Below, piece by piece: positions 1 to 64,000 of a stretch of 64,000 nucleotides of DNA. Position numbers and translations under genes: made by a program. The first letter of the stretch is position 1, and the number at the start of each line of letters is the position of its first letter. The stretch lies in IMG/VR virus record IMGVR_UViG_3300028886_001681, positions 96,259 through 160,258 of that record, one strand, 5' to 3'. The notes beneath the pieces were generated by a model. It searched no databases. It saw only the letters and a list, made by a program, of their open reading frames with translations, and was not told the origin of the DNA. This DNA comes from a virus (lineage: Duplodnaviria > Caudoviricetes).

Positions 1-765
1 CTTACGAGACCAATAAGCGAAATTCTGTGCAATTTCCATATCATGCAAATATCCTTTCAAATCTTCACCTTCAAGATATGCAAGTTCATTTGGAACATTC
101 GGCATTTCTTTTCTATGTTTATCAAGCAATTCTTCGTAATCTTTTTCACTTATCGCTTTATTCTGTTTCAAGACTGTAAGAAAACTTTTAGTACATCGAA
201 TTGCTTTTTGATATTCAATTGCTTTATTCTGCCAATATTTACAAACTTCAATCCCTAAATGCCGAGAACCACTATGAATTACAAGATAATAATTCCCTTC
301 TTCATCGATATCCAATTCACCGAAATGATTTCCACCACCCAAACTTCCTAGAGCAAGTAATTCTTTTTCTTTATTGATTGGTGTAATAAGATTGTCAAAA
401 TTTACATTTTCACAAAATTTATGTTTTGTAGTTCTATGTGTCATTCCCATAGGAATATTTGCTCTCCACACTTTATCTAAATTTTTTAAATCAAAATGAA
501 AATCTTTAGATATTTTAAGAACTTGCATTCCACAACCTATATCAACACCAACCAAATTAGGAACTACTTTATCAATGATAGTTTGTGTAAAACCAATTAC
601 ACAACCACTTCCTGCATGACAATCTTCCATAATTCTAATTTGAGAATTTTCTGAAAATTTTTGATTTAATAAATTTAAAATCTGCTTATAACATGCTTCT
701 TCTAATTTATCATAATCATCTACGAAAACTTTAGCACTGTTATATTTTCCTTTAATTTCAATCAT
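1..765 (-). CDS. rtcB: RtcB-family RNA ligase (3' end outside window; absent from ORF track)
   Basis: Hand translation from ATG at 765: MIEIKGKYNSAKVF...IMEDCHAGSGCVIG...PNLVGVDIGCGM...GSLGGGNHF...VIHSGSR, the canonical RtcB motifs. Confidence 0.9.
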   Translation of the reverse strand, partial: MIEIKGKYNSAKVFVDDYDKLEEACYKQILNLLNQKFSENSQIRIMEDCHAGSGCVIGFTQTIIDKVVPNLVGVDIGCGMQVLKISKDFHFDLKNLDKVWRANIPMGMTHRTTKHKFCENVNFDNLITPINKEKELLALGSLGGGNHFGELDIDEEGNYYLVIHSGSRHLGIEVCKYWQNKAIEYQKAIRCTKSFLTVLKQNKAISEKDYEELLDKHRKEMPNVPNELAYLEGEDLKGYLHDMEIAQNFAYWSRK

Positions 766-806
766 ATTATTTTCCTCATTCTCCAATATCATCAATGTTT
801 GCTATT

Positions 807-1829
807 TTACAAATCTGTTCCATTACTTTTCAGTCGAATAACTTCATTACAAATATCAAACACTTCATTTGATAAACTTACTGATTTTGCAAATTTTTCA
901 AAAGTCGGTTTTTCCGATTTTTCTACATCATTAATTTCAACTTCTGTAACTCTCTGCTTGAGAACCTTGTTAGTATAGAATTCAAATCCCATTTCTTTTG
1001 CTTGCTTGGAATATTCTTCAAGAGCCGTATTTTTATCAAGAACACCCTTTACTGTGAATATTGCATATTTTGTTTCAATCTTTGGCAACGGATTGGGGTA
1101 TTCTACAGTGTAGTATTCCATAAACTTTGGAATCTCTTTCAATTCATATTCTTTTGTTTCTCCATCAATAATTGCGAGGTATTTTGTATCATTGTGTTCA
1201 GATGATGAGTTCATGCAAGCACTTCCTAAGTATCTTCCACCTTTATGAAGATTGCATGTATGAATATGACCATGCAAAAAATGTTTTACTTTTAATTGAG
1301 ATAAATCACAATATTTTTTTGAGAAGTGATTTGTTTCATCTTCAACGTGACCCATACAATAATCAAATTCTACATCTTTAATTTCTTCATTTTCATACAG
1401 ATGTGAATATGTTTCTACCATTGATTTTTTGGAAGCAACCCCCTCATGATTATAAAAGGGGAGTGTGAGAATTTTAGTGTTATAAAAATCAATAACTTTC
1501 CATTCTTGTATTACTTCCACATTTTTCAATGGCTTAAAAAGCGACAATACTGTAGACTGATTAATAGCATCATGATTTCCTTGAAGTAGAAATATTTTTG
1601 AAAATTTAGACTTATTTACAAAAAAATCAACAAACACCTCGAAACATTCAAAACTAGAATTGATTTCCACAAGGTCTCCGAGAAATAAAATTTCATTATT
1701 TTCATTATTTAAATTTTTATCATTAAAAATAAAATTTAATGTGTCAATTGCATTATCATACTTGGGATGTTTATCACAAAGATGAATATCACCTACTACA
1801 ACAAGTTTATGATTTGCATTTTCACTCAT
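807..1829 (-). CDS. SbcD/Mre11/T4 gp47-like metallophosphoesterase nuclease
   Basis: GDIH, LGDL, GNHD, GH and HGHIH motifs plus YLGS; likely start MSEN at 1829. Confidence 0.8.
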   Translation of the reverse strand: MSENANHKLVVVGDIHLCDKHPKYDNAIDTLNFIFNDKNLNNENNEILFLGDLVEINSSFECFEVFVDFFVNKSKFSKIFLLQGNHDAINQSTVLSLFKPLKNVEVIQEWKVIDFYNTKILTLPFYNHEGVASKKSMVETYSHLYENEEIKDVEFDYCMGHVEDETNHFSKKYCDLSQLKVKHFLHGHIHTCNLHKGGRYLGSACMNSSSEHNDTKYLAIIDGETKEYELKEIPKFMEYYTVEYPNPLPKIETKYAIFTVKGVLDKNTALEEYSKQAKEMGFEFYTNKVLKQRVTEVEINDVEKSEKPTFEKFAKSVSLSNEVFDICNEVIRLKSNGTDL

Positions 1830-1966
1830 ATTATTCCTCACATATAAAAAATCTTTGATGTTCAAATTATAAAACATCAGAGATTTTATGTCAAGTAATT
1901 TTGTAAAATATTAAGTTAATTTTGCAAGAAACAATTAAAATTAAAAACTGTTACTCAAAAAAATAT

Positions 1967-1982
1967 TAACTATTATAACTAT
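1967..1982 (+). promoter_or_regulatory. Tandem TAACTAT motifs upstream of tnpB
   Basis: TAACTAT at 1967-1973 and 1976-1982; same motif precedes many phage genes. Confidence 0.55.
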
Positions 1983-2044
1983 ATAAATAAAGGTTGGAAT
2001 GTGACCTCCAACCTTAAAAATATCAAACAATAGGTAAGTATTGC

Positions 2045-3385
2045 ATGACAGATAAGATAGTTAATAGAGCGTTAAAAGTCAGATTATATCCTTCTCAAGA
2101 GCAAAAAGAATTCTTAAATAAATCTTTAGGAACATCTCGTTTCTTTTATAATTATCTGTTAAATGAAAAAATTGAATTTTATAAGAATGAAATTGAACCA
2201 ATTAAAGAAGATGTCAAATTAAAATCAGAAAAATATAAAAGTTTTAAGGCGACCACCAAGAAACAATTCAAGGAAAAATTTGATTTTGCAAAGGAATGTT
2301 CCGATGACTGTCTGAATTCGACAGAAAGAAATCTACAATCCGCTTTCAACAATTTTTTCAAAAGTCTGAACAAATCGAGAAAAGGGAAGATGGGTTTTCC
2401 AAAATTCCGTTCAAAGAAAGAGCACAAGGATTCTTACACGGAATGTCATGTTAAAAAGAACGCTTTTGACTTCCATAATAGAAAAATAAATATTTCAAAA
2501 TGCACACCGATTTATTTCAAACATCGCGAAAAATTGCCAAAATGGTATAACAAGGAAACTTGTATATTAAAATCAATTACAATAAGCAAAAATTCATGTG
2601 GGGAATATTGGGTAAGTTTATTATTTGAACTTCCTAATTTTAATTCCAATCAAAAACCAATTGACGAAAATCAAGCGATTGGCTTGGATTGGTCTCCGTC
2701 TGAATTTTACATAGACTCCGAGTGTCACTCGGCGAAAGATTATGGCTACGAACCGCAAAAGCAAAAACATGCAAAACAACTTGCGAAGTTGCAGAGAAGG
2801 TTGGCAAAGAAAACCAAAGGTTCAGTAAATTATGAAAAAGCAAGAATAAAACTTGCTAAATTAGAGAAACATATTGCAGATTCTCGCAAGTGGTGGATTG
2901 AGAATGAATCTTTAAGACTTACTAAAAATTATTCCACAATCGGAATTGAGGATTTGAATCTTCAAGGAATTGCCAAATTCCTACGAAACGCAAAGAATGT
3001 CAATGATTGTGCTTACGGAATTTTTACAACTCGTCTGATTCAAAAAGGCGAAGAATTAGGAACTTCTGTGATAAAAGTTGACAGATATTATCCTTCATCT
3101 CAATTATGCCACGTTTGCGGTTATCAAAACCATAATTTGAAACTTTCAGATAGAGAATGGGTTTGTCCTTCTTGTGGTGAACACCACATAAGGGATTACA
3201 ACGCAAGCATCAATCTGAAAAACGAAGCGATTAGATTATCTGTACCCATGAGACGTGGGGAATTTAGGTCTGCGGAGGGCGTTGAAAATGTAAATTCGCT
3301 TGTTTTACAAGCGTTAAACATTGGAGCGTCCGTTGAAACAGAAAGAACTACTTGCGAAAGTGTTCAGAAAGCCTACAGTCTTTAG
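2045..3385 (+). CDS. tnpB: IS200/IS605-family TnpB RNA-guided nuclease (no adjacent tnpA)
   Basis: N-terminal RALKVRLYP HTH, RuvC motifs GLDW, IEDL and RDYNA, zinc finger CHVCG/CPSCG. Confidence 0.92.
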   Translation: MTDKIVNRALKVRLYPSQEQKEFLNKSLGTSRFFYNYLLNEKIEFYKNEIEPIKEDVKLKSEKYKSFKATTKKQFKEKFDFAKECSDDCLNSTERNLQSAFNNFFKSLNKSRKGKMGFPKFRSKKEHKDSYTECHVKKNAFDFHNRKINISKCTPIYFKHREKLPKWYNKETCILKSITISKNSCGEYWVSLLFELPNFNSNQKPIDENQAIGLDWSPSEFYIDSECHSAKDYGYEPQKQKHAKQLAKLQRRLAKKTKGSVNYEKARIKLAKLEKHIADSRKWWIENESLRLTKNYSTIGIEDLNLQGIAKFLRNAKNVNDCAYGIFTTRLIQKGEELGTSVIKVDRYYPSSQLCHVCGYQNHNLKLSDREWVCPSCGEHHIRDYNASINLKNEAIRLSVPMRRGEFRSAEGVENVNSLVLQALNIGASVETERTTCESVQKAYSL

Positions 3386-3401
3386 ACTATAGGTAGTTTA
3401 C
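3240..3401 (+). ncRNA. Probable TnpB omega-RNA scaffold / element right end
   Basis: Overlaps tnpB 3' end and ends in hairpin GCCTACAGTC-TTTA-GACTATAGGT followed by AGTTTAC; 5' boundary approximate. Confidence 0.6.
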
Positions 3402-3709
3402 ATCTCCTTTATATCCTTCAATCTTTCGATTGTGATTTCATGATTTCTCTTTTTTGTGGCGAAATCCCAATCCACCTTAAAAGCGAGGAACTTTCCGTTA
3501 TGCCATTTGTCTAAGACTTTGCCTTGAATGTTTTCGACCTTCGTTCCTTTTCCGCTAGACCGAACCAAATCGCCCACTTGAATCGGAGACTCTTCCTTGG
3601 GAAGTCTAGCCAATTCCTTTTCAGTTTTGGCAATGATTTTTCCACCCTCACTAACATCGCTCATGAAAGACGAATGATTATAAAATGTCTGAATGTTCAA
3701 TCCGTTCAT
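3398..3709 (-). CDS. Hypothetical protein (SH3/KOW-like basic)
   Basis: ORF with upstream TTGACA-type promoter; stop codon lies inside the TnpB right end. Confidence 0.6.
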   Translation of the reverse strand: MNGLNIQTFYNHSSFMSDVSEGGKIIAKTEKELARLPKEESPIQVGDLVRSSGKGTKVENIQGKVLDKWHNGKFLAFKVDWDFATKKRNHEITIERLKDIKEM

Positions 3710-3802
3710 GGCTTAAATATAACGCAAGACGAAAGTTTTGTCAAGCAAAATTGTTGAAAAAAGCGGAAGATTTTTTAACCTTCCGCCAAACACAAAACCA
3801 AT

Positions 3803-4390
3803 TCAAACAAATGTCAATGGAATCAAAACAACTCCAAAGAAATACACGCAGTTGGATAAAGTTCTTATCGTCCGCTTGACGCATTCCTTGAATTCCAATC
3901 TGCTCACTATCAAACTCACATCTCCGAAAAACAACAAAAGGAATCCAATATTTCGGCAAGCGGAGAAAGCGTACAAGCAACTTCCCAATGTTCCGACCGC
4001 GTAGACGCAAGCCAAGCATTTGGTCAACAAATCCACTTTCCAAAACGGAAGAATCGCTCCGCACAAGCACAAGGGAATCGCCAACGAAACGGTCAATTTA
4101 ATCCAATTGAACTCCCAAGTATGGTACGCCAACCAAGCGGTGAACGAATAGACAAACGCGAAAGCCAAAGCCCCCATTATGTCATTCTCATCAATCAACA
4201 CATTAGCCACCACACAACCAATCAACAGAACCGCACACCTAATGTCGAAAAAGAAAAACAACAAAAGGCAAGGGGACAAATCCACAAAGTCCTTGCACAA
4301 CGACTTAATCAAGTCGTTTTTGACCAAGTCGTATTCCCAAACGCAATAAAACAAACACGCCAACAAAGCGAAAACAATCGAAACCGCCAT
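3803..4390 (-). CDS. Multi-pass membrane protein (possibly YhhN-like)
   Basis: About six hydrophobic segments, GFLLLFFGD segment, AGGAG SD. Confidence 0.55.
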   Translation of the reverse strand: MAVSIVFALLACLFYCVWEYDLVKNDLIKSLCKDFVDLSPCLLLFFFFDIRCAVLLIGCVVANVLIDENDIMGALAFAFVYSFTAWLAYHTWEFNWIKLTVSLAIPLCLCGAILPFWKVDLLTKCLACVYAVGTLGSCLYAFSACRNIGFLLLFFGDVSLIVSRLEFKECVKRTIRTLSNCVYFFGVVLIPLTFV

Positions 4391-4404
4391 AAAATTCTCC
4401 TTTT

Positions 4405-4665
4405 TTAATTATGTCCGTTAATCAACTGTTCGACTCGTTGGCGAGAGATGTTGTAAGCCTTTCCGATTTCTCGATAGGTCTTTCCCTCGCTCCGCATTTT
4501 GTTGATTTCAATTAAGCGCTTTTCGTCGCGCTCTTTCTTGGGTTTCAACCCTCTCATTCTCAAATGGCGGTAAACTGTGGAAACCGAAAGATTGAACTTC
4601 TTCATGATTTCTTCAACCACCAAATTGTCCTTGTTGCTTTCAAGATAATCGCTCAAATAATCCAT
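4405..4665 (-). CDS. Double helix-turn-helix DNA-binding protein
   Basis: LSVSTVYRHL and sigma-region-4-like TYREIGKAYNISRQRVEQ. Confidence 0.7.
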   Translation of the reverse strand: MDYLSDYLESNKDNLVVEEIMKKFNLSVSTVYRHLRMRGLKPKKERDEKRLIEINKMRSEGKTYREIGKAYNISRQRVEQLINGHN

Positions 4666-4700
4666 ATAAATCCTCCATGTTTTAGCGACTTTATTTTATC

Positions 4701-5582
4701 TCAACAGACTTCAAATTCCAAGTCCTTTTTCGTGTCAAAAATTCCTCGGACTTTGTGCTCCCTTGAGTCTGTCAACACAAATAAATTCTCTCCGTGACGA
4801 ATGTTGTAGTATCCGTCCGTCGAAAAATATCCATCCATTATCTCAGTGTGTCCCACAACTTGCTTGCTCCAATAAGGTTCGGAAAGCAAAGAGGGAGGTC
4901 TAATCCATAAAATTCCTTGTTGAACTTCGTCACCTGTCGGACTGCATAGACCATGCCAATCAAGCAACTCATCGAACTCATACGAAAAATTCTCGTCGCC
5001 GTTAAAATGGGTCAGTCCGTGCCAAACCTCGTTCAACAAATCGACCGAGAATTCTTTCTCGTCCCAAAGTTTTGTAGTGGAGTTTATTTTGGCGATGAAT
5101 TCGTCGTATTCCTCCCTAGAGGCGAATTCCTTTCCGTCCAACGCTTCTTTCGGATACTCATCCAACAATCTATGAAGACAAGGCTTTAAATACGCGACCA
5201 CCCAAGTCTTCGAGAAGCCTGCGTGGGAGAAAACCCAACCGTCATTCTCGAAAGCCAAGTCAATCAAGTCCAAGTTTGAGTTCAACAACCCTCGTATCTC
5301 TCCGACTCTCTTATGTTGGTGTCCGCTACAGTTGGCTCCCTCGCGAGTTCCACTAATGTATGAGAAGTCATGATTTCCCAAGAGCAACCTCACCTTGTCC
5401 TTATTCGCTCGTTTGAATTCGCATATTCCCTTAAAGTTCTCTCCTTGGCTCGGCCACTTGTTTTCCCAAGAATCGAAGTAGTCGCCCATGAAAACGACGA
5501 AATCGACTTCGCCTATTTTCTCCTTGGCGACAAGCCACTCGCGAGACCCATGAACATCGGGAACAATCAATATTTTAGACAA
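4701..5582 (-). CDS. Calcineurin-like metallophosphoesterase
   Basis: PDVHG, MGDYFD, LGNHD, SHAG, VGHT motifs; probable TTG start at 5582. Confidence 0.8.
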   Translation of the reverse strand: MSKILIVPDVHGSREWLVAKEKIGEVDFVVFMGDYFDSWENKWPSQGENFKGICEFKRANKDKVRLLLGNHDFSYISGTREGANCSGHQHKRVGEIRGLLNSNLDLIDLAFENDGWVFSHAGFSKTWVVAYLKPCLHRLLDEYPKEALDGKEFASREEYDEFIAKINSTTKLWDEKEFSVDLLNEVWHGLTHFNGDENFSYEFDELLDWHGLCSPTGDEVQQGILWIRPPSLLSEPYWSKQVVGHTEIMDGYFSTDGYYNIRHGENLFVLTDSREHKVRGIFDTKKDLEFEVC

Positions 5583-5847
5583 TCGAAGCCTCCTCGTTGT
5601 ATTCTTTCTCAAACTCGCTCGCGTCATGAAAAACGAACTTTCCGTCTTCCAAAACGACATAATCGCTTTCCTTGGCGATGTACTTGGCGTACATGAAATG
5701 GTCGCTATCATTCAACATCGGAAGAAGCAACTTTCCGTCATAATCCAACAAGGCCTCCTTGCAGAATTTCTTGATTTCGTCGAAGTTGTCTCCGTTCCAT
5801 TGAAGAGCCTTCACTTGAATCGGCTTTCTAATATAGGTCTTTTCCAT
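5575..5847 (-). CDS. Conserved small phage protein
   Basis: YIRKPIQVKALQWNG...FEKEY pattern, SD present. Confidence 0.65.
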   Translation of the reverse strand: MEKTYIRKPIQVKALQWNGDNFDEIKKFCKEALLDYDGKLLLPMLNDSDHFMYAKYIAKESDYVVLEDGKFVFHDASEFEKEYNEEASIV

Positions 5848-5856
5848 TCACTCTCC

Positions 5857-6147
5857 TTATTCCAATCCTCTGATTTCGTGTATAGCAAACTTTCTCATTT
5901 TCTCCGCCTTCTTGGGAGATTCGATTTTCTCGGAGTCATCCAAACACTTCAAGCAAACGCAATCCGCCCAAGTTCCGATTGAGCAAGAGCCAAACCGCAC
6001 CTCGAAATTGCTCACAGGACTGACACCTTGGTATCCGAAGCCCTTCTTGTGGAATTTCTTGTTGTGAGATTTCTGCCATTCGTACATTTTGTCAACTTCC
6101 TTGTTGGTCAATGAGTAGCAGTAATAAAATTCATTTTCTTCGTTCAT
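5857..6147 (-). CDS. Hypothetical protein
   Basis: Co-oriented ORF with GGAG SD. Confidence 0.55.
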   Translation of the reverse strand: MNEENEFYYCYSLTNKEVDKMYEWQKSHNKKFHKKGFGYQGVSPVSNFEVRFGSCSIGTWADCVCLKCLDDSEKIESPKKAEKMRKFAIHEIRGLE

Positions 6148-6410
6148 ATAATCTCCGTCTCCTCTATGAATTTCTTACTTATGTTCCGCACGAATCCATC
6201 CTCCCATTTAATCTTGAAACGACAATCGTCCATGGAATAAAAAATATTTCCTATGTGCTCGTCAAACTTGATTTTGGAGTTGGACATCAATTCCTTTCCA
6301 TTCTTGTCCTTTAATCCTAGGTTGTATAACTTGTCCTTTCTCAAAATCAATCCCCTCCGAAAATCCAATTCGGAGACTTTACGAATCCTTTCCCTAAAAG
6401 AAACCGCCAA
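6144..6410 (-). CDS. Hypothetical protein
   Basis: Co-oriented ORF, ATGA overlap with next gene. Confidence 0.5.
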   Translation of the reverse strand: MAVSFRERIRKVSELDFRRGLILRKDKLYNLGLKDKNGKELMSNSKIKFDEHIGNIFYSMDDCRFKIKWEDGFVRNISKKFIEETEII

Positions 6411-6572
6411 AGACGCTCCCTCAAGGAAACCTTTATCTCGTCGTATTCCAATCCATTCAATAATTCTTCCATATATCGCATTTTACAACAAACGAATTGA
6501 ATTGTCAAGTCTTTTTGCAAAAAAAAAGACCCTCTCATCGAGGGTCTTATATATATCTTCGGATTTGGAAAG

Positions 6573-6989
6573 TTATTTTCCAATCCGACCAAATTTATAA
6601 TTGATGATTGAGTCCAACTCGGCATTGAAAGAATCAATTTCGCTCTCAACAAACCCTTCATATCCTTCCATCTTGTCGCCAAACTCAATGATTTTATTTC
6701 CCTTTTCCTTTAATTCGCCAACAATGAAAGCGGTTTTGAAGTTTTCGCCTTCGACAGTCTTCCAATTAATTTCTTTTTCCAAAAGAATGTCAGTTGGATT
6801 GGGAACAACCTCTCCGTGAGCAATCGCCATCTCAGCGAACTTGTCATAATACTCAAAGCAAACTTCATACAAATCTTGCAATAGTTCGTGGATGCTCAAA
6901 AAGTTTTCACCCTCGGTATACAAATGCAAAAGCCTAGCGTCGTTTCCCAAAAGATAAGCATAACTTGAAAGTTCAGACAATGTACTCAT
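6573..6989 (-). CDS. Dps/ferritin-like protein
   Basis: LHLYTEGENFLSIHELLQDLYE...DKFAE matches the Dps ferroxidase signature; TAACTAT near 7008-7014 upstream. Confidence 0.7.
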   Translation of the reverse strand: MSTLSELSSYAYLLGNDARLLHLYTEGENFLSIHELLQDLYEVCFEYYDKFAEMAIAHGEVVPNPTDILLEKEINWKTVEGENFKTAFIVGELKEKGNKIIEFGDKMEGYEGFVESEIDSFNAELDSIINYKFGRIGK

Positions 6990-7012
6990 AAAATCACCTC
7001 TCCTTAATATAG

Positions 7013-7903
7013 TTATTTTTTCAATATATAGTTTATATAGTTATGCAATTCATAAAAATATCCGCACATGGCGAAATCGAAACGCATGTCGTCGCCCAAC
7101 TTTCCATTGCGAAAGTTGCGGTAATTGCAATAATAAGAACTTATGGCCATATAAAGATGATACAACGACTTGCCTCCGTTCTTTATATAAATCTCCCTAA
7201 TCCACTCCTTTTGTTCGGCCATGTGAAGGTTTACGCATTTCGATTTTTTCCAATCCAAATCAAACAATGGATTCAATGTTCCATTCAAGTCGATTTCCCT
7301 TTCATTCAACTCGTCTACGGTTTTTTGAGCGTATTTTATGTATTCCTCGACCTCTTTTTGAATCCGCTCAAACTTGGACTTTATGTCCATTCTCCCCATA
7401 GTCCATATTCGCTTATGGCGTTCGTCCGACAATTGAAAAACCGCGTGGTCTTTTTCTCTTATCAAAGTCAATGCGCAGTTCACAGCGTTCCTTCCGTCAA
7501 ATCCGTTAGCCACGGTGATGTAAGTCAAAAAATCATCGTTCAACAACTTGGTTTTCTTCAACAACATTGTAATGTAGGATTTCTTTTTATTCAATATATC
7601 TCCACACGAAACGAACTTTGAACCCTCATACGCTTTTTTGAACAAGTCTGTTATTTGGAAGCATTCATCATTGTCCATGAGTTTATATTGCTTTTTGACG
7701 ACATAAATAGGTTTCATATCGTCGCTTCTTGCAACAACTCTGTTTTGCGGAATTTCAATGTATTCCCCGTTTATGCAAGTGAAACACGGCAAAGAAACGA
7801 CTTTCCATAAAAAATTCTTTTCTTTCATGAATTCACATGCACATTCTGTTTTGGAAGGCTCAACATCTAGTCTTTGCCACCAATAAGACAATTTATTCAT
7901 CAT
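7013..7903 (-). CDS. DUF932-like phage protein
   Basis: YKLMDNDECF and ANGFDGRNAV segments resemble DUF932 family. Confidence 0.5.
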   Translation of the reverse strand: MMNKLSYWWQRLDVEPSKTECACEFMKEKNFLWKVVSLPCFTCINGEYIEIPQNRVVARSDDMKPIYVVKKQYKLMDNDECFQITDLFKKAYEGSKFVSCGDILNKKKSYITMLLKKTKLLNDDFLTYITVANGFDGRNAVNCALTLIREKDHAVFQLSDERHKRIWTMGRMDIKSKFERIQKEVEEYIKYAQKTVDELNEREIDLNGTLNPLFDLDWKKSKCVNLHMAEQKEWIREIYIKNGGKSLYHLYMAISSYYCNYRNFRNGKLGDDMRFDFAMCGYFYELHNYINYILKK

Positions 7904-8387
7904 CGTTCAAATTCTTTTGGGCGGAGATTATTCTTGAAAGTTTCTCAATCGCTTGTCTTTGGGAAGGAGTCAAATCCACGCTTTCTTTTTCCTCGTCTTT
8001 TGTAGCGGGTGTGAGAATTGTGTTCGGTGTGGCTTGAGTCGGAGCAAACAATTTAAACAACGAGTCTATGTTCTTCGACTTTTCGGAAGAAATCGTTGCG
8101 TAGAATGCCCTCAACTCGTCATTGCTCAAATCATGGGCAAGAACTCTTTTGGCAATCTCAGCCTCAAGCAATCCTTTCAATGTGTTCTGATGCTCCAAGT
8201 TGCGCAACTGCGAAGAAACGAACAAGGACACATCGTTCCTTAAATCGTCTTGAGTCATAACTCGCTTGGCTCCGTTTTCGTCCAAATCATAAAGGCTTTT
8301 CAAGAGTTGTTTGCTTTCATCGACCAAAGAGTTCGCGTCTTGAATTGAAAGTTCCGTGCTTTCGCTTCCCTCATATTCATCAGACAT
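7893..8387 (-). CDS. Hypothetical helical protein
   Basis: GGAGG SD; driven from divergent TAACTAT palindrome. Confidence 0.6.
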   Translation of the reverse strand: MSDEYEGSESTELSIQDANSLVDESKQLLKSLYDLDENGAKRVMTQDDLRNDVSLFVSSQLRNLEHQNTLKGLLEAEIAKRVLAHDLSNDELRAFYATISSEKSKNIDSLFKLFAPTQATPNTILTPATKDEEKESVDLTPSQRQAIEKLSRIISAQKNLNDDE

Positions 8388-8410
8388 ATCGTATCCTCCA
8401 AATTCAAAAA

Positions 8411-8429
8411 TAACTATTTAAAATAGTTA
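8411..8429. promoter_or_regulatory. Divergent TAACTAT/ATAGTTA promoter pair
   Basis: TAACTATTTAAAATAGTTA inverted repeat between divergent genes. Confidence 0.6.
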
Positions 8430-8842
8430 TGAAGGAAGAAAACTCTCAAAACGAACTTCTTAATTCTGTGGAATTCCTCTTTGCCAAGCCTTGTTTTCAA
8501 GGACACTACATGTATGCTATGGACGATTTGGATTCCATGAGCGTCATAGACAAAGATTCTTTAAAAAATCTTTTAGTTCAATTGAAATGCTATGATTTCG
8601 TTAAAACGAATTATTTGCTAGACAGAAACCTTCCATTGTTTTTCAACGCCAAAGAAAAAAAAATTGAAGAATTTCAAGACATCAATGAACTTGACGAAAA
8701 GACGCTTAAAAAAATGTTGCATGATGAATTGAATTTAAATTCGAAACTGCAAGAAAAATCAATTTATGAAAAATTCTTTGGCAAGGACAGTGAATTCTAT
8801 AAAAATAAATTCGAGGAGATGTTGAATTATGAGCGTAATTAA
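8429..8842 (+). CDS. Hypothetical protein
   Basis: 137-aa ORF after TAACTAT. Confidence 0.6.
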   Translation: MKEENSQNELLNSVEFLFAKPCFQGHYMYAMDDLDSMSVIDKDSLKNLLVQLKCYDFVKTNYLLDRNLPLFFNAKEKKIEEFQDINELDEKTLKKMLHDELNLNSKLQEKSIYEKFFGKDSEFYKNKFEEMLNYERN

Positions 8843-9329
8843 CCAATACAAGGCGGTTTATCCGATTGAGAACACGAGATTTGAAAATGAAGATGTTTAC
8901 ATCAATGCCACATCGATGGAAAAGGCGGTGAACTTGATTTCAACCGAAAGGGGAGCGGAGCCTATCATAATTTCGAAAGTTCGAGATAATGTTCTCACAG
9001 AACCTACAGAAGAAACCATGGTGGAGTTTGAGATAAAGTCATATTACATTGATGAGGAAAGCGGAGAAGAAATCGAAGTTCCAAATTGCGTTGCATACCC
9101 AACCTCCATTCCGAATTGCGCGAGGGGAAGTACCCTTTATATGCAGACTCCAAATTATTCGTTCGTCGAGGAAATCGAAGGCGAGGAAGTCACCGTGAAT
9201 TACGCGTTTGAAAAATGGATTTATGGAGAAATTGAATACGCAAACAATCCGCAGATTTTCACAATTCCGTTGGATGAAGAAATAAGTTCGGTTAGCATAA
9301 AGGCCATTTATACTAGAACTACAAACTAA
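8829..9329 (+). CDS. Acidic beta-rich protein, possibly virion-associated
   Basis: GAGGAG SD; C-terminal FEKW...KAIY repeat-domain-like pattern. Confidence 0.55.
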   Translation: MSVINQYKAVYPIENTRFENEDVYINATSMEKAVNLISTERGAEPIIISKVRDNVLTEPTEETMVEFEIKSYYIDEESGEEIEVPNCVAYPTSIPNCARGSTLYMQTPNYSFVEEIEGEEVTVNYAFEKWIYGEIEYANNPQIFTIPLDEEISSVSIKAIYTRTTN

Positions 9330-10095
9330 AAATGTCCTTTCGGTATTCTTCGATTCTCTTTTTTGCAATTTCGAAATAATTTTCGTCTTTCTCTATTCCA
9401 ATGAATTTTCGTTTCATTATGAGGGAGGCGACGCATGTGGAACCGCTTCCAAGACAGTTGTCCAAAACGACATCACCTTCCTTAGTGTAAAAGCCAATCA
9501 ACTTTTTCAACAATTCTATCGGCTTTTGGGTCGGATGGAATTTTTCGGAATCCCTCTTGCATTTCAATATGTTGCTCGGAACATTGGAATGCGACACATA
9601 TTCCTTATTGGAGTTCAACTTGTTGTTCAAACCGTCATACCCGCTATTCTTTCTAAATTTGGAGTTGGGATTGTTCCTTTTCATCTTTCCTTCTTCCCTT
9701 TCGATGAAAAATTTTATAGGATTCTTGCTCAAACTTCCGACAGTTGCCTTCGAGAACACGCAGATGTCCTCCGTTTTCTTCAAAGGGGCGTATGCGGAAT
9801 TCAAGAATCCGTTGGCCGACTCCTTCTCCCATATCCAATTATATCGCCATTCCTCCAAATTTGAGCAAATCAAAGTCGAGGTGAACGGTTGGGTCGCAAA
9901 CAAGACGACCACTCCATCATCCTTCACGATTCTATGATAATGTTCCCACAATTTATTATAAGGAATGATTGAATCCCATTTGTGGGCAGTGGTTCCAAAA
10001 GGCAAGTCGCACAAAACCAAGTCAACTGAACCGCTTTCAATTCCGTTCATCACTTCAAGGCAATCACCCTTGAATAATTCGAAGGGTTCGCTCAT
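9319..10095 (-). CDS. DNA methyltransferase (beta-class N6A/N4C)
   Basis: DLPF motif IV, HPTQKP, DNCLGSGST motif I. Confidence 0.9.
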   Translation of the reverse strand: MSEPFELFKGDCLEVMNGIESGSVDLVLCDLPFGTTAHKWDSIIPYNKLWEHYHRIVKDDGVVVLFATQPFTSTLICSNLEEWRYNWIWEKESANGFLNSAYAPLKKTEDICVFSKATVGSLSKNPIKFFIEREEGKMKRNNPNSKFRKNSGYDGLNNKLNSNKEYVSHSNVPSNILKCKRDSEKFHPTQKPIELLKKLIGFYTKEGDVVLDNCLGSGSTCVASLIMKRKFIGIEKDENYFEIAKKRIEEYRKDIFSL

Positions 10096-11540
10096 TGTCC
10101 GAACATCTCCTCATAAACGCTCTCAGAGTATTCATTATTTTTTACATAATTCAAACTTTCTTCAGTAGCGTGAATATCTTTCATTTGAATAGGTTTTGCT
10201 AACCCGAAATCCTTGATAGAACGGAATCTACTTAAAGCAACATACAAACCATTATCTGGAACCCAATTACCATAGTCTATATATGCTCTTGCAAGTGTAA
10301 GTCCCTGTGTCTTATGTATAGTAGACGCACTACAAACTTTAATCGGTATGTTATCATATGAACCTACAATCTTACTCTTTACAACCGTATGTCCATTTTC
10401 TTCTACGAGTTCATATTCATAATTATTTATAACCGCCCTTTCAACTTTAACTTCTCTATCACCTAAATCGACAATAGCGTAATCATCGTTACAAGAAATC
10501 AGTGTTCCCATACTACCGTTATAATAATCACGAATTCCTTCTCCATTAATCGAAGCGTTTCTCGTTATCATTATCGGGCAACCAATCTTCACCCAAATCT
10601 TTTCAGCGTAAAATCCGTTCTTAAATTCAGCGGTTTCCCTAAATGTTCCTGTAATTTTTGCAGTTAAACAAATGAACTTTCCATCGATAGCGTCCAAAGC
10701 AATCTGATTATATTTCTGTACATCTTTATTAGTAGACACAATTCTCAAGAAAGATTCATTCTGCATAATATAATCTTCTTCACTCATGACACGCTGATTA
10801 AGCCAGTCCAAATCATCTTGAGTCTGTTCACATACACGAATTCTGTTCAAAACATCCTTAAATCTCTCATCGGTATCGTTCTGACGATATATTTTTGTAA
10901 GCAAGAATGTGGCAAATCCCATATCTCTAAATGCAAATGAAGAAAAGAATTCTACATTTCCATTGTAGTTTATCATATAATAATCTTTTACTTGTGGGTC
11001 GTCCATTTTTACAACACATTGAAGTTGCAAGCAGTCTCCGAACAAAATAACTCTTGTTGGTTTTCCTCTTCGACATACACGAATAATGGACATTATATAA
11101 TCGAACATATCACAACTGACCATAGAAACTTCATCAAAAATAAAGCAATCAATGTTTCCAATCAAATCTTTTTGTGAATAAGAAGAGTTTGTAAATGCAC
11201 CGAAAATGTCAGTTGGTTTTAATTTAAATAAACTGTGAATTGTAGTAGCACCAAGATTACTTCCGTTATTCAACAAAGCACTTGCGACACCTGTAGAAGA
11301 AGCAATTGCAACATTCATTCTCTTGTTTTCAACATCGTCAGAAAACATACAATTAATGATTTTAAGTAATGTACTTTTACCACTTCCTGCATTTCCTTGT
11401 ATGCTTACTTTGGCATTATCATTTTCTCTTATATATTTCAGAATTTCCATGTATTTGTCTGAAAATTCAATACCGTCAAAATGTTCCTTCAATTCTTCGA
11501 TAGATTTCATTTTGTTCTTCCATTTATAAAAAATCCGCAA
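10092..11540 (-). CDS. PIF1/RecD-like SF1B helicase
   Basis: GNAGSGKS, TIHSLF, DEVSM, GDCLQL, YRQ, TIHKTQGLT, YVALSR. Confidence 0.9.
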   Translation of the reverse strand: MRIFYKWKNKMKSIEELKEHFDGIEFSDKYMEILKYIRENDNAKVSIQGNAGSGKSTLLKIINCMFSDDVENKRMNVAIASSTGVASALLNNGSNLGATTIHSLFKLKPTDIFGAFTNSSYSQKDLIGNIDCFIFDEVSMVSCDMFDYIMSIIRVCRRGKPTRVILFGDCLQLQCVVKMDDPQVKDYYMINYNGNVEFFSSFAFRDMGFATFLLTKIYRQNDTDERFKDVLNRIRVCEQTQDDLDWLNQRVMSEEDYIMQNESFLRIVSTNKDVQKYNQIALDAIDGKFICLTAKITGTFRETAEFKNGFYAEKIWVKIGCPIMITRNASINGEGIRDYYNGSMGTLISCNDDYAIVDLGDREVKVERAVINNYEYELVEENGHTVVKSKIVGSYDNIPIKVCSASTIHKTQGLTLARAYIDYGNWVPDNGLYVALSRFRSIKDFGLAKPIQMKDIHATEESLNYVKNNEYSESVYEEMFGQ

Positions 11541-11598
11541 GAAAAACTCTCGCGGATTGTAGTTTACAGACTTTCGTTAGATTTGTCTAGCCTTTTTC

Positions 11599-12264
11599 TT
11601 AAAATTGTTCAGTTACTTCTCTAATAGCGTCTGTGATGAACTCTTCCAAATCATCGGCATCTTCCTGCAAAAGAACAGTATTAGACTTGTAATCTTTTAC
11701 TAAAGCATGTCCATATTCATCTTGTACTGTCATAGAAACTGTAAGTTCAATTCCTTCATCAGTTTCCTCAAGTTCACAATAAACATCAGTGTACAAATCT
11801 GTTCCTTCCATATCCATTTCGTATTCTGAAAGTTCTTCGGCTAAATCACTTGCTCCCATATCATACAAATCATTATAATTCAACTTTTCATCATCTTTAT
11901 CTGTAATTCCAAGTTCAATAAGTTCATCTTTGTTTTCATCCCAAAGTCTTTCTCTTGCCGATTCCATGTTCATATCAATAATATCATCGATGAGTTTTGC
12001 AGTCTTTTTATTACTTGGTCTTTCTCCACTAGACCAAAAATATGTAGGAAGTGTGATATAATCTATATCAACATTACCATTAGAAGTGATTCTTGCACGA
12101 CCTTTGTTGTCATAAAGAATCATTCCATCACGCACATCAAACAAATCAGAATTATACGATTCAGGGTTTTCCAAGATACTCACGATTGTATCTCTTACCA
12201 ACTGTTCAAATCCTACTGTACGATATTCTTTTAATGATTTTTTGCTTTCCATAATTTCCTCCAA
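11599..12264 (-). CDS. Acidic protein with N-terminal ESKKSLKE motif (putative internal head protein)
   Basis: Very acidic; motif shared with several other ORFs. Confidence 0.55.
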   Translation of the reverse strand: MEEIMESKKSLKEYRTVGFEQLVRDTIVSILENPESYNSDLFDVRDGMILYDNKGRARITSNGNVDIDYITLPTYFWSSGERPSNKKTAKLIDDIIDMNMESARERLWDENKDELIELGITDKDDEKLNYNDLYDMGASDLAEELSEYEMDMEGTDLYTDVYCELEETDEGIELTVSMTVQDEYGHALVKDYKSNTVLLQEDADDLEEFITDAIREVTEQF

Positions 12265-12265
12265 A

Positions 12266-13498
12266 TTACATTAAATCAAATCCTATTTCTTTGGCGTCCT
12301 CGAAAGAAACATCGTGAACTCCGACTTCATAAATGTGGGCGCTCAAACGAGCGTTGTAAAGGATAATTTCGTCTTTCTTCCAAGCCTCGATTTCGTCCTT
12401 TGTCGGCTCGTCGCCGTTCTTGTTCTGCATGCAATCAGATACTATTTCAGAATATCCGTTGTGGTCGCCGAACATATAGTCCTTGGGGTCATCGGAGAAT
12501 CCGAAATAAGAGAATTCCTTCATCAATTCCTTGAGCGTGTACTTCTTGTTCATGCCCAAATCATAAGCGTTGACGAACTTTCCTTCGCCATCCTCATAAG
12601 AATCCTCGTAAACGGAAATGTCGCCTTCAACCGCAAACAAAGTGTCCTTGTCCAAGGCTTCCTTCAATGATTTCTTGCCTTCATTGAGTTTTTCGTATCC
12701 GTCCTTTTTCAATATTTTTTCGAGTTCATAATCTCCCAAATGGGCGGTGTCTCCCTTTTTGCTTCCGAAAGCGTCGTCATCCAACAACTCAAACTCGATA
12801 GTTTCGTAAGTGTCTCCATCATATTTTTCTTTGCCGATGATTTTGATTCTTAATCCGTCTTTGTTGGCGAATACATCTCCGATTTTAAAAGACATTTTCT
12901 TTTCCGTGATTTTCTTTCCTTCCTCGAACAAGTAATCCTTCCAATTCTCGTCGTTAAACAACACATAGTCAGGATTCGCGTCAATCACATCTTGGGTGAA
13001 GAAAACGGTGTCGCCGTAGTTCTCCTCCGCATAGTCCAACGCGTCTTCCATAGTGTCGAATTCTTCAAGCAACACATAAGGTTTTTTGAGTTCGTGTCCG
13101 GTGATAAACAACTCGTAGTAGCCAGCGTACAGATAATATTTCTTCAATTTCTTCGCCATAACTTTATTCTCCTTTTTAGATTCATTATAATCACTAGTGT
13201 TCGGAAACGAAATTGTTATCTGCTTCGCATTCCAATCAATCTTTGTTCCGAAATCCATGTTGTGGAACAACACTCCGTTTTCGCTAAAGAGATAGTCGTC
13301 CAAGTCTCCGCTCTTGACCTTCTTCAAGTCCTTTCCTTCGCATTGAAATGTGTATTTCACATCCAATCCCTTTCCGAGTCCGTTGTCCGTTATTTTGACA
13401 TCAAATCCTTTTTCGTCAAAGAAAGACTCAATGTCTTTTTGAATCAAATCGGCGGTCAAAATGTCGTATTTTATGCCTTTTTCAACTAGTCTTTTCAT
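12266..13498 (-). CDS. Multi-domain acidic protein with EGKKSLKE-type linkers (putative internal head polyprotein)
   Basis: NESKKE, EEGKKITE and NEGKKSLKE linkers; TAACTAT upstream near 13528-13534. Confidence 0.55.
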   Translation of the reverse strand: MKRLVEKGIKYDILTADLIQKDIESFFDEKGFDVKITDNGLGKGLDVKYTFQCEGKDLKKVKSGDLDDYLFSENGVLFHNMDFGTKIDWNAKQITISFPNTSDYNESKKENKVMAKKLKKYYLYAGYYELFITGHELKKPYVLLEEFDTMEDALDYAEENYGDTVFFTQDVIDANPDYVLFNDENWKDYLFEEGKKITEKKMSFKIGDVFANKDGLRIKIIGKEKYDGDTYETIEFELLDDDAFGSKKGDTAHLGDYELEKILKKDGYEKLNEGKKSLKEALDKDTLFAVEGDISVYEDSYEDGEGKFVNAYDLGMNKKYTLKELMKEFSYFGFSDDPKDYMFGDHNGYSEIVSDCMQNKNGDEPTKDEIEAWKKDEIILYNARLSAHIYEVGVHDVSFEDAKEIGFDLM

Positions 13499-13531
13499 AA
13501 AAACCTCAAAGAAATTATTTTTATAAAATAG

Positions 13532-13921
13532 TTAAATGTTTCCCTTTAAAATTTCGTTCATCGCTCTTTTCTTCAAGAATTCCTCATTTTGAATCTTCGT
13601 CAGTTCCGCTCGGTCTTTGGAATTCATGTCTGAAACGAAAAGCCAAGAGGCCTCCTCGTCGTAATGGACTTTCTTGTTGAAGTCGGACAAAAAGACCTTG
13701 TGATTGTCCACTTCGTCCATTCTATCCTTCAAGCCCACGGAAACTTCTTCCTCGTACTTGAACAAAAAGTTGTTGAATTCTTGGATTAACGCGAACAAAA
13801 GGGCGTAGTTCTCCAATTCCTTGCTTTTATCCTCGTTCTTGGCCTTCGAAACCGCGAAATTGAAGGCTTTTTCAAATTCTCGCTTCGCTCCGTAAAATGT
13901 TTTCGGCAATTCCTTTTCCAT
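13532..13921 (-). CDS. Hypothetical protein
   Basis: GGAGG SD, 129 aa. Confidence 0.6.
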   Translation of the reverse strand: MEKELPKTFYGAKREFEKAFNFAVSKAKNEDKSKELENYALLFALIQEFNNFLFKYEEEVSVGLKDRMDEVDNHKVFLSDFNKKVHYDEEASWLFVSDMNSKDRAELTKIQNEEFLKKRAMNEILKGNI

Positions 13922-13971
13922 GTGATTCCTCCATATTAAAAATCCGCTCGCCTTTAGAGCGGATTAAAAAA

Positions 13972-14175
13972 TCATTTCTTTTCTTCCAAATTCTTTTGGA
14001 TTTCATCGGTCTTGTTCTCGTTGGGAACGATTCCGAAGTCCGTTTCGTTCTGTGGTTCGCTCGGAGTTTCGTTCACAGTCTCTTTCTCTCCGTCAGAGGC
14101 GATTACCAACTCGGTTCCTTCCTCCAAGATTTGGCCTTCCAAAATATAGGGCTTCGTCAACTTTATAGTTTTCAT
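13972..14175 (-). CDS. Small acidic protein with N-terminal motif shared with scaffold-like protein
   Basis: MKTIKLTKPYILEGQILEEGTELVI; own TAACTAT upstream and hairpin terminator downstream. Confidence 0.6.
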   Translation of the reverse strand: MKTIKLTKPYILEGQILEEGTELVIASDGEKETVNETPSEPQNETDFGIVPNENKTDEIQKNLEEKK

Positions 14176-14229
14176 CCTTTTCCTCCATAAATTAAAAAAT
14201 CGTCCGTTTCAAGCGGACGATTAAAATAG

Positions 14230-14694
14230 TTAAGATTCCGTCTTTTTCTTCACGACAATCACTCGCTTTTTCTCTCCACTAGAAGAAATCGGTTGGGATT
14301 GACCTAGTGAATGCAATTTGTCCAATTGTTGTTGAAGTTGAACTGCCTTGCTTCCAAGTTCGGAGTTCTTCTCCCTAAACTTGTCCAACTTGGCGGATTG
14401 AATTTTAGCCTCTTCAAGCAATCTTTCGATTTCCTTGTCCTTTTCCTTGATTACCTTGTTCAAATGGGGAATTGAATTTTCAGCCTTGGTCGCCCTTTTT
14501 TTCAAAGCGTGAATATATTCCATTCCGTTTCTCTGCAAAATGACCCCAAGAAGAAACAACTTTTGCTCGTCGTTGAAGTTTTCCTCGGACACGATTTTGT
14601 TGATTGATTCCATCACCTTTCTTGTGTCAATGATGTTTTCACCCAAGCATTCCAAATATTCATCGTATCGCTTTTGAATTTTCAAATCTCCCAT
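14230..14694 (-). CDS. Coiled-coil protein
   Basis: Heptad-rich C-terminal half, GGAGG SD. Confidence 0.55.
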   Translation of the reverse strand: MGDLKIQKRYDEYLECLGENIIDTRKVMESINKIVSEENFNDEQKLFLLGVILQRNGMEYIHALKKRATKAENSIPHLNKVIKEKDKEIERLLEEAKIQSAKLDKFREKNSELGSKAVQLQQQLDKLHSLGQSQPISSSGEKKRVIVVKKKTES

Positions 14695-14708
14695 TTCATC
14701 CTCCGAAT

Positions 14709-15035
14709 TTATCCGTTCTTGACCGCATTCTCAATCTTTTCAGAAAATTTGGTCAAGATTTTTTCAATTGACTTCAAGAATGTTTCATAGCCAAACACTG
14801 AAAAACCGAAAAGGCTAGCCTCCACGAAAATCATCAAGAACCAATCGATTTTGAAGATGAATTTTAAGGCCACCGAAAATCCACAAGAAAAAAGGAACGG
14901 AAGCCAAACTTTGTAGCCCTTCAAGATATCCTTCTTATCGAACTTTTTCACGATTTCAGTGAACATTATTACGCATAAAATAGAAACGATGTAAAGAACC
15001 GAAAACAACTTTGCGTTTTGCATTAAATATTCCAT
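14709..15035 (-). CDS. Three-TM membrane protein (holin-like)
   Basis: Three hydrophobic helices, charged C-terminus; likely start MEYL after GGAGG. Confidence 0.45.
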   Translation of the reverse strand: MEYLMQNAKLFSVLYIVSILCVIMFTEIVKKFDKKDILKGYKVWLPFLFSCGFSVALKFIFKIDWFLMIFVEASLFGFSVFGYETFLKSIEKILTKFSEKIENAVKNG

Positions 15036-15100
15036 AAATCCTCCGATAACACAAAACTCCCTCGATTGCAAAACCGAGGGAGTTAATGTTTAATTAAAAA

Positions 15101-16477
15101 TCAACCAAAAATGCTACCGCACTTGGGGCATGATGTGAAAGCGTCCGCTATAGTGCAAGAGCAAGGGCATTCTGCCAAATCAGTTCCTTCCTTGAAAGTC
15201 AATTCTTCTTTTTCGGAATCATACCCTGTAATTAAGGTTCTCTCTTCTTCCGTCAATTTGTCGATGTAAGGGAACACCGATTTCAACGCGAGGGCGTCAA
15301 ACTTGGCGGTCTTCACAACCTTCTTCGCTACAGTGGGAGTTGGCTCTTCCACTTCACTAGGAAGTTCGCTAGACATTTCGCTCTCAACTTCAATTTGCTC
15401 TTCCGCAACTTCTTCCTTCGGCTCTTTAGCGACCGCAGTTTCGTTAGAAGCAGTCTCTCCGTTCTTCGCCTTGAGTTCGGCAAGTTCCTTTTCCTTCCAT
15501 TCTACGAAAGCGTTGTAAAGGATAGGTTCTCCGTTGTTAAAGTCCATGTCTGTTTGTTTTATTAGGCGAGAAAATTTGCTCAAGAAGAATCCGCAATTTG
15601 TTGCCCTAGAAATAAAAGGCAAGTCCTCCAACTTGTACATCTCGTAATTTTCCTCTTCGTCGGTCAAATACTCCATTGTGACTTTCGAGGGGTCAAGTCC
15701 AAGATTGCTAATGGCGGTCTTCTGCTCAGGCGTCAAAATGGTGAGGTAAGAGTCGCCCTTCTTTTCCTTCAATCGCATGGCAACGATGTCGAATTGGTCA
15801 TACATTCTGTTCAATTCTGTGCACTTGATGTCGAACACTTCGTTATAGAAAGACGGTTTAACTCCGTATGTGAAGTATGTCCTCATCTCTCCGTCAACTT
15901 CCTTTGATGTGGAGTCCCAACACAAAATTTTCGTGTGTTTGTTTTCCTTGCACCAATCATCCGTCTTGTCGATGCAGTTGAACAAGTAGTATGTGTCAGG
16001 TTGCATTCCTTTCTCGATGGCCGTGCACTTTTCCTTCGGCTTTCCGTTTCTCATGAATCTCTCGAAAGACGGCTTGCCGACATTGTCGTAAGTGCGAGTC
16101 TTAGTTTCCTTGTCGTACTTGTATTTTCCGATGATTGTGCGGAACAGTCTGTTGATTGGATGCTCTCGGTCGTCGGACAAAATGACCGTAGCCCAATGTC
16201 CTTCGTCGTCCACGCACATCGAGCGCTTGACGATGATTGGGTCTGTCGGTTTCTCTCTCATCAACGGTGAATTTCCCATAAGTCGAAGAATCTTTGGTTT
16301 GTCCTTATTTAGGACGCACGCCTTAAATTCAGGCAAGTCTTCTTTTGGGAACGAACTGTGCGAAGCCTTCTCCGCTTCAGCCTTTGCCTTCGCTTGTTGG
16401 AATTTCAACAAACGTTCCTTCGCTTTCTGCTCAGGTGACATCTCTTCCATAATCACTTCTCCTCGTCCGTTATTCAC
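15101..16477 (-). CDS. Probable single-stranded DNA-binding protein (gp32-like) with acidic tail and C-terminal Zn ribbon
   Basis: Size, KILRLM and YYLFNCID segments, acidic linker, CPC..C/CPKC; family call is inference. Confidence 0.4.
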   Translation of the reverse strand: MNNGRGEVIMEEMSPEQKAKERLLKFQQAKAKAEAEKASHSSFPKEDLPEFKACVLNKDKPKILRLMGNSPLMREKPTDPIIVKRSMCVDDEGHWATVILSDDREHPINRLFRTIIGKYKYDKETKTRTYDNVGKPSFERFMRNGKPKEKCTAIEKGMQPDTYYLFNCIDKTDDWCKENKHTKILCWDSTSKEVDGEMRTYFTYGVKPSFYNEVFDIKCTELNRMYDQFDIVAMRLKEKKGDSYLTILTPEQKTAISNLGLDPSKVTMEYLTDEEENYEMYKLEDLPFISRATNCGFFLSKFSRLIKQTDMDFNNGEPILYNAFVEWKEKELAELKAKNGETASNETAVAKEPKEEVAEEQIEVESEMSSELPSEVEEPTPTVAKKVVKTAKFDALALKSVFPYIDKLTEEERTLITGYDSEKEELTFKEGTDLAECPCSCTIADAFTSCPKCGSIFG

Positions 16478-16584
16478 GGCACTATAAAAGGTAATTTATT
16501 TTTCGCTCTACGAGCAAACTCTAATTAAAGAGTGTATAACATAGTTAAATATTTTTGTCAACAAAATTTGAAAAATATTTCAAA

Positions 16585-17013
16585 TTATTTCGACCCTGTG
16601 CTTCCACAACCCCCTCGATTTTCGTTACCCAAAACATCGACAGTTTCAAACTCAATCAGAGGCATTTTCTCCACCAACCTAAATTGGCAAATTCTGTCGT
16701 TTTTCTCAATCACTTCGTCTCTAGTTGCGTAAATCGGCATGAACCACCAGTCATCGTCGCCTTTATAACTTTCATCAATTACACCCATATGGTTGGTTTG
16801 GATTATTCCCCACTTCTTGAAAGTAGACGACCTAGGAACGACATGGGCTTCGTAGCCTTGGGGAAGTTCCATAGCCACTCCGAGAGGAATCAACTTGAAA
16901 TCGCCCTTCTTCAACTCGACTCTTTCCGCGCTATGCAAGTCAATCCAGTCGCCTTTTTCTATCTTTTCAAGATGTGCGATTGAATCGTTAAGATATTTAA
17001 TTTTGATTTTCAT
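16585..17013 (-). CDS. dut: Trimeric dUTPase
   Basis: [20 protein letters not shown] and RGGCGSTG motifs. Confidence 0.92.
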
Positions 17014-17029
17014 TCATTTCCTCCATATT

Positions 17030-17338
17030 TTATCCGCAATATTCGTTATCATACCATATCCCGTCACTCAATTCAAACAATCTAGCAATTTGAACGCAAT
17101 CGGAATTTCCGTAGCCTTTCTTCAACTCCGACAAAAATTCATCATATGAGATGTTCGGTTTGCCATAAATCTCTTCGTTTTTAATAAAATCGTTATAAGC
17201 GGATTCATAGTCGTCCGCTATTTTCACGATTTCTTGATTTTCAATCATGCTCTCGAAGTCTTCGTCATATTCATAGCCTTTGAAAATCACCCTCAATTTC
17301 GTCAAATCATTTTCGTTAAATTTCATAATCAACTCCAA
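17030..17338 (-). CDS. Hypothetical acidic protein
   Basis: Co-oriented ORF. Confidence 0.5.
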   Translation of the reverse strand: MELIMKFNENDLTKLRVIFKGYEYDEDFESMIENQEIVKIADDYESAYNDFIKNEEIYGKPNISYDEFLSELKKGYGNSDCVQIARLFELSDGIWYDNEYCG

Positions 17339-18106
17339 ATGTCAAAAGAATCATTCTCCTTGGCTTCGCTCGATTTCCCAATCACAAACAACTTTTCCAC
17401 CGCAACATCCCCTTTCTCTCTGTCAGATTTTTGTAACACCATTCTTTCTTTGCTCCAAACACACTTGAAGTCGGAAGGCATGTAATATTCCGATACGAAC
17501 ACCCAATTGTTCTTTCCTAACTCCTTGCACCAACGATAAAACTTTTCATAATCGAACTTGTTTTCATACTCTTTGGTGTTGTAATACGGAGGGTCGAGAT
17601 AAAACAAAGCGTTTTTAAAATCATTCGGATTATAACTGTCAAACGATTTCGCGTCAAATTCTATTTCTTTTAAAAGTATGGCTTGCTCTTTGGCATTTCT
17701 TAACCTTTCATTGTAAATACATCTTCCGCCTTTGGAATCTCGCCCATACCCGCCTTGGAAATACCTTCCACCAAAACTAGCGAAATAACCGATTCCGCTC
17801 GTATAAACCACAGAATACTTGTTCGTCTTGTTCTTTCTGTTTTCCCTCACATCGGAATAATGTTCAAAAGAACAATCTTGAGGAAAAATATCAAGATTAG
17901 GATTATCTCTCATATATTTTAAGAGTTCAATCAATTCTGAATTTATATCTGAACCAATTCGATTCTTGCATCGAATATGGTCTATCATGTTGCCCCCCCC
18001 CCACGAAAGGCTCGATATATGTTTTAACATGATTTTTGTCTATGCAATTCTGCAAAATCGGCAAAATCCATTTTCTCAACTTCGCCTTGCTTCCTTGGTA
18101 CACCAT
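17329..18106 (-). pseudogene. Dam-like DNA adenine methyltransferase frameshifted in a G10 tract
   Basis: ATG at 18106 gives MVYQGSKAKL...YIEPFV, then 10 G; G9 restores EPFVGGGNM and the frame containing DINSE and LDPPY. Confidence 0.8.
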
Positions 18107-18112
18107 ATATCG

Positions 18113-18946
18113 TTAGTCCTCCCAAATATTCTTCATTTTCTGCTCAATCTCTTCCTTAGTTATGTAGTTCGAGAACTTGTCCTTGAATTCAAACATTCCA
18201 TATCGACACTCGCGCTCAAGCATATCACCGAACAACTCTCCGAACTTGCTAGCCTTTTGCCCCTCCATCGAGTCGTTGGAAATGAACCATGTGCTTTTGC
18301 GAACCACCTCTAGTCGGTCTTTTAGCCAAACAATCAAGAGCCTTTCCTTGTAACCGCTTGCCCACAAACAACATCTGTTTTCCTCGAATTCATCGATTAC
18401 CAAAACATCAACATTTTTGATATAGTCCAACTTTTCCCTCAATTCGTCGTCTCGCTCCGAGTCGTGCAACAAAGAAATCAAGTCCTTGGCGAAGATGTAA
18501 TGAACGCTCTTCCCCTTACAAGCGAGTTTGGCAAGCATCCCTTTCAATGTGTACGATTTTTGAGTTCCTTGCCCTCCCCACACATAGCAGTGAAGGCGGT
18601 CGAATGGCTTATTTGGATTGTCGAACTCGTCCACATATTTGCGTAATTTTTTAATGTTTCCGCCTTCATCCTCGCCTCGATAGTCAGACCAATCGAAATC
18701 CATCAACTTTTTGAAGTCTTCGTAATTCGAGTTCTCGTCCAACAGGCCGCTCTTGCACAAGATGCCGCTAGCCTTGAGTTCGTACTCATATTTCTTTCTG
18801 CAATTGCATTTTGTGGCAATATTACTTGCTATAATAAATCCATTCGAGTCACAGTTATCACATTTATATAAATTAAATTCTCCTAATATTCCCATATAAT
18901 TCTCACATTTGTTAAAAAAATAAACCCTAGTACAAAATAATAGCAA
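18113..18946 (-). CDS. DnaC/IstB-like AAA+ helicase loader
   Basis: N-terminal CxxC...CxC, GGQGTQKS Walker A variant, VLVIDEF, TWFISN. Confidence 0.75.
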   Translation of the reverse strand: MLLFCTRVYFFNKCENYMGILGEFNLYKCDNCDSNGFIIASNIATKCNCRKKYEYELKASGILCKSGLLDENSNYEDFKKLMDFDWSDYRGEDEGGNIKKLRKYVDEFDNPNKPFDRLHCYVWGGQGTQKSYTLKGMLAKLACKGKSVHYIFAKDLISLLHDSERDDELREKLDYIKNVDVLVIDEFEENRCCLWASGYKERLLIVWLKDRLEVVRKSTWFISNDSMEGQKASKFGELFGDMLERECRYGMFEFKDKFSNYITKEEIEQKMKNIWED

Positions 18947-18972
18947 AATATTAAAAATCTGTCAAGCCTTTT

Positions 18973-20277
18973 TTATAAATTTTGAAAATATTTGCTTAAT
19001 TCTTCAACCGCTTTAAGATTATTAACTCTCAATAAAATTATTCCGTTCTTTTTACAATAATCATTTTTGATTTTATCTCGGAATTGATTTGATTTTAAAA
19101 GTTTTTCCATTTCTTCATCAGTCATTTTTCCATTCCAATTTACTTTTTCAAAATGTGGAATACCGTCAGATTCTATACATAAATTATATTTTGGAATATA
19201 AAAATCAAATCTTAATTGTTGTTTATATTTACAACCTTCAAATTTTTTCTGTTCTTCAAATTCTATTTCTTTTTCATTTAAAAATTTCCTAATTGCTTCT
19301 TCGCCTTTATTTTTATTACATTTTCTACAACCTTCCCCAATTAAATGATTGGCAGGTTTTTGTGGAAAATCACCATGTTTCGGACAAGTTATAATTACAT
19401 CAATTCGATTCGTTATATAATTTACTTTAGAATAACCATAAGTTCCAACTCCATGAATTTCGTTCGCTTTTTCGATAAATTCTTCAGTTGTTAATTTTTT
19501 AGTTCCGCCACAAATAGGACATCCGCTACCACCCAAATGATGAGATGGCGTTTGAGGGAATTCATAAAGAATGTTATGATTTGGGCAAATTATAATTACT
19601 TCGGTTCTCATATCAATATAATTTACTTTAGAATAATCATAAGTTCCTTCTCCGTGAACTTCATTTGCTCGCTCTATAAATTCTTCAGTGTTAAATTTAA
19701 GAAGTTCTGATAATTTTTTATATTGACATTTTCTACAACCTTCACCTTTCAAATGATTTAATGGGGTTTGAAGAAAATCACCATGTTTTAGGCAAATTAT
19801 TATCACCTCAGTATTGATATTTATATATTTTACTTTTGAATAATCGTATCTTCCTATACCGTGAATTATATTTGCTCTTTCTATAAATTCTGTTGTCGTT
19901 AATTTTTTACTGCCTCCACAAATAGGACAACCTCGACCGATTAAATGTTTATTCGGTGTTTGTGGAAATGATTCGTGACCTTCAACTCTACAAATGATTT
20001 CCACATGTTTTGATGATTTTATATAAACTACATTAGAATAATCATATCTATTACCATGTTTTCTTAAAGCCTTTCTGATAAAAGTTTTCGTCTTTTCGTC
20101 TTTGTTGGAATATCTTTCGGAAATTATCTTTTCGATTTCCTCCTCCGACAATTTTGAGTATTCAATAATTTGATTTTTCGATTCTACATTTTCGATAGAA
20201 ACGCAATTCTTACAATCACAATTTTCTTGTTTTGATTTGCCTTTGTCATACGACATAATGTGAGTTAATAAATTCAT
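18973..20277 (-). CDS. Zn-ribbon-repeat endonuclease, copy A (4 repeats)
   Basis: Repeats YDYSKV..IIC..H..F.Q.P..HL.G.GCxxC; C-terminal FDFY...CIESDGIPH PD-(D/E)XK/Vsr-like domain. Confidence 0.8.
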   Translation of the reverse strand: MNLLTHIMSYDKGKSKQENCDCKNCVSIENVESKNQIIEYSKLSEEEIEKIISERYSNKDEKTKTFIRKALRKHGNRYDYSNVVYIKSSKHVEIICRVEGHESFPQTPNKHLIGRGCPICGGSKKLTTTEFIERANIIHGIGRYDYSKVKYININTEVIIICLKHGDFLQTPLNHLKGEGCRKCQYKKLSELLKFNTEEFIERANEVHGEGTYDYSKVNYIDMRTEVIIICPNHNILYEFPQTPSHHLGGSGCPICGGTKKLTTEEFIEKANEIHGVGTYGYSKVNYITNRIDVIITCPKHGDFPQKPANHLIGEGCRKCNKNKGEEAIRKFLNEKEIEFEEQKKFEGCKYKQQLRFDFYIPKYNLCIESDGIPHFEKVNWNGKMTDEEMEKLLKSNQFRDKIKNDYCKKNGIILLRVNNLKAVEELSKYFQNL

Positions 20278-20357
20278 AACTCGCCTCCTAATAATTTTAG
20301 TTTTTAAGTCATTGCTAGTGACTGTGCATTAAATAGTTAATGCTCACGTAAATAGTT

Positions 20358-20433
20358 AAAAAAAGATTGAGAGGTTAGATAGAACTAGGAATAATTCTAC
20401 CAATAGGCTAGCAACCTACTGTCCCTTTCAATC
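20358..20433 (-). ncRNA. Predicted three-way-junction small RNA, copy A
   Basis: Outer stem GAUUGAAAGG/CCUCUCAAUC plus U-run; hairpin loop UUGCUAG complementary to leader loop CUAGCAA at 20312-20318. Confidence 0.7.
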
Positions 20434-20559
20434 AATGTGATTATACTAAATTTATTTTATTTTATCTAGCGTGGTTTTTGAATTTGGGATTGCAAACATC
20501 GTTGATTACATCCCAAGCACGTTTCATAATTTTCCTCTCTTAAAAATGTATTTATATAC

Positions 20560-21231
20560 TTATTTTTCGTGATTCTTGAACTTCTCGTCGAGCGTGTCGT
20601 ACCAAAAGTTGATTCTGTCCCAAAATTCTTTGTCTTTAGTCTTTACCGAAATGTTGCCGTTCTTGGCGAACGAAACTTCAAGACCCTTCAACTCGTCAAT
20701 CGGCCCACGATAATGGCCTTGTTCTCGCCAAGAATCTTGCACGAGGTACTTCTTTTTCATGTCATTGATGAATTCTGCGTCTTTATGATATTTTTCAAAA
20801 GTTCCGAAATATAAGGCCTCAAAAACTTTCGGTTGCTCAAATTCCGAATACGATTTCCATTTATGTTCGGTTGTCAAGAAGTATGGACTCATACTCGTTT
20901 CAGAGAATGTATAACCCCATTCATTCTTCATCTTGTTGGTGTCCACTCCGTAAGGATTCTCCTTCGATGTTTCGCCCAAGGATTTTTCAATTATTTTTAG
21001 AATGTTGTCGTAAGAAGTGCATTCCGTGGAAGGAATGGAAATGCCCAATTGCTCATTCACAATGTTGTAGTCAACCACTCTAAAATGAAGGTCTGTGTCT
21101 TTCTTTAGTTTTTCAACAATCATATATAGATAATCGCTCACTATATGGAGCGACCAATCGTCCACGATTCCACTATTCGCCAAATCCCAAAACAATTTCT
21201 CATCAATGTCTTTAATTTCAAGCCTTGCCAT
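20560..21231 (-). CDS. Hypothetical protein
   Basis: 223-aa ORF with SD. Confidence 0.6.
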   Translation of the reverse strand: MARLEIKDIDEKLFWDLANSGIVDDWSLHIVSDYLYMIVEKLKKDTDLHFRVVDYNIVNEQLGISIPSTECTSYDNILKIIEKSLGETSKENPYGVDTNKMKNEWGYTFSETSMSPYFLTTEHKWKSYSEFEQPKVFEALYFGTFEKYHKDAEFINDMKKKYLVQDSWREQGHYRGPIDELKGLEVSFAKNGNISVKTKDKEFWDRINFWYDTLDEKFKNHEK

Positions 21232-21243
21232 AATTTATTTCTC

Positions 21244-21654
21244 CTATTCAACAATCATCATCTGTAATCTGTTTTTCAATGTATTTAATTTATTGGTTGA
21301 TTCAGACAACGCCATCAAAATCACATCTTTATTTTCATAATCATATTTTTTTATTTCAATGTAATCTTTCGCAACATCATTTAAACTAGCGTCAATTTCT
21401 TCAAGAAGATTATCTCTGACTGTGGCGTTGAAATTGTAATCTAAATTAAGATTGATTCTATCCCAAGTTTTTTCGATTTTATCGATTCTATGAAGTGTAT
21501 CGGAATTGTCTAAAACTTTTTCCACAACATGTTCTTGCAATTTTATTCCGCTTAAATGCAAACTGAATAAAGTCACTTCTTCGAGAAAAGCCAAAATATT
21601 GTTATAGTTTCGTTTATCCATAATTCCGTTCCTCCTACATATAATATAACACAA
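21244..21654 (-). CDS. Hypothetical protein
   Basis: AGGAGG SD before MDKRN. Confidence 0.55.
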   Translation of the reverse strand: MCYIICRRNGIMDKRNYNNILAFLEEVTLFSLHLSGIKLQEHVVEKVLDNSDTLHRIDKIEKTWDRINLNLDYNFNATVRDNLLEEIDASLNDVAKDYIEIKKYDYENKDVILMALSESTNKLNTLKNRLQMMIVE

Positions 21655-21788
21655 TTATATGCGGATTGTCAAGTAAAATTATTAAAAAATGCGAGCGACA
21701 ACATAAATGATTCTCGCGAGAAATTAACTTGAATTTCAATACAAACAGAGGTTGTCGCCGACAAAAATAGTTATAACTATTTACATTT

Positions 21789-22577
21789 ATGGATATAAAT
21801 ACAACATCTACGACAAATTCAAATCCTCATTTTATGACTAGAAGCCAACCGTTTTACTACGGAGAGCAGATGAAATCTTGGGCGAACACTCCGATGTCCT
21901 ACGCCATAGACATCGCCATAGAAAACCATTTGGGAAAAACCCTTGAATTTCCACTAGATAGAATAATATACGCCTCCAACGAATATTGCTTTAGGGAAAG
22001 GACTAGAAGAAACGAGGGGGAGTTGAACCTTCCTTTCTTGAATTATTACCGAGTGGGATTTGACGATGCGGACAGACCTTGGAAAAACGACTTTTCAAAC
22101 AGATTCGGATTGATAGACCGCGAAAACAAATTCACATCGTTAATGGGCGGAAAGATGAGAATTTATCCCATAACCATAAGTTACGAGGCCACCGCCTTCT
22201 TTGGACAGAACAAGGACTGCGAATACGCCATGAATAAACTTTTATTCGACAGTTCCAACGAAACGATAATCAAGCCCCAAGTGGAAACCAATGACGGAGA
22301 CATTATTGAAAACGCAGGCGTCATGAATTTCGACATAGAGTACAACCCCAACTACCAAGAGAGTGATTGGCTTGAACAGAATAGAATATGGACAATAGGT
22401 TTGGATTTCACTGTGACCACATATATGATTGGCAAGTTCGACCAAAATCCTGACGGACTGCATGTGGCGAAGAAAGTGCTTTTGGAGTTTTTCACGGCCA
22501 AGAAACTCAACTATGAGAACTACAAGGAAAGTGAGAGAATGGAAATTCTTTTGTCCGAGTATTTCGGAACGAACTAG
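21789..22577 (+). CDS. Probable tail/neck structural protein
   Basis: Immediately upstream of tail sheath, TAACTAT 8 nt before ATG; function inferred from position. Confidence 0.5.
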   Translation: MDINTTSTTNSNPHFMTRSQPFYYGEQMKSWANTPMSYAIDIAIENHLGKTLEFPLDRIIYASNEYCFRERTRRNEGELNLPFLNYYRVGFDDADRPWKNDFSNRFGLIDRENKFTSLMGGKMRIYPITISYEATAFFGQNKDCEYAMNKLLFDSSNETIIKPQVETNDGDIIENAGVMNFDIEYNPNYQESDWLEQNRIWTIGLDFTVTTYMIGKFDQNPDGLHVAKKVLLEFFTAKKLNYENYKESERMEILLSEYFGTN

Positions 22578-22648
22578 TCTGAAAATTTTTAACTATTTTA
22601 AGCATTGTGAACGCAAAAAATTTTAATTTTTTATAGGAGAATGAAGAT

Positions 22649-24511
22649 ATGGCTCAATCTTGGAGAATAAAGACTGTCGAAAAAGACAACACGGAAAAGG
22701 CTTTAACTAGCACTGCTACAATGGGCGCGACCGTAATCGTGGCTCCGAAAGGCCCAAAGGATTTTGTTAGGTTCAACAAGGGCGACACCCAAGGAATCTT
22801 GAATACATTCGGATATCCGTCAAAGGATTACCCTACAATCCAAGACGCTTTGGATGTAGTTCAAAAATGCACGATGTATGTGGCGAGTCCATACAAAGGC
22901 GGAACTTATGGAGGAGCGTTCGTGACCAAAGATTTGGGAACGATACCGTTCAACCAAGGAGTGCAGACGAAGGAGATAAGTGATTACGCTTCGGTCGCTT
23001 TCGTGGAGCAAATCGGAATCGGAGACGGAACGACGATTTCTTACGCTTACACAATAAAGAACATCGCCAAATACAACTCGGAAAGTTTGACGCTATCCAT
23101 AGGGGGAGTCGACCATCCAATCACAATCACAAGTTCAGAAGGGATTGAAACCATAACGGACGACCCCACTGAAGGAATTTTGGACTCAGGTTCTTCTCTC
23201 AACACATCGAACGGAGAGTTGACATTGAAATTTAAAACTCCTTTGGTTAGCGGAACAACAATCTCCATCGGATATTCAATGGATTTGTCAGACACATATT
23301 TCGTAATTTTCGACAAGAACATGCAAGAAGACGACCTTCAAGTGAAAGTCGTGGCCTCCGATGATGTGGAAGGCGCGTTCGAAATGACTGTCGAAAGATG
23401 GAATCCTGTTGATTTGGCTTACGAGGGGGTGAACGGAAGCCCATTCTTGTTCGGACTTTCGGAAACATCAAAAGACACCTACGGAGACAACATTTACATC
23501 GAGAATGTGTTCAACGACAAGCAACAGTTGTTCGATGTTCATGTGGTGAATTCAATCGTAAATACATTCGTCGACGACACCAACATGGTGAAATTGAGCG
23601 GAGGGTCGAGAGGCGACGAGCCTAGCGGAGCGGACATAGCGTCAATCTACGACCAACTCCAAGACACGAACAAATATCAATTGAAGTTCTGCTTTGACGG
23701 AACTAACGAGAGCGAGGTAATCGCTAAATATGTGTCGTTGAGGAACAACTATCAAAAAAGATGTCGTTTTGTTTATTGCGCGGCTGATGTGGACGGAGAG
23801 ACGATTGTCAACGACCCCACTACATATAATTTCGGAGTGACCGCCAACAGAGGATTGTACCAATATTGCTTGAATTGGGGAATCCACATCGATATCTACC
23901 AAGGAAACAACTTCAAGTGCTCCAACATGGGTTTGATAGCAGGAAGATTGGTTGACTACTTGGACAACGAGGCCAACACGACTTCCGCTCCCGCTTGGAT
24001 TGATGAAAATGGTGTGGGCGGAATTCTTGGCTCTAGTATCACCAAACTTTCGCAAGAAGGAACCGCCGAGGACATCCTTCATCAGTTGGACGACCTCAAC
24101 TTCAACGCGATTGTGAACGACTTCAACTACGGTCCAATGATTGTAGGTTGGAGAACTCGCCAAGTGAAGAAGAGCGACTTCTCGAACATTCCGATTTCTT
24201 CTCTCGCGGACACAATCATCGAGTTGATTGAGAAGAATGTCTTGCCTAGCAGAATCGGCAAGATGATTGACGAAGCCTCTTACTCCGTGGTGAGAAGCGG
24301 TTGCAACTCAATCTTGGGGACATACTCCAACCGCTTGGAGGACTACTACACTTGGTGCGACTCGGACAACAACACCGCCGAGACAAGAAACCAAGAGGAG
24401 TTGATTGTGGCGGTAGGAATTGTTCCGAAGAAGTTCGCTCGAACGATTTTGTTTGTGTTCAATTTGTTCAAGTCAGGCGATATCTCGGTTGAAGAAATGT
24501 TGAAAAAATAA
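22649..24511 (+). CDS. Contractile tail sheath protein (gp18-like)
   Basis: 620 aa; APKGP, FGYP, LSGG, APAW, LNFNAIV...GWRT, DNNTAE and C-terminal VP..FARTI pattern. Confidence 0.85.
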   Translation: MAQSWRIKTVEKDNTEKALTSTATMGATVIVAPKGPKDFVRFNKGDTQGILNTFGYPSKDYPTIQDALDVVQKCTMYVASPYKGGTYGGAFVTKDLGTIPFNQGVQTKEISDYASVAFVEQIGIGDGTTISYAYTIKNIAKYNSESLTLSIGGVDHPITITSSEGIETITDDPTEGILDSGSSLNTSNGELTLKFKTPLVSGTTISIGYSMDLSDTYFVIFDKNMQEDDLQVKVVASDDVEGAFEMTVERWNPVDLAYEGVNGSPFLFGLSETSKDTYGDNIYIENVFNDKQQLFDVHVVNSIVNTFVDDTNMVKLSGGSRGDEPSGADIASIYDQLQDTNKYQLKFCFDGTNESEVIAKYVSLRNNYQKRCRFVYCAADVDGETIVNDPTTYNFGVTANRGLYQYCLNWGIHIDIYQGNNFKCSNMGLIAGRLVDYLDNEANTTSAPAWIDENGVGGILGSSITKLSQEGTAEDILHQLDDLNFNAIVNDFNYGPMIVGWRTRQVKKSDFSNIPISSLADTIIELIEKNVLPSRIGKMIDEASYSVVRSGCNSILGTYSNRLEDYYTWCDSDNNTAETRNQEELIVAVGIVPKKFARTILFVFNLFKSGDISVEEMLKK

Positions 24512-24530
24512 AAATTAAAAAAAAATAACG

Positions 24531-24563
24531 AAAGCGTCCGACAAAAAATCGGACGCTTTTTTT
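24531..24563 (+). terminator. Rho-independent terminator after sheath gene
   Basis: AAAGCGTCCGA-CAAAAAA-TCGGACGCTTTTTTT. Confidence 0.8.
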
Positions 24564-24694
24564 ATTCATAAACAACCTTGATTGTTCCGCAATTCTATAT
24601 ATTTTGTTCTCTCTCATCATTTCTCGCTCTTGGATGAGTCGTAGAACCTCAATTCCCCTCGTTCGAAAGTTTTTTTAATGGAAATATAATCCAT
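24562..24694 (-). pseudogene. Internally deleted relic of an endonuclease gene
   Basis: AGGAGG-ATG MDYISIKKTFERGELRFYDSSKSEK* then MMRENKIYR and CGTIKVVYE*, matching the C-termini of 24862-26484 and 29210-30769. Confidence 0.7.
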
Positions 24695-24825
24695 TTCCTC
24701 CTACAGTACGCTAAGTTCCGCTAAGAAACGCACCATAGGTTTTAGCGGAACTTACGGATTATTTCTTATATATAATATAGTTGATTTTGATAATTTTGTC
24801 AAGCGAAAATGTTTGGTAATTTTCC

Positions 24826-24854
24826 TTGACATTCCGTTGAAATCATGGCATAAT
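24826..24854 (+). promoter_or_regulatory. Sigma70-type promoter
   Basis: TTGACA-17 nt-CATAAT, 7 nt before ATG at 24862. Confidence 0.7.
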
Positions 24855-24861
24855 CCAAGAC

Positions 24862-26484
24862 ATGAAAGAAACTGAAAGTAAGAAAAAGGAATTGTACTCG
24901 CTCAAGGAACTGCACAAGATGAAAGTGTATCCTACTCTCTTGGAATACCTTGGAATTGAAACTGTGAAGAAAGGCCGAGCGACATATATAACCCAAGAGT
25001 CCTTGGATAAAGCGTTAAAATTCAAGGAGGAGAATCCTAACACGAGAGTTTTGTTGCAAAAATTCGCCTTCATGAAAAAATACGGAGTCGAGAACCCCCA
25101 ACAAGCCAAAGAAATCCGAGAAAAGACGCTCTCCACAGTCAAGGAAAGGTACGGAGTCGAGAACACTTCGCAATCCCAAGAGGTCAAGGACAAGAAGGCT
25201 GACACTCTACGAAAGCGTTACGGAGAAAATGTGTCCAACCCCATGGATTGCGAGGAATTCGTTTTTAAAGTGAAGGAGAATTGGAAAAACAAGAGTCGAG
25301 AGGAGATGAATGCTCTGACCGAAAAGACGAAGAGGACATCGATGCTCAAATACGGTTTCGACAACGCTATGAAAAACAAAAATGTAGCAGACAAGTCGAA
25401 AAACAATAAAAAGGAAAACAAACTCAAGGAACTTGAAAAATACAAAGATTATGTTCCCATAAAAGAAATTTGCATGATTGTCTCAAGGTGTTATGACAGA
25501 GTCTTGGATGTAATCAAACTTTTGGGATTGGAGATTATAGAAGTCAAGGATTCCCACTTAGTGAAAAAATCCGATTTAGATAAAATCAAAAAATATTTTG
25601 AAGTTGCGTCGGATTACGCTACTTCAAACGAAGAAAAAGAGTTGTTGGAATTCATCGAAACATTAACCGACGAAAAAATTATCTCCAACGATAAATTGAC
25701 GATAAATCCATACGAATTAGACATTTTCATTCCTTCAAAAAATTTGGCGTTCGAATTTGACGGAATTTACTACCACTCCAACCAATTCAAAGACAAATTT
25801 TACCATTACGACAAAACCAAGTTGTGCGAGAAAAAAGGAATTAGATTAATTCATGTCTTTGAGGACGACTGGCGATTCAAGCGGAACATAGTGAAATCGA
25901 TGATAAATGCTTCGTTGGGAATTTACGAACGGAAAATATTCGCTCGCGAATGTGAAGTCAAAAACATTTTCAATTTTGAATACCGAGATTTTATGAACGA
26001 AAACCATCTGCAAGGATACGCTTCCGCTAGTCGTTATTTAGGATTGTATTATCGCGGAGAATTGGTTCAGTGCGTGGGAATAAAATATAACGGAATCAAC
26101 AAGACTTGGGAATTGAACCGCATGGCCACTAAACTCAACAATCAAGTCGTGGGAGGCTTTAGCAAACTATTGAAACACGCGATAGAGCGATTCAACATCA
26201 AGGAAATGACTTCCTATGTCTTCAAGTCTTGGTTCGACGGAAAATCTTACGAGGCTTGCGGATTCAAATTCGACAAGGAATGCCCTCCGACTTATTGGTA
26301 TGTCGTGAATGGAATGAAAACAAACCGAATGAATTGGCAAAAGAAATTCATCAAGGAGAAATTCAACAAGGGTGAATTGAGGCATTACGACGAATTAGAA
26401 AGCGAGTTTGACAACATGGCGAAAAACGGATTCAATTGGATTTGGGATAGCGGTAAAATAAGATTAAGGTATAAATCGGAATGA
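24862..26484 (+). CDS. Homing-endonuclease-like protein (KYGVEN repeats, PD-(D/E)XK-like domain, C-terminal domain)
   Basis: KYGVENP repeats, ELDIFIP...AFEFDGIYYHS, LIHVFEDDW, QVVGGFSKL, WDSG. Confidence 0.7.
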   Translation: MKETESKKKELYSLKELHKMKVYPTLLEYLGIETVKKGRATYITQESLDKALKFKEENPNTRVLLQKFAFMKKYGVENPQQAKEIREKTLSTVKERYGVENTSQSQEVKDKKADTLRKRYGENVSNPMDCEEFVFKVKENWKNKSREEMNALTEKTKRTSMLKYGFDNAMKNKNVADKSKNNKKENKLKELEKYKDYVPIKEICMIVSRCYDRVLDVIKLLGLEIIEVKDSHLVKKSDLDKIKKYFEVASDYATSNEEKELLEFIETLTDEKIISNDKLTINPYELDIFIPSKNLAFEFDGIYYHSNQFKDKFYHYDKTKLCEKKGIRLIHVFEDDWRFKRNIVKSMINASLGIYERKIFARECEVKNIFNFEYRDFMNENHLQGYASASRYLGLYYRGELVQCVGIKYNGINKTWELNRMATKLNNQVVGGFSKLLKHAIERFNIKEMTSYVFKSWFDGKSYEACGFKFDKECPPTYWYVVNGMKTNRMNWQKKFIKEKFNKGELRHYDELESEFDNMAKNGFNWIWDSGKIRLRYKSE

Positions 26485-26513
26485 TGTAATTTTTCAAGAA
26501 ATTGATTTCATAG

Positions 26514-26544
26514 AAAAAGACCCTAGATTTCTCTAGGGTCTTTT
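26514..26544. terminator. Bidirectional terminator between endonuclease and capsid genes
   Basis: AAAAAGACCCTAGA-TTTC-TCTAGGGTCTTTT. Confidence 0.8.
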
Positions 26545-26580
26545 CATCTATTTATGTCTTGTTAGATTTCAAGTCGCCGA

Positions 26581-28134
26581 TTACGAGTTGCTAGAAAGGT
26601 TCTGCAATGTAACGACTGTGGCGAAGTGCTTGTTGTTAATCTTGCTGTCGGCATAAACACCCAAGCCCATCTGTGAGTTGAAGTTCTTCAATTCTACGGG
26701 GTTTGTGGTGATACCTGTTCCATAAGTTCCGACAGAAACAGGAGCGTCAACATTTTGAGCCTCTGTGCTCTTGCCGAACAAGTACAACTTGCCTTCGTTC
26801 TGAGCGGGGTTGATGATGCTCTTGGGAGCCATGTAAACTCCGCGTCCGTCCAACTCGCCTACCTTGAAGATTCCAACTCTGCTTGTCGGCTTTTCTCCAA
26901 CAAACTTGTTGTGCTTCGTGAGGTAAGAGTATGAGGCCGAGTCGCACACGATGTTTGTCGTGTCGGCAAGACGGCCAATCGCGTCATACGGAAGGTTCTC
27001 GCCGTTGATGATGGCGGAAAGAACCGACTGCGCGTGGGCGTAAGAACTGTCCGCGCCAGCGGTGGCGAAGTCAGTGTCGAATGTAACAGGAGCGTGCCAT
27101 GAAGCGGCCTTGATTCCCTTGGCAATGCATCGCTCGTCGAAAGCCTTGCGGAACTCGTCGCCAGCGCCAGCGATAAGCATATCTTTGGCAGAAAGTCCGA
27201 GTTTTGAGTTCATCAAATCCTCGGAGAAGCGAGTCCATTCAACTTCGAGCGGATACAAGATGGCAGAGAACTGATACTCAACCAAGTTCAAGAGAACTGA
27301 ACCTGTGCGAGGGAACAAAGTGGGGTCTTCGAAGTCGTAGGCGTACTGAACGATTACTTCAGCGGAAGCGCCACCGCTAACGGCAGAGGCGAATACGACT
27401 GAAACCGCACCTGTCGTATAGTTGATTGTAGACGGTGTGGCGGGGTCGAGGTCGGCTCCGACGAGAACACCCGCTCCGTTGTCAACGGCAACTTGAGCGC
27501 CGTCGAGGAAAACGCTTACCTTGAAAGGAATCAAGGGTTTGTATGAAAGAGTGGCAGTCCAAGTAACGCCAGCGTCGCCGCTAATCAAGGCTTCTTGCTC
27601 GAATGTTGAAGGATAGCGTCCTTCGCCGTAGTTCTCGTAAACTACATCGCCAGCGGTGGCGCCGCGAGCGGTTGAGCCGTAAGTAGTCTCCAACTTGTAG
27701 AGGCTGTCTTTCATTGAACTCATTCCCCATACATCGAATACATCTTGGGCGATTGAGTTAGAATAGCCGATGCGAGAAATCTTAACGATGTCTGTCGGCA
27801 ACATAAGAGCCATGGCACCGCCACTCTGCATCGCTTCCGTCAACTGAGCGCCATTCATAGATTTGATGGCTTGCTCTTGAAGAACATTCTGAGCGATTGT
27901 CGGATTGCGACGAGCCTGAATTTCAGAGTTCTCAAGGAACAAGATGAGGTTTTCCGCCTTCTTCGCGTCCTTTTCGAACATCTCGTCAAGTTTGCCTTTT
28001 CCGAGAGCCAATCCCTTAGACTTGCTATACTTCTCCTTCAACTTGAGAACCTTGTTCTCGCGCTCGGAGAGTTTTTCATTGTAAATTGAACGAGCCTTGT
28101 CTTCGCTCATTCTCATAACTTTTCCGAAACCCAT
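26581..28134 (-). CDS. Major capsid protein (T4 gp23-like)
   Basis: 517 aa; charged cleavable N-terminus, DVFDVWGMS, LEVEWT..SEDL, VGELDGRGVY; strong codon bias; TAACTAT upstream near 28215-28221. Confidence 0.8.
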   Translation of the reverse strand: MGFGKVMRMSEDKARSIYNEKLSERENKVLKLKEKYSKSKGLALGKGKLDEMFEKDAKKAENLILFLENSEIQARRNPTIAQNVLQEQAIKSMNGAQLTEAMQSGGAMALMLPTDIVKISRIGYSNSIAQDVFDVWGMSSMKDSLYKLETTYGSTARGATAGDVVYENYGEGRYPSTFEQEALISGDAGVTWTATLSYKPLIPFKVSVFLDGAQVAVDNGAGVLVGADLDPATPSTINYTTGAVSVVFASAVSGGASAEVIVQYAYDFEDPTLFPRTGSVLLNLVEYQFSAILYPLEVEWTRFSEDLMNSKLGLSAKDMLIAGAGDEFRKAFDERCIAKGIKAASWHAPVTFDTDFATAGADSSYAHAQSVLSAIINGENLPYDAIGRLADTTNIVCDSASYSYLTKHNKFVGEKPTSRVGIFKVGELDGRGVYMAPKSIINPAQNEGKLYLFGKSTEAQNVDAPVSVGTYGTGITTNPVELKNFNSQMGLGVYADSKINNKHFATVVTLQNLSSNS

Positions 28135-28408
28135 AGTTTTTCACCTTTTGTTTCATCGATTGAGGTTTTTAGTTTGCTTTGCACGAAAGAATTACTAAAA
28201 TACCTATAAAATATATAGTTATCGGCATGAACAAAAGATTTTCCAAATTTCTTAAAATCTCGCGGACACATTTTTAAAAATCAAAGCATATGGTTTCGAC
28301 TTCGTATCCAACCGCCATTCATATAACCCTAGGCGGTTTATCGCCAATTAAACTTTCACAATAAAATAGTTAATGTTTTTTACATCAACATCCAACAGAA
28401 TAAAATAG

Positions 28409-28717
28409 TTAATATTTTTTCACCTTCACATTTAAATTAGAACCATCTTTGATTAAATTTAAAATATATTGATAATCTTCATCAGTTCCATCGTCTATTT
28501 TAAATTCTATATAATCTTCGTTTTTATTTGATATTATAATCTCAACATCGTCTTCATAGCCATCAATAAAACCTATTTTAGAAAATGATAAAAATTTATC
28601 TGCGATTTCCAATGTATCAAGAAGGGAATTTTCACCGAAAATTTCATAATTTTTTAAACCTTGCATAAAAGGTTCTAAACTTCGACCAAAACCCACACTT
28701 GTTATTTTAAATCTCAT
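28409..28717 (-). CDS. Small acidic protein with own TAACTAT
   Basis: GAGG SD, TAACTAT near 28739-28745. Confidence 0.55.
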   Translation of the reverse strand: MRFKITSVGFGRSLEPFMQGLKNYEIFGENSLLDTLEIADKFLSFSKIGFIDGYEDDVEIIISNKNEDYIEFKIDDGTDEDYQYILNLIKDGSNLNVKVKKY

Positions 28718-28762
28718 AAATATACACCTCTCGTTTTAATAGTTATAAAAATCCACCCTCAA

Positions 28763-29134
28763 TTATAAACTAGATGTAATGTCGTCCAATTTAACTTGCA
28801 GATTTTTTGACAAATAAAACGCTTTGGTGATGTCGTTGTAAAAATTTTCGTAATCCTCGACATCCAACGCTCCGAAACTTGTGGTTTGAACTGTAACTGT
28901 CACCACATTGATGTTTTTCAAAACTTCGTTGCTCACTCTGATGATGGGCGAATATTCCGACTTTGAAGATATTTCCTCGTCATTGAGAATCGCACCTTTG
29001 CCGTAGTCTATGTAAAAGTCGCTTCTATATCCGTATTCGTCGCAAGCGTCGTTCAATTTATTCACTTTAAATTCCAAGTCTTTCAACGCTCGTTCGTCGT
29101 CCATGACTGCATCGCTTATCGTCAATTTAAACAT
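28763..29134 (-). CDS. Small acidic protein with own TAACTAT
   Basis: AGGAGG SD, TAACTAT near 29165-29171. Confidence 0.6.
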   Translation of the reverse strand: MFKLTISDAVMDDERALKDLEFKVNKLNDACDEYGYRSDFYIDYGKGAILNDEEISSKSEYSPIIRVSNEVLKNINVVTVTVQTTSFGALDVEDYENFYNDITKAFYLSKNLQVKLDDITSSL

Positions 29135-29209
29135 AAATAATCCTCCTAAATGTTTATGATTAAGATAGTTAAAAAAAATAACCTAGGAAATCTCCTAGGT
29201 CTTTAATTT

Positions 29210-30769
29210 TTAATCCGATTCATATCTTACTTTAATCGTTCCGCAATCATATATCCTATAATATCCCAATTTTTCCATATTTCGCTCTTCAGTCAAAGAT
29301 TCGTCGAATTCCTTTGGAAACTTTTTAGCGATATTCTTCTTGGTGAAATTCATTCTATAAAACCTTTCAAACTTTTTTGTATAATAATAATTCGGTTTGT
29401 TTGCCGATATTTTTTTAAATCCGCTAGACAAATAGCCATCGCCGTTGAACAACCGTCTATCGACATAAGAAATGCAATCTTTGCCATAATGTTTCATCAA
29501 TTTACTAAATCCGCCGACAACTTGAGTGTTTAATTTCGTGACCATTCTAATTAACTCGTTTTCATTTTTAGTAAATCTCGACTTTCCGAAACCAACGCAT
29601 TGAACCAATTCTCCTTCATAAAACAATCCCAATCTTTCAGAAGAATTACACTCTCCTTGAATATGATTTTCGTCACAGAAGTTTCTAAATTCACGGTCGC
29701 CAATTTCTTTCACCTCGCATTTTCTAGCGAATATTTTCCGCTCGTAAATTCCCAATGACGAACTTATTATCGATTTGACGATATTTTGCTTGCATTTCCA
29801 TTCGTCCTCAAATACATGAATCAATCTTATTCCTTTTTTCTCACACATGATTGTTTTGTCGAGATGATAATTTTTATTTTTCTGATGTTCCGTGGAGTGC
29901 CAATATAATCCGTCAAATTCTATGGCGACCTTTTTATTAGGAATATAAACATCCAATTCTTTCGGAAAAATCGTTTTTCTGTCGTTTTCTATAATTTCGT
30001 CACAATAAATGGATTTTACAAATTTTACCAAATCTCGCTCGTCTTTTGAACTGTGCGAATAATTTTTACCGATTTTATCCAATTGTTCATTTATTAAAGA
30101 AATGTCGCGATTTTTAATATATGGAACATTTTCAAACATAAGCAATTTTACATTCGTTTGTTCCAAACAATAATTCAATGTGCTCGCGGAATGCTTTACG
30201 CTCGGTTCAAATATTTCCGAAAACATGGAACAATCGTTTTCTTCGCAAAATTTTTCGGAAGCGTTTTTAAATCTTTCCTTCCTTCGCCTTCCCATTTCCA
30301 CATTATAATCTTCTATGCTCTTGTATCTTTCGACGATTGTTTCCTTCGCCTTGTCGGAATTTATGAAATCGCAAGTTCCGTAGCGCTTCATGTTGGTTTT
30401 GTTTCTTTTCTCAATCCGTTCCGCAGAATTTGCCTTGCTCGTCTCCGACAATTTCTTTCTAATTTCTTCAAGTTGGGATTTGTTTTCCACTCCGTATTTT
30501 AATAACGAGATTGCCTTTGATTTCTCGGCTTTGGACAAGTTCGCGTATTTCACGATTTTATCCGCCGTTTCTTGGGAGTACATTGCGACTTCTTTTTTCG
30601 CCTTGGGATGGTAGGCTTTCTTCGATTCCAAAAAAGCGGAGTATTTCCTTATGGACTTAATTTGCGAGCGAGGAATGTTGTTATCGCCTAATATTTCATT
30701 GAGAGTTTCATAGTTTTGAGAAATTAAATTGTCATATTTTTCCGATTTATTGTTTTCCATAAGAAGCAC
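29210..30769 (-). CDS. Homing-endonuclease-like protein, paralog of 24862-26484
   Basis: KYGVEN, ELDVYIP...AIEFDGLYWHS, IRLIHVFEDEW, QVVGGFSKL, YDCG. Confidence 0.7.
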   Translation of the reverse strand: MLLMENNKSEKYDNLISQNYETLNEILGDNNIPRSQIKSIRKYSAFLESKKAYHPKAKKEVAMYSQETADKIVKYANLSKAEKSKAISLLKYGVENKSQLEEIRKKLSETSKANSAERIEKRNKTNMKRYGTCDFINSDKAKETIVERYKSIEDYNVEMGRRRKERFKNASEKFCEENDCSMFSEIFEPSVKHSASTLNYCLEQTNVKLLMFENVPYIKNRDISLINEQLDKIGKNYSHSSKDERDLVKFVKSIYCDEIIENDRKTIFPKELDVYIPNKKVAIEFDGLYWHSTEHQKNKNYHLDKTIMCEKKGIRLIHVFEDEWKCKQNIVKSIISSSLGIYERKIFARKCEVKEIGDREFRNFCDENHIQGECNSSERLGLFYEGELVQCVGFGKSRFTKNENELIRMVTKLNTQVVGGFSKLMKHYGKDCISYVDRRLFNGDGYLSSGFKKISANKPNYYYTKKFERFYRMNFTKKNIAKKFPKEFDESLTEERNMEKLGYYRIYDCGTIKVRYESD

Positions 30770-31029
30770 CCCTTTAAATAAAAAAAGAGGAGCAAGTGTG
30801 GACTTCCATTATTTTAAAAGTTTGTATCTCTGTACAACTTGGCCACTCTCCGATGATGTAATAACGACATTGTAAATAGTTAAATCATTCGTTTAATATT
30901 TTAAAACAAATGTCGTAATTTGTCAATCATTTTTCGAGAAAAAATTAACCATTTTATAAAATTAATGGAAGGATAATATGTTTTATAAAATAATTAATTG
31001 TCAACCGTTCTTTAACTCACACCTCTCTA

Positions 31030-31317
31030 TTAATTTTCAACTGTGAACGAAACCTCAAACTTGGACAAATCGTAGCCGAAAGCGTAGTCGGAGTAATTCA
31101 ACCAAACATAGTCGTCGCCGACCGTGACCTTGGGAGTTTCCTCCGTCCATTCTGAAACGATGTCCAACAGTTCCCAAAGAGAGTCGCAAGAAAGCAACTC
31201 GTCCTTTATCTCCAAGCCGACCTCGCTCCAATCCTCGACCTCATGCAAGCGAGCGTCCAAGATTTCGCGGATTTTAATGTGACCGAATATCTCGGTTTTG
31301 TTCAAGTTGAATTTCAT
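31030..31317 (-). CDS. Small acidic protein with own TAACTAT
   Basis: GAGGTG SD, TAACTAT near 31346-31352. Confidence 0.55.
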   Translation of the reverse strand: MKFNLNKTEIFGHIKIREILDARLHEVEDWSEVGLEIKDELLSCDSLWELLDIVSEWTEETPKVTVGDDYVWLNYSDYAFGYDLSKFEVSFTVEN

Positions 31318-31357
31318 GTTTCACCTCAATGACAATCGATATATAATAGTTAAAAAT

Positions 31358-32122
31358 TTATTGGTATTTCTCCACCCATTTTCTCAATATTTCGGTCTTG
31401 GACAAACTTCTCGCTCCCACAACATTGTCGAAATCAAATTTCAAAGCCAAATATTTTTCTTTCGCATAATCGTCGTTCCATTTTACAAAATAATGCGAGG
31501 ATTCGGAAACATTCAAGCCTTCAATTCGTCCGCTATAAAAGCCGACTCGCCTTATCGAACAGTCCGCAGCTTCCCTTTTCACGAACGAAAAATCATCGAC
31601 TTTGGGAATCGGAATTTTCTTTCTAAGTTCGTTTTTCATTTCAAAGACAAAAAATGAGCAAGGAATTTCCGTTTTCATTCCGCATTCGATGAATTCACAA
31701 GACGGCAGTTCATAGACTTCATTTATCCAAAGAAATGGATTCAATTTATTTTGAACGCTTTCCTTCTTGAACGATTTTGGCAAAATAAACGCCACGGTGT
31801 CCGCGAATTCGGAGCATTTGTTCACAAATTTTATCGCCAAGCAAGACTGTCGTCCAAAGGGAGGATTGCCTACCGCCAAAACCTTATTTCCTTTCAATTT
31901 GGAGCAATTCAATTTTAAAAAATCCGCCTTTTTCACGCTTGAAGATTGAGGCTCTATGTCGAAAGCCAAACACCCATCAATCAAGTCGGAAAACGAACCG
32001 TTGCCTGCGGAAGGCTCCACAATCAAATCGAAAGAATTCAAGTTCAATTTCGACAAGCAGAATTCCGCGTTTTCTTTAGTCGTGTAGAATTGTTCCAAGC
32101 CGACATTTCGTTTCATTTTCAT
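31358..32122 (-). CDS. DNA adenine methyltransferase (gamma-like order)
   Basis: EQFYT, EPSAGNGSF motif I, GNPPFG motif IV; start approximate. Confidence 0.8.
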   Translation of the reverse strand: MKMKRNVGLEQFYTTKENAEFCLSKLNLNSFDLIVEPSAGNGSFSDLIDGCLAFDIEPQSSSVKKADFLKLNCSKLKGNKVLAVGNPPFGRQSCLAIKFVNKCSEFADTVAFILPKSFKKESVQNKLNPFLWINEVYELPSCEFIECGMKTEIPCSFFVFEMKNELRKKIPIPKVDDFSFVKREAADCSIRRVGFYSGRIEGLNVSESSHYFVKWNDDYAKEKYLALKFDFDNVVGARSLSKTEILRKWVEKYQ

Positions 32123-32183
32123 CTCCAAAAAAAATCCAATGAATAACAATACCTCAATTTCGTCTTTTCGACAACACCACAAT

Positions 32184-32588
32184 TCAAGCGGTTTCGTATT
32201 TTGAAAAATCCAATGTTCTATGATTGTCGCTCGAATCGTTGATGTATGCGGTTATGGCCTTGTTTCCCCTAACCACCAAGCAAATATCCTCCAACTCGTT
32301 CATTTTGGCTCGAACCACATACTTAGCGACCTTCTCCTTTCCGTTGATTTCCTTGGTTTCCACCTCGAAGGGAGCGACGGGCTTTTTCTTCAATCCATCT
32401 AACACTTTCCATACATTCTCGGCGGTCACGGAGTTGTGCGACCTATCCTTGCATTCTATTCTCTCAATCAAGTGCTTGGTAAAGATGTAGTTCTTCACCG
32501 TTCTTTGTTGTTCGATGGCTTGTTCGATTAGTTCTTGCGGAAGGAAGATGTCCTTGTGGTACAGTTTAATGTTTTTTAATTCGTTCAT
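32184..32588 (-). CDS. Hypothetical protein (possible small RNase-like fold)
   Basis: FTKHLIER and ITAYIN..DNH.TL; leaderless ATG 7 nt after CAACTAT. Confidence 0.5.
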   Translation of the reverse strand: MNELKNIKLYHKDIFLPQELIEQAIEQQRTVKNYIFTKHLIERIECKDRSHNSVTAENVWKVLDGLKKKPVAPFEVETKEINGKEKVAKYVVRAKMNELEDICLVVRGNKAITAYINDSSDNHRTLDFSKYETA

Positions 32589-32611
32589 GGAAAAAATAGT
32601 TGGGAAAAATA

Positions 32612-32648
32612 AAAAAAAAGACCTAGAAACAAATCTAGGTCTTTTTTC
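32612..32648 (-). terminator. Rho-independent terminator after scaffold-like gene
   Basis: AAAAAAAGACCTAGA-AACAAA-TCTAGGTCTTTTTT. Confidence 0.75.
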
Positions 32649-32667
32649 AGTCAAAGACTATCGTGAA

Positions 32668-33312
32668 TTAGCGAGAGCACTTCTCCGCGCAAATTCCGTC
32701 GTCGTCGCCTTCGTCCTCTTCTTCAACAGTCTCTTCCTCGGCTTTCTTGGCCATGCGAGCCTTCAAAGCGCGGAGTCTGCGGATTTTGGCTAGGCGAGAT
32801 TTCTCGGCGATTTCGTCTTCCTTGTCGAGTTCGTCCTCTTCCGTAACTTCCTCTTCACCTTCGGCCTTCTTGGCGTTCTTCAAGGCGCGGAGTTTGCGGA
32901 TGCGAGCCAAGCGAGCGCGACGAAGAGCGTCTTTCTTCTCGTCCTCTTCCTCAACGACTTCTTCCTCTTCTGTGGCTTCGTCTTCGGCTTTCTTGGCATT
33001 CTTCAAAGCCTTGATTCTAGCGATGCGAGCCTTGCGGAGGGCTTGGATTTCGTCTGCGGGGAACTCGGCAGGTTCGTCGTTCTCGTCGGCAGTCACAGTC
33101 TCGGCTTCCACCTTCTTGATGGCGCGAAGTTTGCGGATTTTGGCAAGGCGCTTGGCCTTCTCAATGTCGTACTCAACTGTGTCTTCGATGGGAGTCGTGT
33201 CCACAACTCCTACATCCTCAACATCGTCCGCCTCAACCAAGATTTTGGCTCCCTTGGAAATAATCTTTCCTTCGACCATAATCGACTTCTTCAAAAAAAT
33301 TGACTTCTTCAT
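32668..33312 (-). CDS. Probable prohead core/scaffold protein with alternating acidic and basic repeats
   Basis: Four RLA(K/R)IR(K/R)LRALK-type blocks separated by E/D-rich stretches; capsid-like codon bias. Confidence 0.5.
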   Translation of the reverse strand: MKKSIFLKKSIMVEGKIISKGAKILVEADDVEDVGVVDTTPIEDTVEYDIEKAKRLAKIRKLRAIKKVEAETVTADENDEPAEFPADEIQALRKARIARIKALKNAKKAEDEATEEEEVVEEEDEKKDALRRARLARIRKLRALKNAKKAEGEEEVTEEDELDKEDEIAEKSRLAKIRRLRALKARMAKKAEEETVEEEDEGDDDGICAEKCSR

Positions 33313-33397
33313 TTCTTCTTTCTCCTATATAGGTTTTTTTGAAACAATATTGTTTAAGGATAAACTATCCTTCAATCAACTAAAAATAGTTACTTTT

Positions 33398-33961
33398 TCA
33401 CACGCTCGGATATATGATATTGAAGCAGTTCAAAGTAACATCCACACTCAAAGGGTCTCCGCTCTCTTCGTCGAACTCCAATCCGCTCAATGTGGTTGGG
33501 AAGCAACCTTGGCATATCCAAATAGAGTTGGGAGTACCTGCGATGTTGTTGTCGTCCAAATTGTCAATCGCCCAAATCTCGATGGGTGCTCGGAACAAAC
33601 TCGCTCCGCCTTCTCCGCTAGGGCCACTGTCGGAGGCCATGAACATCGTCTCGTTGTTCTGAATGTATGACATCCAATTGGACAAAGCCTTGTATGTGAG
33701 CAACTTCTTGTCAGGTCTGAAACTGAACGAAATCTCTCTGCTCTGCTCGCTCATTCCGTTGGGACGGTCAAACTGACGGCCTCGTTTGGTAATCGTGTAA
33801 GTTCCTATCGTTTTGTCTGGAATCGACACATTCGTGATGCGGAATGTGAGTTGGTCATTAACGCCTGCCAATTGCGACACTGTCGTCGGCAAAATTATCG
33901 AGTACTTGTTTGCTAGGGCATCTTCGCCAAGTGAACTTAACACATCTAAAATATGAGCCAT
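33398..33961 (-). CDS. Tail tube protein (gp19-like)
   Basis: 187 aa; NKYSI, VSIP, YKALSNW and GCFPTTLSGLEFD pattern. Confidence 0.8.
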   Translation of the reverse strand: MAHILDVLSSLGEDALANKYSIILPTTVSQLAGVNDQLTFRITNVSIPDKTIGTYTITKRGRQFDRPNGMSEQSREISFSFRPDKKLLTYKALSNWMSYIQNNETMFMASDSGPSGEGGASLFRAPIEIWAIDNLDDNNIAGTPNSIWICQGCFPTTLSGLEFDEESGDPLSVDVTLNCFNIIYPSV

Positions 33962-34168
33962 ATGTATCTTCTCCTATCTAAATAAAATAGTTAATAAAAT
34001 TTCTTTTATCAATATAGTTAAGATAGTTATTATTTGTGAAAAAGTGGTTTTGATAGGTATAACCACATTCATATTATCATTGTCATTTTGAATATGCATA
34101 ACTATTTGCATAAATGAATAAAGTTTTATGCGGATGCGGTATATGATGAAAAATCCTAGCGTAAGGAG

Positions 34169-36259
34169 GTGAAAAATATGAATCCGTCGGATTTTAACAG
34201 TTTAAAAGACATGGAAAACGATATACTTCGACACCCAGAAAACGATTTATCGTACTTAGATAATATTCTTAATTCTAATCTATTTACTCAAGCCGAAGTT
34301 GAAGATATTAATTCAGCGTTAGGTTTAATTTTGCACGATGAACGATTATCTGAAAGAGAAAAGGGTAATTTGCTTGATAACAGTTGGAAAATAAATCATA
34401 AATTTAGACCGCCAACTCCTGAAGAATTTTTAACAGAAACTTGGATAGGTGGGCAAGCAAAAGACATATATCCTCATTGCAAAAAAGTATTTCTTGATTA
34501 TTTTAATCCATTAATTAATCGTAATACATGTATTTTATATGCCCCTATCGGTTATGGTAAAACAACTTTAGTTGCTCTAATGAATCTATATCGAATTATT
34601 GTTACATTATCTTATCGTAATATAAATAAACAATTCAAATTGGCGGAATCTACTCGTTTGTGTGATATCAGTGTTAGTTTTTCAAAACAAGTTAGTTACG
34701 ATATGATTGTGAAACCAATGACAACTCTTATGGAAATTTCTTCTAAATTTGAAAGAGTTAGATATGAACGAGATATGACAGACCCTTCTAAAAATGAAGA
34801 AGGTAAAATCTTATTCTGTAATACAAGTAAAGGTAACGCCATCATTCGCATTGGTGATGTATACATGGAATGTGCAAGTTCTCCTAGCGACCTTGTAGGT
34901 AGGACAGCTTGCATCATAAATTTAAATGAACTAGCAAATTTAAGTAAAGTTATGCCTGAAGATAGAATTATGGAAATGCTTGAAGAATCTCAAAACCGTA
35001 TTATTTCTCGTTTCGGTAAAAATAGTCCAAACGCATCTCTCATAATAGATACCTCACCAAACTCACTTGAAAGTAGAATAGACCAATGGATTGATAAACA
35101 TAAAACTGATGATGATGTTTTATATATAAACTGCAAAAAATGGGATGTGCAAGAACATGTCTTTCCCATATGGCAAAAAGACCACAGTAAAGTATTCCCT
35201 ATTTTTAAAGGTACTTCTACTCAACCGACAAAAATTATCACAGAAGAAGAACGTAAAAATTACGACCCTAACGATATTGTTGATTTCCCTATCGACTTAT
35301 ATACTGTAGCCAAAGATAATGTCGCTAAATGTATGCGTGATTTCGGTGCAATACCAACCGCAGGTTCTGATACAAAACTCTTCACTAATCATCAACTTAT
35401 AGACCAATGTTTCGTGCCAAATCTTAAAAACTTTTATATGTTTGAATATGCAAGTTATTTATTGGCGCCTGAAACACTATTGTGGGATAAAGTCAGACCT
35501 TTATTCTATGTCTACACAGGAAAACAAAATTCTTTCAGATTAAAACGCTATCCTTCCGCTGAACGATTTGTTCATATAGATATGGCGGAAAAGAAAGATA
35601 TGGCTGGCGTCTCTATGGTACACCTTGAAACCGATAAAATCGGAAGAAAGATGTATGTTGCTGATTTTACTTTACCAATTATGAGTAAAAAAGACGATAA
35701 AATAAACTTGGATAGTTTCAAATATTTAGTTTATTGCATGAAGATTTATGGAAATACAAATATTAAAAAAGCAACATACGATGGTTTTGAATCAAAAAGT
35801 TCTATTCAATTTTTAGAAAGAAATGGTATTGAATGTGAAAGATTGTCGTTGGATTCTACACCTGATTATTATCTTTCATTTGCTTCTTGGGTCATGCAAG
35901 GTAGAGTAAAAATCGGTAAAAACTTGGTTATGAAAAACAACATGAAATCTTTAATCACTACTAACGAAGGACATAATGGAAAAGAGAGCAAAAGCGGAAA
36001 ACTCATTGTAGACCATGTTCAAGGAGATTGGATTGATTTAGAAAATTCTGATTGGGAAAAATCGAAATGTGGATATTTTGGAAAAGATTTGTCTGACTCA
36101 TTCGTTGGTGCTTGTACAAACGCTGATAAAAGTAATGTAAATTACGCGTCATTCTTATATGACGACACCGATGAAAAAGAGGATTGCTCGCAAAAAAATG
36201 AAAAAAAACTTCAAGACGAATTGTATGAAAAATTCGGCTTAAAGTTTAAAAAGAAATAA
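34169..36259 (+). CDS. Terminase large subunit
   Basis: Walker A APIGYGKT, Walker B INLNE, DTSP, RNase H-like VHIDMA...D and KDLSDS. Confidence 0.8.
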   Translation: MKNMNPSDFNSLKDMENDILRHPENDLSYLDNILNSNLFTQAEVEDINSALGLILHDERLSEREKGNLLDNSWKINHKFRPPTPEEFLTETWIGGQAKDIYPHCKKVFLDYFNPLINRNTCILYAPIGYGKTTLVALMNLYRIIVTLSYRNINKQFKLAESTRLCDISVSFSKQVSYDMIVKPMTTLMEISSKFERVRYERDMTDPSKNEEGKILFCNTSKGNAIIRIGDVYMECASSPSDLVGRTACIINLNELANLSKVMPEDRIMEMLEESQNRIISRFGKNSPNASLIIDTSPNSLESRIDQWIDKHKTDDDVLYINCKKWDVQEHVFPIWQKDHSKVFPIFKGTSTQPTKIITEEERKNYDPNDIVDFPIDLYTVAKDNVAKCMRDFGAIPTAGSDTKLFTNHQLIDQCFVPNLKNFYMFEYASYLLAPETLLWDKVRPLFYVYTGKQNSFRLKRYPSAERFVHIDMAEKKDMAGVSMVHLETDKIGRKMYVADFTLPIMSKKDDKINLDSFKYLVYCMKIYGNTNIKKATYDGFESKSSIQFLERNGIECERLSLDSTPDYYLSFASWVMQGRVKIGKNLVMKNNMKSLITTNEGHNGKESKSGKLIVDHVQGDWIDLENSDWEKSKCGYFGKDLSDSFVGACTNADKSNVNYASFLYDDTDEKEDCSQKNEKKLQDELYEKFGLKFKKK

Positions 36260-36270
36260 TTCAAAAAATT

Positions 36271-36576
36271 TTAATCAACCCAAAGTTTAAATTCTTTGAG
36301 TGCATCGTTAAGTTTGTTATAAAATTTGCACGCATAAAATCTATCGGACACATTAAAGAAAAATACTTGATAACAATCATAATGTTCATCTCCGATATTT
36401 CCCTCGCCTACACTAAGCACAAGGTTTCTCGCTTGTCCTAAATATACATATTCTATTGTACTAACATGTTTTTTATTAGAATATTCGTCATAAAAATAAA
36501 CATCATATCCCACTTCATATTTTTCAACTTCTGCTGAAATAATTTCATCAACAGATTTATCGTTGTCTACATTCAT
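36271..36576 (-). CDS. Hypothetical protein
   Basis: AGGAG SD and TAACTAT near 36612-36618. Confidence 0.55.
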   Translation of the reverse strand: MNVDNDKSVDEIISAEVEKYEVGYDVYFYDEYSNKKHVSTIEYVYLGQARNLVLSVGEGNIGDEHYDCYQVFFFNVSDRFYACKFYNKLNDALKEFKLWVD

Positions 36577-36615
36577 AATACACTCCTAAAAAATTTATAT
36601 TTATTAATAATATAG

Positions 36616-37356
36616 TTATAAATCAAACAAATCTGCATTACTTTCCTCTATCCTTTTCTTGGCGATTTCAAAATAATTTTCATCAAGTTCAATGCCTATA
36701 AAATTTCTTTTTGTGGCACAACAAGCGACTCCACAACTGCCACTTCCCATGCAATTGTCCAAAACCCATTCACCCTCGCTAGTATAGGTCTTAATTAAAT
36801 ATTGTAAAAGAGCAATTGGTTTTTGAGTAGGATGTAATGAAGAATTTTGCGTGTCAGTTGAAAACACTTGAATACTTCTTGGATAACGGTCTGTGGAATC
36901 ATACAAGTTTTCTCCGCAACTACCATAAACTTCACCTTGTTGATTATCTGTCCTATAAGAAACTTTTCTCTTATGCCCATGAGTCATTTGAGGATTATAT
37001 TTACATTGTTGCTTATAGAACACGCTTATTAATTCATGATTTCTCATAGGTTGTTTCTTTGCGTTGAGAAATCCCACACCTTTTACCTTATCCCAAATCC
37101 AATCGTACTTATATTCCTTTATGTTGCTCAATCTTAAATAAGATGAAAAGGGTTCTTGTCCAAACAAAACAATCGCTCCGTTATCTTTAATCACTCTATG
37201 ATATTGTTCCCATAATGGTTCAAACGGAATTACCGTATCAAAACTCGCTTGGGTAGTTCCGTAAGGTAAATCAGCCAAAATCATATCGATTGATTTATCT
37301 GCAATTTTATTCATTTCTACAAGACAATCGCCTTTATATAAAGTAACATCTGACAT
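36616..37356 (-). CDS. DNA methyltransferase (beta-class), paralog of 9319-10095
   Basis: DLPY, HPTQKP, DNCMGSGSC. Confidence 0.9.
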   Translation of the reverse strand: MSDVTLYKGDCLVEMNKIADKSIDMILADLPYGTTQASFDTVIPFEPLWEQYHRVIKDNGAIVLFGQEPFSSYLRLSNIKEYKYDWIWDKVKGVGFLNAKKQPMRNHELISVFYKQQCKYNPQMTHGHKRKVSYRTDNQQGEVYGSCGENLYDSTDRYPRSIQVFSTDTQNSSLHPTQKPIALLQYLIKTYTSEGEWVLDNCMGSGSCGVACCATKRNFIGIELDENYFEIAKKRIEESNADLFDL

Positions 37357-37602
37357 TTATTCCTCCTTTTCTTCTTTTACCGAACGGTAATAATTTGTAC
37401 AATTTGAGTTAATTTCGTACTCAATTTTACCGATAGGTAAAACATGAGTTATATGACAAGCATAGTTTTCTTCATAATAATTTAATTTTTTCAAAAGTTC
37501 TTGAATTACATTCCAATAAATATCCGTCATACTGTTCATGTTACACCTCAAAATTGTATTATCATTATAATTTAATATTTATTGAAAAAAATCAATAGAA
37601 TT

Positions 37603-38748
37603 CTATAAAATTCCGTATTCTTGAAAGTATTTTGTTAATTCTTTTTCGACCGTTTTAAGATTATTAAGTCTTATTAGGATAATTCCATTATTTTTACAAT
37701 AATCATTTTTAATTTGGTCTCGAAATTGAATTTGCTTAAAATTTTCCATCAATTGTTCTTCTGTCAAATTAGCACCAAAACTGCAAGGAGAAAAATGTTG
37801 TCCACCATCAAATTCAATACAAATATTAAATTTTGGAAGATAAAAATCAAATGGAAGTGAATGTATATTTACACAATCTTTAAATTTCTTTTCTCTTTCA
37901 AAATTTATATGATTGTTCATTAAAAAGTTATATACTTCTATTTCACCTTTTGATTCATCACAAATAGGACATCCTTGACCATTTGAATGATTATTTGGTG
38001 TTTGTTGGAATCCGCCGTGTTTTGGACAAATAATAATCACTTTCGTATGTGCATTAATATAATTAACTTTAGAATAATCATATTTTCCAAGACCTTGGAC
38101 TTTGTTTGCTTTTTCTATAAATTCTGCTAATGTCATCCTGCGTTTATTTGCTCGTTTTTCAATTCCACATAAACGACATCCTTTACCTCTTAAATGATGA
38201 TTTGGAGTTTGTTCAAATTCATAAGGTCTATTTTTATTTTTACAAGTTTTACAAATAATAAGAATTTTAGTTGCATCATTCACATAAACAACTTTAGAAT
38301 AATCATATAAATCTCCATAAATCAATTTCGCATTTTCTATAAATTCTTCTAAAGTTGATTTTTGTTTTTCATGACCTTGTATATTCCCACAAACTTTACA
38401 ACCTTGTCCTCGTAAATGATTGTTAGGTGTTTGTGGAAAAGGTTTATGTCCTTTAATTCTGCAAATAATTTCAACTTTTACATCATTTTTCACATAAACT
38501 ACATTTGAATAATCATATCTATCTCCATGTCTTCTTAAAGCCTTTCTGATAAAAGTTTTAGTTTTCTCGTCTTTATTAAAATATCTTTCGTTAATAATCC
38601 GTTCAATTTCTTCTTCAGATAATTTTGGATATTCAACCGTTTGATTTTCCGATTTTGGAGTGTCAACGGAAACACATTCTTTACAGTTACAATTTTCTTG
38701 ATTAATTTTTGTCTTATCATAAGACATCATTCGATTTAATACATTCAT
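37603..38748 (-). CDS. Zn-ribbon-repeat endonuclease, copy B (3 repeats)
   Basis: Same N-terminus and repeats as copy A; FDFY...CIEFDGGQH. Confidence 0.8.
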   Translation of the reverse strand: MNVLNRMMSYDKTKINQENCNCKECVSVDTPKSENQTVEYPKLSEEEIERIINERYFNKDEKTKTFIRKALRRHGDRYDYSNVVYVKNDVKVEIICRIKGHKPFPQTPNNHLRGQGCKVCGNIQGHEKQKSTLEEFIENAKLIYGDLYDYSKVVYVNDATKILIICKTCKNKNRPYEFEQTPNHHLRGKGCRLCGIEKRANKRRMTLAEFIEKANKVQGLGKYDYSKVNYINAHTKVIIICPKHGGFQQTPNNHSNGQGCPICDESKGEIEVYNFLMNNHINFEREKKFKDCVNIHSLPFDFYLPKFNICIEFDGGQHFSPCSFGANLTEEQLMENFKQIQFRDQIKNDYCKNNGIILIRLNNLKTVEKELTKYFQEYGIL

Positions 38749-38830
38749 AAATCTAATCTCCTATAAAAATTATTTTTACGTTGTTAGTACCAACATCACA
38801 TTAAATAGTTAATGCTAAAAATAGATTGTT

Positions 38831-38910
38831 AAAAAAATTAAAGAGGTGTGGTTGAACGAGATTAGGAATTCAACCAATGTATAAGGTACTAACTTACACT
38901 CACCTCTTTA
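38831..38910 (-). ncRNA. Predicted three-way-junction small RNA, copy B
   Basis: Perfect 10-bp outer stem UAAAGAGGUG/CACCUCUUUA; loops UUAGUAC and UUCCUAAUCUCG. Confidence 0.72.
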
Positions 38911-38950
38911 TAAATAATAAATAGTTAATAATTAATTTTCAATCCTAATT

Positions 38951-39967
38951 TTATGTCCAAAAAATATCATCTTCATTTTCACCACTTAATATTCTTTCTG
39001 CTTTTTCTGCAGACATTGTATGCTCAAGATAAAACTTTATTTCATCTAAAGAACAGTCATTCATATCAAATCCTTTCATTTCGTTGTTTTTCTTATATTG
39101 TTTTGGACAGAATGTTACTCTCAAATTACCTTCATATTCTTCATGAAGTTTTCTCACCATAGTTAATCCACCCATGTCAAAGTCAGCAAAAAGAATTAGA
39201 TTTTTTACTTTTTGTAACATCTCTAATTTTTTATTAGTAATTTGATTTCCAAACGATGATATTATATTTTTATTTACACTCCAACCATGACCCAAATTTT
39301 TTATAGATTCTGTAAGTACGACAGGTTTTTCTAAATCAACATTTTCAAAATTATAAAGAAAATTTGAACTACAAGACTTCACATATTTAACTTTCGGAAA
39401 CTCATTATTGAATGTTCGACATTCATAGTTCACAAGTTTTCCGTCTTTATAAATCGGTATGCAAATTCTGTTCTCCATAACTGTCGGCTTTTCATCAGTG
39501 TTGTTCGCAATATTTTCTCCAATCATCTCGCAATATCGACAATATTTTACACCCTTTTCTTCAATAAACTCATTAGACCAACCGATTCCATGCAAGAAAT
39601 CCATAACTTTATTGTCATAAAAAGGGTTGTAAAGTTTTCCATAAACAATCGGTTTAGTATATACAACTTCTTCTTTCTTTGGTTTCAACGATTTAGCAAA
39701 CTCATAATTTACATCACCCCTATATTCCAACTTTTCGCCAAGTAATTTATTGAATGAAAAAATATTTACGGAACATCCGCATGCAAAACAATGACCCACA
39801 CCTTTAATCGTATCAAAAGAAAATGAACCTATATGTCTATCATCATGAGAAGGATTTGGACACAAACATTTTATAATATTCCCCTTTTTTTGATATTTTA
39901 TACCGTGGGTTAGTAATAACTGTTCGACATCTTGAATCATAAAAAATCCTTGCTTTGTAGTCTGCAA
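38951..39967 (-). CDS. DNA primase (Zn-binding domain plus TOPRIM)
   Basis: CPNPSHDD...CFAC, RICIPI, KY, TES and FADFD. Confidence 0.8.
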   Translation of the reverse strand: MQTTKQGFFMIQDVEQLLLTHGIKYQKKGNIIKCLCPNPSHDDRHIGSFSFDTIKGVGHCFACGCSVNIFSFNKLLGEKLEYRGDVNYEFAKSLKPKKEEVVYTKPIVYGKLYNPFYDNKVMDFLHGIGWSNEFIEEKGVKYCRYCEMIGENIANNTDEKPTVMENRICIPIYKDGKLVNYECRTFNNEFPKVKYVKSCSSNFLYNFENVDLEKPVVLTESIKNLGHGWSVNKNIISSFGNQITNKKLEMLQKVKNLILFADFDMGGLTMVRKLHEEYEGNLRVTFCPKQYKKNNEMKGFDMNDCSLDEIKFYLEHTMSAEKAERILSGENEDDIFWT

Positions 39968-40205
39968 GGATTTTAGCGCTTTTTTAAATGAATTTCAACA
40001 AATTTCCCAACTTTTTTCTTATATTTCGAAAATTTTTCCCTTGTATGTCGAATTGTAAGGAAGTTGGCTAGCCATTCCAAGGCCTCCTTGAATCTTCTTG
40101 ACTTTGGACTTGGATTCTATAGCGTCGATTTCATCGCAGACTTCCAAAATTTCTTCGTCGGTCAAAAAGTCAGAGCAAAGGTTGAACACTCTCTCCAAAC
40201 TTCCG

Positions 40206-40490
40206 CTATTCATTGAACTCGCTTCCCATGTCGATTGTTCCTTCGCTTTCGACGACCTCGACATTGGACTCCGCCACATCGGACTTCACGACAAGGAGGT
40301 TCTGCAAAGAAATAATCTTGGCGAACTGCTCCGCGCTCTCGATGATTGTATCCTTATATGTGCAGATTTCGATATCGTTGACTACAACCTTGTTTCTGTT
40401 CATCGGATTGGGTTTTGCCAATCTAACCTTTATAGGATAAACCCTTTTGTCTTGGCTTTTGCTAACGATTGTCTTGCTTTTCTTTCCCAT
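40206..40490 (-). CDS. Hypothetical protein
   Basis: GAGG SD, co-oriented. Confidence 0.5.
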   Translation of the reverse strand: MGKKSKTIVSKSQDKRVYPIKVRLAKPNPMNRNKVVVNDIEICTYKDTIIESAEQFAKIISLQNLLVVKSDVAESNVEVVESEGTIDMGSEFNE

Positions 40491-40502
40491 GATAGCCTCT
40501 CC

Positions 40503-42155
40503 TTATTCCTCGTCTTTCTTGTCCTTGCTTTTGTCGTCGCCCTTGGCTTTACCCTTCGTGTAAGGCTTGCAAAGTTTGTCGAAGACTTCCCAAAACTTGT
40601 TGGCCTTCTTGTTGAACTTCGCGTCGCTCGCGTTGCACCAATCAACCCAAGCGTTCAAAAGTTCATCGTCTCCGCTAGCGATGTCAAGAATTTTATCGAA
40701 GTTCTTGGGGTCAATCTTGTCCTCAGACTTCAATGTTTCCTCAATCATGTCCAACATGTCGCCCAAACCTTCCACGGATTCCTTCAAAGACTCTTGAATT
40801 CCGTTGTCCTCCAAAATGTCCTTGAAAGCGTAATAAACGACATCTTTCTTGAAAGACACATCGTATTCCAACAAACCACCCTCGCCTTTAAGAACATCGG
40901 TAACGACATAAGCCCATTCTTTTGACGGAAGTTGGCCGAAAATGAAAGTCTTGTCCTTTCCGTTATTTTTGATGATTAAATTCTTGCTAAACTCATGCTC
41001 GATGAAGCCGTATTTGGTGTTGTATCCAAAATGAAGATTATCCACATTCACATAAGGCTCGTATTCTTCATTGTCTTCCTTCAAGGATTCGTTCAAATCC
41101 TTCTTATATTTGTCCAAGAAAGCCTTGATTTCCTCGTCGGTGCTATCGTCTCCGATTTTCTTCAATTCCGCCTTCACATATTCGAATCTTTCGGACTCGT
41201 CCATGTCTTTTGCCACATTCCAAATGTCAGTCGGCAAAAATTCAAGTTTTTCCTTCAACTGAACCACTGTTCCTTTAGGAACGACCTCTCCTTCAATCAA
41301 ATAATTTTTCGTCAAAGTTATCTTTTTCATTCCTTTATAATTAGATTTGACTCCCAATTCGTCATTCATGTTGTATTCGAGGCCTTTTCCATCAACATCC
41401 AACTGATGTAATAAAATCAAGTCTCCGTTTTTATCCAAGTACATCGCATCCGTTGCATTGTCAAAAATATACTGTTGATTGAACTTGTTTCCCTTAAAAG
41501 TCATTACTTTGTTTTTTATCTCAAGTTCAATTCCAGCCAATTTAGCCAACTCAACACAATCTTCCTCGTTGTCATAAGGGTCGATTGCATCATACCTACT
41601 GTTCGGTGTCTTTTTCATTCCTTTCTTCTCCTTAATATCCATAAATTCGAAATTGTTTTTATATCCGCAAGCGTTCAATATTTTCACGCCTTCATTGTAT
41701 GTATAAGGATATATGTTGTTCACCCAAAGAATGTCGAGTTTTTCCTCCAAGTCCTTCAATTGCTCTTTTGTCAAAGAACCCCCTTTCTCTTCATACACTC
41801 CGATATAGAACTCAACATCGTCGCAAACCCTATCCAACCTAACATAATCCGCATAACTTCTTTCCATCAATCTTCTAAATTCGTCCGCGCTATGCGGAAC
41901 CTTGCTTTTCCATACATTTATCTTGTGGGCTTCGTTGTCTTCGTCCGAAACCATTGACAAATATGTGCCGACTTTAGACGAACGACATTTTCCATGACCT
42001 TCTCCGTCCTTAGCCTTAATTCGTCTGCAAGCCTTCTTAATGGCCTCAATGTCGCCCTTCACATTGTAGGACTCTCCGCCTTCAATCGAAATTATCCAAT
42101 TGTCTCCGTCAAGATGCTTTATCGACATTGGGATTAATCGTCTGTTATCTTCCAT
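40503..42155 (-). CDS. Multi-domain protein with ESLKE linkers (putative internal head polyprotein)
   Basis: LNESLKE and IQESLKES linkers; internal MKKITLTKNYLIEGEVVPKGTVVQLKE motif; TAACTAT near 42190-42196. Confidence 0.55.
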   Translation of the reverse strand: MEDNRRLIPMSIKHLDGDNWIISIEGGESYNVKGDIEAIKKACRRIKAKDGEGHGKCRSSKVGTYLSMVSDEDNEAHKINVWKSKVPHSADEFRRLMERSYADYVRLDRVCDDVEFYIGVYEEKGGSLTKEQLKDLEEKLDILWVNNIYPYTYNEGVKILNACGYKNNFEFMDIKEKKGMKKTPNSRYDAIDPYDNEEDCVELAKLAGIELEIKNKVMTFKGNKFNQQYIFDNATDAMYLDKNGDLILLHQLDVDGKGLEYNMNDELGVKSNYKGMKKITLTKNYLIEGEVVPKGTVVQLKEKLEFLPTDIWNVAKDMDESERFEYVKAELKKIGDDSTDEEIKAFLDKYKKDLNESLKEDNEEYEPYVNVDNLHFGYNTKYGFIEHEFSKNLIIKNNGKDKTFIFGQLPSKEWAYVVTDVLKGEGGLLEYDVSFKKDVVYYAFKDILEDNGIQESLKESVEGLGDMLDMIEETLKSEDKIDPKNFDKILDIASGDDELLNAWVDWCNASDAKFNKKANKFWEVFDKLCKPYTKGKAKGDDKSKDKKDEE

Positions 42156-42201
42156 AATATTTTCTCCGAACAAATTGAGTTTGCTTAAAATAGTTAAAGT
42201 T

Positions 42202-42480
42202 TCAAGCGGACTTCGCCAACTCCTTGAATTTGTCGAAATCTTCCTTCGAAATCTCAACTCCATCTATCTCCATTCCATCGAAGGAGTCGTCCAATTCAAC
42301 GGTGTATTCATCGAAAGTCTCCATGTCTATGCCGTCTATTGTGAACTTTTGGGTTCTTTTGTCATACAACATCGATATGTTGTCCGAAATCTCCCATTCC
42401 ACCACATCGCTTTCCTCGCACAAAATGTTCGGAAACTCCATCTTCTTGAAATCCACATTAGGGTCGGCTCTCATAGGCAA
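42202..42480 (-). CDS. Small acidic protein
   Basis: GGAGG SD. Confidence 0.5.
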   Translation of the reverse strand: MPMRADPNVDFKKMEFPNILCEESDVVEWEISDNISMLYDKRTQKFTIDGIDMETFDEYTVELDDSFDGMEIDGVEISKEDFDKFKELAKSA

Positions 42481-42540
42481 AAATTCCTCCGAATTTTTTT
42501 ATTTGACTTATATTATCTTATTTCAATCCGCAATTCAAGT

Positions 42541-43275
42541 TCAATATTTCAATATACCCATTTTCATGAGATAAGAAATTAGATTCAACATGTGTTTGTC
42601 GAAGAATGGGAATTGAATCTCGTCGTTCGGAACATCCCAATGAAGTTTGCCGTACAAACAAGAAAACTTCTTCATCACATAAAAATCCCTAAAATAAGCG
42701 TCAAGCATTATTCCTAATTCTCTACTGCAATAGTCTCCGACATCAAGGTATGTCGCACGTTTTTTTATCTTCTCAATTTCTTTTTTAATCATCTCCGCCT
42801 TTTGCTTTTGTGGAAGTTTGGTGTATTTCTTTTCCAATCTTTCCCTAGTGGATTTGAATATCGTCTTGACTTTGCTTTGCGGAACAACCTTCGGATATTT
42901 CTTTTGGCTTCCGATTCTCCAAACTATAGGAGAAGTCCAATAATTGTATTCTCCATTCTCATCCTTTCCTATGCAACAAATTATGTCGTATTGGTGTCTA
43001 ATCTTTCTTTGCTTTTTGGCGTTTCTACTTTTCACATTAATATATGGGGGATAATTTGGAAACGATTCAGTCCTAATATACAGACGCTCGGTGGGAGTCA
43101 TTGTGGAATTTTCTTTATTGCGCTTGTACACGACGCGTCTTTCGATTTTCACTTTAGTTTTCAAAACATCGCGCTCCATATTCTCAAACCTACTTCTAGT
43201 ATGTGGATTGGAATATGTGTATTGATAAATTTGAGAAATCGATGGTGTTCTTTCTGTAAACTCGACCATAATCAA
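42541..43275 (-). CDS. Basic hypothetical protein
   Basis: 244-aa K/R-rich ORF, CAACTAT just upstream. Confidence 0.6.
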   Translation of the reverse strand: MIMVEFTERTPSISQIYQYTYSNPHTRSRFENMERDVLKTKVKIERRVVYKRNKENSTMTPTERLYIRTESFPNYPPYINVKSRNAKKQRKIRHQYDIICCIGKDENGEYNYWTSPIVWRIGSQKKYPKVVPQSKVKTIFKSTRERLEKKYTKLPQKQKAEMIKKEIEKIKKRATYLDVGDYCSRELGIMLDAYFRDFYVMKKFSCLYGKLHWDVPNDEIQFPFFDKHMLNLISYLMKMGILKY

Positions 43276-43345
43276 AATAGTTGAAAAATAAAAAGCGTCC
43301 GCGAATCAGACGGACGCTCCTTAAAAAAATAAAAAATCTAGCGGA

Positions 43346-43561
43346 CTACTTGGAAGTCTTTCCGAACTTCACTCCGCGCATGAAAATCTCGTAAGCCTTC
43401 TTCTTTCCGCAAGAGCGGACGGCTCCCTTGTACTCGTCCTTCGACACGAACTTCTCGAACGCGCTTTGCGAAGGCGACATCACGGCTTTTTTCACTTGGG
43501 TTTTCTTTCCCAATCCAACGCTTTTCTTCATGTTTGTCTTCATGTTTTCTCCTTGGCTCAT
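43346..43561 (-). CDS. Small basic protein
   Basis: TTGACA-17-TATTGT promoter at 43579-43607, terminator hairpin near 43293-43318. Confidence 0.55.
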   Translation of the reverse strand: MSQGENMKTNMKKSVGLGKKTQVKKAVMSPSQSAFEKFVSKDEYKGAVRSCGKKKAYEIFMRGVKFGKTSK

Positions 43562-43603
43562 TTCCGAGCCTTAATAGAACAATACAACATTTATGCAAAA
43601 ATG

Positions 43604-44239
43604 TCAAGTCTCTTTGCTATTTTTCTTGGCCTTCCATTCCTCCCTCGTCTTTTTAGCCCACTCTCTCTGCTTCCGTTTCCTTTCCTCAATCTCGTCTTTA
43701 TGCTCTTCCTTCCATCTCTCCCTATTTTCCTTGGCTCTTTGCTTTTCCATTTCCTTTCTCTCCGATTGGGTCATATAACGATTAACGGTGTTAGGCAAAG
43801 AATTTTCCTCAACCAACCGACCCAACTCCTTCACTTCCTCCAACGAATACGACTCGATTGGCCGACTGTAGTCGCCGACCAACACGAAGAAGGCGTTCCT
43901 AGCGTCGACCGCCCATTCGGTGTTTCGCAGAGCCATCCCCAAATAATAATGAGCCAAAACATGGTATAAGATTCGAAGTTTGCACACATTGTCTAAAGGC
44001 GAGTATTTTTCGTCCAACTTGTCTATGGTGTGGTAACGGTTTTTCTTCTCTATGGAATCGTCAACTGTCTTGTACAGAAAGGAGCAGAAAAAATGATGGT
44101 AATTGAATTTGTCGCTTTTCGTGGGATTTAAGAAACTCTGTTTATAAATGTTTGTATAAGCATCGAACCAAACCTTGGAATTCTCGTCGTTCGGAACGAT
44201 TCCTTTGAATATTTCCCCTATTCGCTCGTCTGAATACAT
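43604..44239 (-). CDS. HNH-like endonuclease with charged helical tail
   Basis: YHH...DNVCKL...YHVLAH pattern. Confidence 0.5.
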   Translation of the reverse strand: MYSDERIGEIFKGIVPNDENSKVWFDAYTNIYKQSFLNPTKSDKFNYHHFFCSFLYKTVDDSIEKKNRYHTIDKLDEKYSPLDNVCKLRILYHVLAHYYLGMALRNTEWAVDARNAFFVLVGDYSRPIESYSLEEVKELGRLVEENSLPNTVNRYMTQSERKEMEKQRAKENRERWKEEHKDEIEERKRKQREWAKKTREEWKAKKNSKET

Positions 44240-44303
44240 CTCGTCTCCTTAAAAGAAAAATCGCCCACATAGTAGGCGATTTCTCAGATAAATTCAATAA
44301 GAA

Positions 44304-44693
44304 TTAATCAGATTCCGCGTTTTTATTTCTCCAATCATAATCAAAATTTATGATTGGAAAACCTTTTCGTCTGCTGAAACACCAATTGAAAACTCTATCA
44401 AGCAATAAGCCGTCTTCGTAATCTCCGTAAATCGTGTCAAATCTAAAGCCGTCAAAATATGCTTGCACTTCATCCCAATATTTTTCATTGGATTTGTCAA
44501 AAAATTCAGACACTTCCATATCATATGTATCTTGGGTGAAATTGTTCGCGGTGAAATAAACAAATGACACGCTTAAATAATTGAAACCGTTATTAAAATG
44601 AATGCATAATCCATTCAATCCACCGTACTGTTTCCAATGAGCATTTGTCTTTTCCGCAATTTTAACAATATCTTTAACTTTAATATCCGCCAT
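44304..44693 (-). CDS. Hypothetical protein
   Basis: GAGGTG SD. Confidence 0.55.
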   Translation of the reverse strand: MADIKVKDIVKIAEKTNAHWKQYGGLNGLCIHFNNGFNYLSVSFVYFTANNFTQDTYDMEVSEFFDKSNEKYWDEVQAYFDGFRFDTIYGDYEDGLLLDRVFNWCFSRRKGFPIINFDYDWRNKNAESD

Positions 44694-44835
44694 ATCTCAA
44701 TCACCTCTCTATTGAATCATTCCGTAAATGATGTTTATTACCCATTGGTACTCACATGTCAATCCATTGGGACAACTCCGCCTCACCCTCGTCAACGAAA
44801 AATCGCTCTCTCTCCCATTCTTCGTCTGTGCACAA

Positions 44836-45819
44836 TCAAAGTTCTCCAAAAACAAAATCGCAACTGCCATACATAGGCTCGGCATACCAACCATTCTTTT
44901 TGGCCAACTTGTCAATCGCTTGTTTGCCCAACGAATAATCGTCGAACATGTCGAGAACACCTTGATTGTCATAAACCACGATTGTTCCGTCATCCTCAAC
45001 CCTATATTTGAATGAGAACAAAGGACCATACTTTTTATAAAAAGAATAATCGTTCATGTCGATGTTCTCATGGCAATAGTCGTTCAACTCATTCACAAAC
45101 TTGGCCACATTCTTTTCGTTGATTGGTTTCACGGATTCTTTCAGACTTTTTCTTGATGGTTTTCTTTTAGATTCCGCCAAATAAATTGTTTTCTTCTTGC
45201 CGTTAGTTACATCGATGATTTTATAAACATTTGCGTCATTTTCCAAATCAACAATATCATTTCTTGTAACATCATCAAGATAATCCGTAGGAGTGTCGTC
45301 CCAATATACAATTTTTACATCAATGCCTTCTTTCAGACTTTTTCTAGTAGATTTCTTTTTAGATTCCGCCAATGAAAAATCCATAGGATGAGTATCGCAA
45401 GTCAAATAAATGGCGAATCCAAAATTCCACATTTCATCTTGTTCATAAACATCGCCGTTAATTCTAATCACACACTCATTGTTAGACAAACTTTCAACAT
45501 CGCCCATTAATCCGCCAATATTAAAAACAAGGTCGATTCTATTTCCTACAGAATTGTGAGCGATATGAATGGCGTTGCCGTCGAGAACTCCCAACTTTGA
45601 CAAGCGAACCGCTTTTTTAATCTCATCTTCAACTGTATCAACATCGGTGTCGTATCCTTCGGATTCAAACAAAGAATTGAGCGTTTTCTCGTCCACAATC
45701 TTTCCATTGAAAAAATATTCAATGTGATGCACATTTTTCACCACCCATTTACCCCAAGTAGTCCTATCAATTTCTTCTTTAATTGCGTCATTAAAATTAC
45801 TATTAACATATTTTGCCAT
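44836..45819 (-). CDS. Multi-domain protein with duplicated LAESK..RKSLKE linker
   Basis: LAESKKKSTRKSLKE and LAESKRKPSRKSLKE. Confidence 0.6.
   Translation of the reverse strand: MAKYVNSNFNDAIKEEIDRTTWGKWVVKNVHHIEYFFNGKIVDEKTLNSLFESEGYDTDVDTVEDEIKKAVRLSKLGVLDGNAIHIAHNSVGNRIDLVFNIGGLMGDVESLSNNECVIRINGDVYEQDEMWNFGFAIYLTCDTHPMDFSLAESKKKSTRKSLKEGIDVKIVYWDDTPTDYLDDVTRNDIVDLENDANVYKIIDVTNGKKKTIYLAESKRKPSRKSLKESVKPINEKNVAKFVNELNDYCHENIDMNDYSFYKKYGPLFSFKYRVEDDGTIVVYDNQGVLDMFDDYSLGKQAIDKLAKKNGWYAEPMYGSCDFVFGEL
45136..45372. repeat. 45-bp imperfect direct repeat (45136-45180, 45328-45372)
   Basis: TTCTTTCAGACTTTTTCT...TTTAGATTCCGCCAA in both copies. Confidence 0.8.
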
Positions 45820-45851
45820 AATTTTATTCTCCTCTTATAGGTTTTCTTCAA

Positions 45852-46184
45852 TTACGAAATGTTGGCGTAAACTATATCAAATCCGAAAGTATATTCTCCG
45901 TTTAATCTATTTGGACAACTCCAAGCAAATATAATTTCATTATCCTTTAATTCCAAAGAATAAGGAACATAAGGAGGGATTCCTTTTACAAATTCAGCAA
46001 GAGTATCTGATTTATAAATCTTGTCCAACCAAGACTTAGTCCATTCATTTGCTTTTTTCCAAGTTTCGTCTGTAATTTTCTTTGATTTCCATGATTCAAC
46101 TCCATCTTCATCATAAAAACCTCTAAACCCATGTGAAGCACCAGCATAAATTTGAACATCTCTGAAATCCACATTAAATGTCAT
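45852..46184 (-). CDS. Hypothetical protein with own TAACTAT
   Basis: AGGAGG SD, TAACTAT near 46230-46236. Confidence 0.6.
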   Translation of the reverse strand: MTFNVDFRDVQIYAGASHGFRGFYDEDGVESWKSKKITDETWKKANEWTKSWLDKIYKSDTLAEFVKGIPPYVPYSLELKDNEIIFAWSCPNRLNGEYTFGFDIVYANIS

Positions 46185-46233
46185 AATTTTATTTCCTCCT
46201 ACTGTTAAACCGTTTCCTTGATGAATAAAATAG

Positions 46234-46503
46234 TTAAATCAACTTATCGCTCCAATCGTTCCGTCGTTCGTAACTATCAAGTCCTTTGTCGAAAATTTCC
46301 TTAATCATTCCAACCCATTCGTCCACGGAATAATCGGAGAATTTTCTAGTTTCAATCGAATTGTCCGTGTAATGAAGAATGGTGTCCGTCAAGTCGTCCT
46401 CCGACCACACCTCGACAAACCCTTGGTCAAAGTTGAGCACCACATCCTTAATTCCAAGTTTATCTAATTTATTTCGCAACTGCTTGTTTCTAATATCTTT
46501 CAT
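46234..46503 (-). CDS. Hypothetical protein with own TAACTAT
   Basis: AGGAG SD before MKDIR, TAACTAT near 46526-46532. Confidence 0.55.
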   Translation of the reverse strand: MKDIRNKQLRNKLDKLGIKDVVLNFDQGFVEVWSEDDLTDTILHYTDNSIETRKFSDYSVDEWVGMIKEIFDKGLDSYERRNDWSDKLI

Positions 46504-46599
46504 AAAATTATCTCCTATAATCAAGATAGTTATATGATACAATAAATTAATTTATTTGTCAAGGAAAATTATCAACAATTTTTTATAACTATTTGTCTT

Positions 46600-46788
46600 A
46601 TGAAGAGATTAAAAGAAAAAGCGCAGTTGGAATTCAATTGCAAAACAATAAACCAACTCATTGATGTTCTTGAAGATATTAGAACCGTCATGGGCGGAAA
46701 CACGAAGGTTGGGAGAACCAACAATTTGAAACCCAACATAGATGTTCAATTGTTCAACTATGGCGACGGAATAGTGATTTTGAATTAG
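46600..46788 (+). CDS. Small protein, leaderless after TAACTAT
   Basis: TAACTAT 46586-46592, ATG 7 nt later; starts MKRLKE. Confidence 0.55.
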   Translation: MKRLKEKAQLEFNCKTINQLIDVLEDIRTVMGGNTKVGRTNNLKPNIDVQLFNYGDGIVILN

Positions 46789-46790
46789 AT

Positions 46791-47477
46791 ATGATTTGCT
46801 TTGATGATAAAGAATTGCAAGATTTTACCCTTTCTCTTTATAATAAATATTTTTATGATTTACCTTTTAATCTTAAAAATATAAAATTCGCTCATATGAA
46901 AGAAGATTCTGTATTGGGATACACTCATTCTGAATCAAAGAAAGGAAAACAACTTATTAATGATATTGATAATGAAATTACAAGCAATATATTTATTTCA
47001 AAAGGATACATTGGAATAGATTGTACTTCTACGGTATTACATGAGATGTGCCATGCTTATGTCGATACTAATTTTTTTGATATTGAATGGGAAAATAATG
47101 CAAATCATAAAGGCTTATGGGTTGAAATAACAGAACTAATTTCTAAAAGAAGTGGAATTAATTGTTTTTGGTCTGCGGATATTGATACAAGAAAAGTAAC
47201 TGCAAAAGATGTCGTTGAAAAAACTATGGAAAAATCAAAACAACTGTATAATTTTTTCAACAAAATAGACGATATTCATTGTCAACATGATATAAAAACA
47301 ATGATGAAATATGAAGATACGAAAGAATTCCTCCAACTTTTAATGGAAGAAAAAGATTCTGATTGGAAAAAATATTGGAACAGATTAAAAGAATGGGAGA
47401 ACGCTGATTTTGAATATTGGAAGAATAGCAAAGAAGGCGTTTCTTGGCTATTCTATATTGCTTTTGGCGATTTATAA
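46791..47477 (+). CDS. SprT-like zinc metalloprotease
   Basis: LYNKYF, TVLHEMCH (HExxH), downstream HKGLW. Confidence 0.75.
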   Translation: MICFDDKELQDFTLSLYNKYFYDLPFNLKNIKFAHMKEDSVLGYTHSESKKGKQLINDIDNEITSNIFISKGYIGIDCTSTVLHEMCHAYVDTNFFDIEWENNANHKGLWVEITELISKRSGINCFWSADIDTRKVTAKDVVEKTMEKSKQLYNFFNKIDDIHCQHDIKTMMKYEDTKEFLQLLMEEKDSDWKKYWNRLKEWENADFEYWKNSKEGVSWLFYIAFGDL

Positions 47478-48230
47478 TCCAAAAATATCTTCTTTAAAAT
47501 TATCTACATAATTTCCATTATGTTCTATTCTGTTCTTCGCTATCTCAAAATACTTTGGGTCTATCTCGCAACCTATAAAATTTCTATTCAACATCTTGCT
47601 TGCTATTCCGCAACTTCCAATTCCCATAAATGGGTCGATTACGGTGTCGCCTTCATTCGTTGAATTTTCCACAAGAATCTTCATCAATTCAATCGGCTTT
47701 TCGGTGTCGTGCAAATTGTGACCGTCCTTGTCCTTCAATTTCTTGATTGGAATCGAAAGGATGTCGGAAGTTCCGCAATTGTTTATGGGTCGGTCGCCTC
47801 CCTTGCGGAACAAACAGATGTACTCGAATTGGTTCATATAATAGCGACCGCAAATCTTGGATTGCTTATCCCAAATCAAGCACTTCACGAAATGGAAACC
47901 GACCTTTTCCGCCTCGTTCAACATCTCTCGAAGATTGATGTTGTTTATCATTATGTAGCAATGGGTTCTTTCCTTCAAAATGCGATAAAAATGCGGAAGG
48001 TAGTCGCTAGGCTTGAGTGAATTGTTTTCGAATATTTTTCCTTTCCTAGCGATATCGGATTTCCAATATCCGCTCATCGTGCCACATCCTCCGCGAGAAG
48101 TAACGGGATAAGCGACATCGGAGCAAACTAAGTCTACCGAATTATCGGCCACCTCCCCCATCACCTTCAAACAATCTTCGTTGAACAATTTTATTTCAGA
48201 CATTTCCTTCCTCTCTGTACCCAATTTCAT
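47472..48230 (-). CDS. DNA methyltransferase (beta-class) with atypical DVAY motif IV
   Basis: SDVAY, HDTEKP, DPFMGIGSC. Confidence 0.85.
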   Translation of the reverse strand: MKLGTERKEMSEIKLFNEDCLKVMGEVADNSVDLVCSDVAYPVTSRGGCGTMSGYWKSDIARKGKIFENNSLKPSDYLPHFYRILKERTHCYIMINNINLREMLNEAEKVGFHFVKCLIWDKQSKICGRYYMNQFEYICLFRKGGDRPINNCGTSDILSIPIKKLKDKDGHNLHDTEKPIELMKILVENSTNEGDTVIDPFMGIGSCGIASKMLNRNFIGCEIDPKYFEIAKNRIEHNGNYVDNFKEDIFGL

Positions 48231-49212
48231 AAATCCTCTTCGACTTCAACCCTTCCGCGTAATCCTTCATGCTCTCCACCTCATCTGCGTTTATTCCGCA
48301 AGCGTTGGAGTGTCCACTCGCGTGGTTTAAATTCAACAAGTCGAACTCTCTGCTACGAAGGCTTATCTTCGGCTCGTCTTGGTCGTAGTCGTTCACAATC
48401 ACGCAGTAGTCGAGTTTCTTGTATTTCTCCAAAATCCTAGACGCTATCGCGCTCACCTTGCTCTTGCAAGAGAAGACGCAAAAGTACCTTCCTTGTGAGT
48501 CTTTTCTCGTGCTAATTTCCTTGGACGCGTTTCTTATCAAGTTCTCGAATATCTCGTTCTCTTTGTTGATGTCGCCTTGTATCTTCTCCGTCTCCCAAGC
48601 CACGAACTTGAAGTCGTTCATGTTCTGCGTTTTCCAAACCATCGAGTTTATGAATGTCTCGTAGGCGGATATTCTGTCGGTAGGATTGGACTTCAAAATG
48701 TACCACTTTGCGGACGAGTAGAGCAACCGATTAAGTTTATCGGCTTCGGAAAACAAAGGCGACCCTTTCTTGTATAAGTCGTATGTATCGGTCAACTCGA
48801 CGATATAATCCGACACCTTGTTTCCTTCATAGCCTTGCGACTTTAGCCACTCATAGTACAACTTCGTTCCGCACTTCTCGTTGTCAAATATGTACTCCGC
48901 GTTGGGATAGGACTTCGTGAATTCCTCCATCGGCTCCTTGACGCTTTCGTGGTGGTCTATGACAAGGCACTTGATTCCTTTTTCCTTGATGATTTCCTTC
49001 GCCCTATCGTTGGGGCTAAAGTCCGTGTACACCACAGTTTCGTACAGTCCGCTAGACAAGTCGGAATTCTCTAATTCCTCTCCATAGTTGGTCATGATTT
49101 CCTTGGAATAGTTTATCTGAAAAAATCTGTTGAGGGCGATGGGGATGCTGCCGTCGCAATCTATGTGGCTTATGAATAACGCTTTGTCTAAATTAATTTC
49201 ATTCAACTTCAT
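48196..49212 (-). CDS. DHH-family phosphoesterase
   Basis: SHIDCDG, TDF, IDHH, SLRS and GHSNACG. Confidence 0.85.
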   Translation of the reverse strand: MKLNEINLDKALFISHIDCDGSIPIALNRFFQINYSKEIMTNYGEELENSDLSSGLYETVVYTDFSPNDRAKEIIKEKGIKCLVIDHHESVKEPMEEFTKSYPNAEYIFDNEKCGTKLYYEWLKSQGYEGNKVSDYIVELTDTYDLYKKGSPLFSEADKLNRLLYSSAKWYILKSNPTDRISAYETFINSMVWKTQNMNDFKFVAWETEKIQGDINKENEIFENLIRNASKEISTRKDSQGRYFCVFSCKSKVSAIASRILEKYKKLDYCVIVNDYDQDEPKISLRSREFDLLNLNHASGHSNACGINADEVESMKDYAEGLKSKRIYEIGYREEGNV

Positions 49213-49283
49213 ATAAAAATATCCTTGCAGTTTGTTTCAAGGCAAGGATAGCACAATGAAAATTATTTTTCAAGCGTTTTGGA

Positions 49284-49757
49284 TTATTTTTCTTCCAATT
49301 CTTTTATTCTCTTGTCGCAAATTTCAATAATTTGTTCATAATCAGAAACACGGTCTTTTACATTCGGATAAAGAATTCTTGTCAGAATAACAACATCATC
49401 GGAAGTCAAATCATAATCTTCAAGCATTTCGCCCAAAGTAACGTCTTTTGGTTCAAGATTTTCAATAGGAAAAACATTCTCGTTATTCTGAAATTGTCTA
49501 ATACGCTCAAGAGCAATATGCTTCATTTTTTTATAATCTAGAATTCTTGGGTCAGTTTGTTTAGTTCTTAAAGTTCTTTTTACCAAATCACAATCAAATC
49601 CATTGTTAATTCTAAACTTTATCCATATATCCCATATTTGATAACGATGTTTATTGTAGTCACTACTTCCTTCGACAATATTTCTAACTTCATTTACATC
49701 AATCATATTTATATCTCCATTAAAATTTAATATAAAAATTTTATAAATTAAAGTCAA
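49284..49757 (-). CDS. Hypothetical protein
   Basis: Co-oriented ORF; likely start MIDVNE. Confidence 0.5.
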   Translation of the reverse strand: MTLIYKIFILNFNGDINMIDVNEVRNIVEGSSDYNKHRYQIWDIWIKFRINNGFDCDLVKRTLRTKQTDPRILDYKKMKHIALERIRQFQNNENVFPIENLEPKDVTLGEMLEDYDLTSDDVVILTRILYPNVKDRVSDYEQIIEICDKRIKELEEK

Positions 49758-51304
49758 TACAAATTTTCAAAATAATTCATAAGTTTTTCTTCTACATTTT
49801 CATCATAACGAATTCGTAAAAGATTCATTCCTTTATCTTTACAATAATTATTTTTAATTTGGTCATGTTTTTGAATATATTCAAAACTTTTTAATGTTTC
49901 CTCTTTTGTTGATTTTTTAAAACTAGTAGGAATAAAATGTTGTATTCCATCATATTCAATACATAAATTATACATTGGTACATAAAAATCAAACGGAAGA
50001 GAGTTTGAATCTTTACAATCTTTAAATTTCATCTGTTCTTCAAATTTAATACCATGTTCCGTTAAGAAATTTCTAACTTTAATTTCACCAATATAATTTC
50101 TACATTTAGGACATCCACAATCTAATAAGTGGTCGTTTGGTCTTTGTGGAAAAGGTCCGTGTTTCGGACAAATTATAATAACTTCAGTTTGATAATTCAC
50201 ATATTTCACTTGAGAATAATCATAAGTTCCAACTCCATGAAGTTTATTTGCTCTTTCTATAAATTCTTCCAAAGTCAATTTTCTATCATTTGCTAATTTT
50301 TCATATGCACAGTCTAAACAACCTTTACCACTTAAATGATTAGATGGTGCTTGTGGAAAATCACCATGAATTGGGCAAGTTATAATTACATCTGTACTAT
50401 TATTTATATAATTTACTTTAGAATAATCATATTTATTTCCGTGAATTTTTCTTGAGCGTTCTATAAATTCTTCCAATGTTAATCTTCGTTTATCTGCTCG
50501 ATTTTTAATTCCACAAAGTTTACAACCGTTACCTGATAAATGATGAGATGGAGTCTGTGGAAATTCATAAGGTGTTTCGTGATTATGACAAATTATAATT
50601 ACTTCAGTTTGATTATTTACATAATTGACTTTTGAGTAATCATATCTTCCGATTCCATGCACTTCATTCGCTTCTTCTATAAATTCTTCTACTGTCTTTC
50701 TTCTTTTATCCGCCCTTGTTTTCATTGCACACAAATCACACCCATGTCCTTGTAAATGAAGAAATGGTGCTTGAGGAAATTCATAAGGAACATCATGGTT
50801 ATGACAAATTATATTCACATCAGTATAACAATCAACATATTTAACTTTAGAATAATCATATTTTCCCACTCCATGTTTTTTATTCGCTTTTTCTATAAAT
50901 TTTTCAGTTGTTAATTTTCGTTTATTGCTTCGTCTTTCAATGGCACAAATTTTACAACCTTTACCTTGTAAGTGATTTGAGGGTGTTTGTGGAAATGGTT
51001 TATGACCTTCAACTCGACAAATAATTTCTATATTTACGCTATCCTTTATATAAATCACATTAGAATAATCATATCTATCACCATGTTTTCTCAACGCTTT
51101 CCGAATAAAAGTTTTTGTCTTTTCATCTTTATTAAAATATCTTTCGTTAATAATCCGTTCAATTTCTTCTTCAGATAATTTTGGATATTCAATAATTTGA
51201 TTATCTGATTTTACATTTTCGGCAGAAACGCATTCTTCACAATTACAATTTTCTTGATTAATTTTTGTCTTATCATAAGACAAAATACGAGTTAATGAAT
51301 TCAT
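49754..51304 (-). CDS. Zn-ribbon-repeat endonuclease, copy C (5 repeats)
   Basis: Same N-terminus and repeats as copies A and B; FDFY...CIEYDGIQH. Confidence 0.8.
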   Translation of the reverse strand: MNSLTRILSYDKTKINQENCNCEECVSAENVKSDNQIIEYPKLSEEEIERIINERYFNKDEKTKTFIRKALRKHGDRYDYSNVIYIKDSVNIEIICRVEGHKPFPQTPSNHLQGKGCKICAIERRSNKRKLTTEKFIEKANKKHGVGKYDYSKVKYVDCYTDVNIICHNHDVPYEFPQAPFLHLQGHGCDLCAMKTRADKRRKTVEEFIEEANEVHGIGRYDYSKVNYVNNQTEVIIICHNHETPYEFPQTPSHHLSGNGCKLCGIKNRADKRRLTLEEFIERSRKIHGNKYDYSKVNYINNSTDVIITCPIHGDFPQAPSNHLSGKGCLDCAYEKLANDRKLTLEEFIERANKLHGVGTYDYSQVKYVNYQTEVIIICPKHGPFPQRPNDHLLDCGCPKCRNYIGEIKVRNFLTEHGIKFEEQMKFKDCKDSNSLPFDFYVPMYNLCIEYDGIQHFIPTSFKKSTKEETLKSFEYIQKHDQIKNNYCKDKGMNLLRIRYDENVEEKLMNYFENLY

Positions 51305-51376
51305 AATAATTCTCCTATAATTTTAATTTTTTAGTCCATGCCAAGACTTTTACATAATAAATAGTTAAATTATTTT

Positions 51377-51440
51377 AAAAGAGTTAGAGGTTCAACGGAG
51401 AAGTTGAACCTCAATAGGTGGCATCCTACTGTCCTCTTAA
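51377..51440 (-). ncRNA. Predicted three-way-junction small RNA, copy C
   Basis: CAGUAGG-AUGCCA-CCUAUUG and GAGGUUCAAC-UUCUCC-GUUGAACCUC hairpins inside an AAGAG/CUCUU stem. Confidence 0.72.
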
Positions 51441-51708
51441 TATAATAGTTTAATATTATATTTAATTTTTCAAATCAATTGTACATTCTATATAATTAGG
51501 TTCATCTATTTCAATTCCCATTCCCTTAGCAAGCATTTTATTTTCTTCCCAATTTTCAGCGGTTACATCAATTCTGATGATTCTATTTTCTTTATCTTCT
51601 TTTGTTGTCACATCCTCATATTTCATATTCTTTTTTTTTCCTTCTCAATCTCATTTTAGTCCATAATTCATTTCAACTCAAGCGTTTTCAACAAATCGCA
51701 GAAAAATT

Positions 51709-52566
51709 CTACAAATCAAAAATGTCGGAAACGGAAAAATCTATTCTTTCTTTGGCCAAATTGTAGTATTTCTCAACTTTCTCTATTCCTATGAAATTTC
51801 TATTGTTCAATAACGCCATTTTTCCGACTGTTCCGCTTCCGCAAAAAGGGTCTAGCACAACATCGCCTTCGTTGCTCCAAGAAATGATATGGTCTTTGGC
51901 CAACGATTGCGGAAAACTAGCAGGATGCTTTCTTTGAAACTCATCCATGTCGTTGCCTTGGTCGTATTTCCAAATATTGAACCGCCTTCCGTATTCCTTC
52001 GAAACATATTCCCTTCTGATTCTTCCGTTGTCTGCGGTAAACTTGTTCCGACCTGTTCCACTATCAGTCAATCCCGCTTTATGGACATTCTTTCTGTCAT
52101 AAATCAAATTGTGCGTTTTCAAGTCGCCTTTCGTAAACACGAACATATACTCAAAATTTTGAAGATAGAAATTGTTGCTTCCACAAGCCCCAATCCCTTG
52201 CTTTTCATAAATCATTGTATCGCCCAACTTGAATCCTATCTCCTTGAAACGCAACGCTTGCTTGAAAGATGTTCCGCTTTCGTCTCCGTCCTTGGCGGAA
52301 TCTCCGACAACCCAAACAATCGCCCCCCCCCATTTCAAAACGCGCCACAGTTGGTTGACTACGCCCTCAAACACATCGAAATTCCAAACGCAAGTGTCAT
52401 TGTATGTCCGTAAATCGTCATATGGAGGAGATGTGACCACCAAATCGACGGATTCGTCCTTGATGTTTTTCTTCATGACCTCCACATTGTCTCCGAAATA
52501 CAAATCATAATCTTTAATCATTGAACAAACCTCCTTCAATCCCATAATTGTACCACAAGCATTCAA
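51709..52566 (-). CDS. DNA methyltransferase (N4C-type, SPPY)
   Basis: TSPPY, HPASFP, DPFCGSGT; in-frame G9 tract at 52323-52331. Confidence 0.9.
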   Translation of the reverse strand: MNACGTIMGLKEVCSMIKDYDLYFGDNVEVMKKNIKDESVDLVVTSPPYDDLRTYNDTCVWNFDVFEGVVNQLWRVLKWGGAIVWVVGDSAKDGDESGTSFKQALRFKEIGFKLGDTMIYEKQGIGACGSNNFYLQNFEYMFVFTKGDLKTHNLIYDRKNVHKAGLTDSGTGRNKFTADNGRIRREYVSKEYGRRFNIWKYDQGNDMDEFQRKHPASFPQSLAKDHIISWSNEGDVVLDPFCGSGTVGKMALLNNRNFIGIEKVEKYYNLAKERIDFSVSDIFDL

Positions 52567-53335
52567 CTCTGTCGCTATTGGAATTGGGGGAATTGTATTT
52601 ATACAAATTCCAACCGTTTTTCACTAGATTGTCATAAATCGGATGTTCGTAACCGCTAATCAAAAACTTGCCTTTTCCGTTCAAAACCGCGTCCACGAAC
52701 TTCTCATGCTCACTGTCAGACATTTCACATTCGTATTCAGTTCCGCTACTCCTAGTGTCGTGGACATAAGGAGGGTCGAGATAAAAGAAAGCGTTTTCAT
52801 TGTCATATTTCTCAATCAAGTCGAAAATATCGCGATTCTCTATTATCACGGAACTCAACCGATTGTGTATTTCAAACAATCCGTCAATGGAGGAAAGATA
52901 ATCCGAAACCGATTTGCTCATGTTCCTTCTGACAATCAATGTCGTGGAGAATCCGCCGACTCCATTAAAAGACGAACGATTCACATAAAAATATTTATAG
53001 GCTCTATCTAATAAAGACAACTTGTTTTCGTTTAATTCTTCAATGAATTCTTTTCTTATGTCGGCGGAGTAATATGTCAAATCCAACTTTTCCTTCATCC
53101 GTTCAAAAAGTTCTTTGTCGGAAAGAACCTTAAACAACGAATGAACATTCTTGCCCAAGTCGTTGTAGATTTCCAACTTGTCCTTTTCTTTGGCGAACAA
53201 CACGGAAGCCCCTCCGCCAAAACCCTCGATGTAAACAGAATAGTCTTTTGGAAAATGCGAAACAATAATATCTGTCATATAGGATTTACCACCATAGTAT
53301 TTTATTGGACTATTCAACTTTAATTTCTCCCACAA
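52514..53335 (-). CDS. Dam-like DNA adenine methyltransferase
   Basis: YYGGKS, EGFGGGAS, YND, YLDPPY. Confidence 0.9.
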   Translation of the reverse strand: MWEKLKLNSPIKYYGGKSYMTDIIVSHFPKDYSVYIEGFGGGASVLFAKEKDKLEIYNDLGKNVHSLFKVLSDKELFERMKEKLDLTYYSADIRKEFIEELNENKLSLLDRAYKYFYVNRSSFNGVGGFSTTLIVRRNMSKSVSDYLSSIDGLFEIHNRLSSVIIENRDIFDLIEKYDNENAFFYLDPPYVHDTRSSGTEYECEMSDSEHEKFVDAVLNGKGKFLISGYEHPIYDNLVKNGWNLYKYNSPNSNSDRVECLWYNYGIEGGLFND

Positions 53336-53660
53336 TGTTTATATATTTTAATGAACCAATCGGATTTTCACCATCTTCCAAATAAGGCAAATGTTTTTCT
53401 ATAGTATGTAAAATTGCATACATTAAATTTTCACAAATATATTCATAACGCAAACTTTCCATAAATCGATATATTTCATCTACACTTTCTTTAGGAAATC
53501 TTGGTTTTTTAATTAATCTTCCATCTATATACCAATTCGCATAAATACAATAATCTGCAGAATAAACTCTAACTTCTTTATTTTCATATTTAGCAGAATA
53601 AATATTTTTTTCTCGTTTTGTAGAAACGATATGTTCTTGAATCCAATGTTTGTAATACAT
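53310..53660 (-). CDS. Hypothetical protein
   Basis: Co-oriented ORF in AT-rich block. Confidence 0.5.
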   Translation of the reverse strand: MYYKHWIQEHIVSTKREKNIYSAKYENKEVRVYSADYCIYANWYIDGRLIKKPRFPKESVDEIYRFMESLRYEYICENLMYAILHTIEKHLPYLEDGENPIGSLKYINIVGEIKVE

Positions 53661-54081
53661 TCATTATCTCCAATAATTGAAATACAAAGGCAAAAAAATC
53701 ATAGCACCAAAAATTAAATTAGATATTACTTTTGAAATCAAGACACAAATTATAGCAGTTTTTCCTTCTACCTTAAAATTAATGTTCAAAATGATACAAA
53801 TAAATCCTATGACAACACAAGCAATTTCTAATTTATTCATTTTATACCTCTTTCATATATTTTATTTTCCATAAATATGAATACTCAAAATATTTCTTTC
53901 TTCATATTCATAAATTTCAAAATAAGTAACTTTAACATTACCAAAATCATAGACACACCATTTGCTAACTTCACCATCAACTATATCATATTCGTAATTC
54001 GTTCCTTCCTCAATATCAAAAATTTCAACTTCATCTATATCGGAAAAATCAGTCATATCTAAAAATTCTTTTACTGTTTTA

Positions 54082-54699
54082 TTACTCATATGTAATTTCT
54101 CTTTCCTTACACCAATCTTCAAGGTTATTTTCTACCCACTGAATCAATTCACAAGCGTATACATAATTTGGAGAAATTGATTTCGCATTGTCAATAATAT
54201 TAGAAACTGTTTCGTGCAAATTTGAACTATCAAATTCTTCCTTCAAAAATTCATATATTTCATCAAATGCACGATATTCATTTGGCTCTATTCCAAATCG
54301 AAATTTATCATCAATTACCTCTTTAATTTCTTCATCAAGTTCATCATAATTTTCAACTCTATACAAATCACACACATATTCTTTTACCAACTCTTCGAGT
54401 TTTTCTTCATCCACTTCATTAGGATAAATAGGATAAGAACTTGCTTCACACTTTCCACTCCAATAACTAGTATTTATATAATCACCTTTAAAGAAAGTGA
54501 AGATGTGGCATATATCTCTACCGAAAACATAAGTTCCCATATCTCCACTGTAAAATAATTTGTTGTCCGCATAAATTAAACGAACAAAATATGTTTTATC
54601 ATCACGATTTTCGTTTACATACAATCTAACAACAAGAATGTTTCCTTGTTTCTCAATATCAATTATTTTATATCTTTCAACAAGTTCTTCCTTAGTCAT
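54082..54699 (-). CDS. Conserved phage hypothetical protein
   Basis: SGDMGTYVF...YWSGKC pattern. Confidence 0.6.
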   Translation of the reverse strand: MTKEELVERYKIIDIEKQGNILVVRLYVNENRDDKTYFVRLIYADNKLFYSGDMGTYVFGRDICHIFTFFKGDYINTSYWSGKCEASSYPIYPNEVDEEKLEELVKEYVCDLYRVENYDELDEEIKEVIDDKFRFGIEPNEYRAFDEIYEFLKEEFDSSNLHETVSNIIDNAKSISPNYVYACELIQWVENNLEDWCKEREITYE

Positions 54700-55076
54700 T
54701 TTTCTAACTCCTTCAAAAAATCTTCTGCTTGTTTATAAACTTTCTTTGAATTTATAGACCTATTTTCTTCAGGTATTCCTATAGTTGTATAATCCTTACA
54801 AAACCACATAAGTTCTTTTATGATTTTCTTTGTTTTATCTTTTAATTCTTTAATCTCGTTATTTTTGAAATTTTCAAGTTCATAATATTCCATTTTTTCA
54901 TCTTCAAGAAATCCCTCTAGTTTACCGTTTTCTTTATTCAATTGTTCATTTTCATCATTCATAATTTCCCATACTTGTTGAATAAGATGTACTCTACTCG
55001 GTGGATTAGGCAAATCTTTCATTTTTTCTGTAAGTTCCTCTCTAGTCATTTTCATCAAACTCCTTTTCATACTCAT
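54696..55076 (-). CDS. Coiled-coil hypothetical protein
   Basis: ATGA overlap with next gene. Confidence 0.5.
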   Translation of the reverse strand: MSMKRSLMKMTREELTEKMKDLPNPPSRVHLIQQVWEIMNDENEQLNKENGKLEGFLEDEKMEYYELENFKNNEIKELKDKTKKIIKELMWFCKDYTTIGIPEENRSINSKKVYKQAEDFLKELEK

Positions 55077-55142
55077 TTTTTAATAATATTTAATTTCATA
55101 ATTTCTCCTTACATCTCCATCTATGATTATATAATAAGTGAT

Positions 55143-55227
55143 TTATTTTGTCAATAAAAATTATCAATAATTTTATAAGTATTTGGAAAAATATCGGAAC
55201 AGATTAAAAGAATGGGAGAATAGCAAA
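55143..55227 (+). pseudogene. Collapsed relic of the 46550-47430 promoter/SprT cassette
   Basis: Promoter-side match to 46551-46595 fused to GAAAAATATCGGAACAGATTAAAAGAATGGGAGAA-TAGCAAA, matching about 47366-47432. Confidence 0.65.
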
Positions 55228-55272
55228 AAAAAAGGCTCGGAAACAACCGAGCCTTTCCAACTTAAATCGGAA

Positions 55273-55614
55273 CTACGCTTTTTTGGCGACAAAAACTCCG
55301 AAGATGATTGAGATGAGAGCCACGACCGCGCCTGTGATTGCCTCGAATACATTGGACTGCAATCCGCCGAGAGCGCAAAGGGCGCCGCCTGCGACAGCGA
55401 GAACGATAATTACGACGGTCTTCCAAGTGAAGGTTCCTTCTTCCTTAGCCTTCTTGATTGTGGCCACGATTACAGCCGCCAATCCGAAAGCGGCCAAAGC
55501 GATTTCAACAATCGTCGCACCAGCGAAGTTGGCGAAACATCCGATTCCCACGGCAACGGCAAACAACACCGCGCCCACGATTCCTAGAACTTTGTTCATA
55601 AGTTCCTCCTTCAA
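55273..55614 (-). CDS. Four-TM small membrane protein
   Basis: Four Gly/Ala-rich hydrophobic helices; terminator hairpin GGCTCGG/CCGAGCC at about 55233-55253. Confidence 0.65.
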   Translation of the reverse strand: MKEELMNKVLGIVGAVLFAVAVGIGCFANFAGATIVEIALAAFGLAAVIVATIKKAKEEGTFTWKTVVIIVLAVAGGALCALGGLQSNVFEAITGAVVALISIIFGVFVAKKA

Positions 55615-55684
55615 TATTGAAAATTTAACTCAACATTAAAGATAGTTGTGAAAAATGTCAATACCGAAGTTGAATTTCGAACGG

Positions 55685-56204
55685 TTATTTGATTTTTCCA
55701 TTCATATAATCGTCATACAGATTCACAAAAGTCAAATCTCTTTCCGTGAATTCTCCGTCAGAATCTAGATAATCAGGTGTATGCAAAGACTTAATAATAT
55801 AAAATTCTCCGCTAATAGGTTCAAGTTTGATGTACAAATCTCCAATATTCACATCGTTGGCGTGGGAGTCGTATGTTTCAAAATTTTCAATATAGAAAAC
55901 CCAATATAAATGCCCTTGCTTAATCGCTTTAATACAATCATCTTCAGTTTCACACCACATGGGATAAATCACATCGATAAAATTCTTGAACCTTATTTCA
56001 GAAATGATGTTGTGCTTAATTACCTTTTCGGAGAGTTCGCGACCTGTTTTGTTGAAAAATTCGTTTTTTGAATGTGTAGTTCTTTCCGCCTTCTTCCCAT
56101 TCGCAATCTTGCAGTTTGGGATTTTGTCTTATGAAATCCTCAATCATGGATAAAACTTCGTCTTTCACGACAGTTCTAGCGACCTTATGTTCGTTCAATT
56201 CCAT
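55685..56204 (-). pseudogene. Hypothetical gene split by a +1 frameshift in an A6 run
   Basis: MELNEH...NYTFK continues as NEFFNKTGRE...VIYPMW if one A is removed at 56064-56069. Confidence 0.5.
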
Positions 56205-56205
56205 A

Positions 56206-56514
56206 TTAAAATCTCCTATCAAATATGCAATTTAAATTTTTATGATAAACATCATAATATTCAACTGAATCTCCGTCCTCTATTTTTCCAAAATCATACT
56301 TCATGTCTGAGCATGGTTCGTGTTTAAGCCAATATTCTTTATCGTTTGATTTCGCATAAACTTTGTCATGCGACAACATGTCCCTAGCGGTTTCCAAATC
56401 GTCGATTTCTCCGATAAATTTCCATTTGACGCTCTTTGATTTATCATTGAATATTCCTTTCACCTCGTAAGGAAGTTGAGACTCTTTGCTTGACAATACA
56501 TAAATCCTGCACAT
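56206..56514 (-). CDS. Hypothetical protein
   Basis: AGGAGG SD; TTGACA-17-TATTAT promoter at 56549-56577. Confidence 0.6.
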   Translation of the reverse strand: MCRIYVLSSKESQLPYEVKGIFNDKSKSVKWKFIGEIDDLETARDMLSHDKVYAKSNDKEYWLKHEPCSDMKYDFGKIEDGDSVEYYDVYHKNLNCIFDRRF

Positions 56515-56935
56515 ATCGCCCTCCTAAAATAGTTGGCTCTTAACTTAAATAATAACACATTTCTCGCATTTTGTCAAGTAAAATTATCACACCTCTAAAT
56601 ACTTTTGGATGTCCAAAATCTCCATTGTGGGCTTTCCTTCGTATTTCATGTCCCAATGAAACCAAGCGGTCACCAAGCAACCGCACTTGAACTTCATTTC
56701 GTCCTCATCGAACTTGTCGTAGGCAATTTGTCTGTCAAAAATATAAACTGTCTTGAGATGATTCCACAATTCATTCCTATATCTATTGTACGCACCGAAA
56801 TAATTTGTACGACCAATTACAATTCATGATTTTCAATTTTTTTCATAATTATATATTGTATTTCTACTTAAATTTTTTTACAAAAATTCGACAAGAAAAT
56901 GCCACCCTTTATGGTGGTTATATGAATTGCCGTAA

Positions 56936-57346
56936 TCATCCTTGATTTTCAATGCAATGTTTCAAAGTGGTCTCCGACACACAACCAATTGAAGTGCAAA
57001 AATAACCTCTTGTCCATAAATTATGTTTACCGCTCCAATAAAAGTTTATTAAATAATCGTTGTGATTTTTCCAAGCATAAAATGTAGAAATTTGTTTCAA
57101 ATTATGAATTATATCAGAAATTTGACAAGTCGGAGTAGCATTAATCATTAAATGAATATGGTCGGCTTTAGTTAAATCAATTTCCATAGTTTCTATTTTC
57201 CATTTATTTTGTTTGGATTCGGCAATTTTCATATATGATTTTATATCTTCCGAGATATCTTTCAGACATTTCTTTTTATATTTTGTTGAAAAAATCATAT
57301 GATACTTGATTTTATATTTTTCATGATTAAAATGTTCGTAATCCAT
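56936..57346 (-). CDS. tnpA: IS200-family Y1 transposase TnpA, catalytic Tyr apparently replaced by Cys
   Basis: YHMIFSTKY, DHIH (HUH), LWTRGYF, and KHCIENQ where YIxxQ is expected. Confidence 0.85.
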   Translation of the reverse strand: MDYEHFNHEKYKIKYHMIFSTKYKKKCLKDISEDIKSYMKIAESKQNKWKIETMEIDLTKADHIHLMINATPTCQISDIIHNLKQISTFYAWKNHNDYLINFYWSGKHNLWTRGYFCTSIGCVSETTLKHCIENQG

Positions 57347-57426
57347 AAATACTCCTATGTAAAATTTAACTATTTTATATAGTTAAATTATTAACTATTT
57401 TACATAGAGGATTAACTATTTATTGT

Positions 57427-58722
57427 ATGACAGAATCGGAAAGATTACTGAAAAACAACAAGATTTCTCAAACAAAACATGAAACTATTTCACGACATGA
57501 AAAGATGAATTGTCGTACATATACTTTTAAAATACAAGAAAATTCATTAAACAATCAACAAAAAGAATTTCTTAAAATGATTTTCATTGAACAAAAATGG
57601 TTGAAAAATTATATTCTAAATTGGTGCGAGCAAGACAAAGAAAATAAATTGACCAAATTTGACACCAAAATTACAAAAATAACACATAAAGATAAAGTTA
57701 TGAATGATGTTGAGGTAGAATTAAAATATCTATCCGCGCAATCAAAACAATGCCTTGTATCAAGAATGTATTCAAACATCAAAACTTTGCATACCTTAAA
57801 ATCTAAAGGATTACAAAAATGTGGAAAATTAAAATATTCAAAAGAAGAAAAAATAATTGATTTGAAACAATACGGATGTTCGCATAAAATTATTTCAAAA
57901 AATAGATTCAAAATAAGCGGATGTAAAAAACCATTCAAAGTAAATGGTATGAATCAATTTATAGAGATTCCAAACATAGAGTACGCCAACGCTAGATTGT
58001 TAAACCGAGCAGACGGATGTTATGTTCAATTAGTCTGTTACATTCCTAAAGAAAATAAAATTAAAAACGAAAAAATAAATAAAACCATAGGTATTGATTT
58101 TGGTTGTTCTACATCTTTCACAACAAGTGAAGGTGAGAAAATTAATGTGTCAATTCAAGAAAGCGAGCGATTGAAGCGTTTGCAAAGGAAATTCGCTAGA
58201 CAAACAAAAGGCTCAAAGAATTGGCACAAAACATTAGAATTAATCAAAAAAGAATACCAAAAACAAACCAATCGAAAAGATGATATTTCCAACAAAATTA
58301 TTCACAAATTTTCACAATATAAAACGATTGTGATTCAAGACGAGCAATTAAAAAATTGGTCAAAAAATCATCATGGGAAGGCAATTCAACATTCAATTTT
58401 GGGAAGAGTGAAATCAAAATTAAAGACCAAAGAAAATGTCGTGATTTTGAGCAAAACTGTTCCCACCACAAAACTATGCACGAATTGTGGAGTTTATCAC
58501 GATGAATTGAAAGTTTGGGATAGAACTTTCAAATGTGAATGTGGTGTTGAAATGGACAGAGATGTTCACGCTTCAAAAAACATGGTTTGGTTTTATGAAA
58601 ATAATGTAGGTGTGGAACGCACCAATATTAAGCGTGTGGAGATGGAAGCACTAGTTCTTGGGGTTATTCGTAACTCAAAGAACCAACTTGTGTCGAAGAA
58701 GCACGAAGCCTACTCCCTTTAG
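57427..58722 (+). CDS. tnpB: TnpB RNA-guided nuclease
   Basis: GIDFG, IVIQDEQL, PTTKLCTNCG, CECG, DRDVHA. Confidence 0.88.
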   Translation: MTESERLLKNNKISQTKHETISRHEKMNCRTYTFKIQENSLNNQQKEFLKMIFIEQKWLKNYILNWCEQDKENKLTKFDTKITKITHKDKVMNDVEVELKYLSAQSKQCLVSRMYSNIKTLHTLKSKGLQKCGKLKYSKEEKIIDLKQYGCSHKIISKNRFKISGCKKPFKVNGMNQFIEIPNIEYANARLLNRADGCYVQLVCYIPKENKIKNEKINKTIGIDFGCSTSFTTSEGEKINVSIQESERLKRLQRKFARQTKGSKNWHKTLELIKKEYQKQTNRKDDISNKIIHKFSQYKTIVIQDEQLKNWSKNHHGKAIQHSILGRVKSKLKTKENVVILSKTVPTTKLCTNCGVYHDELKVWDRTFKCECGVEMDRDVHASKNMVWFYENNVGVERTNIKRVEMEALVLGVIRNSKNQLVSKKHEAYSL

Positions 58723-58734
58723 GGAGTAGGTAGT

Positions 58735-59202
58735 TCACATCTCCAATCTTTCTTGCAAGTTTCTTCCCAACGCCTCCGCGCATTGGTAGAAGTCAAATGT
58801 CTGCGGTTGGCAAAATTTCAAATCTTCCTCCAAATCAAGAATCCCTTTTCTTCCAACCTTAACCTCCGCAATTTCCTTATCCAACTTGGAGCAGAACCAT
58901 CGAGTATTGTCATAGGCTTTCTGCAAGGATTCGACCGCGTTGTTGATTTTGTTCTCATACGAGGCTTTCATCTCGTTAAACTTTTTCTCCGCTTGGAGCA
59001 TGTCCTCGTTGTTCAACAAGTTGATTTCCGAAAGAAGGCTTTTTCCAACCTTGGGACAACAGTCCAACACCAACTCTCTAACCGCGTCAATTTCATTGTT
59101 GAATGCAATCAAAGGAAACACGCCTTTAATTTCCGTAGTTTCCCTTCGTTTCTTGTCCTTTATTTTTTCTTCGCACCAAGCGATTATTTCCTCATAACTC
59201 AT
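58735..59202 (-). CDS. Hypothetical protein
   Basis: GGAGG SD; stop codon lies in the IS right end. Confidence 0.55.
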   Translation of the reverse strand: MSYEEIIAWCEEKIKDKKRRETTEIKGVFPLIAFNNEIDAVRELVLDCCPKVGKSLLSEINLLNNEDMLQAEKKFNEMKASYENKINNAVESLQKAYDNTRWFCSKLDKEIAEVKVGRKGILDLEEDLKFCQPQTFDFYQCAEALGRNLQERLEM

Positions 59203-59440
59203 ATGTTTTCCTCCATAAATCGTTTCTCTTCATTTTTCGCTCGTCGCCACGCAAGCGACATCTCCATGCTCTTTCTTCAAAGACTCAATTTCCTTGATTA
59301 TGGTGGGAATCCTTCTCCTAACGAATGTTCCGAGAAATCCGTCATCAAAGCGGACACCGCAAGAACAGACAACTTTTCCCTCGGCCTTTTCAAGCCATTC
59401 ATCATATGAATATTTGGCGACTCTTCCCATTCAACAACTC

Positions 59441-60358
59441 CTAGAAATCGAACAATTCCTTTTTAGTCTGACTGTCCGCGACCTTTACGCAAGCGCAACC
59501 TCTTTTCTTGAATTCCTCTAAAAAGGACTTCCTCTTATCGTCATAAAAGTAGACGATTTCCGCCCCTTCCATTCCATCGAATGTTCCGTCGAGAATGTAG
59601 CGAACATGCAGAAAGTTCTTGTAGTCGAACGGATAGGATTGAATCCCCAAATCGTGGCAACCAAAACACATGTCGTCCTCGTTTCTAGTTCCTCCGCATA
59701 TCGCCTCGATGTAGAATTTATCCTTGTCGATGTAGGGCTTCAACGCGTCAATAATTCCCTTTCTGTCCAACTCGGACTCCACGACCAATATTCTGTGCGG
59801 TTTCTCGATGCAGTCCTTTCCCAAGTACCTAGCGGAAATCAATGAGCGGTTTATCCATTTGGATATGTTCTTTCCGTTGCTTCCGTCGCGAGAGTCGTAA
59901 ATCTTGAACGGATATGACACCGAGTAAGGGTCTACTCCTTTCGGCAAATTCGTCTTCAAACACTCGCAACCCTTGGTGTATTTCTTCATCTCCTCTTTCA
60001 TGACTTTCCATGTCGGACGACTCTTGTAGTAGTTCTTCAACTTGAAGTGGGCGGTCTTACAGTAATATTTTTGTCCGTCGTTCAACATGACTTCTCCGCA
60101 GAAATCGTTGAGGTGGACGCCTATTCCCATTCCTTGGTAGTCAGGCAACACGACAAGCCTATGACCCATGTAAAAATCACGAATGTCTCCGTTCGGCAAG
60201 AGCAACATCGCCCTAAAACCGACCAATATATCGCCCCAATAGCATATGAACACTCGGCAAGGAGCCAAATTCGCCTCTTGGGTCAAATAATGATATTGCC
60301 TAAATATTTTCCAAAGGCCTTCCTTCTTTGAGTTGTCCGCGACCTCGTAGACGGACAA
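59441..60358 (-). CDS. GNAT-family acetyltransferase-like domain (possibly Mom-like DNA modification)
   Basis: WKIFRQYHYL and RLVVLPDYQGMGIG acetyl-CoA-binding motif. Confidence 0.75.
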   Translation of the reverse strand: MSVYEVADNSKKEGLWKIFRQYHYLTQEANLAPCRVFICYWGDILVGFRAMLLLPNGDIRDFYMGHRLVVLPDYQGMGIGVHLNDFCGEVMLNDGQKYYCKTAHFKLKNYYKSRPTWKVMKEEMKKYTKGCECLKTNLPKGVDPYSVSYPFKIYDSRDGSNGKNISKWINRSLISARYLGKDCIEKPHRILVVESELDRKGIIDALKPYIDKDKFYIEAICGGTRNEDDMCFGCHDLGIQSYPFDYKNFLHVRYILDGTFDGMEGAEIVYFYDDKRKSFLEEFKKRGCACVKVADSQTKKELFDF

Positions 60359-61017
60359 CTCAATTCTTTTTTTAGTTCAACTCCTCGGCAATCATAAACC
60401 TTCTCGTCGTCCAAGTCCACCACAATATCAGGTTCCATATAGTCTATATAATCCTTGTGGCAAGAGCAGAAAACGACCTTCTTCAAATTGTGCTTGACGA
60501 TATACTTCTTCACTCCGATTACTGTGGAAATCGCCACATTTCTGTCTACGGTTGATGTGAACTCATCGAAACACATCTCCGACTGAATGTTCAAGGCCAA
60601 GTCCGCCCTAAAGCCCTCGCCCACAGAGAGCACATTTCTAGGACGGCACCAAGTAGGGACGGTGGACAATCCGACCGAAGCCAATCTGTCCATGCAATCC
60701 TCCTTGTCAGTGAAGTCGAAGTTGGAAATCACGGACTTGGAGCAATCATATTTCTTGATTTTCTTCTCGAAGAAAGGAAATTCCTTGAGAAGTTGGGATT
60801 TTCCCGCTCCGCTTCGACCGCAAATCACGCAAGTGCGATAGTCAATCTCGTTCAAAACCTTCGGCAGTCTATAAGGATAGAATTTACTCTCTCCCACGAA
60901 TTCATAGTCAAAATAAGATTGTGCCAACTGAGTGTATTCATCGCACGGAATCTTTGAAACCAAAGGCTCGTCCTTGCGTTGCAGAGAGCACAAAACTTTG
61001 CAATCTTGATAGTTCAT
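60283..61017 (-). CDS. ABC-type ATPase domain, probably joined to the GNAT domain by a -1 frameshift
   Basis: GRSGAGKS, LSVGE signature, FDEFTSTVD, CSCH. Confidence 0.8.
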   Translation of the reverse strand: MNYQDCKVLCSLQRKDEPLVSKIPCDEYTQLAQSYFDYEFVGESKFYPYRLPKVLNEIDYRTCVICGRSGAGKSQLLKEFPFFEKKIKKYDCSKSVISNFDFTDKEDCMDRLASVGLSTVPTWCRPRNVLSVGEGFRADLALNIQSEMCFDEFTSTVDRNVAISTVIGVKKYIVKHNLKKVVFCSCHKDYIDYMEPDIVVDLDDEKVYDCRGVELKKELSCPSTRSRTTQRRKAFGKYLGNIII

Positions 61018-61131
61018 TCAATTTTCTCCTTGAATGAAAGGAGTTTATCACATTGATTTGGTTTTTGTCAAGGAAAAATTGCAAAAAAAAGACGGCCACC
61101 CAAGACCGCCTTTCCGCGAATTCGAGAAAAG

Positions 61132-61353
61132 TTATTCCTCGTCTTTAACTTCTTCCGAAGTTTCGGTCTGTTCCTCAACCTTTTCTTCGATTACAGTTTC
61201 CTTCGTCTCAACCTTTTCTTCCTTTTTAGGCTCAACAATCGGAGTTTCCGCAACTTCCTCTTTTTCCACGATGGGAAGGGTGCTTGAGAAACTTACAACC
61301 TCTCCGTCCAAAGAAACTTTGTTGGTGTTCTTCATGAAATCATTAACCATTTT
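61132..61353 (-). CDS. Small Glu-rich protein
   Basis: AGGAGG SD before MVNDF; terminator hairpin downstream. Confidence 0.5.
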   Translation of the reverse strand, partial: KMVNDFMKNTNKVSLDGEVVSFSSTLPIVEKEEVAETPIVEPKKEEKVETKETVIEEKVEEQTETSEEVKDEE

Positions 61354-61370
61354 CCATTCCTCCTTAAAAA

Positions 61371-61709
61371 TTAATCTATATATCCAAAAGCCTTCATTCG
61401 ACTCTCGACTTCCGCGGAATTCGAGCACATCACGACGAAATCGCTCAAGCCTCCGTCCGAAAAATAAACTCCTTCGTCTCCAAAATATACTTCCTCGAAC
61501 GATTCCGCAGAATACAAGACGAACTCGTTGTCTCCGTCGTTGAACGAAATGCTCTCCCCCTCAAACCCTTCGACCGCTTCCACTGTCGGCGACCATATGT
61601 TGGTTATGTTGCTCGATTCGTCGACATAGGAAACTCCGTCAACCTCGATTCCGTCGAATAAACTCAAAAACTCGCAATTTGTCATGTGTTTCGTGATTCT
61701 TTCGCTCAT
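61371..61709 (-). CDS. Acidic hypothetical protein
   Basis: Likely start MSERI. Confidence 0.5.
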   Translation of the reverse strand: MSERITKHMTNCEFLSLFDGIEVDGVSYVDESSNITNIWSPTVEAVEGFEGESISFNDGDNEFVLYSAESFEEVYFGDEGVYFSDGGLSDFVVMCSNSAEVESRMKAFGYID

Positions 61710-61723
61710 TTTGAATTCCCCAA

Positions 61724-62200
61724 TCAATCGATGAATTTCTTTCCGCCTTCCCAATAGTCGGAGGAAACCATCACTCCCACGGTGAACCTTCCTTCGAAAT
61801 TGAGGGAAACTTGCTTGGCAACTTTGGCGCACTTGGAGTAACTTTCGAATTCATTGATTTGTCCGCACATCTCGTCGCCGACTTGAACGCCTTCGTCCAA
61901 GTCCATCACATAAAACATCGCTCCGACGGAAGCGGATTCCTTGATTTCCTCGCCTTTGAACAACTTTGTTTCCACTTCATCTATAAATTTGTATAGAGTT
62001 TCCCTCATCTCGTCGTCCAACGGCAAGGTCTCCACTATGTCGTCCGCCACAGACTCGATTTCGTCGAAGGGGTATTGGGGCTTCGTTCCTTTCTTCAAGT
62101 TCTTCGCCACCTCCTCAAGAATTTGGCAGTCCACTATCACAAAGTCTTCGTCCGTGTGGCTATAGGCGAAATCAATCACTTCCTTGATTCCCATAATCAA
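61724..62200 (-). CDS. Acidic two-domain protein with EEIKES linker
   Basis: Co-oriented, GAGG SD. Confidence 0.55.
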   Translation of the reverse strand: MIMGIKEVIDFAYSHTDEDFVIVDCQILEEVAKNLKKGTKPQYPFDEIESVADDIVETLPLDDEMRETLYKFIDEVETKLFKGEEIKESASVGAMFYVMDLDEGVQVGDEMCGQINEFESYSKCAKVAKQVSLNFEGRFTVGVMVSSDYWEGGKKFID

Positions 62201-62476
62201 CTACCTCGCGAGATAAAAGCCTAGAACATCGGCTCTGAACGAATATGTGGCCTTGAGTTGCAAAATGTTGTCGTTAGCCAAACAAACTTCAATCAAGCCG
62301 TCGTAAGCCCAAACATGTTGAACCTCCAACTTGGCCACAGAAACAATGTCCTCTATGAGGTTTTCCAAATCATTGATGTATTTTATCTTTTTAAAATCCG
62401 ACTCCAAATCCGCCAAATTCTCGTCGTAACATTTGAAATCTTCAAATTTAATGTCTTGATTGTAAAGTTTCATCAC
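62201..62476 (-). CDS. Small acidic protein
   Basis: AGGAGG SD. Confidence 0.55.
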   Translation of the reverse strand: MMKLYNQDIKFEDFKCYDENLADLESDFKKIKYINDLENLIEDIVSVAKLEVQHVWAYDGLIEVCLANDNILQLKATYSFRADVLGFYLAR

Positions 62477-62495
62477 GCTCTATCCCTCCTTAAAA

Positions 62496-62864
62496 TCAAC
62501 TAGCCTTCTTTGTCCAAGTCACATTGATTGTGATGTCGCCCTTGATTGGGTTCTCGCAGTCTTCCGTGACAATTGACTCATTGTATCTATAAGTGGGGTA
62601 GTAGTCCGTCACGCTTAAATCCTTCTCGTGAATCGCGTTGCCGATTGTCTCGAACGGTTGGGCGGTGTATGTGGCGCTAGTTCCTCCGTTGTCCGAATTG
62701 GTGAAAGTCACCGTGAATGTGGTCGGAGTGGGGGTTGTGTTGGGAACTCCGCCACACATGAGGGTTTGGGCGTCGTTGGCGAAGTTTCCTCTGAAAGTGG
62801 TGTATGAATATCCGTGTCCGTTCATTCCTTCCTTGTTGTCGTTCAAATTGAAATTGTTGGGCAT
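62496..62864 (-). CDS. Small Thr-rich beta protein, probably virion-associated
   Basis: PNTTPTPTT linker then Ig/ubiquitin-like beta domain; TAACTAT at 62900-62906. Confidence 0.5.
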   Translation of the reverse strand: MPNNFNLNDNKEGMNGHGYSYTTFRGNFANDAQTLMCGGVPNTTPTPTTFTVTFTNSDNGGTSATYTAQPFETIGNAIHEKDLSVTDYYPTYRYNESIVTEDCENPIKGDITINVTWTKKAS

Positions 62865-62927
62865 AATTTTGTCTCTCCTAATGAATAAATTTTGATAAAA
62901 TAGTTAAAAATTCATTGCTCAATCTAG

Positions 62928-63257
62928 TGGAACGGCTTTAATGAGTTTAAATTTGCCAACGACCAAAACGAATTAAGCGAGTGGTATGACTTCTACACCT
63001 ACAACAACGATTCTTGGGTTATGACTTCCGCTCCTTATGATGGATTTATAACCGCTATATCTAGAGGAAGTAATGGAGCAAGCATTAACATTTTTGTAAA
63101 TGATATAATTATAGCCGCCAATTCAAACGCAGATTATGGAATAAATGGTCAAGGTGAAGTTGCGTTTAGAAAGGGTGATAAGTTAGAGATTACTAGTTCT
63201 TTTAGGGATAAAGGTTACATCTGTTTCTACGAAAAGCGCGACTACTCCAACCGATAA
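62928..63257 (+). other. Start-less tail-fibre-tip-like cassette 1
   Basis: Open frame begins right after TAG: WNGFNEFKFANDQNELSEW...APYDGF...RKGD...YEKRDYSNR*. Confidence 0.65.
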
Positions 63258-63266
63258 TCATTCAAG

Positions 63267-63617
63267 TGGAACGGTCATTATGAGTTATTGAAAATCACCA
63301 CCGATGAACAATGGACAGGTCGCTATTGGAACGATGGAAAGAAAATTTATACAAGAATGATATCCAACACAAAATCCTTTATGTATCATTCTTTTGTCGA
63401 ATTATTTTCATATTCAGATTATAATATAGATACATTAATCTCAGTTCAAGAAACTCCTTTTTCTAATAATATAGATAGTTATTTCTTTAAATGTAACGCT
63501 TATGGATTTGATGTATCATTTGATAGGAAAGTTAGAGCGTGGAACACTTACACAGGTGGTTCTACAGTAACTAAATCATACATATTAATTATTGAATACA
63601 CCAAAACATCTTCCTAA
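63267..63617 (+). other. Start-less tail-fibre-tip-like cassette 2 (different domain type)
   Basis: WNGHYELLKITTDEQWTGRYWNDGKKIY...IIEYTKTSS*. Confidence 0.65.
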
Positions 63618-63622
63618 TTTAG

Positions 63623-63952
63623 CGGAACGGATGGAATGAGTTCGTTAATAATTGCGAGTTAAGCGAGTGGGAAGAGATTTCACTGAGCACTAACTCAAGC
63701 AATCCAACCGTTATGACTTATGACGGATTCTTAATTGTAAGAAGTCCGAGTGGCTCAGGTGGCACTATATATGTTAATGGGTCTCCTATTGCTAATGCAA
63801 CACATAGCGGGTACGGCGGAACGACATATGAAGGTTCAAGCGCAACTATACCTGTTAAGAAAAACGACGAAATATACAAGATTGTTGGAATGGGGGATAC
63901 AAATCCATCCTTTGTGGCCTACTACAAGAAACGCGACTACTCAAACAGATAA
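63623..63952 (+). other. Start-less tail-fibre-tip-like cassette 3 (paralog of cassette 1)
   Basis: After TAG: RNGWNEFVNNCELSEW...YDGF...KKND...YKKRDYSNR*. Confidence 0.65.
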
Positions 63953-63962
63953 CTCACTCTAA

Positions 63963-64000
63963 CGGAACGGCTACAATGATTTTGTTAATAATTGCAAGTT
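63963..64000 (+). other. Start of cassette 4 (truncated by window edge)
   Basis: After TAA: RNGYNDFVNNCK. Confidence 0.55.

What the first reader, a model, noticed from the sequence alone, without database searches (positions are those of the whole stretch)
20281..51451. Three nuclease genes each paired with a cognate small RNA whose two loops match its own mRNA leader (covarying, orthogonal codes)
Seen: upstream of each Zn-ribbon-repeat endonuclease (A 18973-20277, B 37603-38748, C 49754-51304; minus strand) lies a 65-80 nt three-way junction (outer stem enclosing two hairpins, then a U-run). It is followed by a TAACTAT motif, a small leader hairpin, then the SD and ATG. Loop 1 is the exact reverse complement of that copy's leader-hairpin loop, and the sequence differs per copy: A UUGCUAG (20408-14) vs CUAGCAA (20312-18); B UUAGUAC (38886-92) vs GUACUAA (38784-90); C AUGCCA (51419-24) vs UGGCAU (51338-43). 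Loop 2 is complementary to that copy's ribosome-binding region: C UUCUCC vs GGAGAA; B CUAAUCUC vs GAGAUUAG; A UUCCUAG vs UUAGGAG (two G-U). Stems also covary. Inference: a separately transcribed antisense RNA silences its own nuclease by kissing-loop plus SD occlusion, with a different code per paralog so copies do not cross-talk. This would be an RNA-antitoxin or immunity module of a selfish nuclease cassette. It resembles in concept the P1 C4 and P4 CI antisense RNAs, but I do not recognise it as described for this nuclease family.
Basis: partly seen in the sequence, partly recalled or inferred. Interest (0 to 1): 0.92.

Follow-up and report, generated by a model that had tools for sequence, protein, structure and literature searches.

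The report
Coded RNA repressor guarding phage homing nucleases
Each of three mobile nuclease genes in this uncultured phage carries a small folded RNA just upstream whose two loops base-pair with that gene's own mRNA leader and ribosome-binding site; the pairing sequence differs from copy to copy (22 versions found in relatives), which makes it a natural set of sequence-coded translation switches not yet described for homing endonucleases.

Summary
It holds in 27 further-sampled cassettes from related metagenomic phages.

- **Layout.** Upstream of each Zn-ribbon/Vsr-like homing endonuclease gene the order is: promoter-like motif, 65-80 nt three-way junction (3WJ), U-run, TAACTAT promoter motif, leader hairpin, SD, ATG.
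- **Loop 1.** It is the exact reverse complement of the leader-hairpin loop in every cassette, with 22 different sequences. All 7 kissing pairs show double-sided changes (94.7% paired, against 17-46% in slid controls).
- **Loop 2.** It covaries with the SD and the SD-ATG spacer.
- **3WJ stems.** They covary too (17 of 24 pairs).
- **Mobility.** An empty allele shows that the RNA module moves with the nuclease gene as one 1.5-kb cassette.
- **Known families.** There is no Rfam match and no match in GenBank phages.

Best reading (about 0.55): the 3WJ is a discrete small RNA that blocks translation of its own nuclease. A kissing loop supplies specificity and SD occlusion supplies the effect. It would act in trans on promoter-2 transcripts and in cis on read-through.

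Main rival (about 0.3): cis-only silencing of read-through transcripts, as in T4 I-TevI and mobE.

Separate transcription, termination and repression are inferred, not shown. Orthogonality is not strict: one related contig carries two cassettes with the same loop-1 code. The antitoxin/immunity idea is untested.

The parts
20440..20468 (-). Cassette A, promoter 1 (sigma-70-like, TAGATA-17-TATAAT), ending about 5 nt before the 3WJ
   Evidence: 10 of 12 matches; similar TATAAT-type elements occupy the same place in relatives L032, L036, L040, L043 and L044
20358..20435 (-). Cassette A, three-way-junction RNA plus U-run; loop 1 at 20408-20414, loop 2 at 20385-20394
   Evidence: MFE -24.5 kcal/mol, z -3.8
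20330..20359 (-). Cassette A, two TTAACTATTTA promoter motifs (20349-20359 and 20330-20340)
   Evidence: genome-wide, 46 of 65 TAACTAT sites lie within 100 nt upstream of SD+start+ORF, against 12.7 for random positions
20278..20323 (-). Cassette A, mRNA leader: hairpin 20307-20323 (loop 20312-20318), A-rich spacer, SD 20285-20291
18973..20277 (-). Nuclease A (434 aa): Zn-ribbon (DUF4379) repeats plus a C-terminal Vsr/I-Bth0305I-like nuclease domain
38914..38942 (-). Cassette B, promoter 1: exact TTAACTATTTA at 38918-38928, overlapping a sigma-70-like TTGAAA-17-TATTAT
38831..38911 (-). Cassette B, three-way-junction RNA plus U-run; loop 1 at 38886-38892, anti-SD part of loop 2 at 38858-38865
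   Evidence: CM score 86.2 bits
38802..38812 (-). Cassette B, promoter 2 (TTAACTATTTA)
38749..38794 (-). Cassette B, mRNA leader: hairpin 38780-38794 (loop 38784-38790), SD plus spacer target 38753-38760
37603..38748 (-). Nuclease B (381 aa)
37443..38936 (-). Whole mobile cassette B (1,494 bp), delimited against the empty allele in L013: promoter 1, 3WJ, promoter 2, leader, nuclease and about 160 bp of 3' sequence
   Evidence: the flanking primase is 76% identical; L013:13817-13900 joins the two flanks directly and holds no 3WJ
51445..51460 (-). Cassette C, promoter 1 region (TATAAT 51455-51460; AAACTAT 51445-51451)
51377..51440 (-). Cassette C, three-way-junction RNA plus U-run; loop 1 at 51419-51424, loop 2 at 51397-51402
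51358..51368 (-). Cassette C, promoter 2 (TTAACTATTTA)
51305..51348 (-). Cassette C, mRNA leader: hairpin 51333-51348 (loop 51338-51343), SD 51310-51315
49754..51304 (-). Nuclease C (516 aa)

Best explanation
Each cassette encodes, on the same strand and just upstream of its homing-endonuclease gene, a small RNA of about 65-80 nt. It starts at promoter 1, folds into a three-way junction and ends at the U-run after the outer stem. The nuclease mRNA starts at promoter 2 (TAACTAT type), so its 5' end is the leader hairpin. Loop 1 of the small RNA forms a 6-7 bp kissing complex with the leader-hairpin loop; this is the specificity step and differs per cassette. Loop 2 then pairs with the Shine-Dalgarno sequence and the SD-ATG spacer; this is the effector step and blocks 30S binding. 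The result is repressed translation of the nuclease. Any transcript that reads through the U-run carries both partners and is silenced in cis by the same contacts. Shown here: the pairing potential, its covariation, the 3WJ fold, the co-mobility of the RNA module and the nuclease gene, and the positions of the promoter-like and terminator-like motifs. Inferred: that both promoters fire, that the U-run terminates, that pairing occurs in trans, and that the outcome is repression.
For: There are 22 distinct loop-1/leader-loop codes, all exact reverse complements. The kissing helix has 7 of 7 pairs with double-sided changes and 94.7% of cells paired, with 0 of 500 shuffles reaching the observed score. 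Cognate apex complementarity is 6-9 nt, against at most 6 and mostly 2-4 for non-cognate pairs. Within this genome, cognate loop-1 duplexes are -8.8 to -11.4 kcal/mol and non-cognate ones -1.9 to -6.5. Loop 2 covaries with the SD and spacer in at least 10 versions, with cognate mean 7.2 nt against 5.4 non-cognate. The 3WJ stems covary in 17 of 24 pairs and include G-U pairs, which fit this strand only. In 25 of 27 cassettes a -10-like element lies 5-10 nt before the outer stem, and two different promoter types occupy that same position; promoter 2 sits a constant 14 nt before the leader loop. TAACTAT is associated with gene starts: 46 of 65 sites against 12.7 for random positions. Promoter 1 lies inside the inserted cassette and not in the flank. 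In closely related cassettes the loop positions differ about 2.8 times more often than the rest of the module, and always in compensated pairs. That pattern is expected if specificity itself is under selection. Displaying both partners as loops on stable stems is the hallmark of bimolecular antisense recognition (established knowledge: ColE1 RNAI/RNAII, R1 CopA/CopT).
Against: The simple terminator scan does not call the 3WJ a terminator in A or B, and T-runs also precede many TAACTAT promoters elsewhere in the genome, so the U-run may belong partly to promoter 2. Two cassettes (L011b, L038) have no recognisable promoter 1. When promoters 1 and 2 are of the same class, the benefit of making repressor and target together is unclear. 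Two cassettes on one related contig share a loop-1 code. Loop 2 discriminates poorly between copies. The cassettes sampled are related to one another, so the counts are not independent events.
Confidence: 0.55

Rival explanations
1. Cis-only insulator. The 3WJ with its U-run stops or weakens transcription coming from upstream genes. In transcripts that still read through, the same two loops fold back onto the leader and the SD, so the nuclease is translated only from promoter-2 (late-type) transcripts that lack the 3WJ. This is the logic known for T4 I-TevI, I-TevII, I-TevIII, segB and Aeh1 mobE.
For: The anti-SD element lies upstream of promoter 2, and promoter-2 transcripts would lack it. 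That is exactly the arrangement reviewed for T4 homing endonucleases (PMC2988022). L011b and L038 have the 3WJ directly after the upstream stop codon, with no promoter 1. Cassettes A, L028, L036, L040 and L043 have a host-type promoter 1 and a phage-type promoter 2, which would give early-silent and late-active transcripts. Shared codes within one contig are harmless in cis.
Against: A dedicated promoter-like element directly before the 3WJ in 25 of 27 cassettes has no role in a cis-only scheme. T4-type control uses a simple local hairpin, not two loops displayed on stable stems about 90 nt away. Paired loop positions evolve faster than the rest of the module, which is the opposite of what purifying selection on a cis structure usually gives.
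Confidence: 0.3
2. RNA-antitoxin or immunity module. The nuclease is harmful to its own carrier or to a co-infecting genome, and the small RNA is kept as its antidote. Private codes would make each cassette, or an orphan RNA, an immunity determinant.
For: This reading needs the trans mechanism above. The loops diverge fast and in a compensated way. An orphan 3WJ with a unique loop 1 and no target in its own genome sits after the recA-like gene. A relative has an ordinary terminator at that site.
Against: There is no evidence of toxicity, of differential RNA stability or of addiction. Homing endonucleases normally do not cut their own occupied site. No cognate leader for the orphan was found. 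The orphan is explained equally well as a remnant of recombination.
Confidence: 0.1
3. The complementarity is a DNA-level or chance feature, for example short inverted repeats used by a protein, and not an RNA interaction.
For: The two partners form a 6-7 bp inverted repeat about 95 bp apart.
Against: Both partners always sit in the loops of hairpins whose stems covary and contain G-U pairs. There are 22 compensated versions. Loop 2 independently tracks the SD region.
Confidence: 0.02

Closest known systems
c4 antisense RNA of phages P1 and P7 (immI operon; Citron and Schuster 1990, as cited in PMC8198154)
   Same: A small structured RNA encoded on the same strand just upstream of its target. 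Two separate loop segments pair with two sites in the downstream mRNA, one covering a ribosome-binding site. From my own knowledge, specificity differs between related phages through compensated base changes (P1/P7 heteroimmunity).
   Different: There is no sequence or structure homology and no Rfam hit. c4 is cut out of the same transcript as its target, whereas here there is a separate promoter motif and a U-run. The target here is a homing endonuclease in a mobile cassette, not an antirepressor. There are 22 specificities instead of two. The target site is itself displayed in a hairpin loop (kissing).
RBS-sequestering hairpins of T4-type homing endonuclease genes (I-TevI, I-TevII, I-TevIII, segB, Aeh1 mobE; PMC2988022)
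   Same: Translational control of a phage homing endonuclease by pairing of the SD. The inhibitory segment lies upstream of a late-type promoter, so late transcripts escape it. Terminators are associated with the cassette.
   Different: The T4 elements are single local hairpins acting only in cis. Here there is a separate 3WJ about 90 nt upstream with its own promoter-like motif, a kissing-loop specificity element and hypervariable codes.
Kissing-loop antisense control of plasmid replication (ColE1 RNAI/RNAII, R1 CopA/CopT; my own knowledge)
   Same: Fully complementary loops of 6-7 nt on stable stems start the recognition. Loop changes create new specificities (incompatibility groups).
   Different: Those RNAs are transcribed from the opposite strand and are fully complementary to the target. 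Here the RNA is on the same strand and only the two loops are complementary.
I-Bth0305I / EDxHD (Vsr-like) homing endonucleases (PMC3239194)
   Same: The model of the nuclease's C-terminal domain (pLDDT 91) best matches Vsr (1cw0, 1vsr) and the I-Bth0305I catalytic domain (3r3p). The gene is phage-borne and mobile.
   Different: These genes are free-standing rather than intron-encoded. They have an N-terminal array of 3-5 treble-clef Zn-ribbon repeats. There is no detectable sequence match to any PDB chain.

Membership tests
Rfam C4 antisense RNA (P1/P7 c4) and any other Rfam family | Match to the family covariance model | tested here: not met
   0 matches at gathering score over the whole window. 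Over cassette B at E up to 10 there were only two chance-level hits, to unrelated families.
c4-like mechanism (works like, not membership) | Two loop segments complementary to two sites of the downstream mRNA, one of them at the RBS | tested here: met
c4-like mechanism | RNA matured from the same transcript as its target (RNase P processing) | not testable with these tools
   No transcript data. A separate promoter motif and a U-run suggest otherwise.
T4-type homing endonuclease translational control | The anti-SD segment lies upstream of a late promoter, so late transcripts lack it | tested here: met
   The TAACTAT motif lies between the 3WJ and the leader in all 27 cassettes as read by eye. 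The motif scan located it for 25 of the 27; in L011b and L038 it directly abuts the U-run and fell outside the scanned stretch. The motif is associated with gene starts.
T4-type homing endonuclease translational control | A single local hairpin that encloses the RBS | tested here: not met
   The SD partner is loop 2 of a separate 3WJ about 90 nt upstream. The leader hairpin does not contain the SD.
Intrinsic (rho-independent) terminator | G+C-rich stem directly followed by a U-run | tested here: inconclusive
   An outer stem of 6-10 bp is followed by at least 4 U within 0-6 nt in the cassettes. The consensus scan handles only simple hairpins: it calls nothing in A or B, and in C it calls only hairpin 2.
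Cis-encoded kissing-loop antisense RNAs (RNAI, CopA) | Transcribed from the strand opposite to the target, with full complementarity | tested here: not met
   The RNA is on the same strand as the target, and complementarity is confined to the two loops.
Type I toxin-antitoxin | Small membrane-active toxin peptide whose mRNA is held by an unstable antisense RNA | tested here: not met
   The regulated product is a 381-516 aa DNA endonuclease. RNA stabilities are not testable.
EDxHD / Vsr-like homing endonuclease (the nuclease gene) | Vsr-like PD-(D/E)xK catalytic fold with conserved acidic and His residues | tested here: met
   Foldseek probability 1.00 to 1cw0, 1vsr and 3r3p, TM 0.49-0.65, E 2.5e-3 to 2e-2. 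E, D, G and H are nearly invariant in the ..CIE.DG..H.. block.
Homing endonuclease gene (mobile cassette) | Occupied and empty alleles of the same site in related genomes | tested here: met
   Window 37443-38936 against L013:13817-13900. The same regulatory module is also found at different sites (L001 and L016).
Homing endonuclease gene | Site-specific cleavage of the empty allele | not testable with these tools
   Needs an enzyme assay.

The most novel reading that the evidence does not exclude
The loop codes are specificity determinants under diversifying selection. The small RNAs would act in trans between cassettes and between co-infecting phages, so that a resident or orphan RNA silences an incoming nuclease with the same code (anti-homing immunity or incompatibility), and cassettes escape by compensated loop changes. 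This would be an arms race fought with a natural library of orthogonal riboregulators.
Probability: 0.15. Interest if true: 0.92.

Novelty: new variant of a known kind. Interest (0 to 1): 0.8.

Why it matters
Homing endonuclease genes are the commonest selfish genes of large phages. Their known control is by simple cis hairpins, autorepression and terminators. Here a whole cassette family carries a dedicated, structurally conserved RNA. Its contacts with its own mRNA are rewritten again and again (22 versions) while the scaffold stays fixed.

If it acts in trans, it is a new class of phage small RNA and the first RNA repressor tied to homing endonucleases. It would also make a long-standing question directly testable: how do many paralogous selfish nucleases coexist and compete in one genome or in one co-infected cell?

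In either case the set is a ready-made natural panel of orthogonal kissing-loop/anti-SD switches, of practical interest for synthetic riboregulators. The covariation is strong enough to define a new RNA family for Rfam.

Tried and rejected
2. Known phages. Searches of GenBank phages found no relative of the phage and nothing resembling the RNA module (megablast; blastn of the module). The nuclease gene gave only 60-80% partial matches.
3. Region-wide complementarity. A search for the longest reverse-complement match over whole regions was swamped by AT-rich chance matches. It was replaced by apex-window and column-based tests.
4. First sliding-fold script.
5. MAFFT alignment of all 13 first 3WJs. 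It was too ragged for a model. The model was built from the 9 'type II' sequences, so 'type I' 3WJs (A, C, L011b, L027 and others) score only 19-27 bits.
6. Target for the orphan 3WJ. None was found in the own genome. 60 matches of a 15-mer in IMG/VR all lacked the leader context and are chance.
7. Is the orphan 3WJ the ancestral recA terminator? Rejected: a relative with an 88% identical RecA has an ordinary hairpin terminator there and no 3WJ.
8. Sequence search of the PDB with nuclease A: no hit. Fold search was needed instead.
9. Group I intron, tRNA-like element and guide RNA for the nuclease were considered. They were dropped because there is no Rfam hit, the cassette is intergenic with an empty allele, and the complementarity is only 6-11 nt and directed at its own mRNA leader.
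10. More distant homologues (L029:1210, 42% identity; L018:16106; L002, L005) have no 3WJ upstream. The module is therefore confined to one subfamily.


Full report
**Setting.** The window is the last 64 kb of a 160,258-bp, 38.5% G+C phage-like contig. It has no close relative among GenBank phages. Its terminase is only about 25% identical to known ones. Relatives come from ENA, Logan and JGI metagenomes. Their sample labels (TONG22, XIEF21, SHIW14) look like ruminant gut studies; that is my inference from the labels only.

**The nucleases.** The three minus-strand ORFs A, B and C are paralogues (58-61% identity).
- Each has an N-terminal array of treble-clef Zn-ribbon repeats (DUF4379/DUF723; phrog_559, 681 and 9084).
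- Each has a C-terminal domain of about 120 aa. Its AlphaFold model (pLDDT 91) best matches Vsr and the catalytic domain of the homing endonuclease I-Bth0305I.
- They are free-standing homing-endonuclease-like genes.

- Each upstream element folds by MFE into an outer stem enclosing two hairpins. Energies lie 3.8-5.9 sd below shuffles. A U-run follows.
- Next come one or two TTAACTATTTA motifs, a small hairpin, an A-rich spacer, the SD and the ATG.
- Loop 1 is the exact reverse complement of the leader-hairpin loop: 7, 7 and 6 nt in A, B and C.
- Loop 2 is complementary to the SD region.

**Relatives.**

*Sampling.* I fetched homologous nuclease loci in three ways: by protein pattern, by exact-protein look-up of database homologues, and by a degenerate DNA pattern on the conserved N-terminal codons. 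With two further cassettes found by the covariance model, this gives 27 aligned cassettes plus these two.

*Loop 1.* Every cassette of this subfamily has the same architecture. In every one, loop 1 is the exact reverse complement of the leader loop. The sequence takes 22 different forms. Some close relatives differ by a single compensated pair: L001 vs L033, and L041 vs L048.

*Tests.*
- In 9-nt windows at the two hairpin apices, cognate pairs share 6-9 complementary bases. Non-cognate pairs mostly share 2-4 and never more than 6.
- On alignment A7 the seven kissing pairs all show changes on both sides. 94.7% of cells pair, against 17-46% when the partner is slid. 0 of 500 shuffles reach the observed covariation.

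*Loop 2.* It tracks not only the SD but also the SD-ATG spacer, in at least ten versions of 6-11 nt.

*3WJ stems.* The 3WJ itself is supported by 17 of 24 pairs with double-sided changes. It includes G-U pairs that would be A-C on the other strand, so the structure belongs to RNA of the nuclease-sense strand.

*Known families.* Rfam has nothing like it.

**A mobile unit.** The primase gene upstream of B is 76% identical to that of L013. In L013 the two flanks are joined directly, with no 3WJ, leader or nuclease.
- The insertion in the window is 37443-38936 (1,494 bp). It includes promoter 1, the 3WJ, promoter 2, the leader and the nuclease.
- Nearly the same regulatory module occurs at different genomic sites and in front of diverged nuclease bodies (L001 vs L016).

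**Promoter and terminator motifs.**
- TAACTAT occurs 65 times in the genome. 46 of these sites lie within 100 nt upstream of a co-oriented SD+start+ORF, against 12.7 +/- 3.2 for random positions. The median distance to the start codon is 41 nt. This agrees with an earlier first-reader note of this scan that calls it a late-type promoter.
- In the cassettes the motif sits a constant 14 nt before the leader loop. Transcripts from it would begin at the leader hairpin and would lack the 3WJ.
- A second -10-like element lies 5-10 nt before the outer stem of the 3WJ in 25 of 27 cassettes. In about 16 it is the phage ACTAT type. In about 10 it is a TATAAT type, including TAGATA-17-TATAAT in A and TTGACA-17-TATGTT in L028.
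- Two different promoter types at the same position and spacing argue that initiation just before the 3WJ is selected.
- The outer stem is followed by a U-run in all cassettes. However, T-runs also precede many TAACTAT promoters, and the simple terminator scan cannot judge a branched structure. Termination is therefore inferred, not shown.

**Mechanism.** The pairing is certain to be selected; its sign and topology are inferred.
- Loop 2 covers the SD itself, so repression of translation is the natural outcome.
- Loop 1 supplies specificity. Within this genome, cognate loop-1 duplexes are -8.8 to -11.4 kcal/mol and non-cognate ones -1.9 to -6.5. Loop 2 hardly discriminates.
- I favour a discrete small RNA acting in trans on promoter-2 transcripts, and in cis on read-through, for four reasons. 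It has its own promoter-like element inside the cassette. It has a terminator-like end. Both partners are displayed as loops on stable stems, as in known bimolecular antisense systems. And in close cassette pairs the loop positions differ about 2.8 times more often than the rest of the module, always in compensated pairs. That last point is the opposite of what purifying selection on a cis structure gives.
- The main rival is the cis-only logic established for T4 I-TevI, segB and Aeh1 mobE, where early read-through transcripts are silent and late-promoter transcripts are active (PMC2988022). It fits the position of promoter 2 and the two cassettes without promoter 1. It leaves promoter 1 and the hypervariable loops unexplained.

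Orthogonality is not strict. The four codes of this genome differ, but two distinct cassettes on one 214-kb contig share a loop-1 code while having different loop-2/SD pairs. Nothing here tests toxicity or addiction.

**An orphan copy.** The covariance model found a fourth 3WJ in this genome, outside the window (L023:12447-12515, minus strand; genome 51447-51515; 81 bits).
- It lies after a RecA-like gene and before an unknown 198-aa ORF. It has promoter motifs and the A-rich leader, but no leader hairpin.
- Its loop 1 has no leader-like target in the genome.
- A relative has an ordinary terminator at that site.
- It may be a recombination remnant. More speculatively, it may be a retained repressor aimed at a nuclease carried by other phages.

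**Comparison with known systems.**
- In working principle the closest is the c4 RNA of P1/P7, but it is not homologous.
- The closest in biological context is T4-type RBS sequestration.
- The closest in recognition chemistry are the kissing-loop antisense RNAs of plasmids.
- I therefore rate this a new variant of a known kind of control. It defines a new RNA family, and it is new for homing endonucleases.

Noticed in passing
L023:12447-12515 (minus strand) = own genome 51447-51515, outside the window: Orphan 3WJ (81 bits) after a RecA-like gene and before an unknown 198-aa ORF. It has promoter motifs and the A-rich leader, but no leader hairpin and no loop-1 target in the genome. A relative (L112) has a plain terminator there.
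   Followed up: partly
whole genome; window sites listed: TAACTAT(T/A)T motif: 65 copies, 46 of them within 100 nt upstream of co-oriented gene starts (12.7 expected at random). It is probably a phage-specific promoter. Many cassettes carry two copies 20 nt apart, the first abutting the U-run.
   Followed up: partly
window 37357-37602 (minus strand): The 3' 160 bp of cassette B supply the start codon and N-terminal part of the downstream 64-aa ORF. The C-terminal part of that ORF is flank sequence, which is non-coding or differently used in the empty allele L013. The insertion has therefore remodelled the neighbouring gene.
   Followed up: partly
window 20462-20527 (minus strand): A 21-codon mini-ORF with an SD lies just upstream of promoter 1 of cassette A. 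Its last codons and stop are conserved upstream of the related cassette in L032, so A-type cassettes may start further upstream than the 3WJ.
   Followed up: no
leaders of all cassettes, e.g. window 38761-38779, 51316-51332, 20292-20306: A conserved A/U-rich spacer (consensus about CUUAAAAAUUAAAAUUAU) lies between the leader hairpin and the SD. At 72-81% identity it is better conserved than the stems. It may be a translational enhancer, an RNase site or a chaperone site.
   Followed up: no
L039, L040, L046 (contig JAEEGH010000384.1, 214 kb): One related contig carries four cassettes of this family, two of them with the same loop-1 code but different loop-2/SD pairs.
   Followed up: partly
L019:6870-8677: In one relative an IS200/IS605-type pair (Y1 transposase plus a TnpB-like OrfB) sits next to the primase gene, just upstream of the nuclease cassette.
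   Followed up: no
L011:19775-21329 and L017:9996-11936: In relatives the anaerobic ribonucleotide reductase gene nrdD carries GIY-YIG hits, and one 3WJ cassette (L011b) starts directly after its stop codon. An earlier first-reader note of this scan describes a multiply interrupted nrdD in this genome too.
   Followed up: no

Follow-up and report, generated by a model that had tools for sequence, protein, structure and literature searches.

DNA invertases of the Hin and Gin type invert the DNA between their sites and do not delete it. The sites on which these enzymes act (hix, gix and cix) are 26 bp long and consist of two inverted 12-bp half-sites on either side of a 2-bp core (12-2-12), the core being AA in hix. 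The Min system has six sites. In Min, which is carried by the phage-plasmid p15B, a serine invertase acts at mix sites and brings about multiple inversions of tail-fibre parts (PMC6109161). The Rin shufflon of Bifidobacterium prophages has five cassettes and relies on a tyrosine recombinase that acts at an asymmetric 11-bp site (PMC6109161), and the tail-fibre shufflon of a BV01-like phage comprises three cassettes with a 10-bp motif (PMC13596623). Many prophage tail-fibre inversions have been catalogued in a survey that proceeded without a viral genome scan (PMC9881135).

Here we describe a locus at the end of a viral contig that we read, with a probability of roughly 80%, as the array of silent cassettes in a shufflon, a multiple-inversion system that switches the receptor-binding tip of a tail fibre. 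The kind of system, tail-fibre inversion, is already known; this member of it is new and unusually large. The locus and its relatives resemble Min in several respects: the relatives have a serine invertase and several sites in both orientations, the site lies within coding sequence in the relatives, and alternative fibre C-termini are joined there to one constant N-terminal part. By contrast with the six sites of Min, the related contig L030 holds 18 sites in 10.3 kb. The segment is a single tip of about 110 amino acids with no accompanying assembly gene, and the site sequence is different. The sites stand mostly in tandem direct rows, forming two arrays split by unrelated genes, and the host is a phage of about 200 kb known only from metagenomes.

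The invertases of the relatives belong to the family (PF00239, PHROG 125) of Gin (Mu G), Cin (P1 C), Pin (e14) and Hin (hix, Salmonella). The site has the 12-2-12 layout of hix, gix and cix and the AA core of hix, the cleavage position being presumed here. However, the Gin, Cin, Pin and Hin systems are two-state switches with one invertible segment, and their half-site sequences differ from those described below. As in Rin, a constant RBP gene is accompanied, in the relatives, by a row of start-less C-terminal cassettes with short repeat heads, the Rin recombinase lying at the far side; unlike Rin, the system has a serine invertase (in relatives), a 26-bp dyad and many more cassettes. The R64/IncI shufflon (Rci, sfx, pilV) and the BV01-like system likewise exchange adhesin or fibre C-termini by inverting multiple segments. 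Rci of R64, however, is a tyrosine recombinase and its target is a pilus adhesin, whereas here the site is a dyad and the enzymes in the relatives are of the serine type.

A row of start-less cassettes at the end of a phage contig

The DNA that we analysed, a 64-kb window, is the final part of a linear viral contig of 160,258 bp (G000), with base 64000 of the window being the last of the contig. Contig completeness was 77% (CheckV), and genes for Hsp20-, GroEL- and GroES-like proteins were read by eye at the other contig end. The array spans positions 62928-64000 on the plus strand and comprises three complete units and one cut unit, with start-to-start spacings of 339, 356 and 340 nt and gaps of 9, 5 and 10 nt between a stop codon and the next head. 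All four heads have the form YGGAACGG-N5-ATGA(G/T)TT, with the frame opening at (W/R)NG, and the codons preceding the heads of C1 to C4 are TAG, AAG, TAG and TAA, respectively.

The first complete unit, C1 (62928-63257, 109 amino acids), belongs to a family marked by ELSEW..KRDYSNR, and C2 (63267-63617, 116 amino acids) to a separate family marked by W.DGK.IY..EYTKT. C3 (63623-63952, 109 amino acids) is a paralog of C1 (37% identity) and is 81% identical to the C-terminus of a tail-collar fibre encoded on the related contig L001. C4 (63963-64000) is cut by the contig end after its first 12 codons, RNGYNDFVNNCK, and its head is that of a complete 103-amino-acid cassette at position 7957 of L030. 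Each cassette frame is free of stop codons, against 3-16 stops in the other five frames, and three open frames of 109, 116 and 109 codons would arise by chance with a probability of about 6e-12 at the local base composition.

These results confirm the description of a start-less cassette array given in the initial annotation, which had been made from the sequence alone. It had placed four consecutive same-strand units about 340 bp apart, each within about 10 nt of the preceding stop, had given them the shared head read as (W/R)NG with an in-frame stop directly before it in three of four cases, and had taken C1 and C3 for diverged paralogs and C2 for a different domain. All of this agreed with our measurements.

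C1 is preceded by 63 nt of non-coding DNA and then by a divergent gene for a 122-amino-acid protein (62496-62864, minus strand); the part of the non-coding flank between this gene and site 1, described below, is 62865-62918. Neither the cassettes nor the 122-amino-acid neighbour matched a Pfam or PHROGs family. Searches with the cassettes returned zero matches among the INPHARED phages and nothing in PDB sequences, scans of IMG/VR with single cassettes recovered 0 and 1 locus, and the DNA pattern of the tandem array matched 0 further IMG/VR contigs. Elsewhere in the window, an IS200/IS605-type pair lies at 56936-58722 and consists of a Y1 transposase (PF01797, 136 amino acids, minus strand) and a TnpB-like protein (PF01385 and PF07282, 431 amino acids, plus strand); it is missing at the corresponding place of the 218-kb relative G001. 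A 305-amino-acid protein (59441-60358, minus strand) matches GNAT acetyltransferases weakly, with scores that lie near or under the Pfam cut-offs, and is kept in G001.

Each cassette is headed by half of a 26-bp dyad

The conserved head had been proposed to be a recombination site, which is supported by its occurrence in frame in the fibre genes of L030 and L001, but the element is larger than the head: it is a 26-bp dyad. The motif noted earlier corresponds to the right half-site plus core, and the left half-site lies in the spacer after the preceding stop. The consensus, TCAATCTA(G/T)nSG-AA-CGGCTAyAAyGA, rests on 32 true sites, the original tally having also contained five chance GAACGG matches. 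Its layout is 12-2-12, with two 12-bp imperfect inverted half-sites around a central AA, and of the 12 left-half positions, 9-10 agree with the reverse-complemented right half. In silent copies the left half-site reads ..TCTAG or ..TCTAA, and in fibre genes it reads TAT (..S-I-Y-A/N-G.., a slash between residues marking the junction here and below). It is this TAG or TAA that places a stop before most heads. AAC always has a G in front of it, and the two bases ahead of that G vary, a pattern that fits an exchange inside G-AA-CGG.

We scored the contig with a weight matrix made from 28 sites on other contigs only, none of them from the window. The window sites scored 26.5-36.1 bits, and the next best position on either strand of the 160-kb contig scored 13.5. 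The AA at 62931-62932 is the presumed core of site 1, TCAATCTAGTGG-AA-CGGCTTTAATGA (62919-62944, 34.9 bits). In site 2 (63258-63283, 26.5 bits), the spacer after the C1 stop serves as the left half. Site 3 lies at 63614-63639 (29.0 bits) and site 4 at 63954-63979 (36.1 bits). All four are on the plus strand and are direct repeats of one another, and the matrix found no fifth site on either strand of the 160-kb contig. Since nothing beyond the four window sites scored above 13.5 bits, the contig contains no partner site.

The cassettes resemble fibre C-termini in database proteins

On the strength of sequence comparison, the cassettes are C-terminal tail-fibre tips. C1-like tips are in frame with a constant fibre domain in the database proteins P0011 (..SSSTYSIYA/NGWNDFVNNCELSEWENFYAYNNNSW..) and P0033 (377 amino acids, ..YIIYS/DGFNEIEFANNQNELSDW..). 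The junction ..YSIYA/NG(W/Y)NDFVNNCELS.. is common to P0011 and P0065 (424 amino acids), the latter being encoded on a small siphovirus-like contig that shows no sign of a switch. Together with the in-frame tips on the fibres of L001 and L030, these proteins substantiate a resemblance to tail-fibre C-terminal domains that the initial annotation had noted.

A profile of the C1/C3 family matched 307 cluster representatives. Among the 150 matches listed, about half were stand-alone ORFs of about 110 amino acids or less; in most matched proteins well over 110 amino acids (up to 1096), the tip domain was at the C-terminus. The tip profile had no match in 185,579 species genomes. Structure prediction, which had been suggested as a check, gave weak matches only: the C3 model (pLDDT 65) matched C1q/TNF and CBM jelly-roll folds (E >= 0.004), and the best match of the C2 model (pLDDT 61) was the gp53 fibre of phage AP22 (E 0.13). 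At pLDDT 61-65 these low-confidence predictions are suggestive only, and we left them out of the evidence.

Related contigs carry the fibre gene and the invertase

The initial annotation had seen no recombinase and no expression locus in the window, and this extends to the full contig, where we found no match to the serine recombinase family PF00239, no match to the tyrosine recombinase family PF00589 and no homolog of the constant fibre domain. It had also pointed to the sequence beyond position 64000 for a fibre gene with the motif in frame and for a recombinase. The contig ends there, and the in-frame site, the fibre gene and the recombinase were found in related contigs instead.

The most complete of these is L030, a 10.3-kb contig from metagenome Ga0256407 whose 18 sites belong to 17 cassettes and the tip on the expressed gene. 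Cassettes lie on the plus strand at 119, 450, 823, 3224, 7957, 8278, 8601, 8944 and 9275 and on the minus strand at 1718, 2047, 2397, 4068, 4450, 9928 and 10249; 11 sites are oriented on plus and seven on minus. The fibre gene (2478-3218, 246 amino acids) has a site in frame at 2904 (..YSIYA/NG..), its constant part ending ..GNPLVLSSTTYSIYA and being followed in frame by site and tip, and a DNA invertase (PF00239 / PHROG-125) is encoded at 4543-5163. Array 1 surrounds the fibre gene and the invertase, and array 2 lies past two unrelated genes. One of these spacer genes has an 84% identical counterpart in G001, which places L030 in the same phage group. Three L030 cassettes are relatives of C2, and so is the alternative tip that lies inverted at the collar fibre of L001.

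In the 1.9-kb contig L016, an invertase gene (430-1116) adjoins two tandem cassettes, the junction of which is nearly that between C3 and C4 of the window. The 61-kb IMG/VR contig L001 encodes a serine invertase (8664-9347) between two invertible fibre tips. A 48-nt inverted-repeat pair in this contig contains ..TCAATCTATGCGAACGGCTATAACGA.. (read as ..SIYANGYND..), a homolog of the window head; the in-frame copy lies at 7933-7980 (ANGYND), and the repeat bounds an invertible fibre tip beside the invertase. The second L001 fibre matches PF07484 (Collar) and PHROG 523 ('tail collar fiber protein'); its tip, the one that is 81% identical to C3, is followed by an inverted C2-like alternative. Sites in inverted orientation also occur in L017 and L019. 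At six more invertase loci, a fibre ending ..SSxDYTIYA(D/N)G lies just upstream of a related invertase, the fibre extending up to about 2,490 amino acids when taken as a stop-to-stop frame.

L001 has a second, unrelated inverted repeat of 53 nt (9920-9972 / 10665-10717), which is 98% complementary and has an AACC-TC-GGTA centre. This repeat bounds both tips of the collar fibre, C3-like and C2-like, and two site types therefore serve the same tip families in different phages.

A model of inversion at the central AA

Taking the window together with its relatives, we propose that the movable segment would run from a right half-site through an open C-terminal fibre domain (about 105-115 codons) and its stop to the left half of the following site. 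A serine DNA invertase of the Hin/Gin/Cin/Min kind would pair the site of a cassette with an opposite site inside the fibre gene, whose constant part in the relatives ends ..GNPxVLSSxxYSIYA before the site-encoded NG. Strands would be exchanged at the central AA of G-AA-CGG and the intervening DNA inverted; the selected tip would thereby become the in-frame C-terminus of the fibre, and the former tip would fall silent. Silent copies would be untranslatable because they have no start and carry TAG or TAA where the fibre gene reads TAT. Directly ordered sites, such as the four in the window, would be stable because enzymes of this family invert without deleting. The fibre gene served by the window cassettes would have to lie on the minus strand, to the right of where the contig stops, or in some other portion of the 23% of the genome that is missing.

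We infer that multiple inversion of the Min/Gin/Cin type is active in this particular phage, along with the exact crossover position, the inversion-only directionality and a location of this phage's fibre gene and invertase in genome sequence outside the assembly. The initial annotation had already viewed the cassettes as an archive of fibre tips fused to one expressed gene by site-specific recombination. This part of its proposal is borne out in the relatives by fused fibres, an invertase and sites in both orientations, and recombinases do lie near arrays in L030, L016 and L001. The Rci-type tyrosine enzyme of R64 that it had named among its models, together with Gin of Mu and Cin of P1, did not stand, the enzymes being serine invertases of the Gin/Cin/Min kind.

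Flanks and cassettes are reassorted at the site

For each window site we found a counterpart elsewhere that matches on one side and is unrelated on the other. Matching left sides extend over 21-40 nt at 90-100% identity, and the opposite sides are unrelated at 30-43%. The last 21 nt before the GAACGG of site 1 are identical to the sequence beside an inverted site at the L030 end, where a different cassette follows. The left side of site 2 is 93% identical over 40 nt to L030 8280, whereas the right side (37%) is unrelated. Site 3 matches L030 2045 (minus strand) at 90% on its left, with an unrelated right side; its right side matches L016 1198 and L020 189 at 87-88%, with unrelated left sides. 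The right side of site 4 is identical over 30 nt to L030 7959 (100%) and the left unrelated, and its left side is 93% identical to L030 8946 and the right unrelated. The C4 head stands behind the C3 tail in the window and behind a non-coding flank in L030, and the sequence ..KRDYSNR-stop with its left half-site stands ahead of four different cassettes (window, L016 and L030).

The breakpoints of identity fall between -1 and +14 relative to GAACGG, most of them at GAACGG itself. A crossover inside GGAACGG had been guessed from the TGG/CGG variation at the heads, and the break of homology between contigs at GAACGG agrees with that guess. Comparing cassette order among relatives, likewise proposed earlier, revealed left flanks and right cassettes in new combinations from contig to contig. 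As judged from these alignments, segments made up of a right half, a cassette and the next left half are reassorted in a shufflon-like manner, the comparison being between genomes and not within one population. In two of the between-contig comparisons, identity continued 8 and 14 nt past GAACGG; exchange at the AA core alone would not produce this, which suggests that homologous exchange has also taken place.

Such homologous exchange could in principle be the whole mechanism: homologous recombination or gene conversion would draw on the array as an archive (cf. Neisseria pilS, Borrelia vls), no invertase would be involved in this phage, and the heads (NGxNDFVNNCELSEW) and tails (YYKKRDYSNR) would serve as blocks of homology. 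The contig indeed has no invertase, the cassettes are mosaic, with heads and tails common to otherwise different cassettes, and the 8-14 nt of identity beyond the core in the two comparisons would be natural under gene conversion. We nevertheless consider this reading quite unlikely: the conserved element is a 26-bp 12-2-12 dyad whose left half lies outside the coding part, most breakpoints coincide with GAACGG itself, and relatives with the same site have a serine invertase by their cassettes and both site orientations around the fibre gene.

The relative G001 and the ends of assemblies

Scans with the neighbouring genes recovered a single relative, G001, which is 218 kb long and 92% complete. 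It carries four cassettes at the same genomic place, after a homolog of the 122-amino-acid gene (L006 10875-11829, equal to G001 216.9-217.9 kb). These belong to a different tip family (xNGLIEQWG...GY) and have a diverged site, GAACGGTTTGATTGAACAA. Three are on the plus strand and one is on the minus strand, the inverted cassette having no fusion to any fibre gene; beyond the cluster, the contig continues for 170 nt of AT-rich DNA and ends. We recognised no partner fibre with a site in G001, and its invertase lies 137 kb from the cassette cluster. A site-like sequence at G001 78243 (minus strand) within a 952-amino-acid fibre matched at 15 of 19 positions; we set it aside as being at chance level (about 0.5 expected) and having no G before AAC.

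That fibre, a repeat-rich tail fibre, is encoded together with a divergent serine invertase at G001 76195-80863 (L004 6513-10172), and G000 has only about 1 kb (74417-75384) at the place where G001 carries the two genes. The fibre and invertase module seems to be mobile within the phage group. If G001 is read as a circle, the array and adjacent gene block (window ~56590-62885 versus G001 212.8-216.9 kb) are oppositely oriented to the rest of the genome; the block has no 26-bp site at its other end, and the IS200/IS605 element lies at the G000 junction.

Both assemblies end in their arrays, G000 37 nt into C4 and G001 170 nt past its cluster, and the cassette contigs L016-L020 and L032 are only 0.5-1.9 kb long. 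Such breaks are as expected of coexisting inversion isomers, and the array explains the assembly breaks at this place in these phages.

The absence of a partner fibre with a site from both the 77%-complete contig and the 92%-complete G001, and of the fibre and invertase block from G000 at the place syntenic with G001, could also mean that the array is an orphan relic. The fibre gene and invertase would then have been lost or moved, leaving cassettes that are inert or recombine rarely with co-infecting relatives. This is very unlikely in our judgement: the three complete cassettes are intact, at the chance level of about 6e-12 given above, the four sites score as high as those of the complete L030 system, and the contig stops within the array, as assemblers do on coexisting isomers.

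Start codons and the independent-gene reading

No Shine-Dalgarno (SD) sequence and no in-frame start had been seen at the motif, whose own ATG had been called out of frame. We obtained the same result: the motif-internal ATG is in another frame and meets a stop after 3-11 codons, and the nearest in-frame ATG, GTG or TTG lies 7 to 31 codons into the cassettes. Promoter, terminator and SD signals around the array did not exceed chance level, and no Rfam families were found there.

Independent small genes read from internal or unusual starts (ATG 63021, TTG 63288, ATG 63713), with the head as a regulatory or translation signal, would account for the in-frame ATG that C1 and C3 share at a homologous place (..V-M-T..) and for the fact that gene callers call such ORFs. 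Against this highly improbable reading stand coding-type conservation 11-31 codons upstream of the candidate starts, the same residues internal to long fibres in L001, P0011, P0033 and P0065, SD, promoter and terminator signals not above chance, and cassettes in some relatives with no start codon anywhere near the head. We also rejected a frameshift or ribosome hop (the motif ATG opens 3-11 codons, three in C2, and slippery patterns are absent), read-through or an alternative genetic code (the frame continues across the TAA from C1 to C2 but changes from C2 to C3 and again from C3 to C4) and a splice-acceptor-like YAG before the head (the TAG/TAA is accounted for by the left half-site).

Implications for the phage group

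What sets this tail-fibre inversion system apart is the 18 sites in 10 kb of L030, the long direct arrays, the splitting of arrays by ordinary genes and the setting in a lineage of phages of about 200 kb, as well as one-domain cassettes, several unrelated cassette families and one fixed junction. Tentatively, this lineage might hold the largest inversion-driven receptor-binding repertoire yet, with each genome encoding at least 18 tips of no fewer than five unrelated folds in several tandem arrays between which ordinary genes lie, a proposition that we regard as somewhat unlikely.

On that reading, tip choice would invert multi-kilobase blocks, the invertase gene included, and the arrays of G000 and G001 may use an invertase more than 100 kb away or one supplied in trans. 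Long rows of direct repeats would also need a very strict inversion-only filter. Because assemblies break at such arrays, genome catalogues will under-report systems of this kind. The locus offers a natural library of small modular receptor-binding domains at one junction (..YSIYA/NG..), and the 26-bp site with its small invertase is a candidate multi-site inversion tool.

Tail-fibre tips set which bacteria a phage infects. With a dozen or more ready tips, each available through a single inversion, these phages would have wider bet-hedging than the two-state switches of Mu and P1 or the six-site system of p15B.
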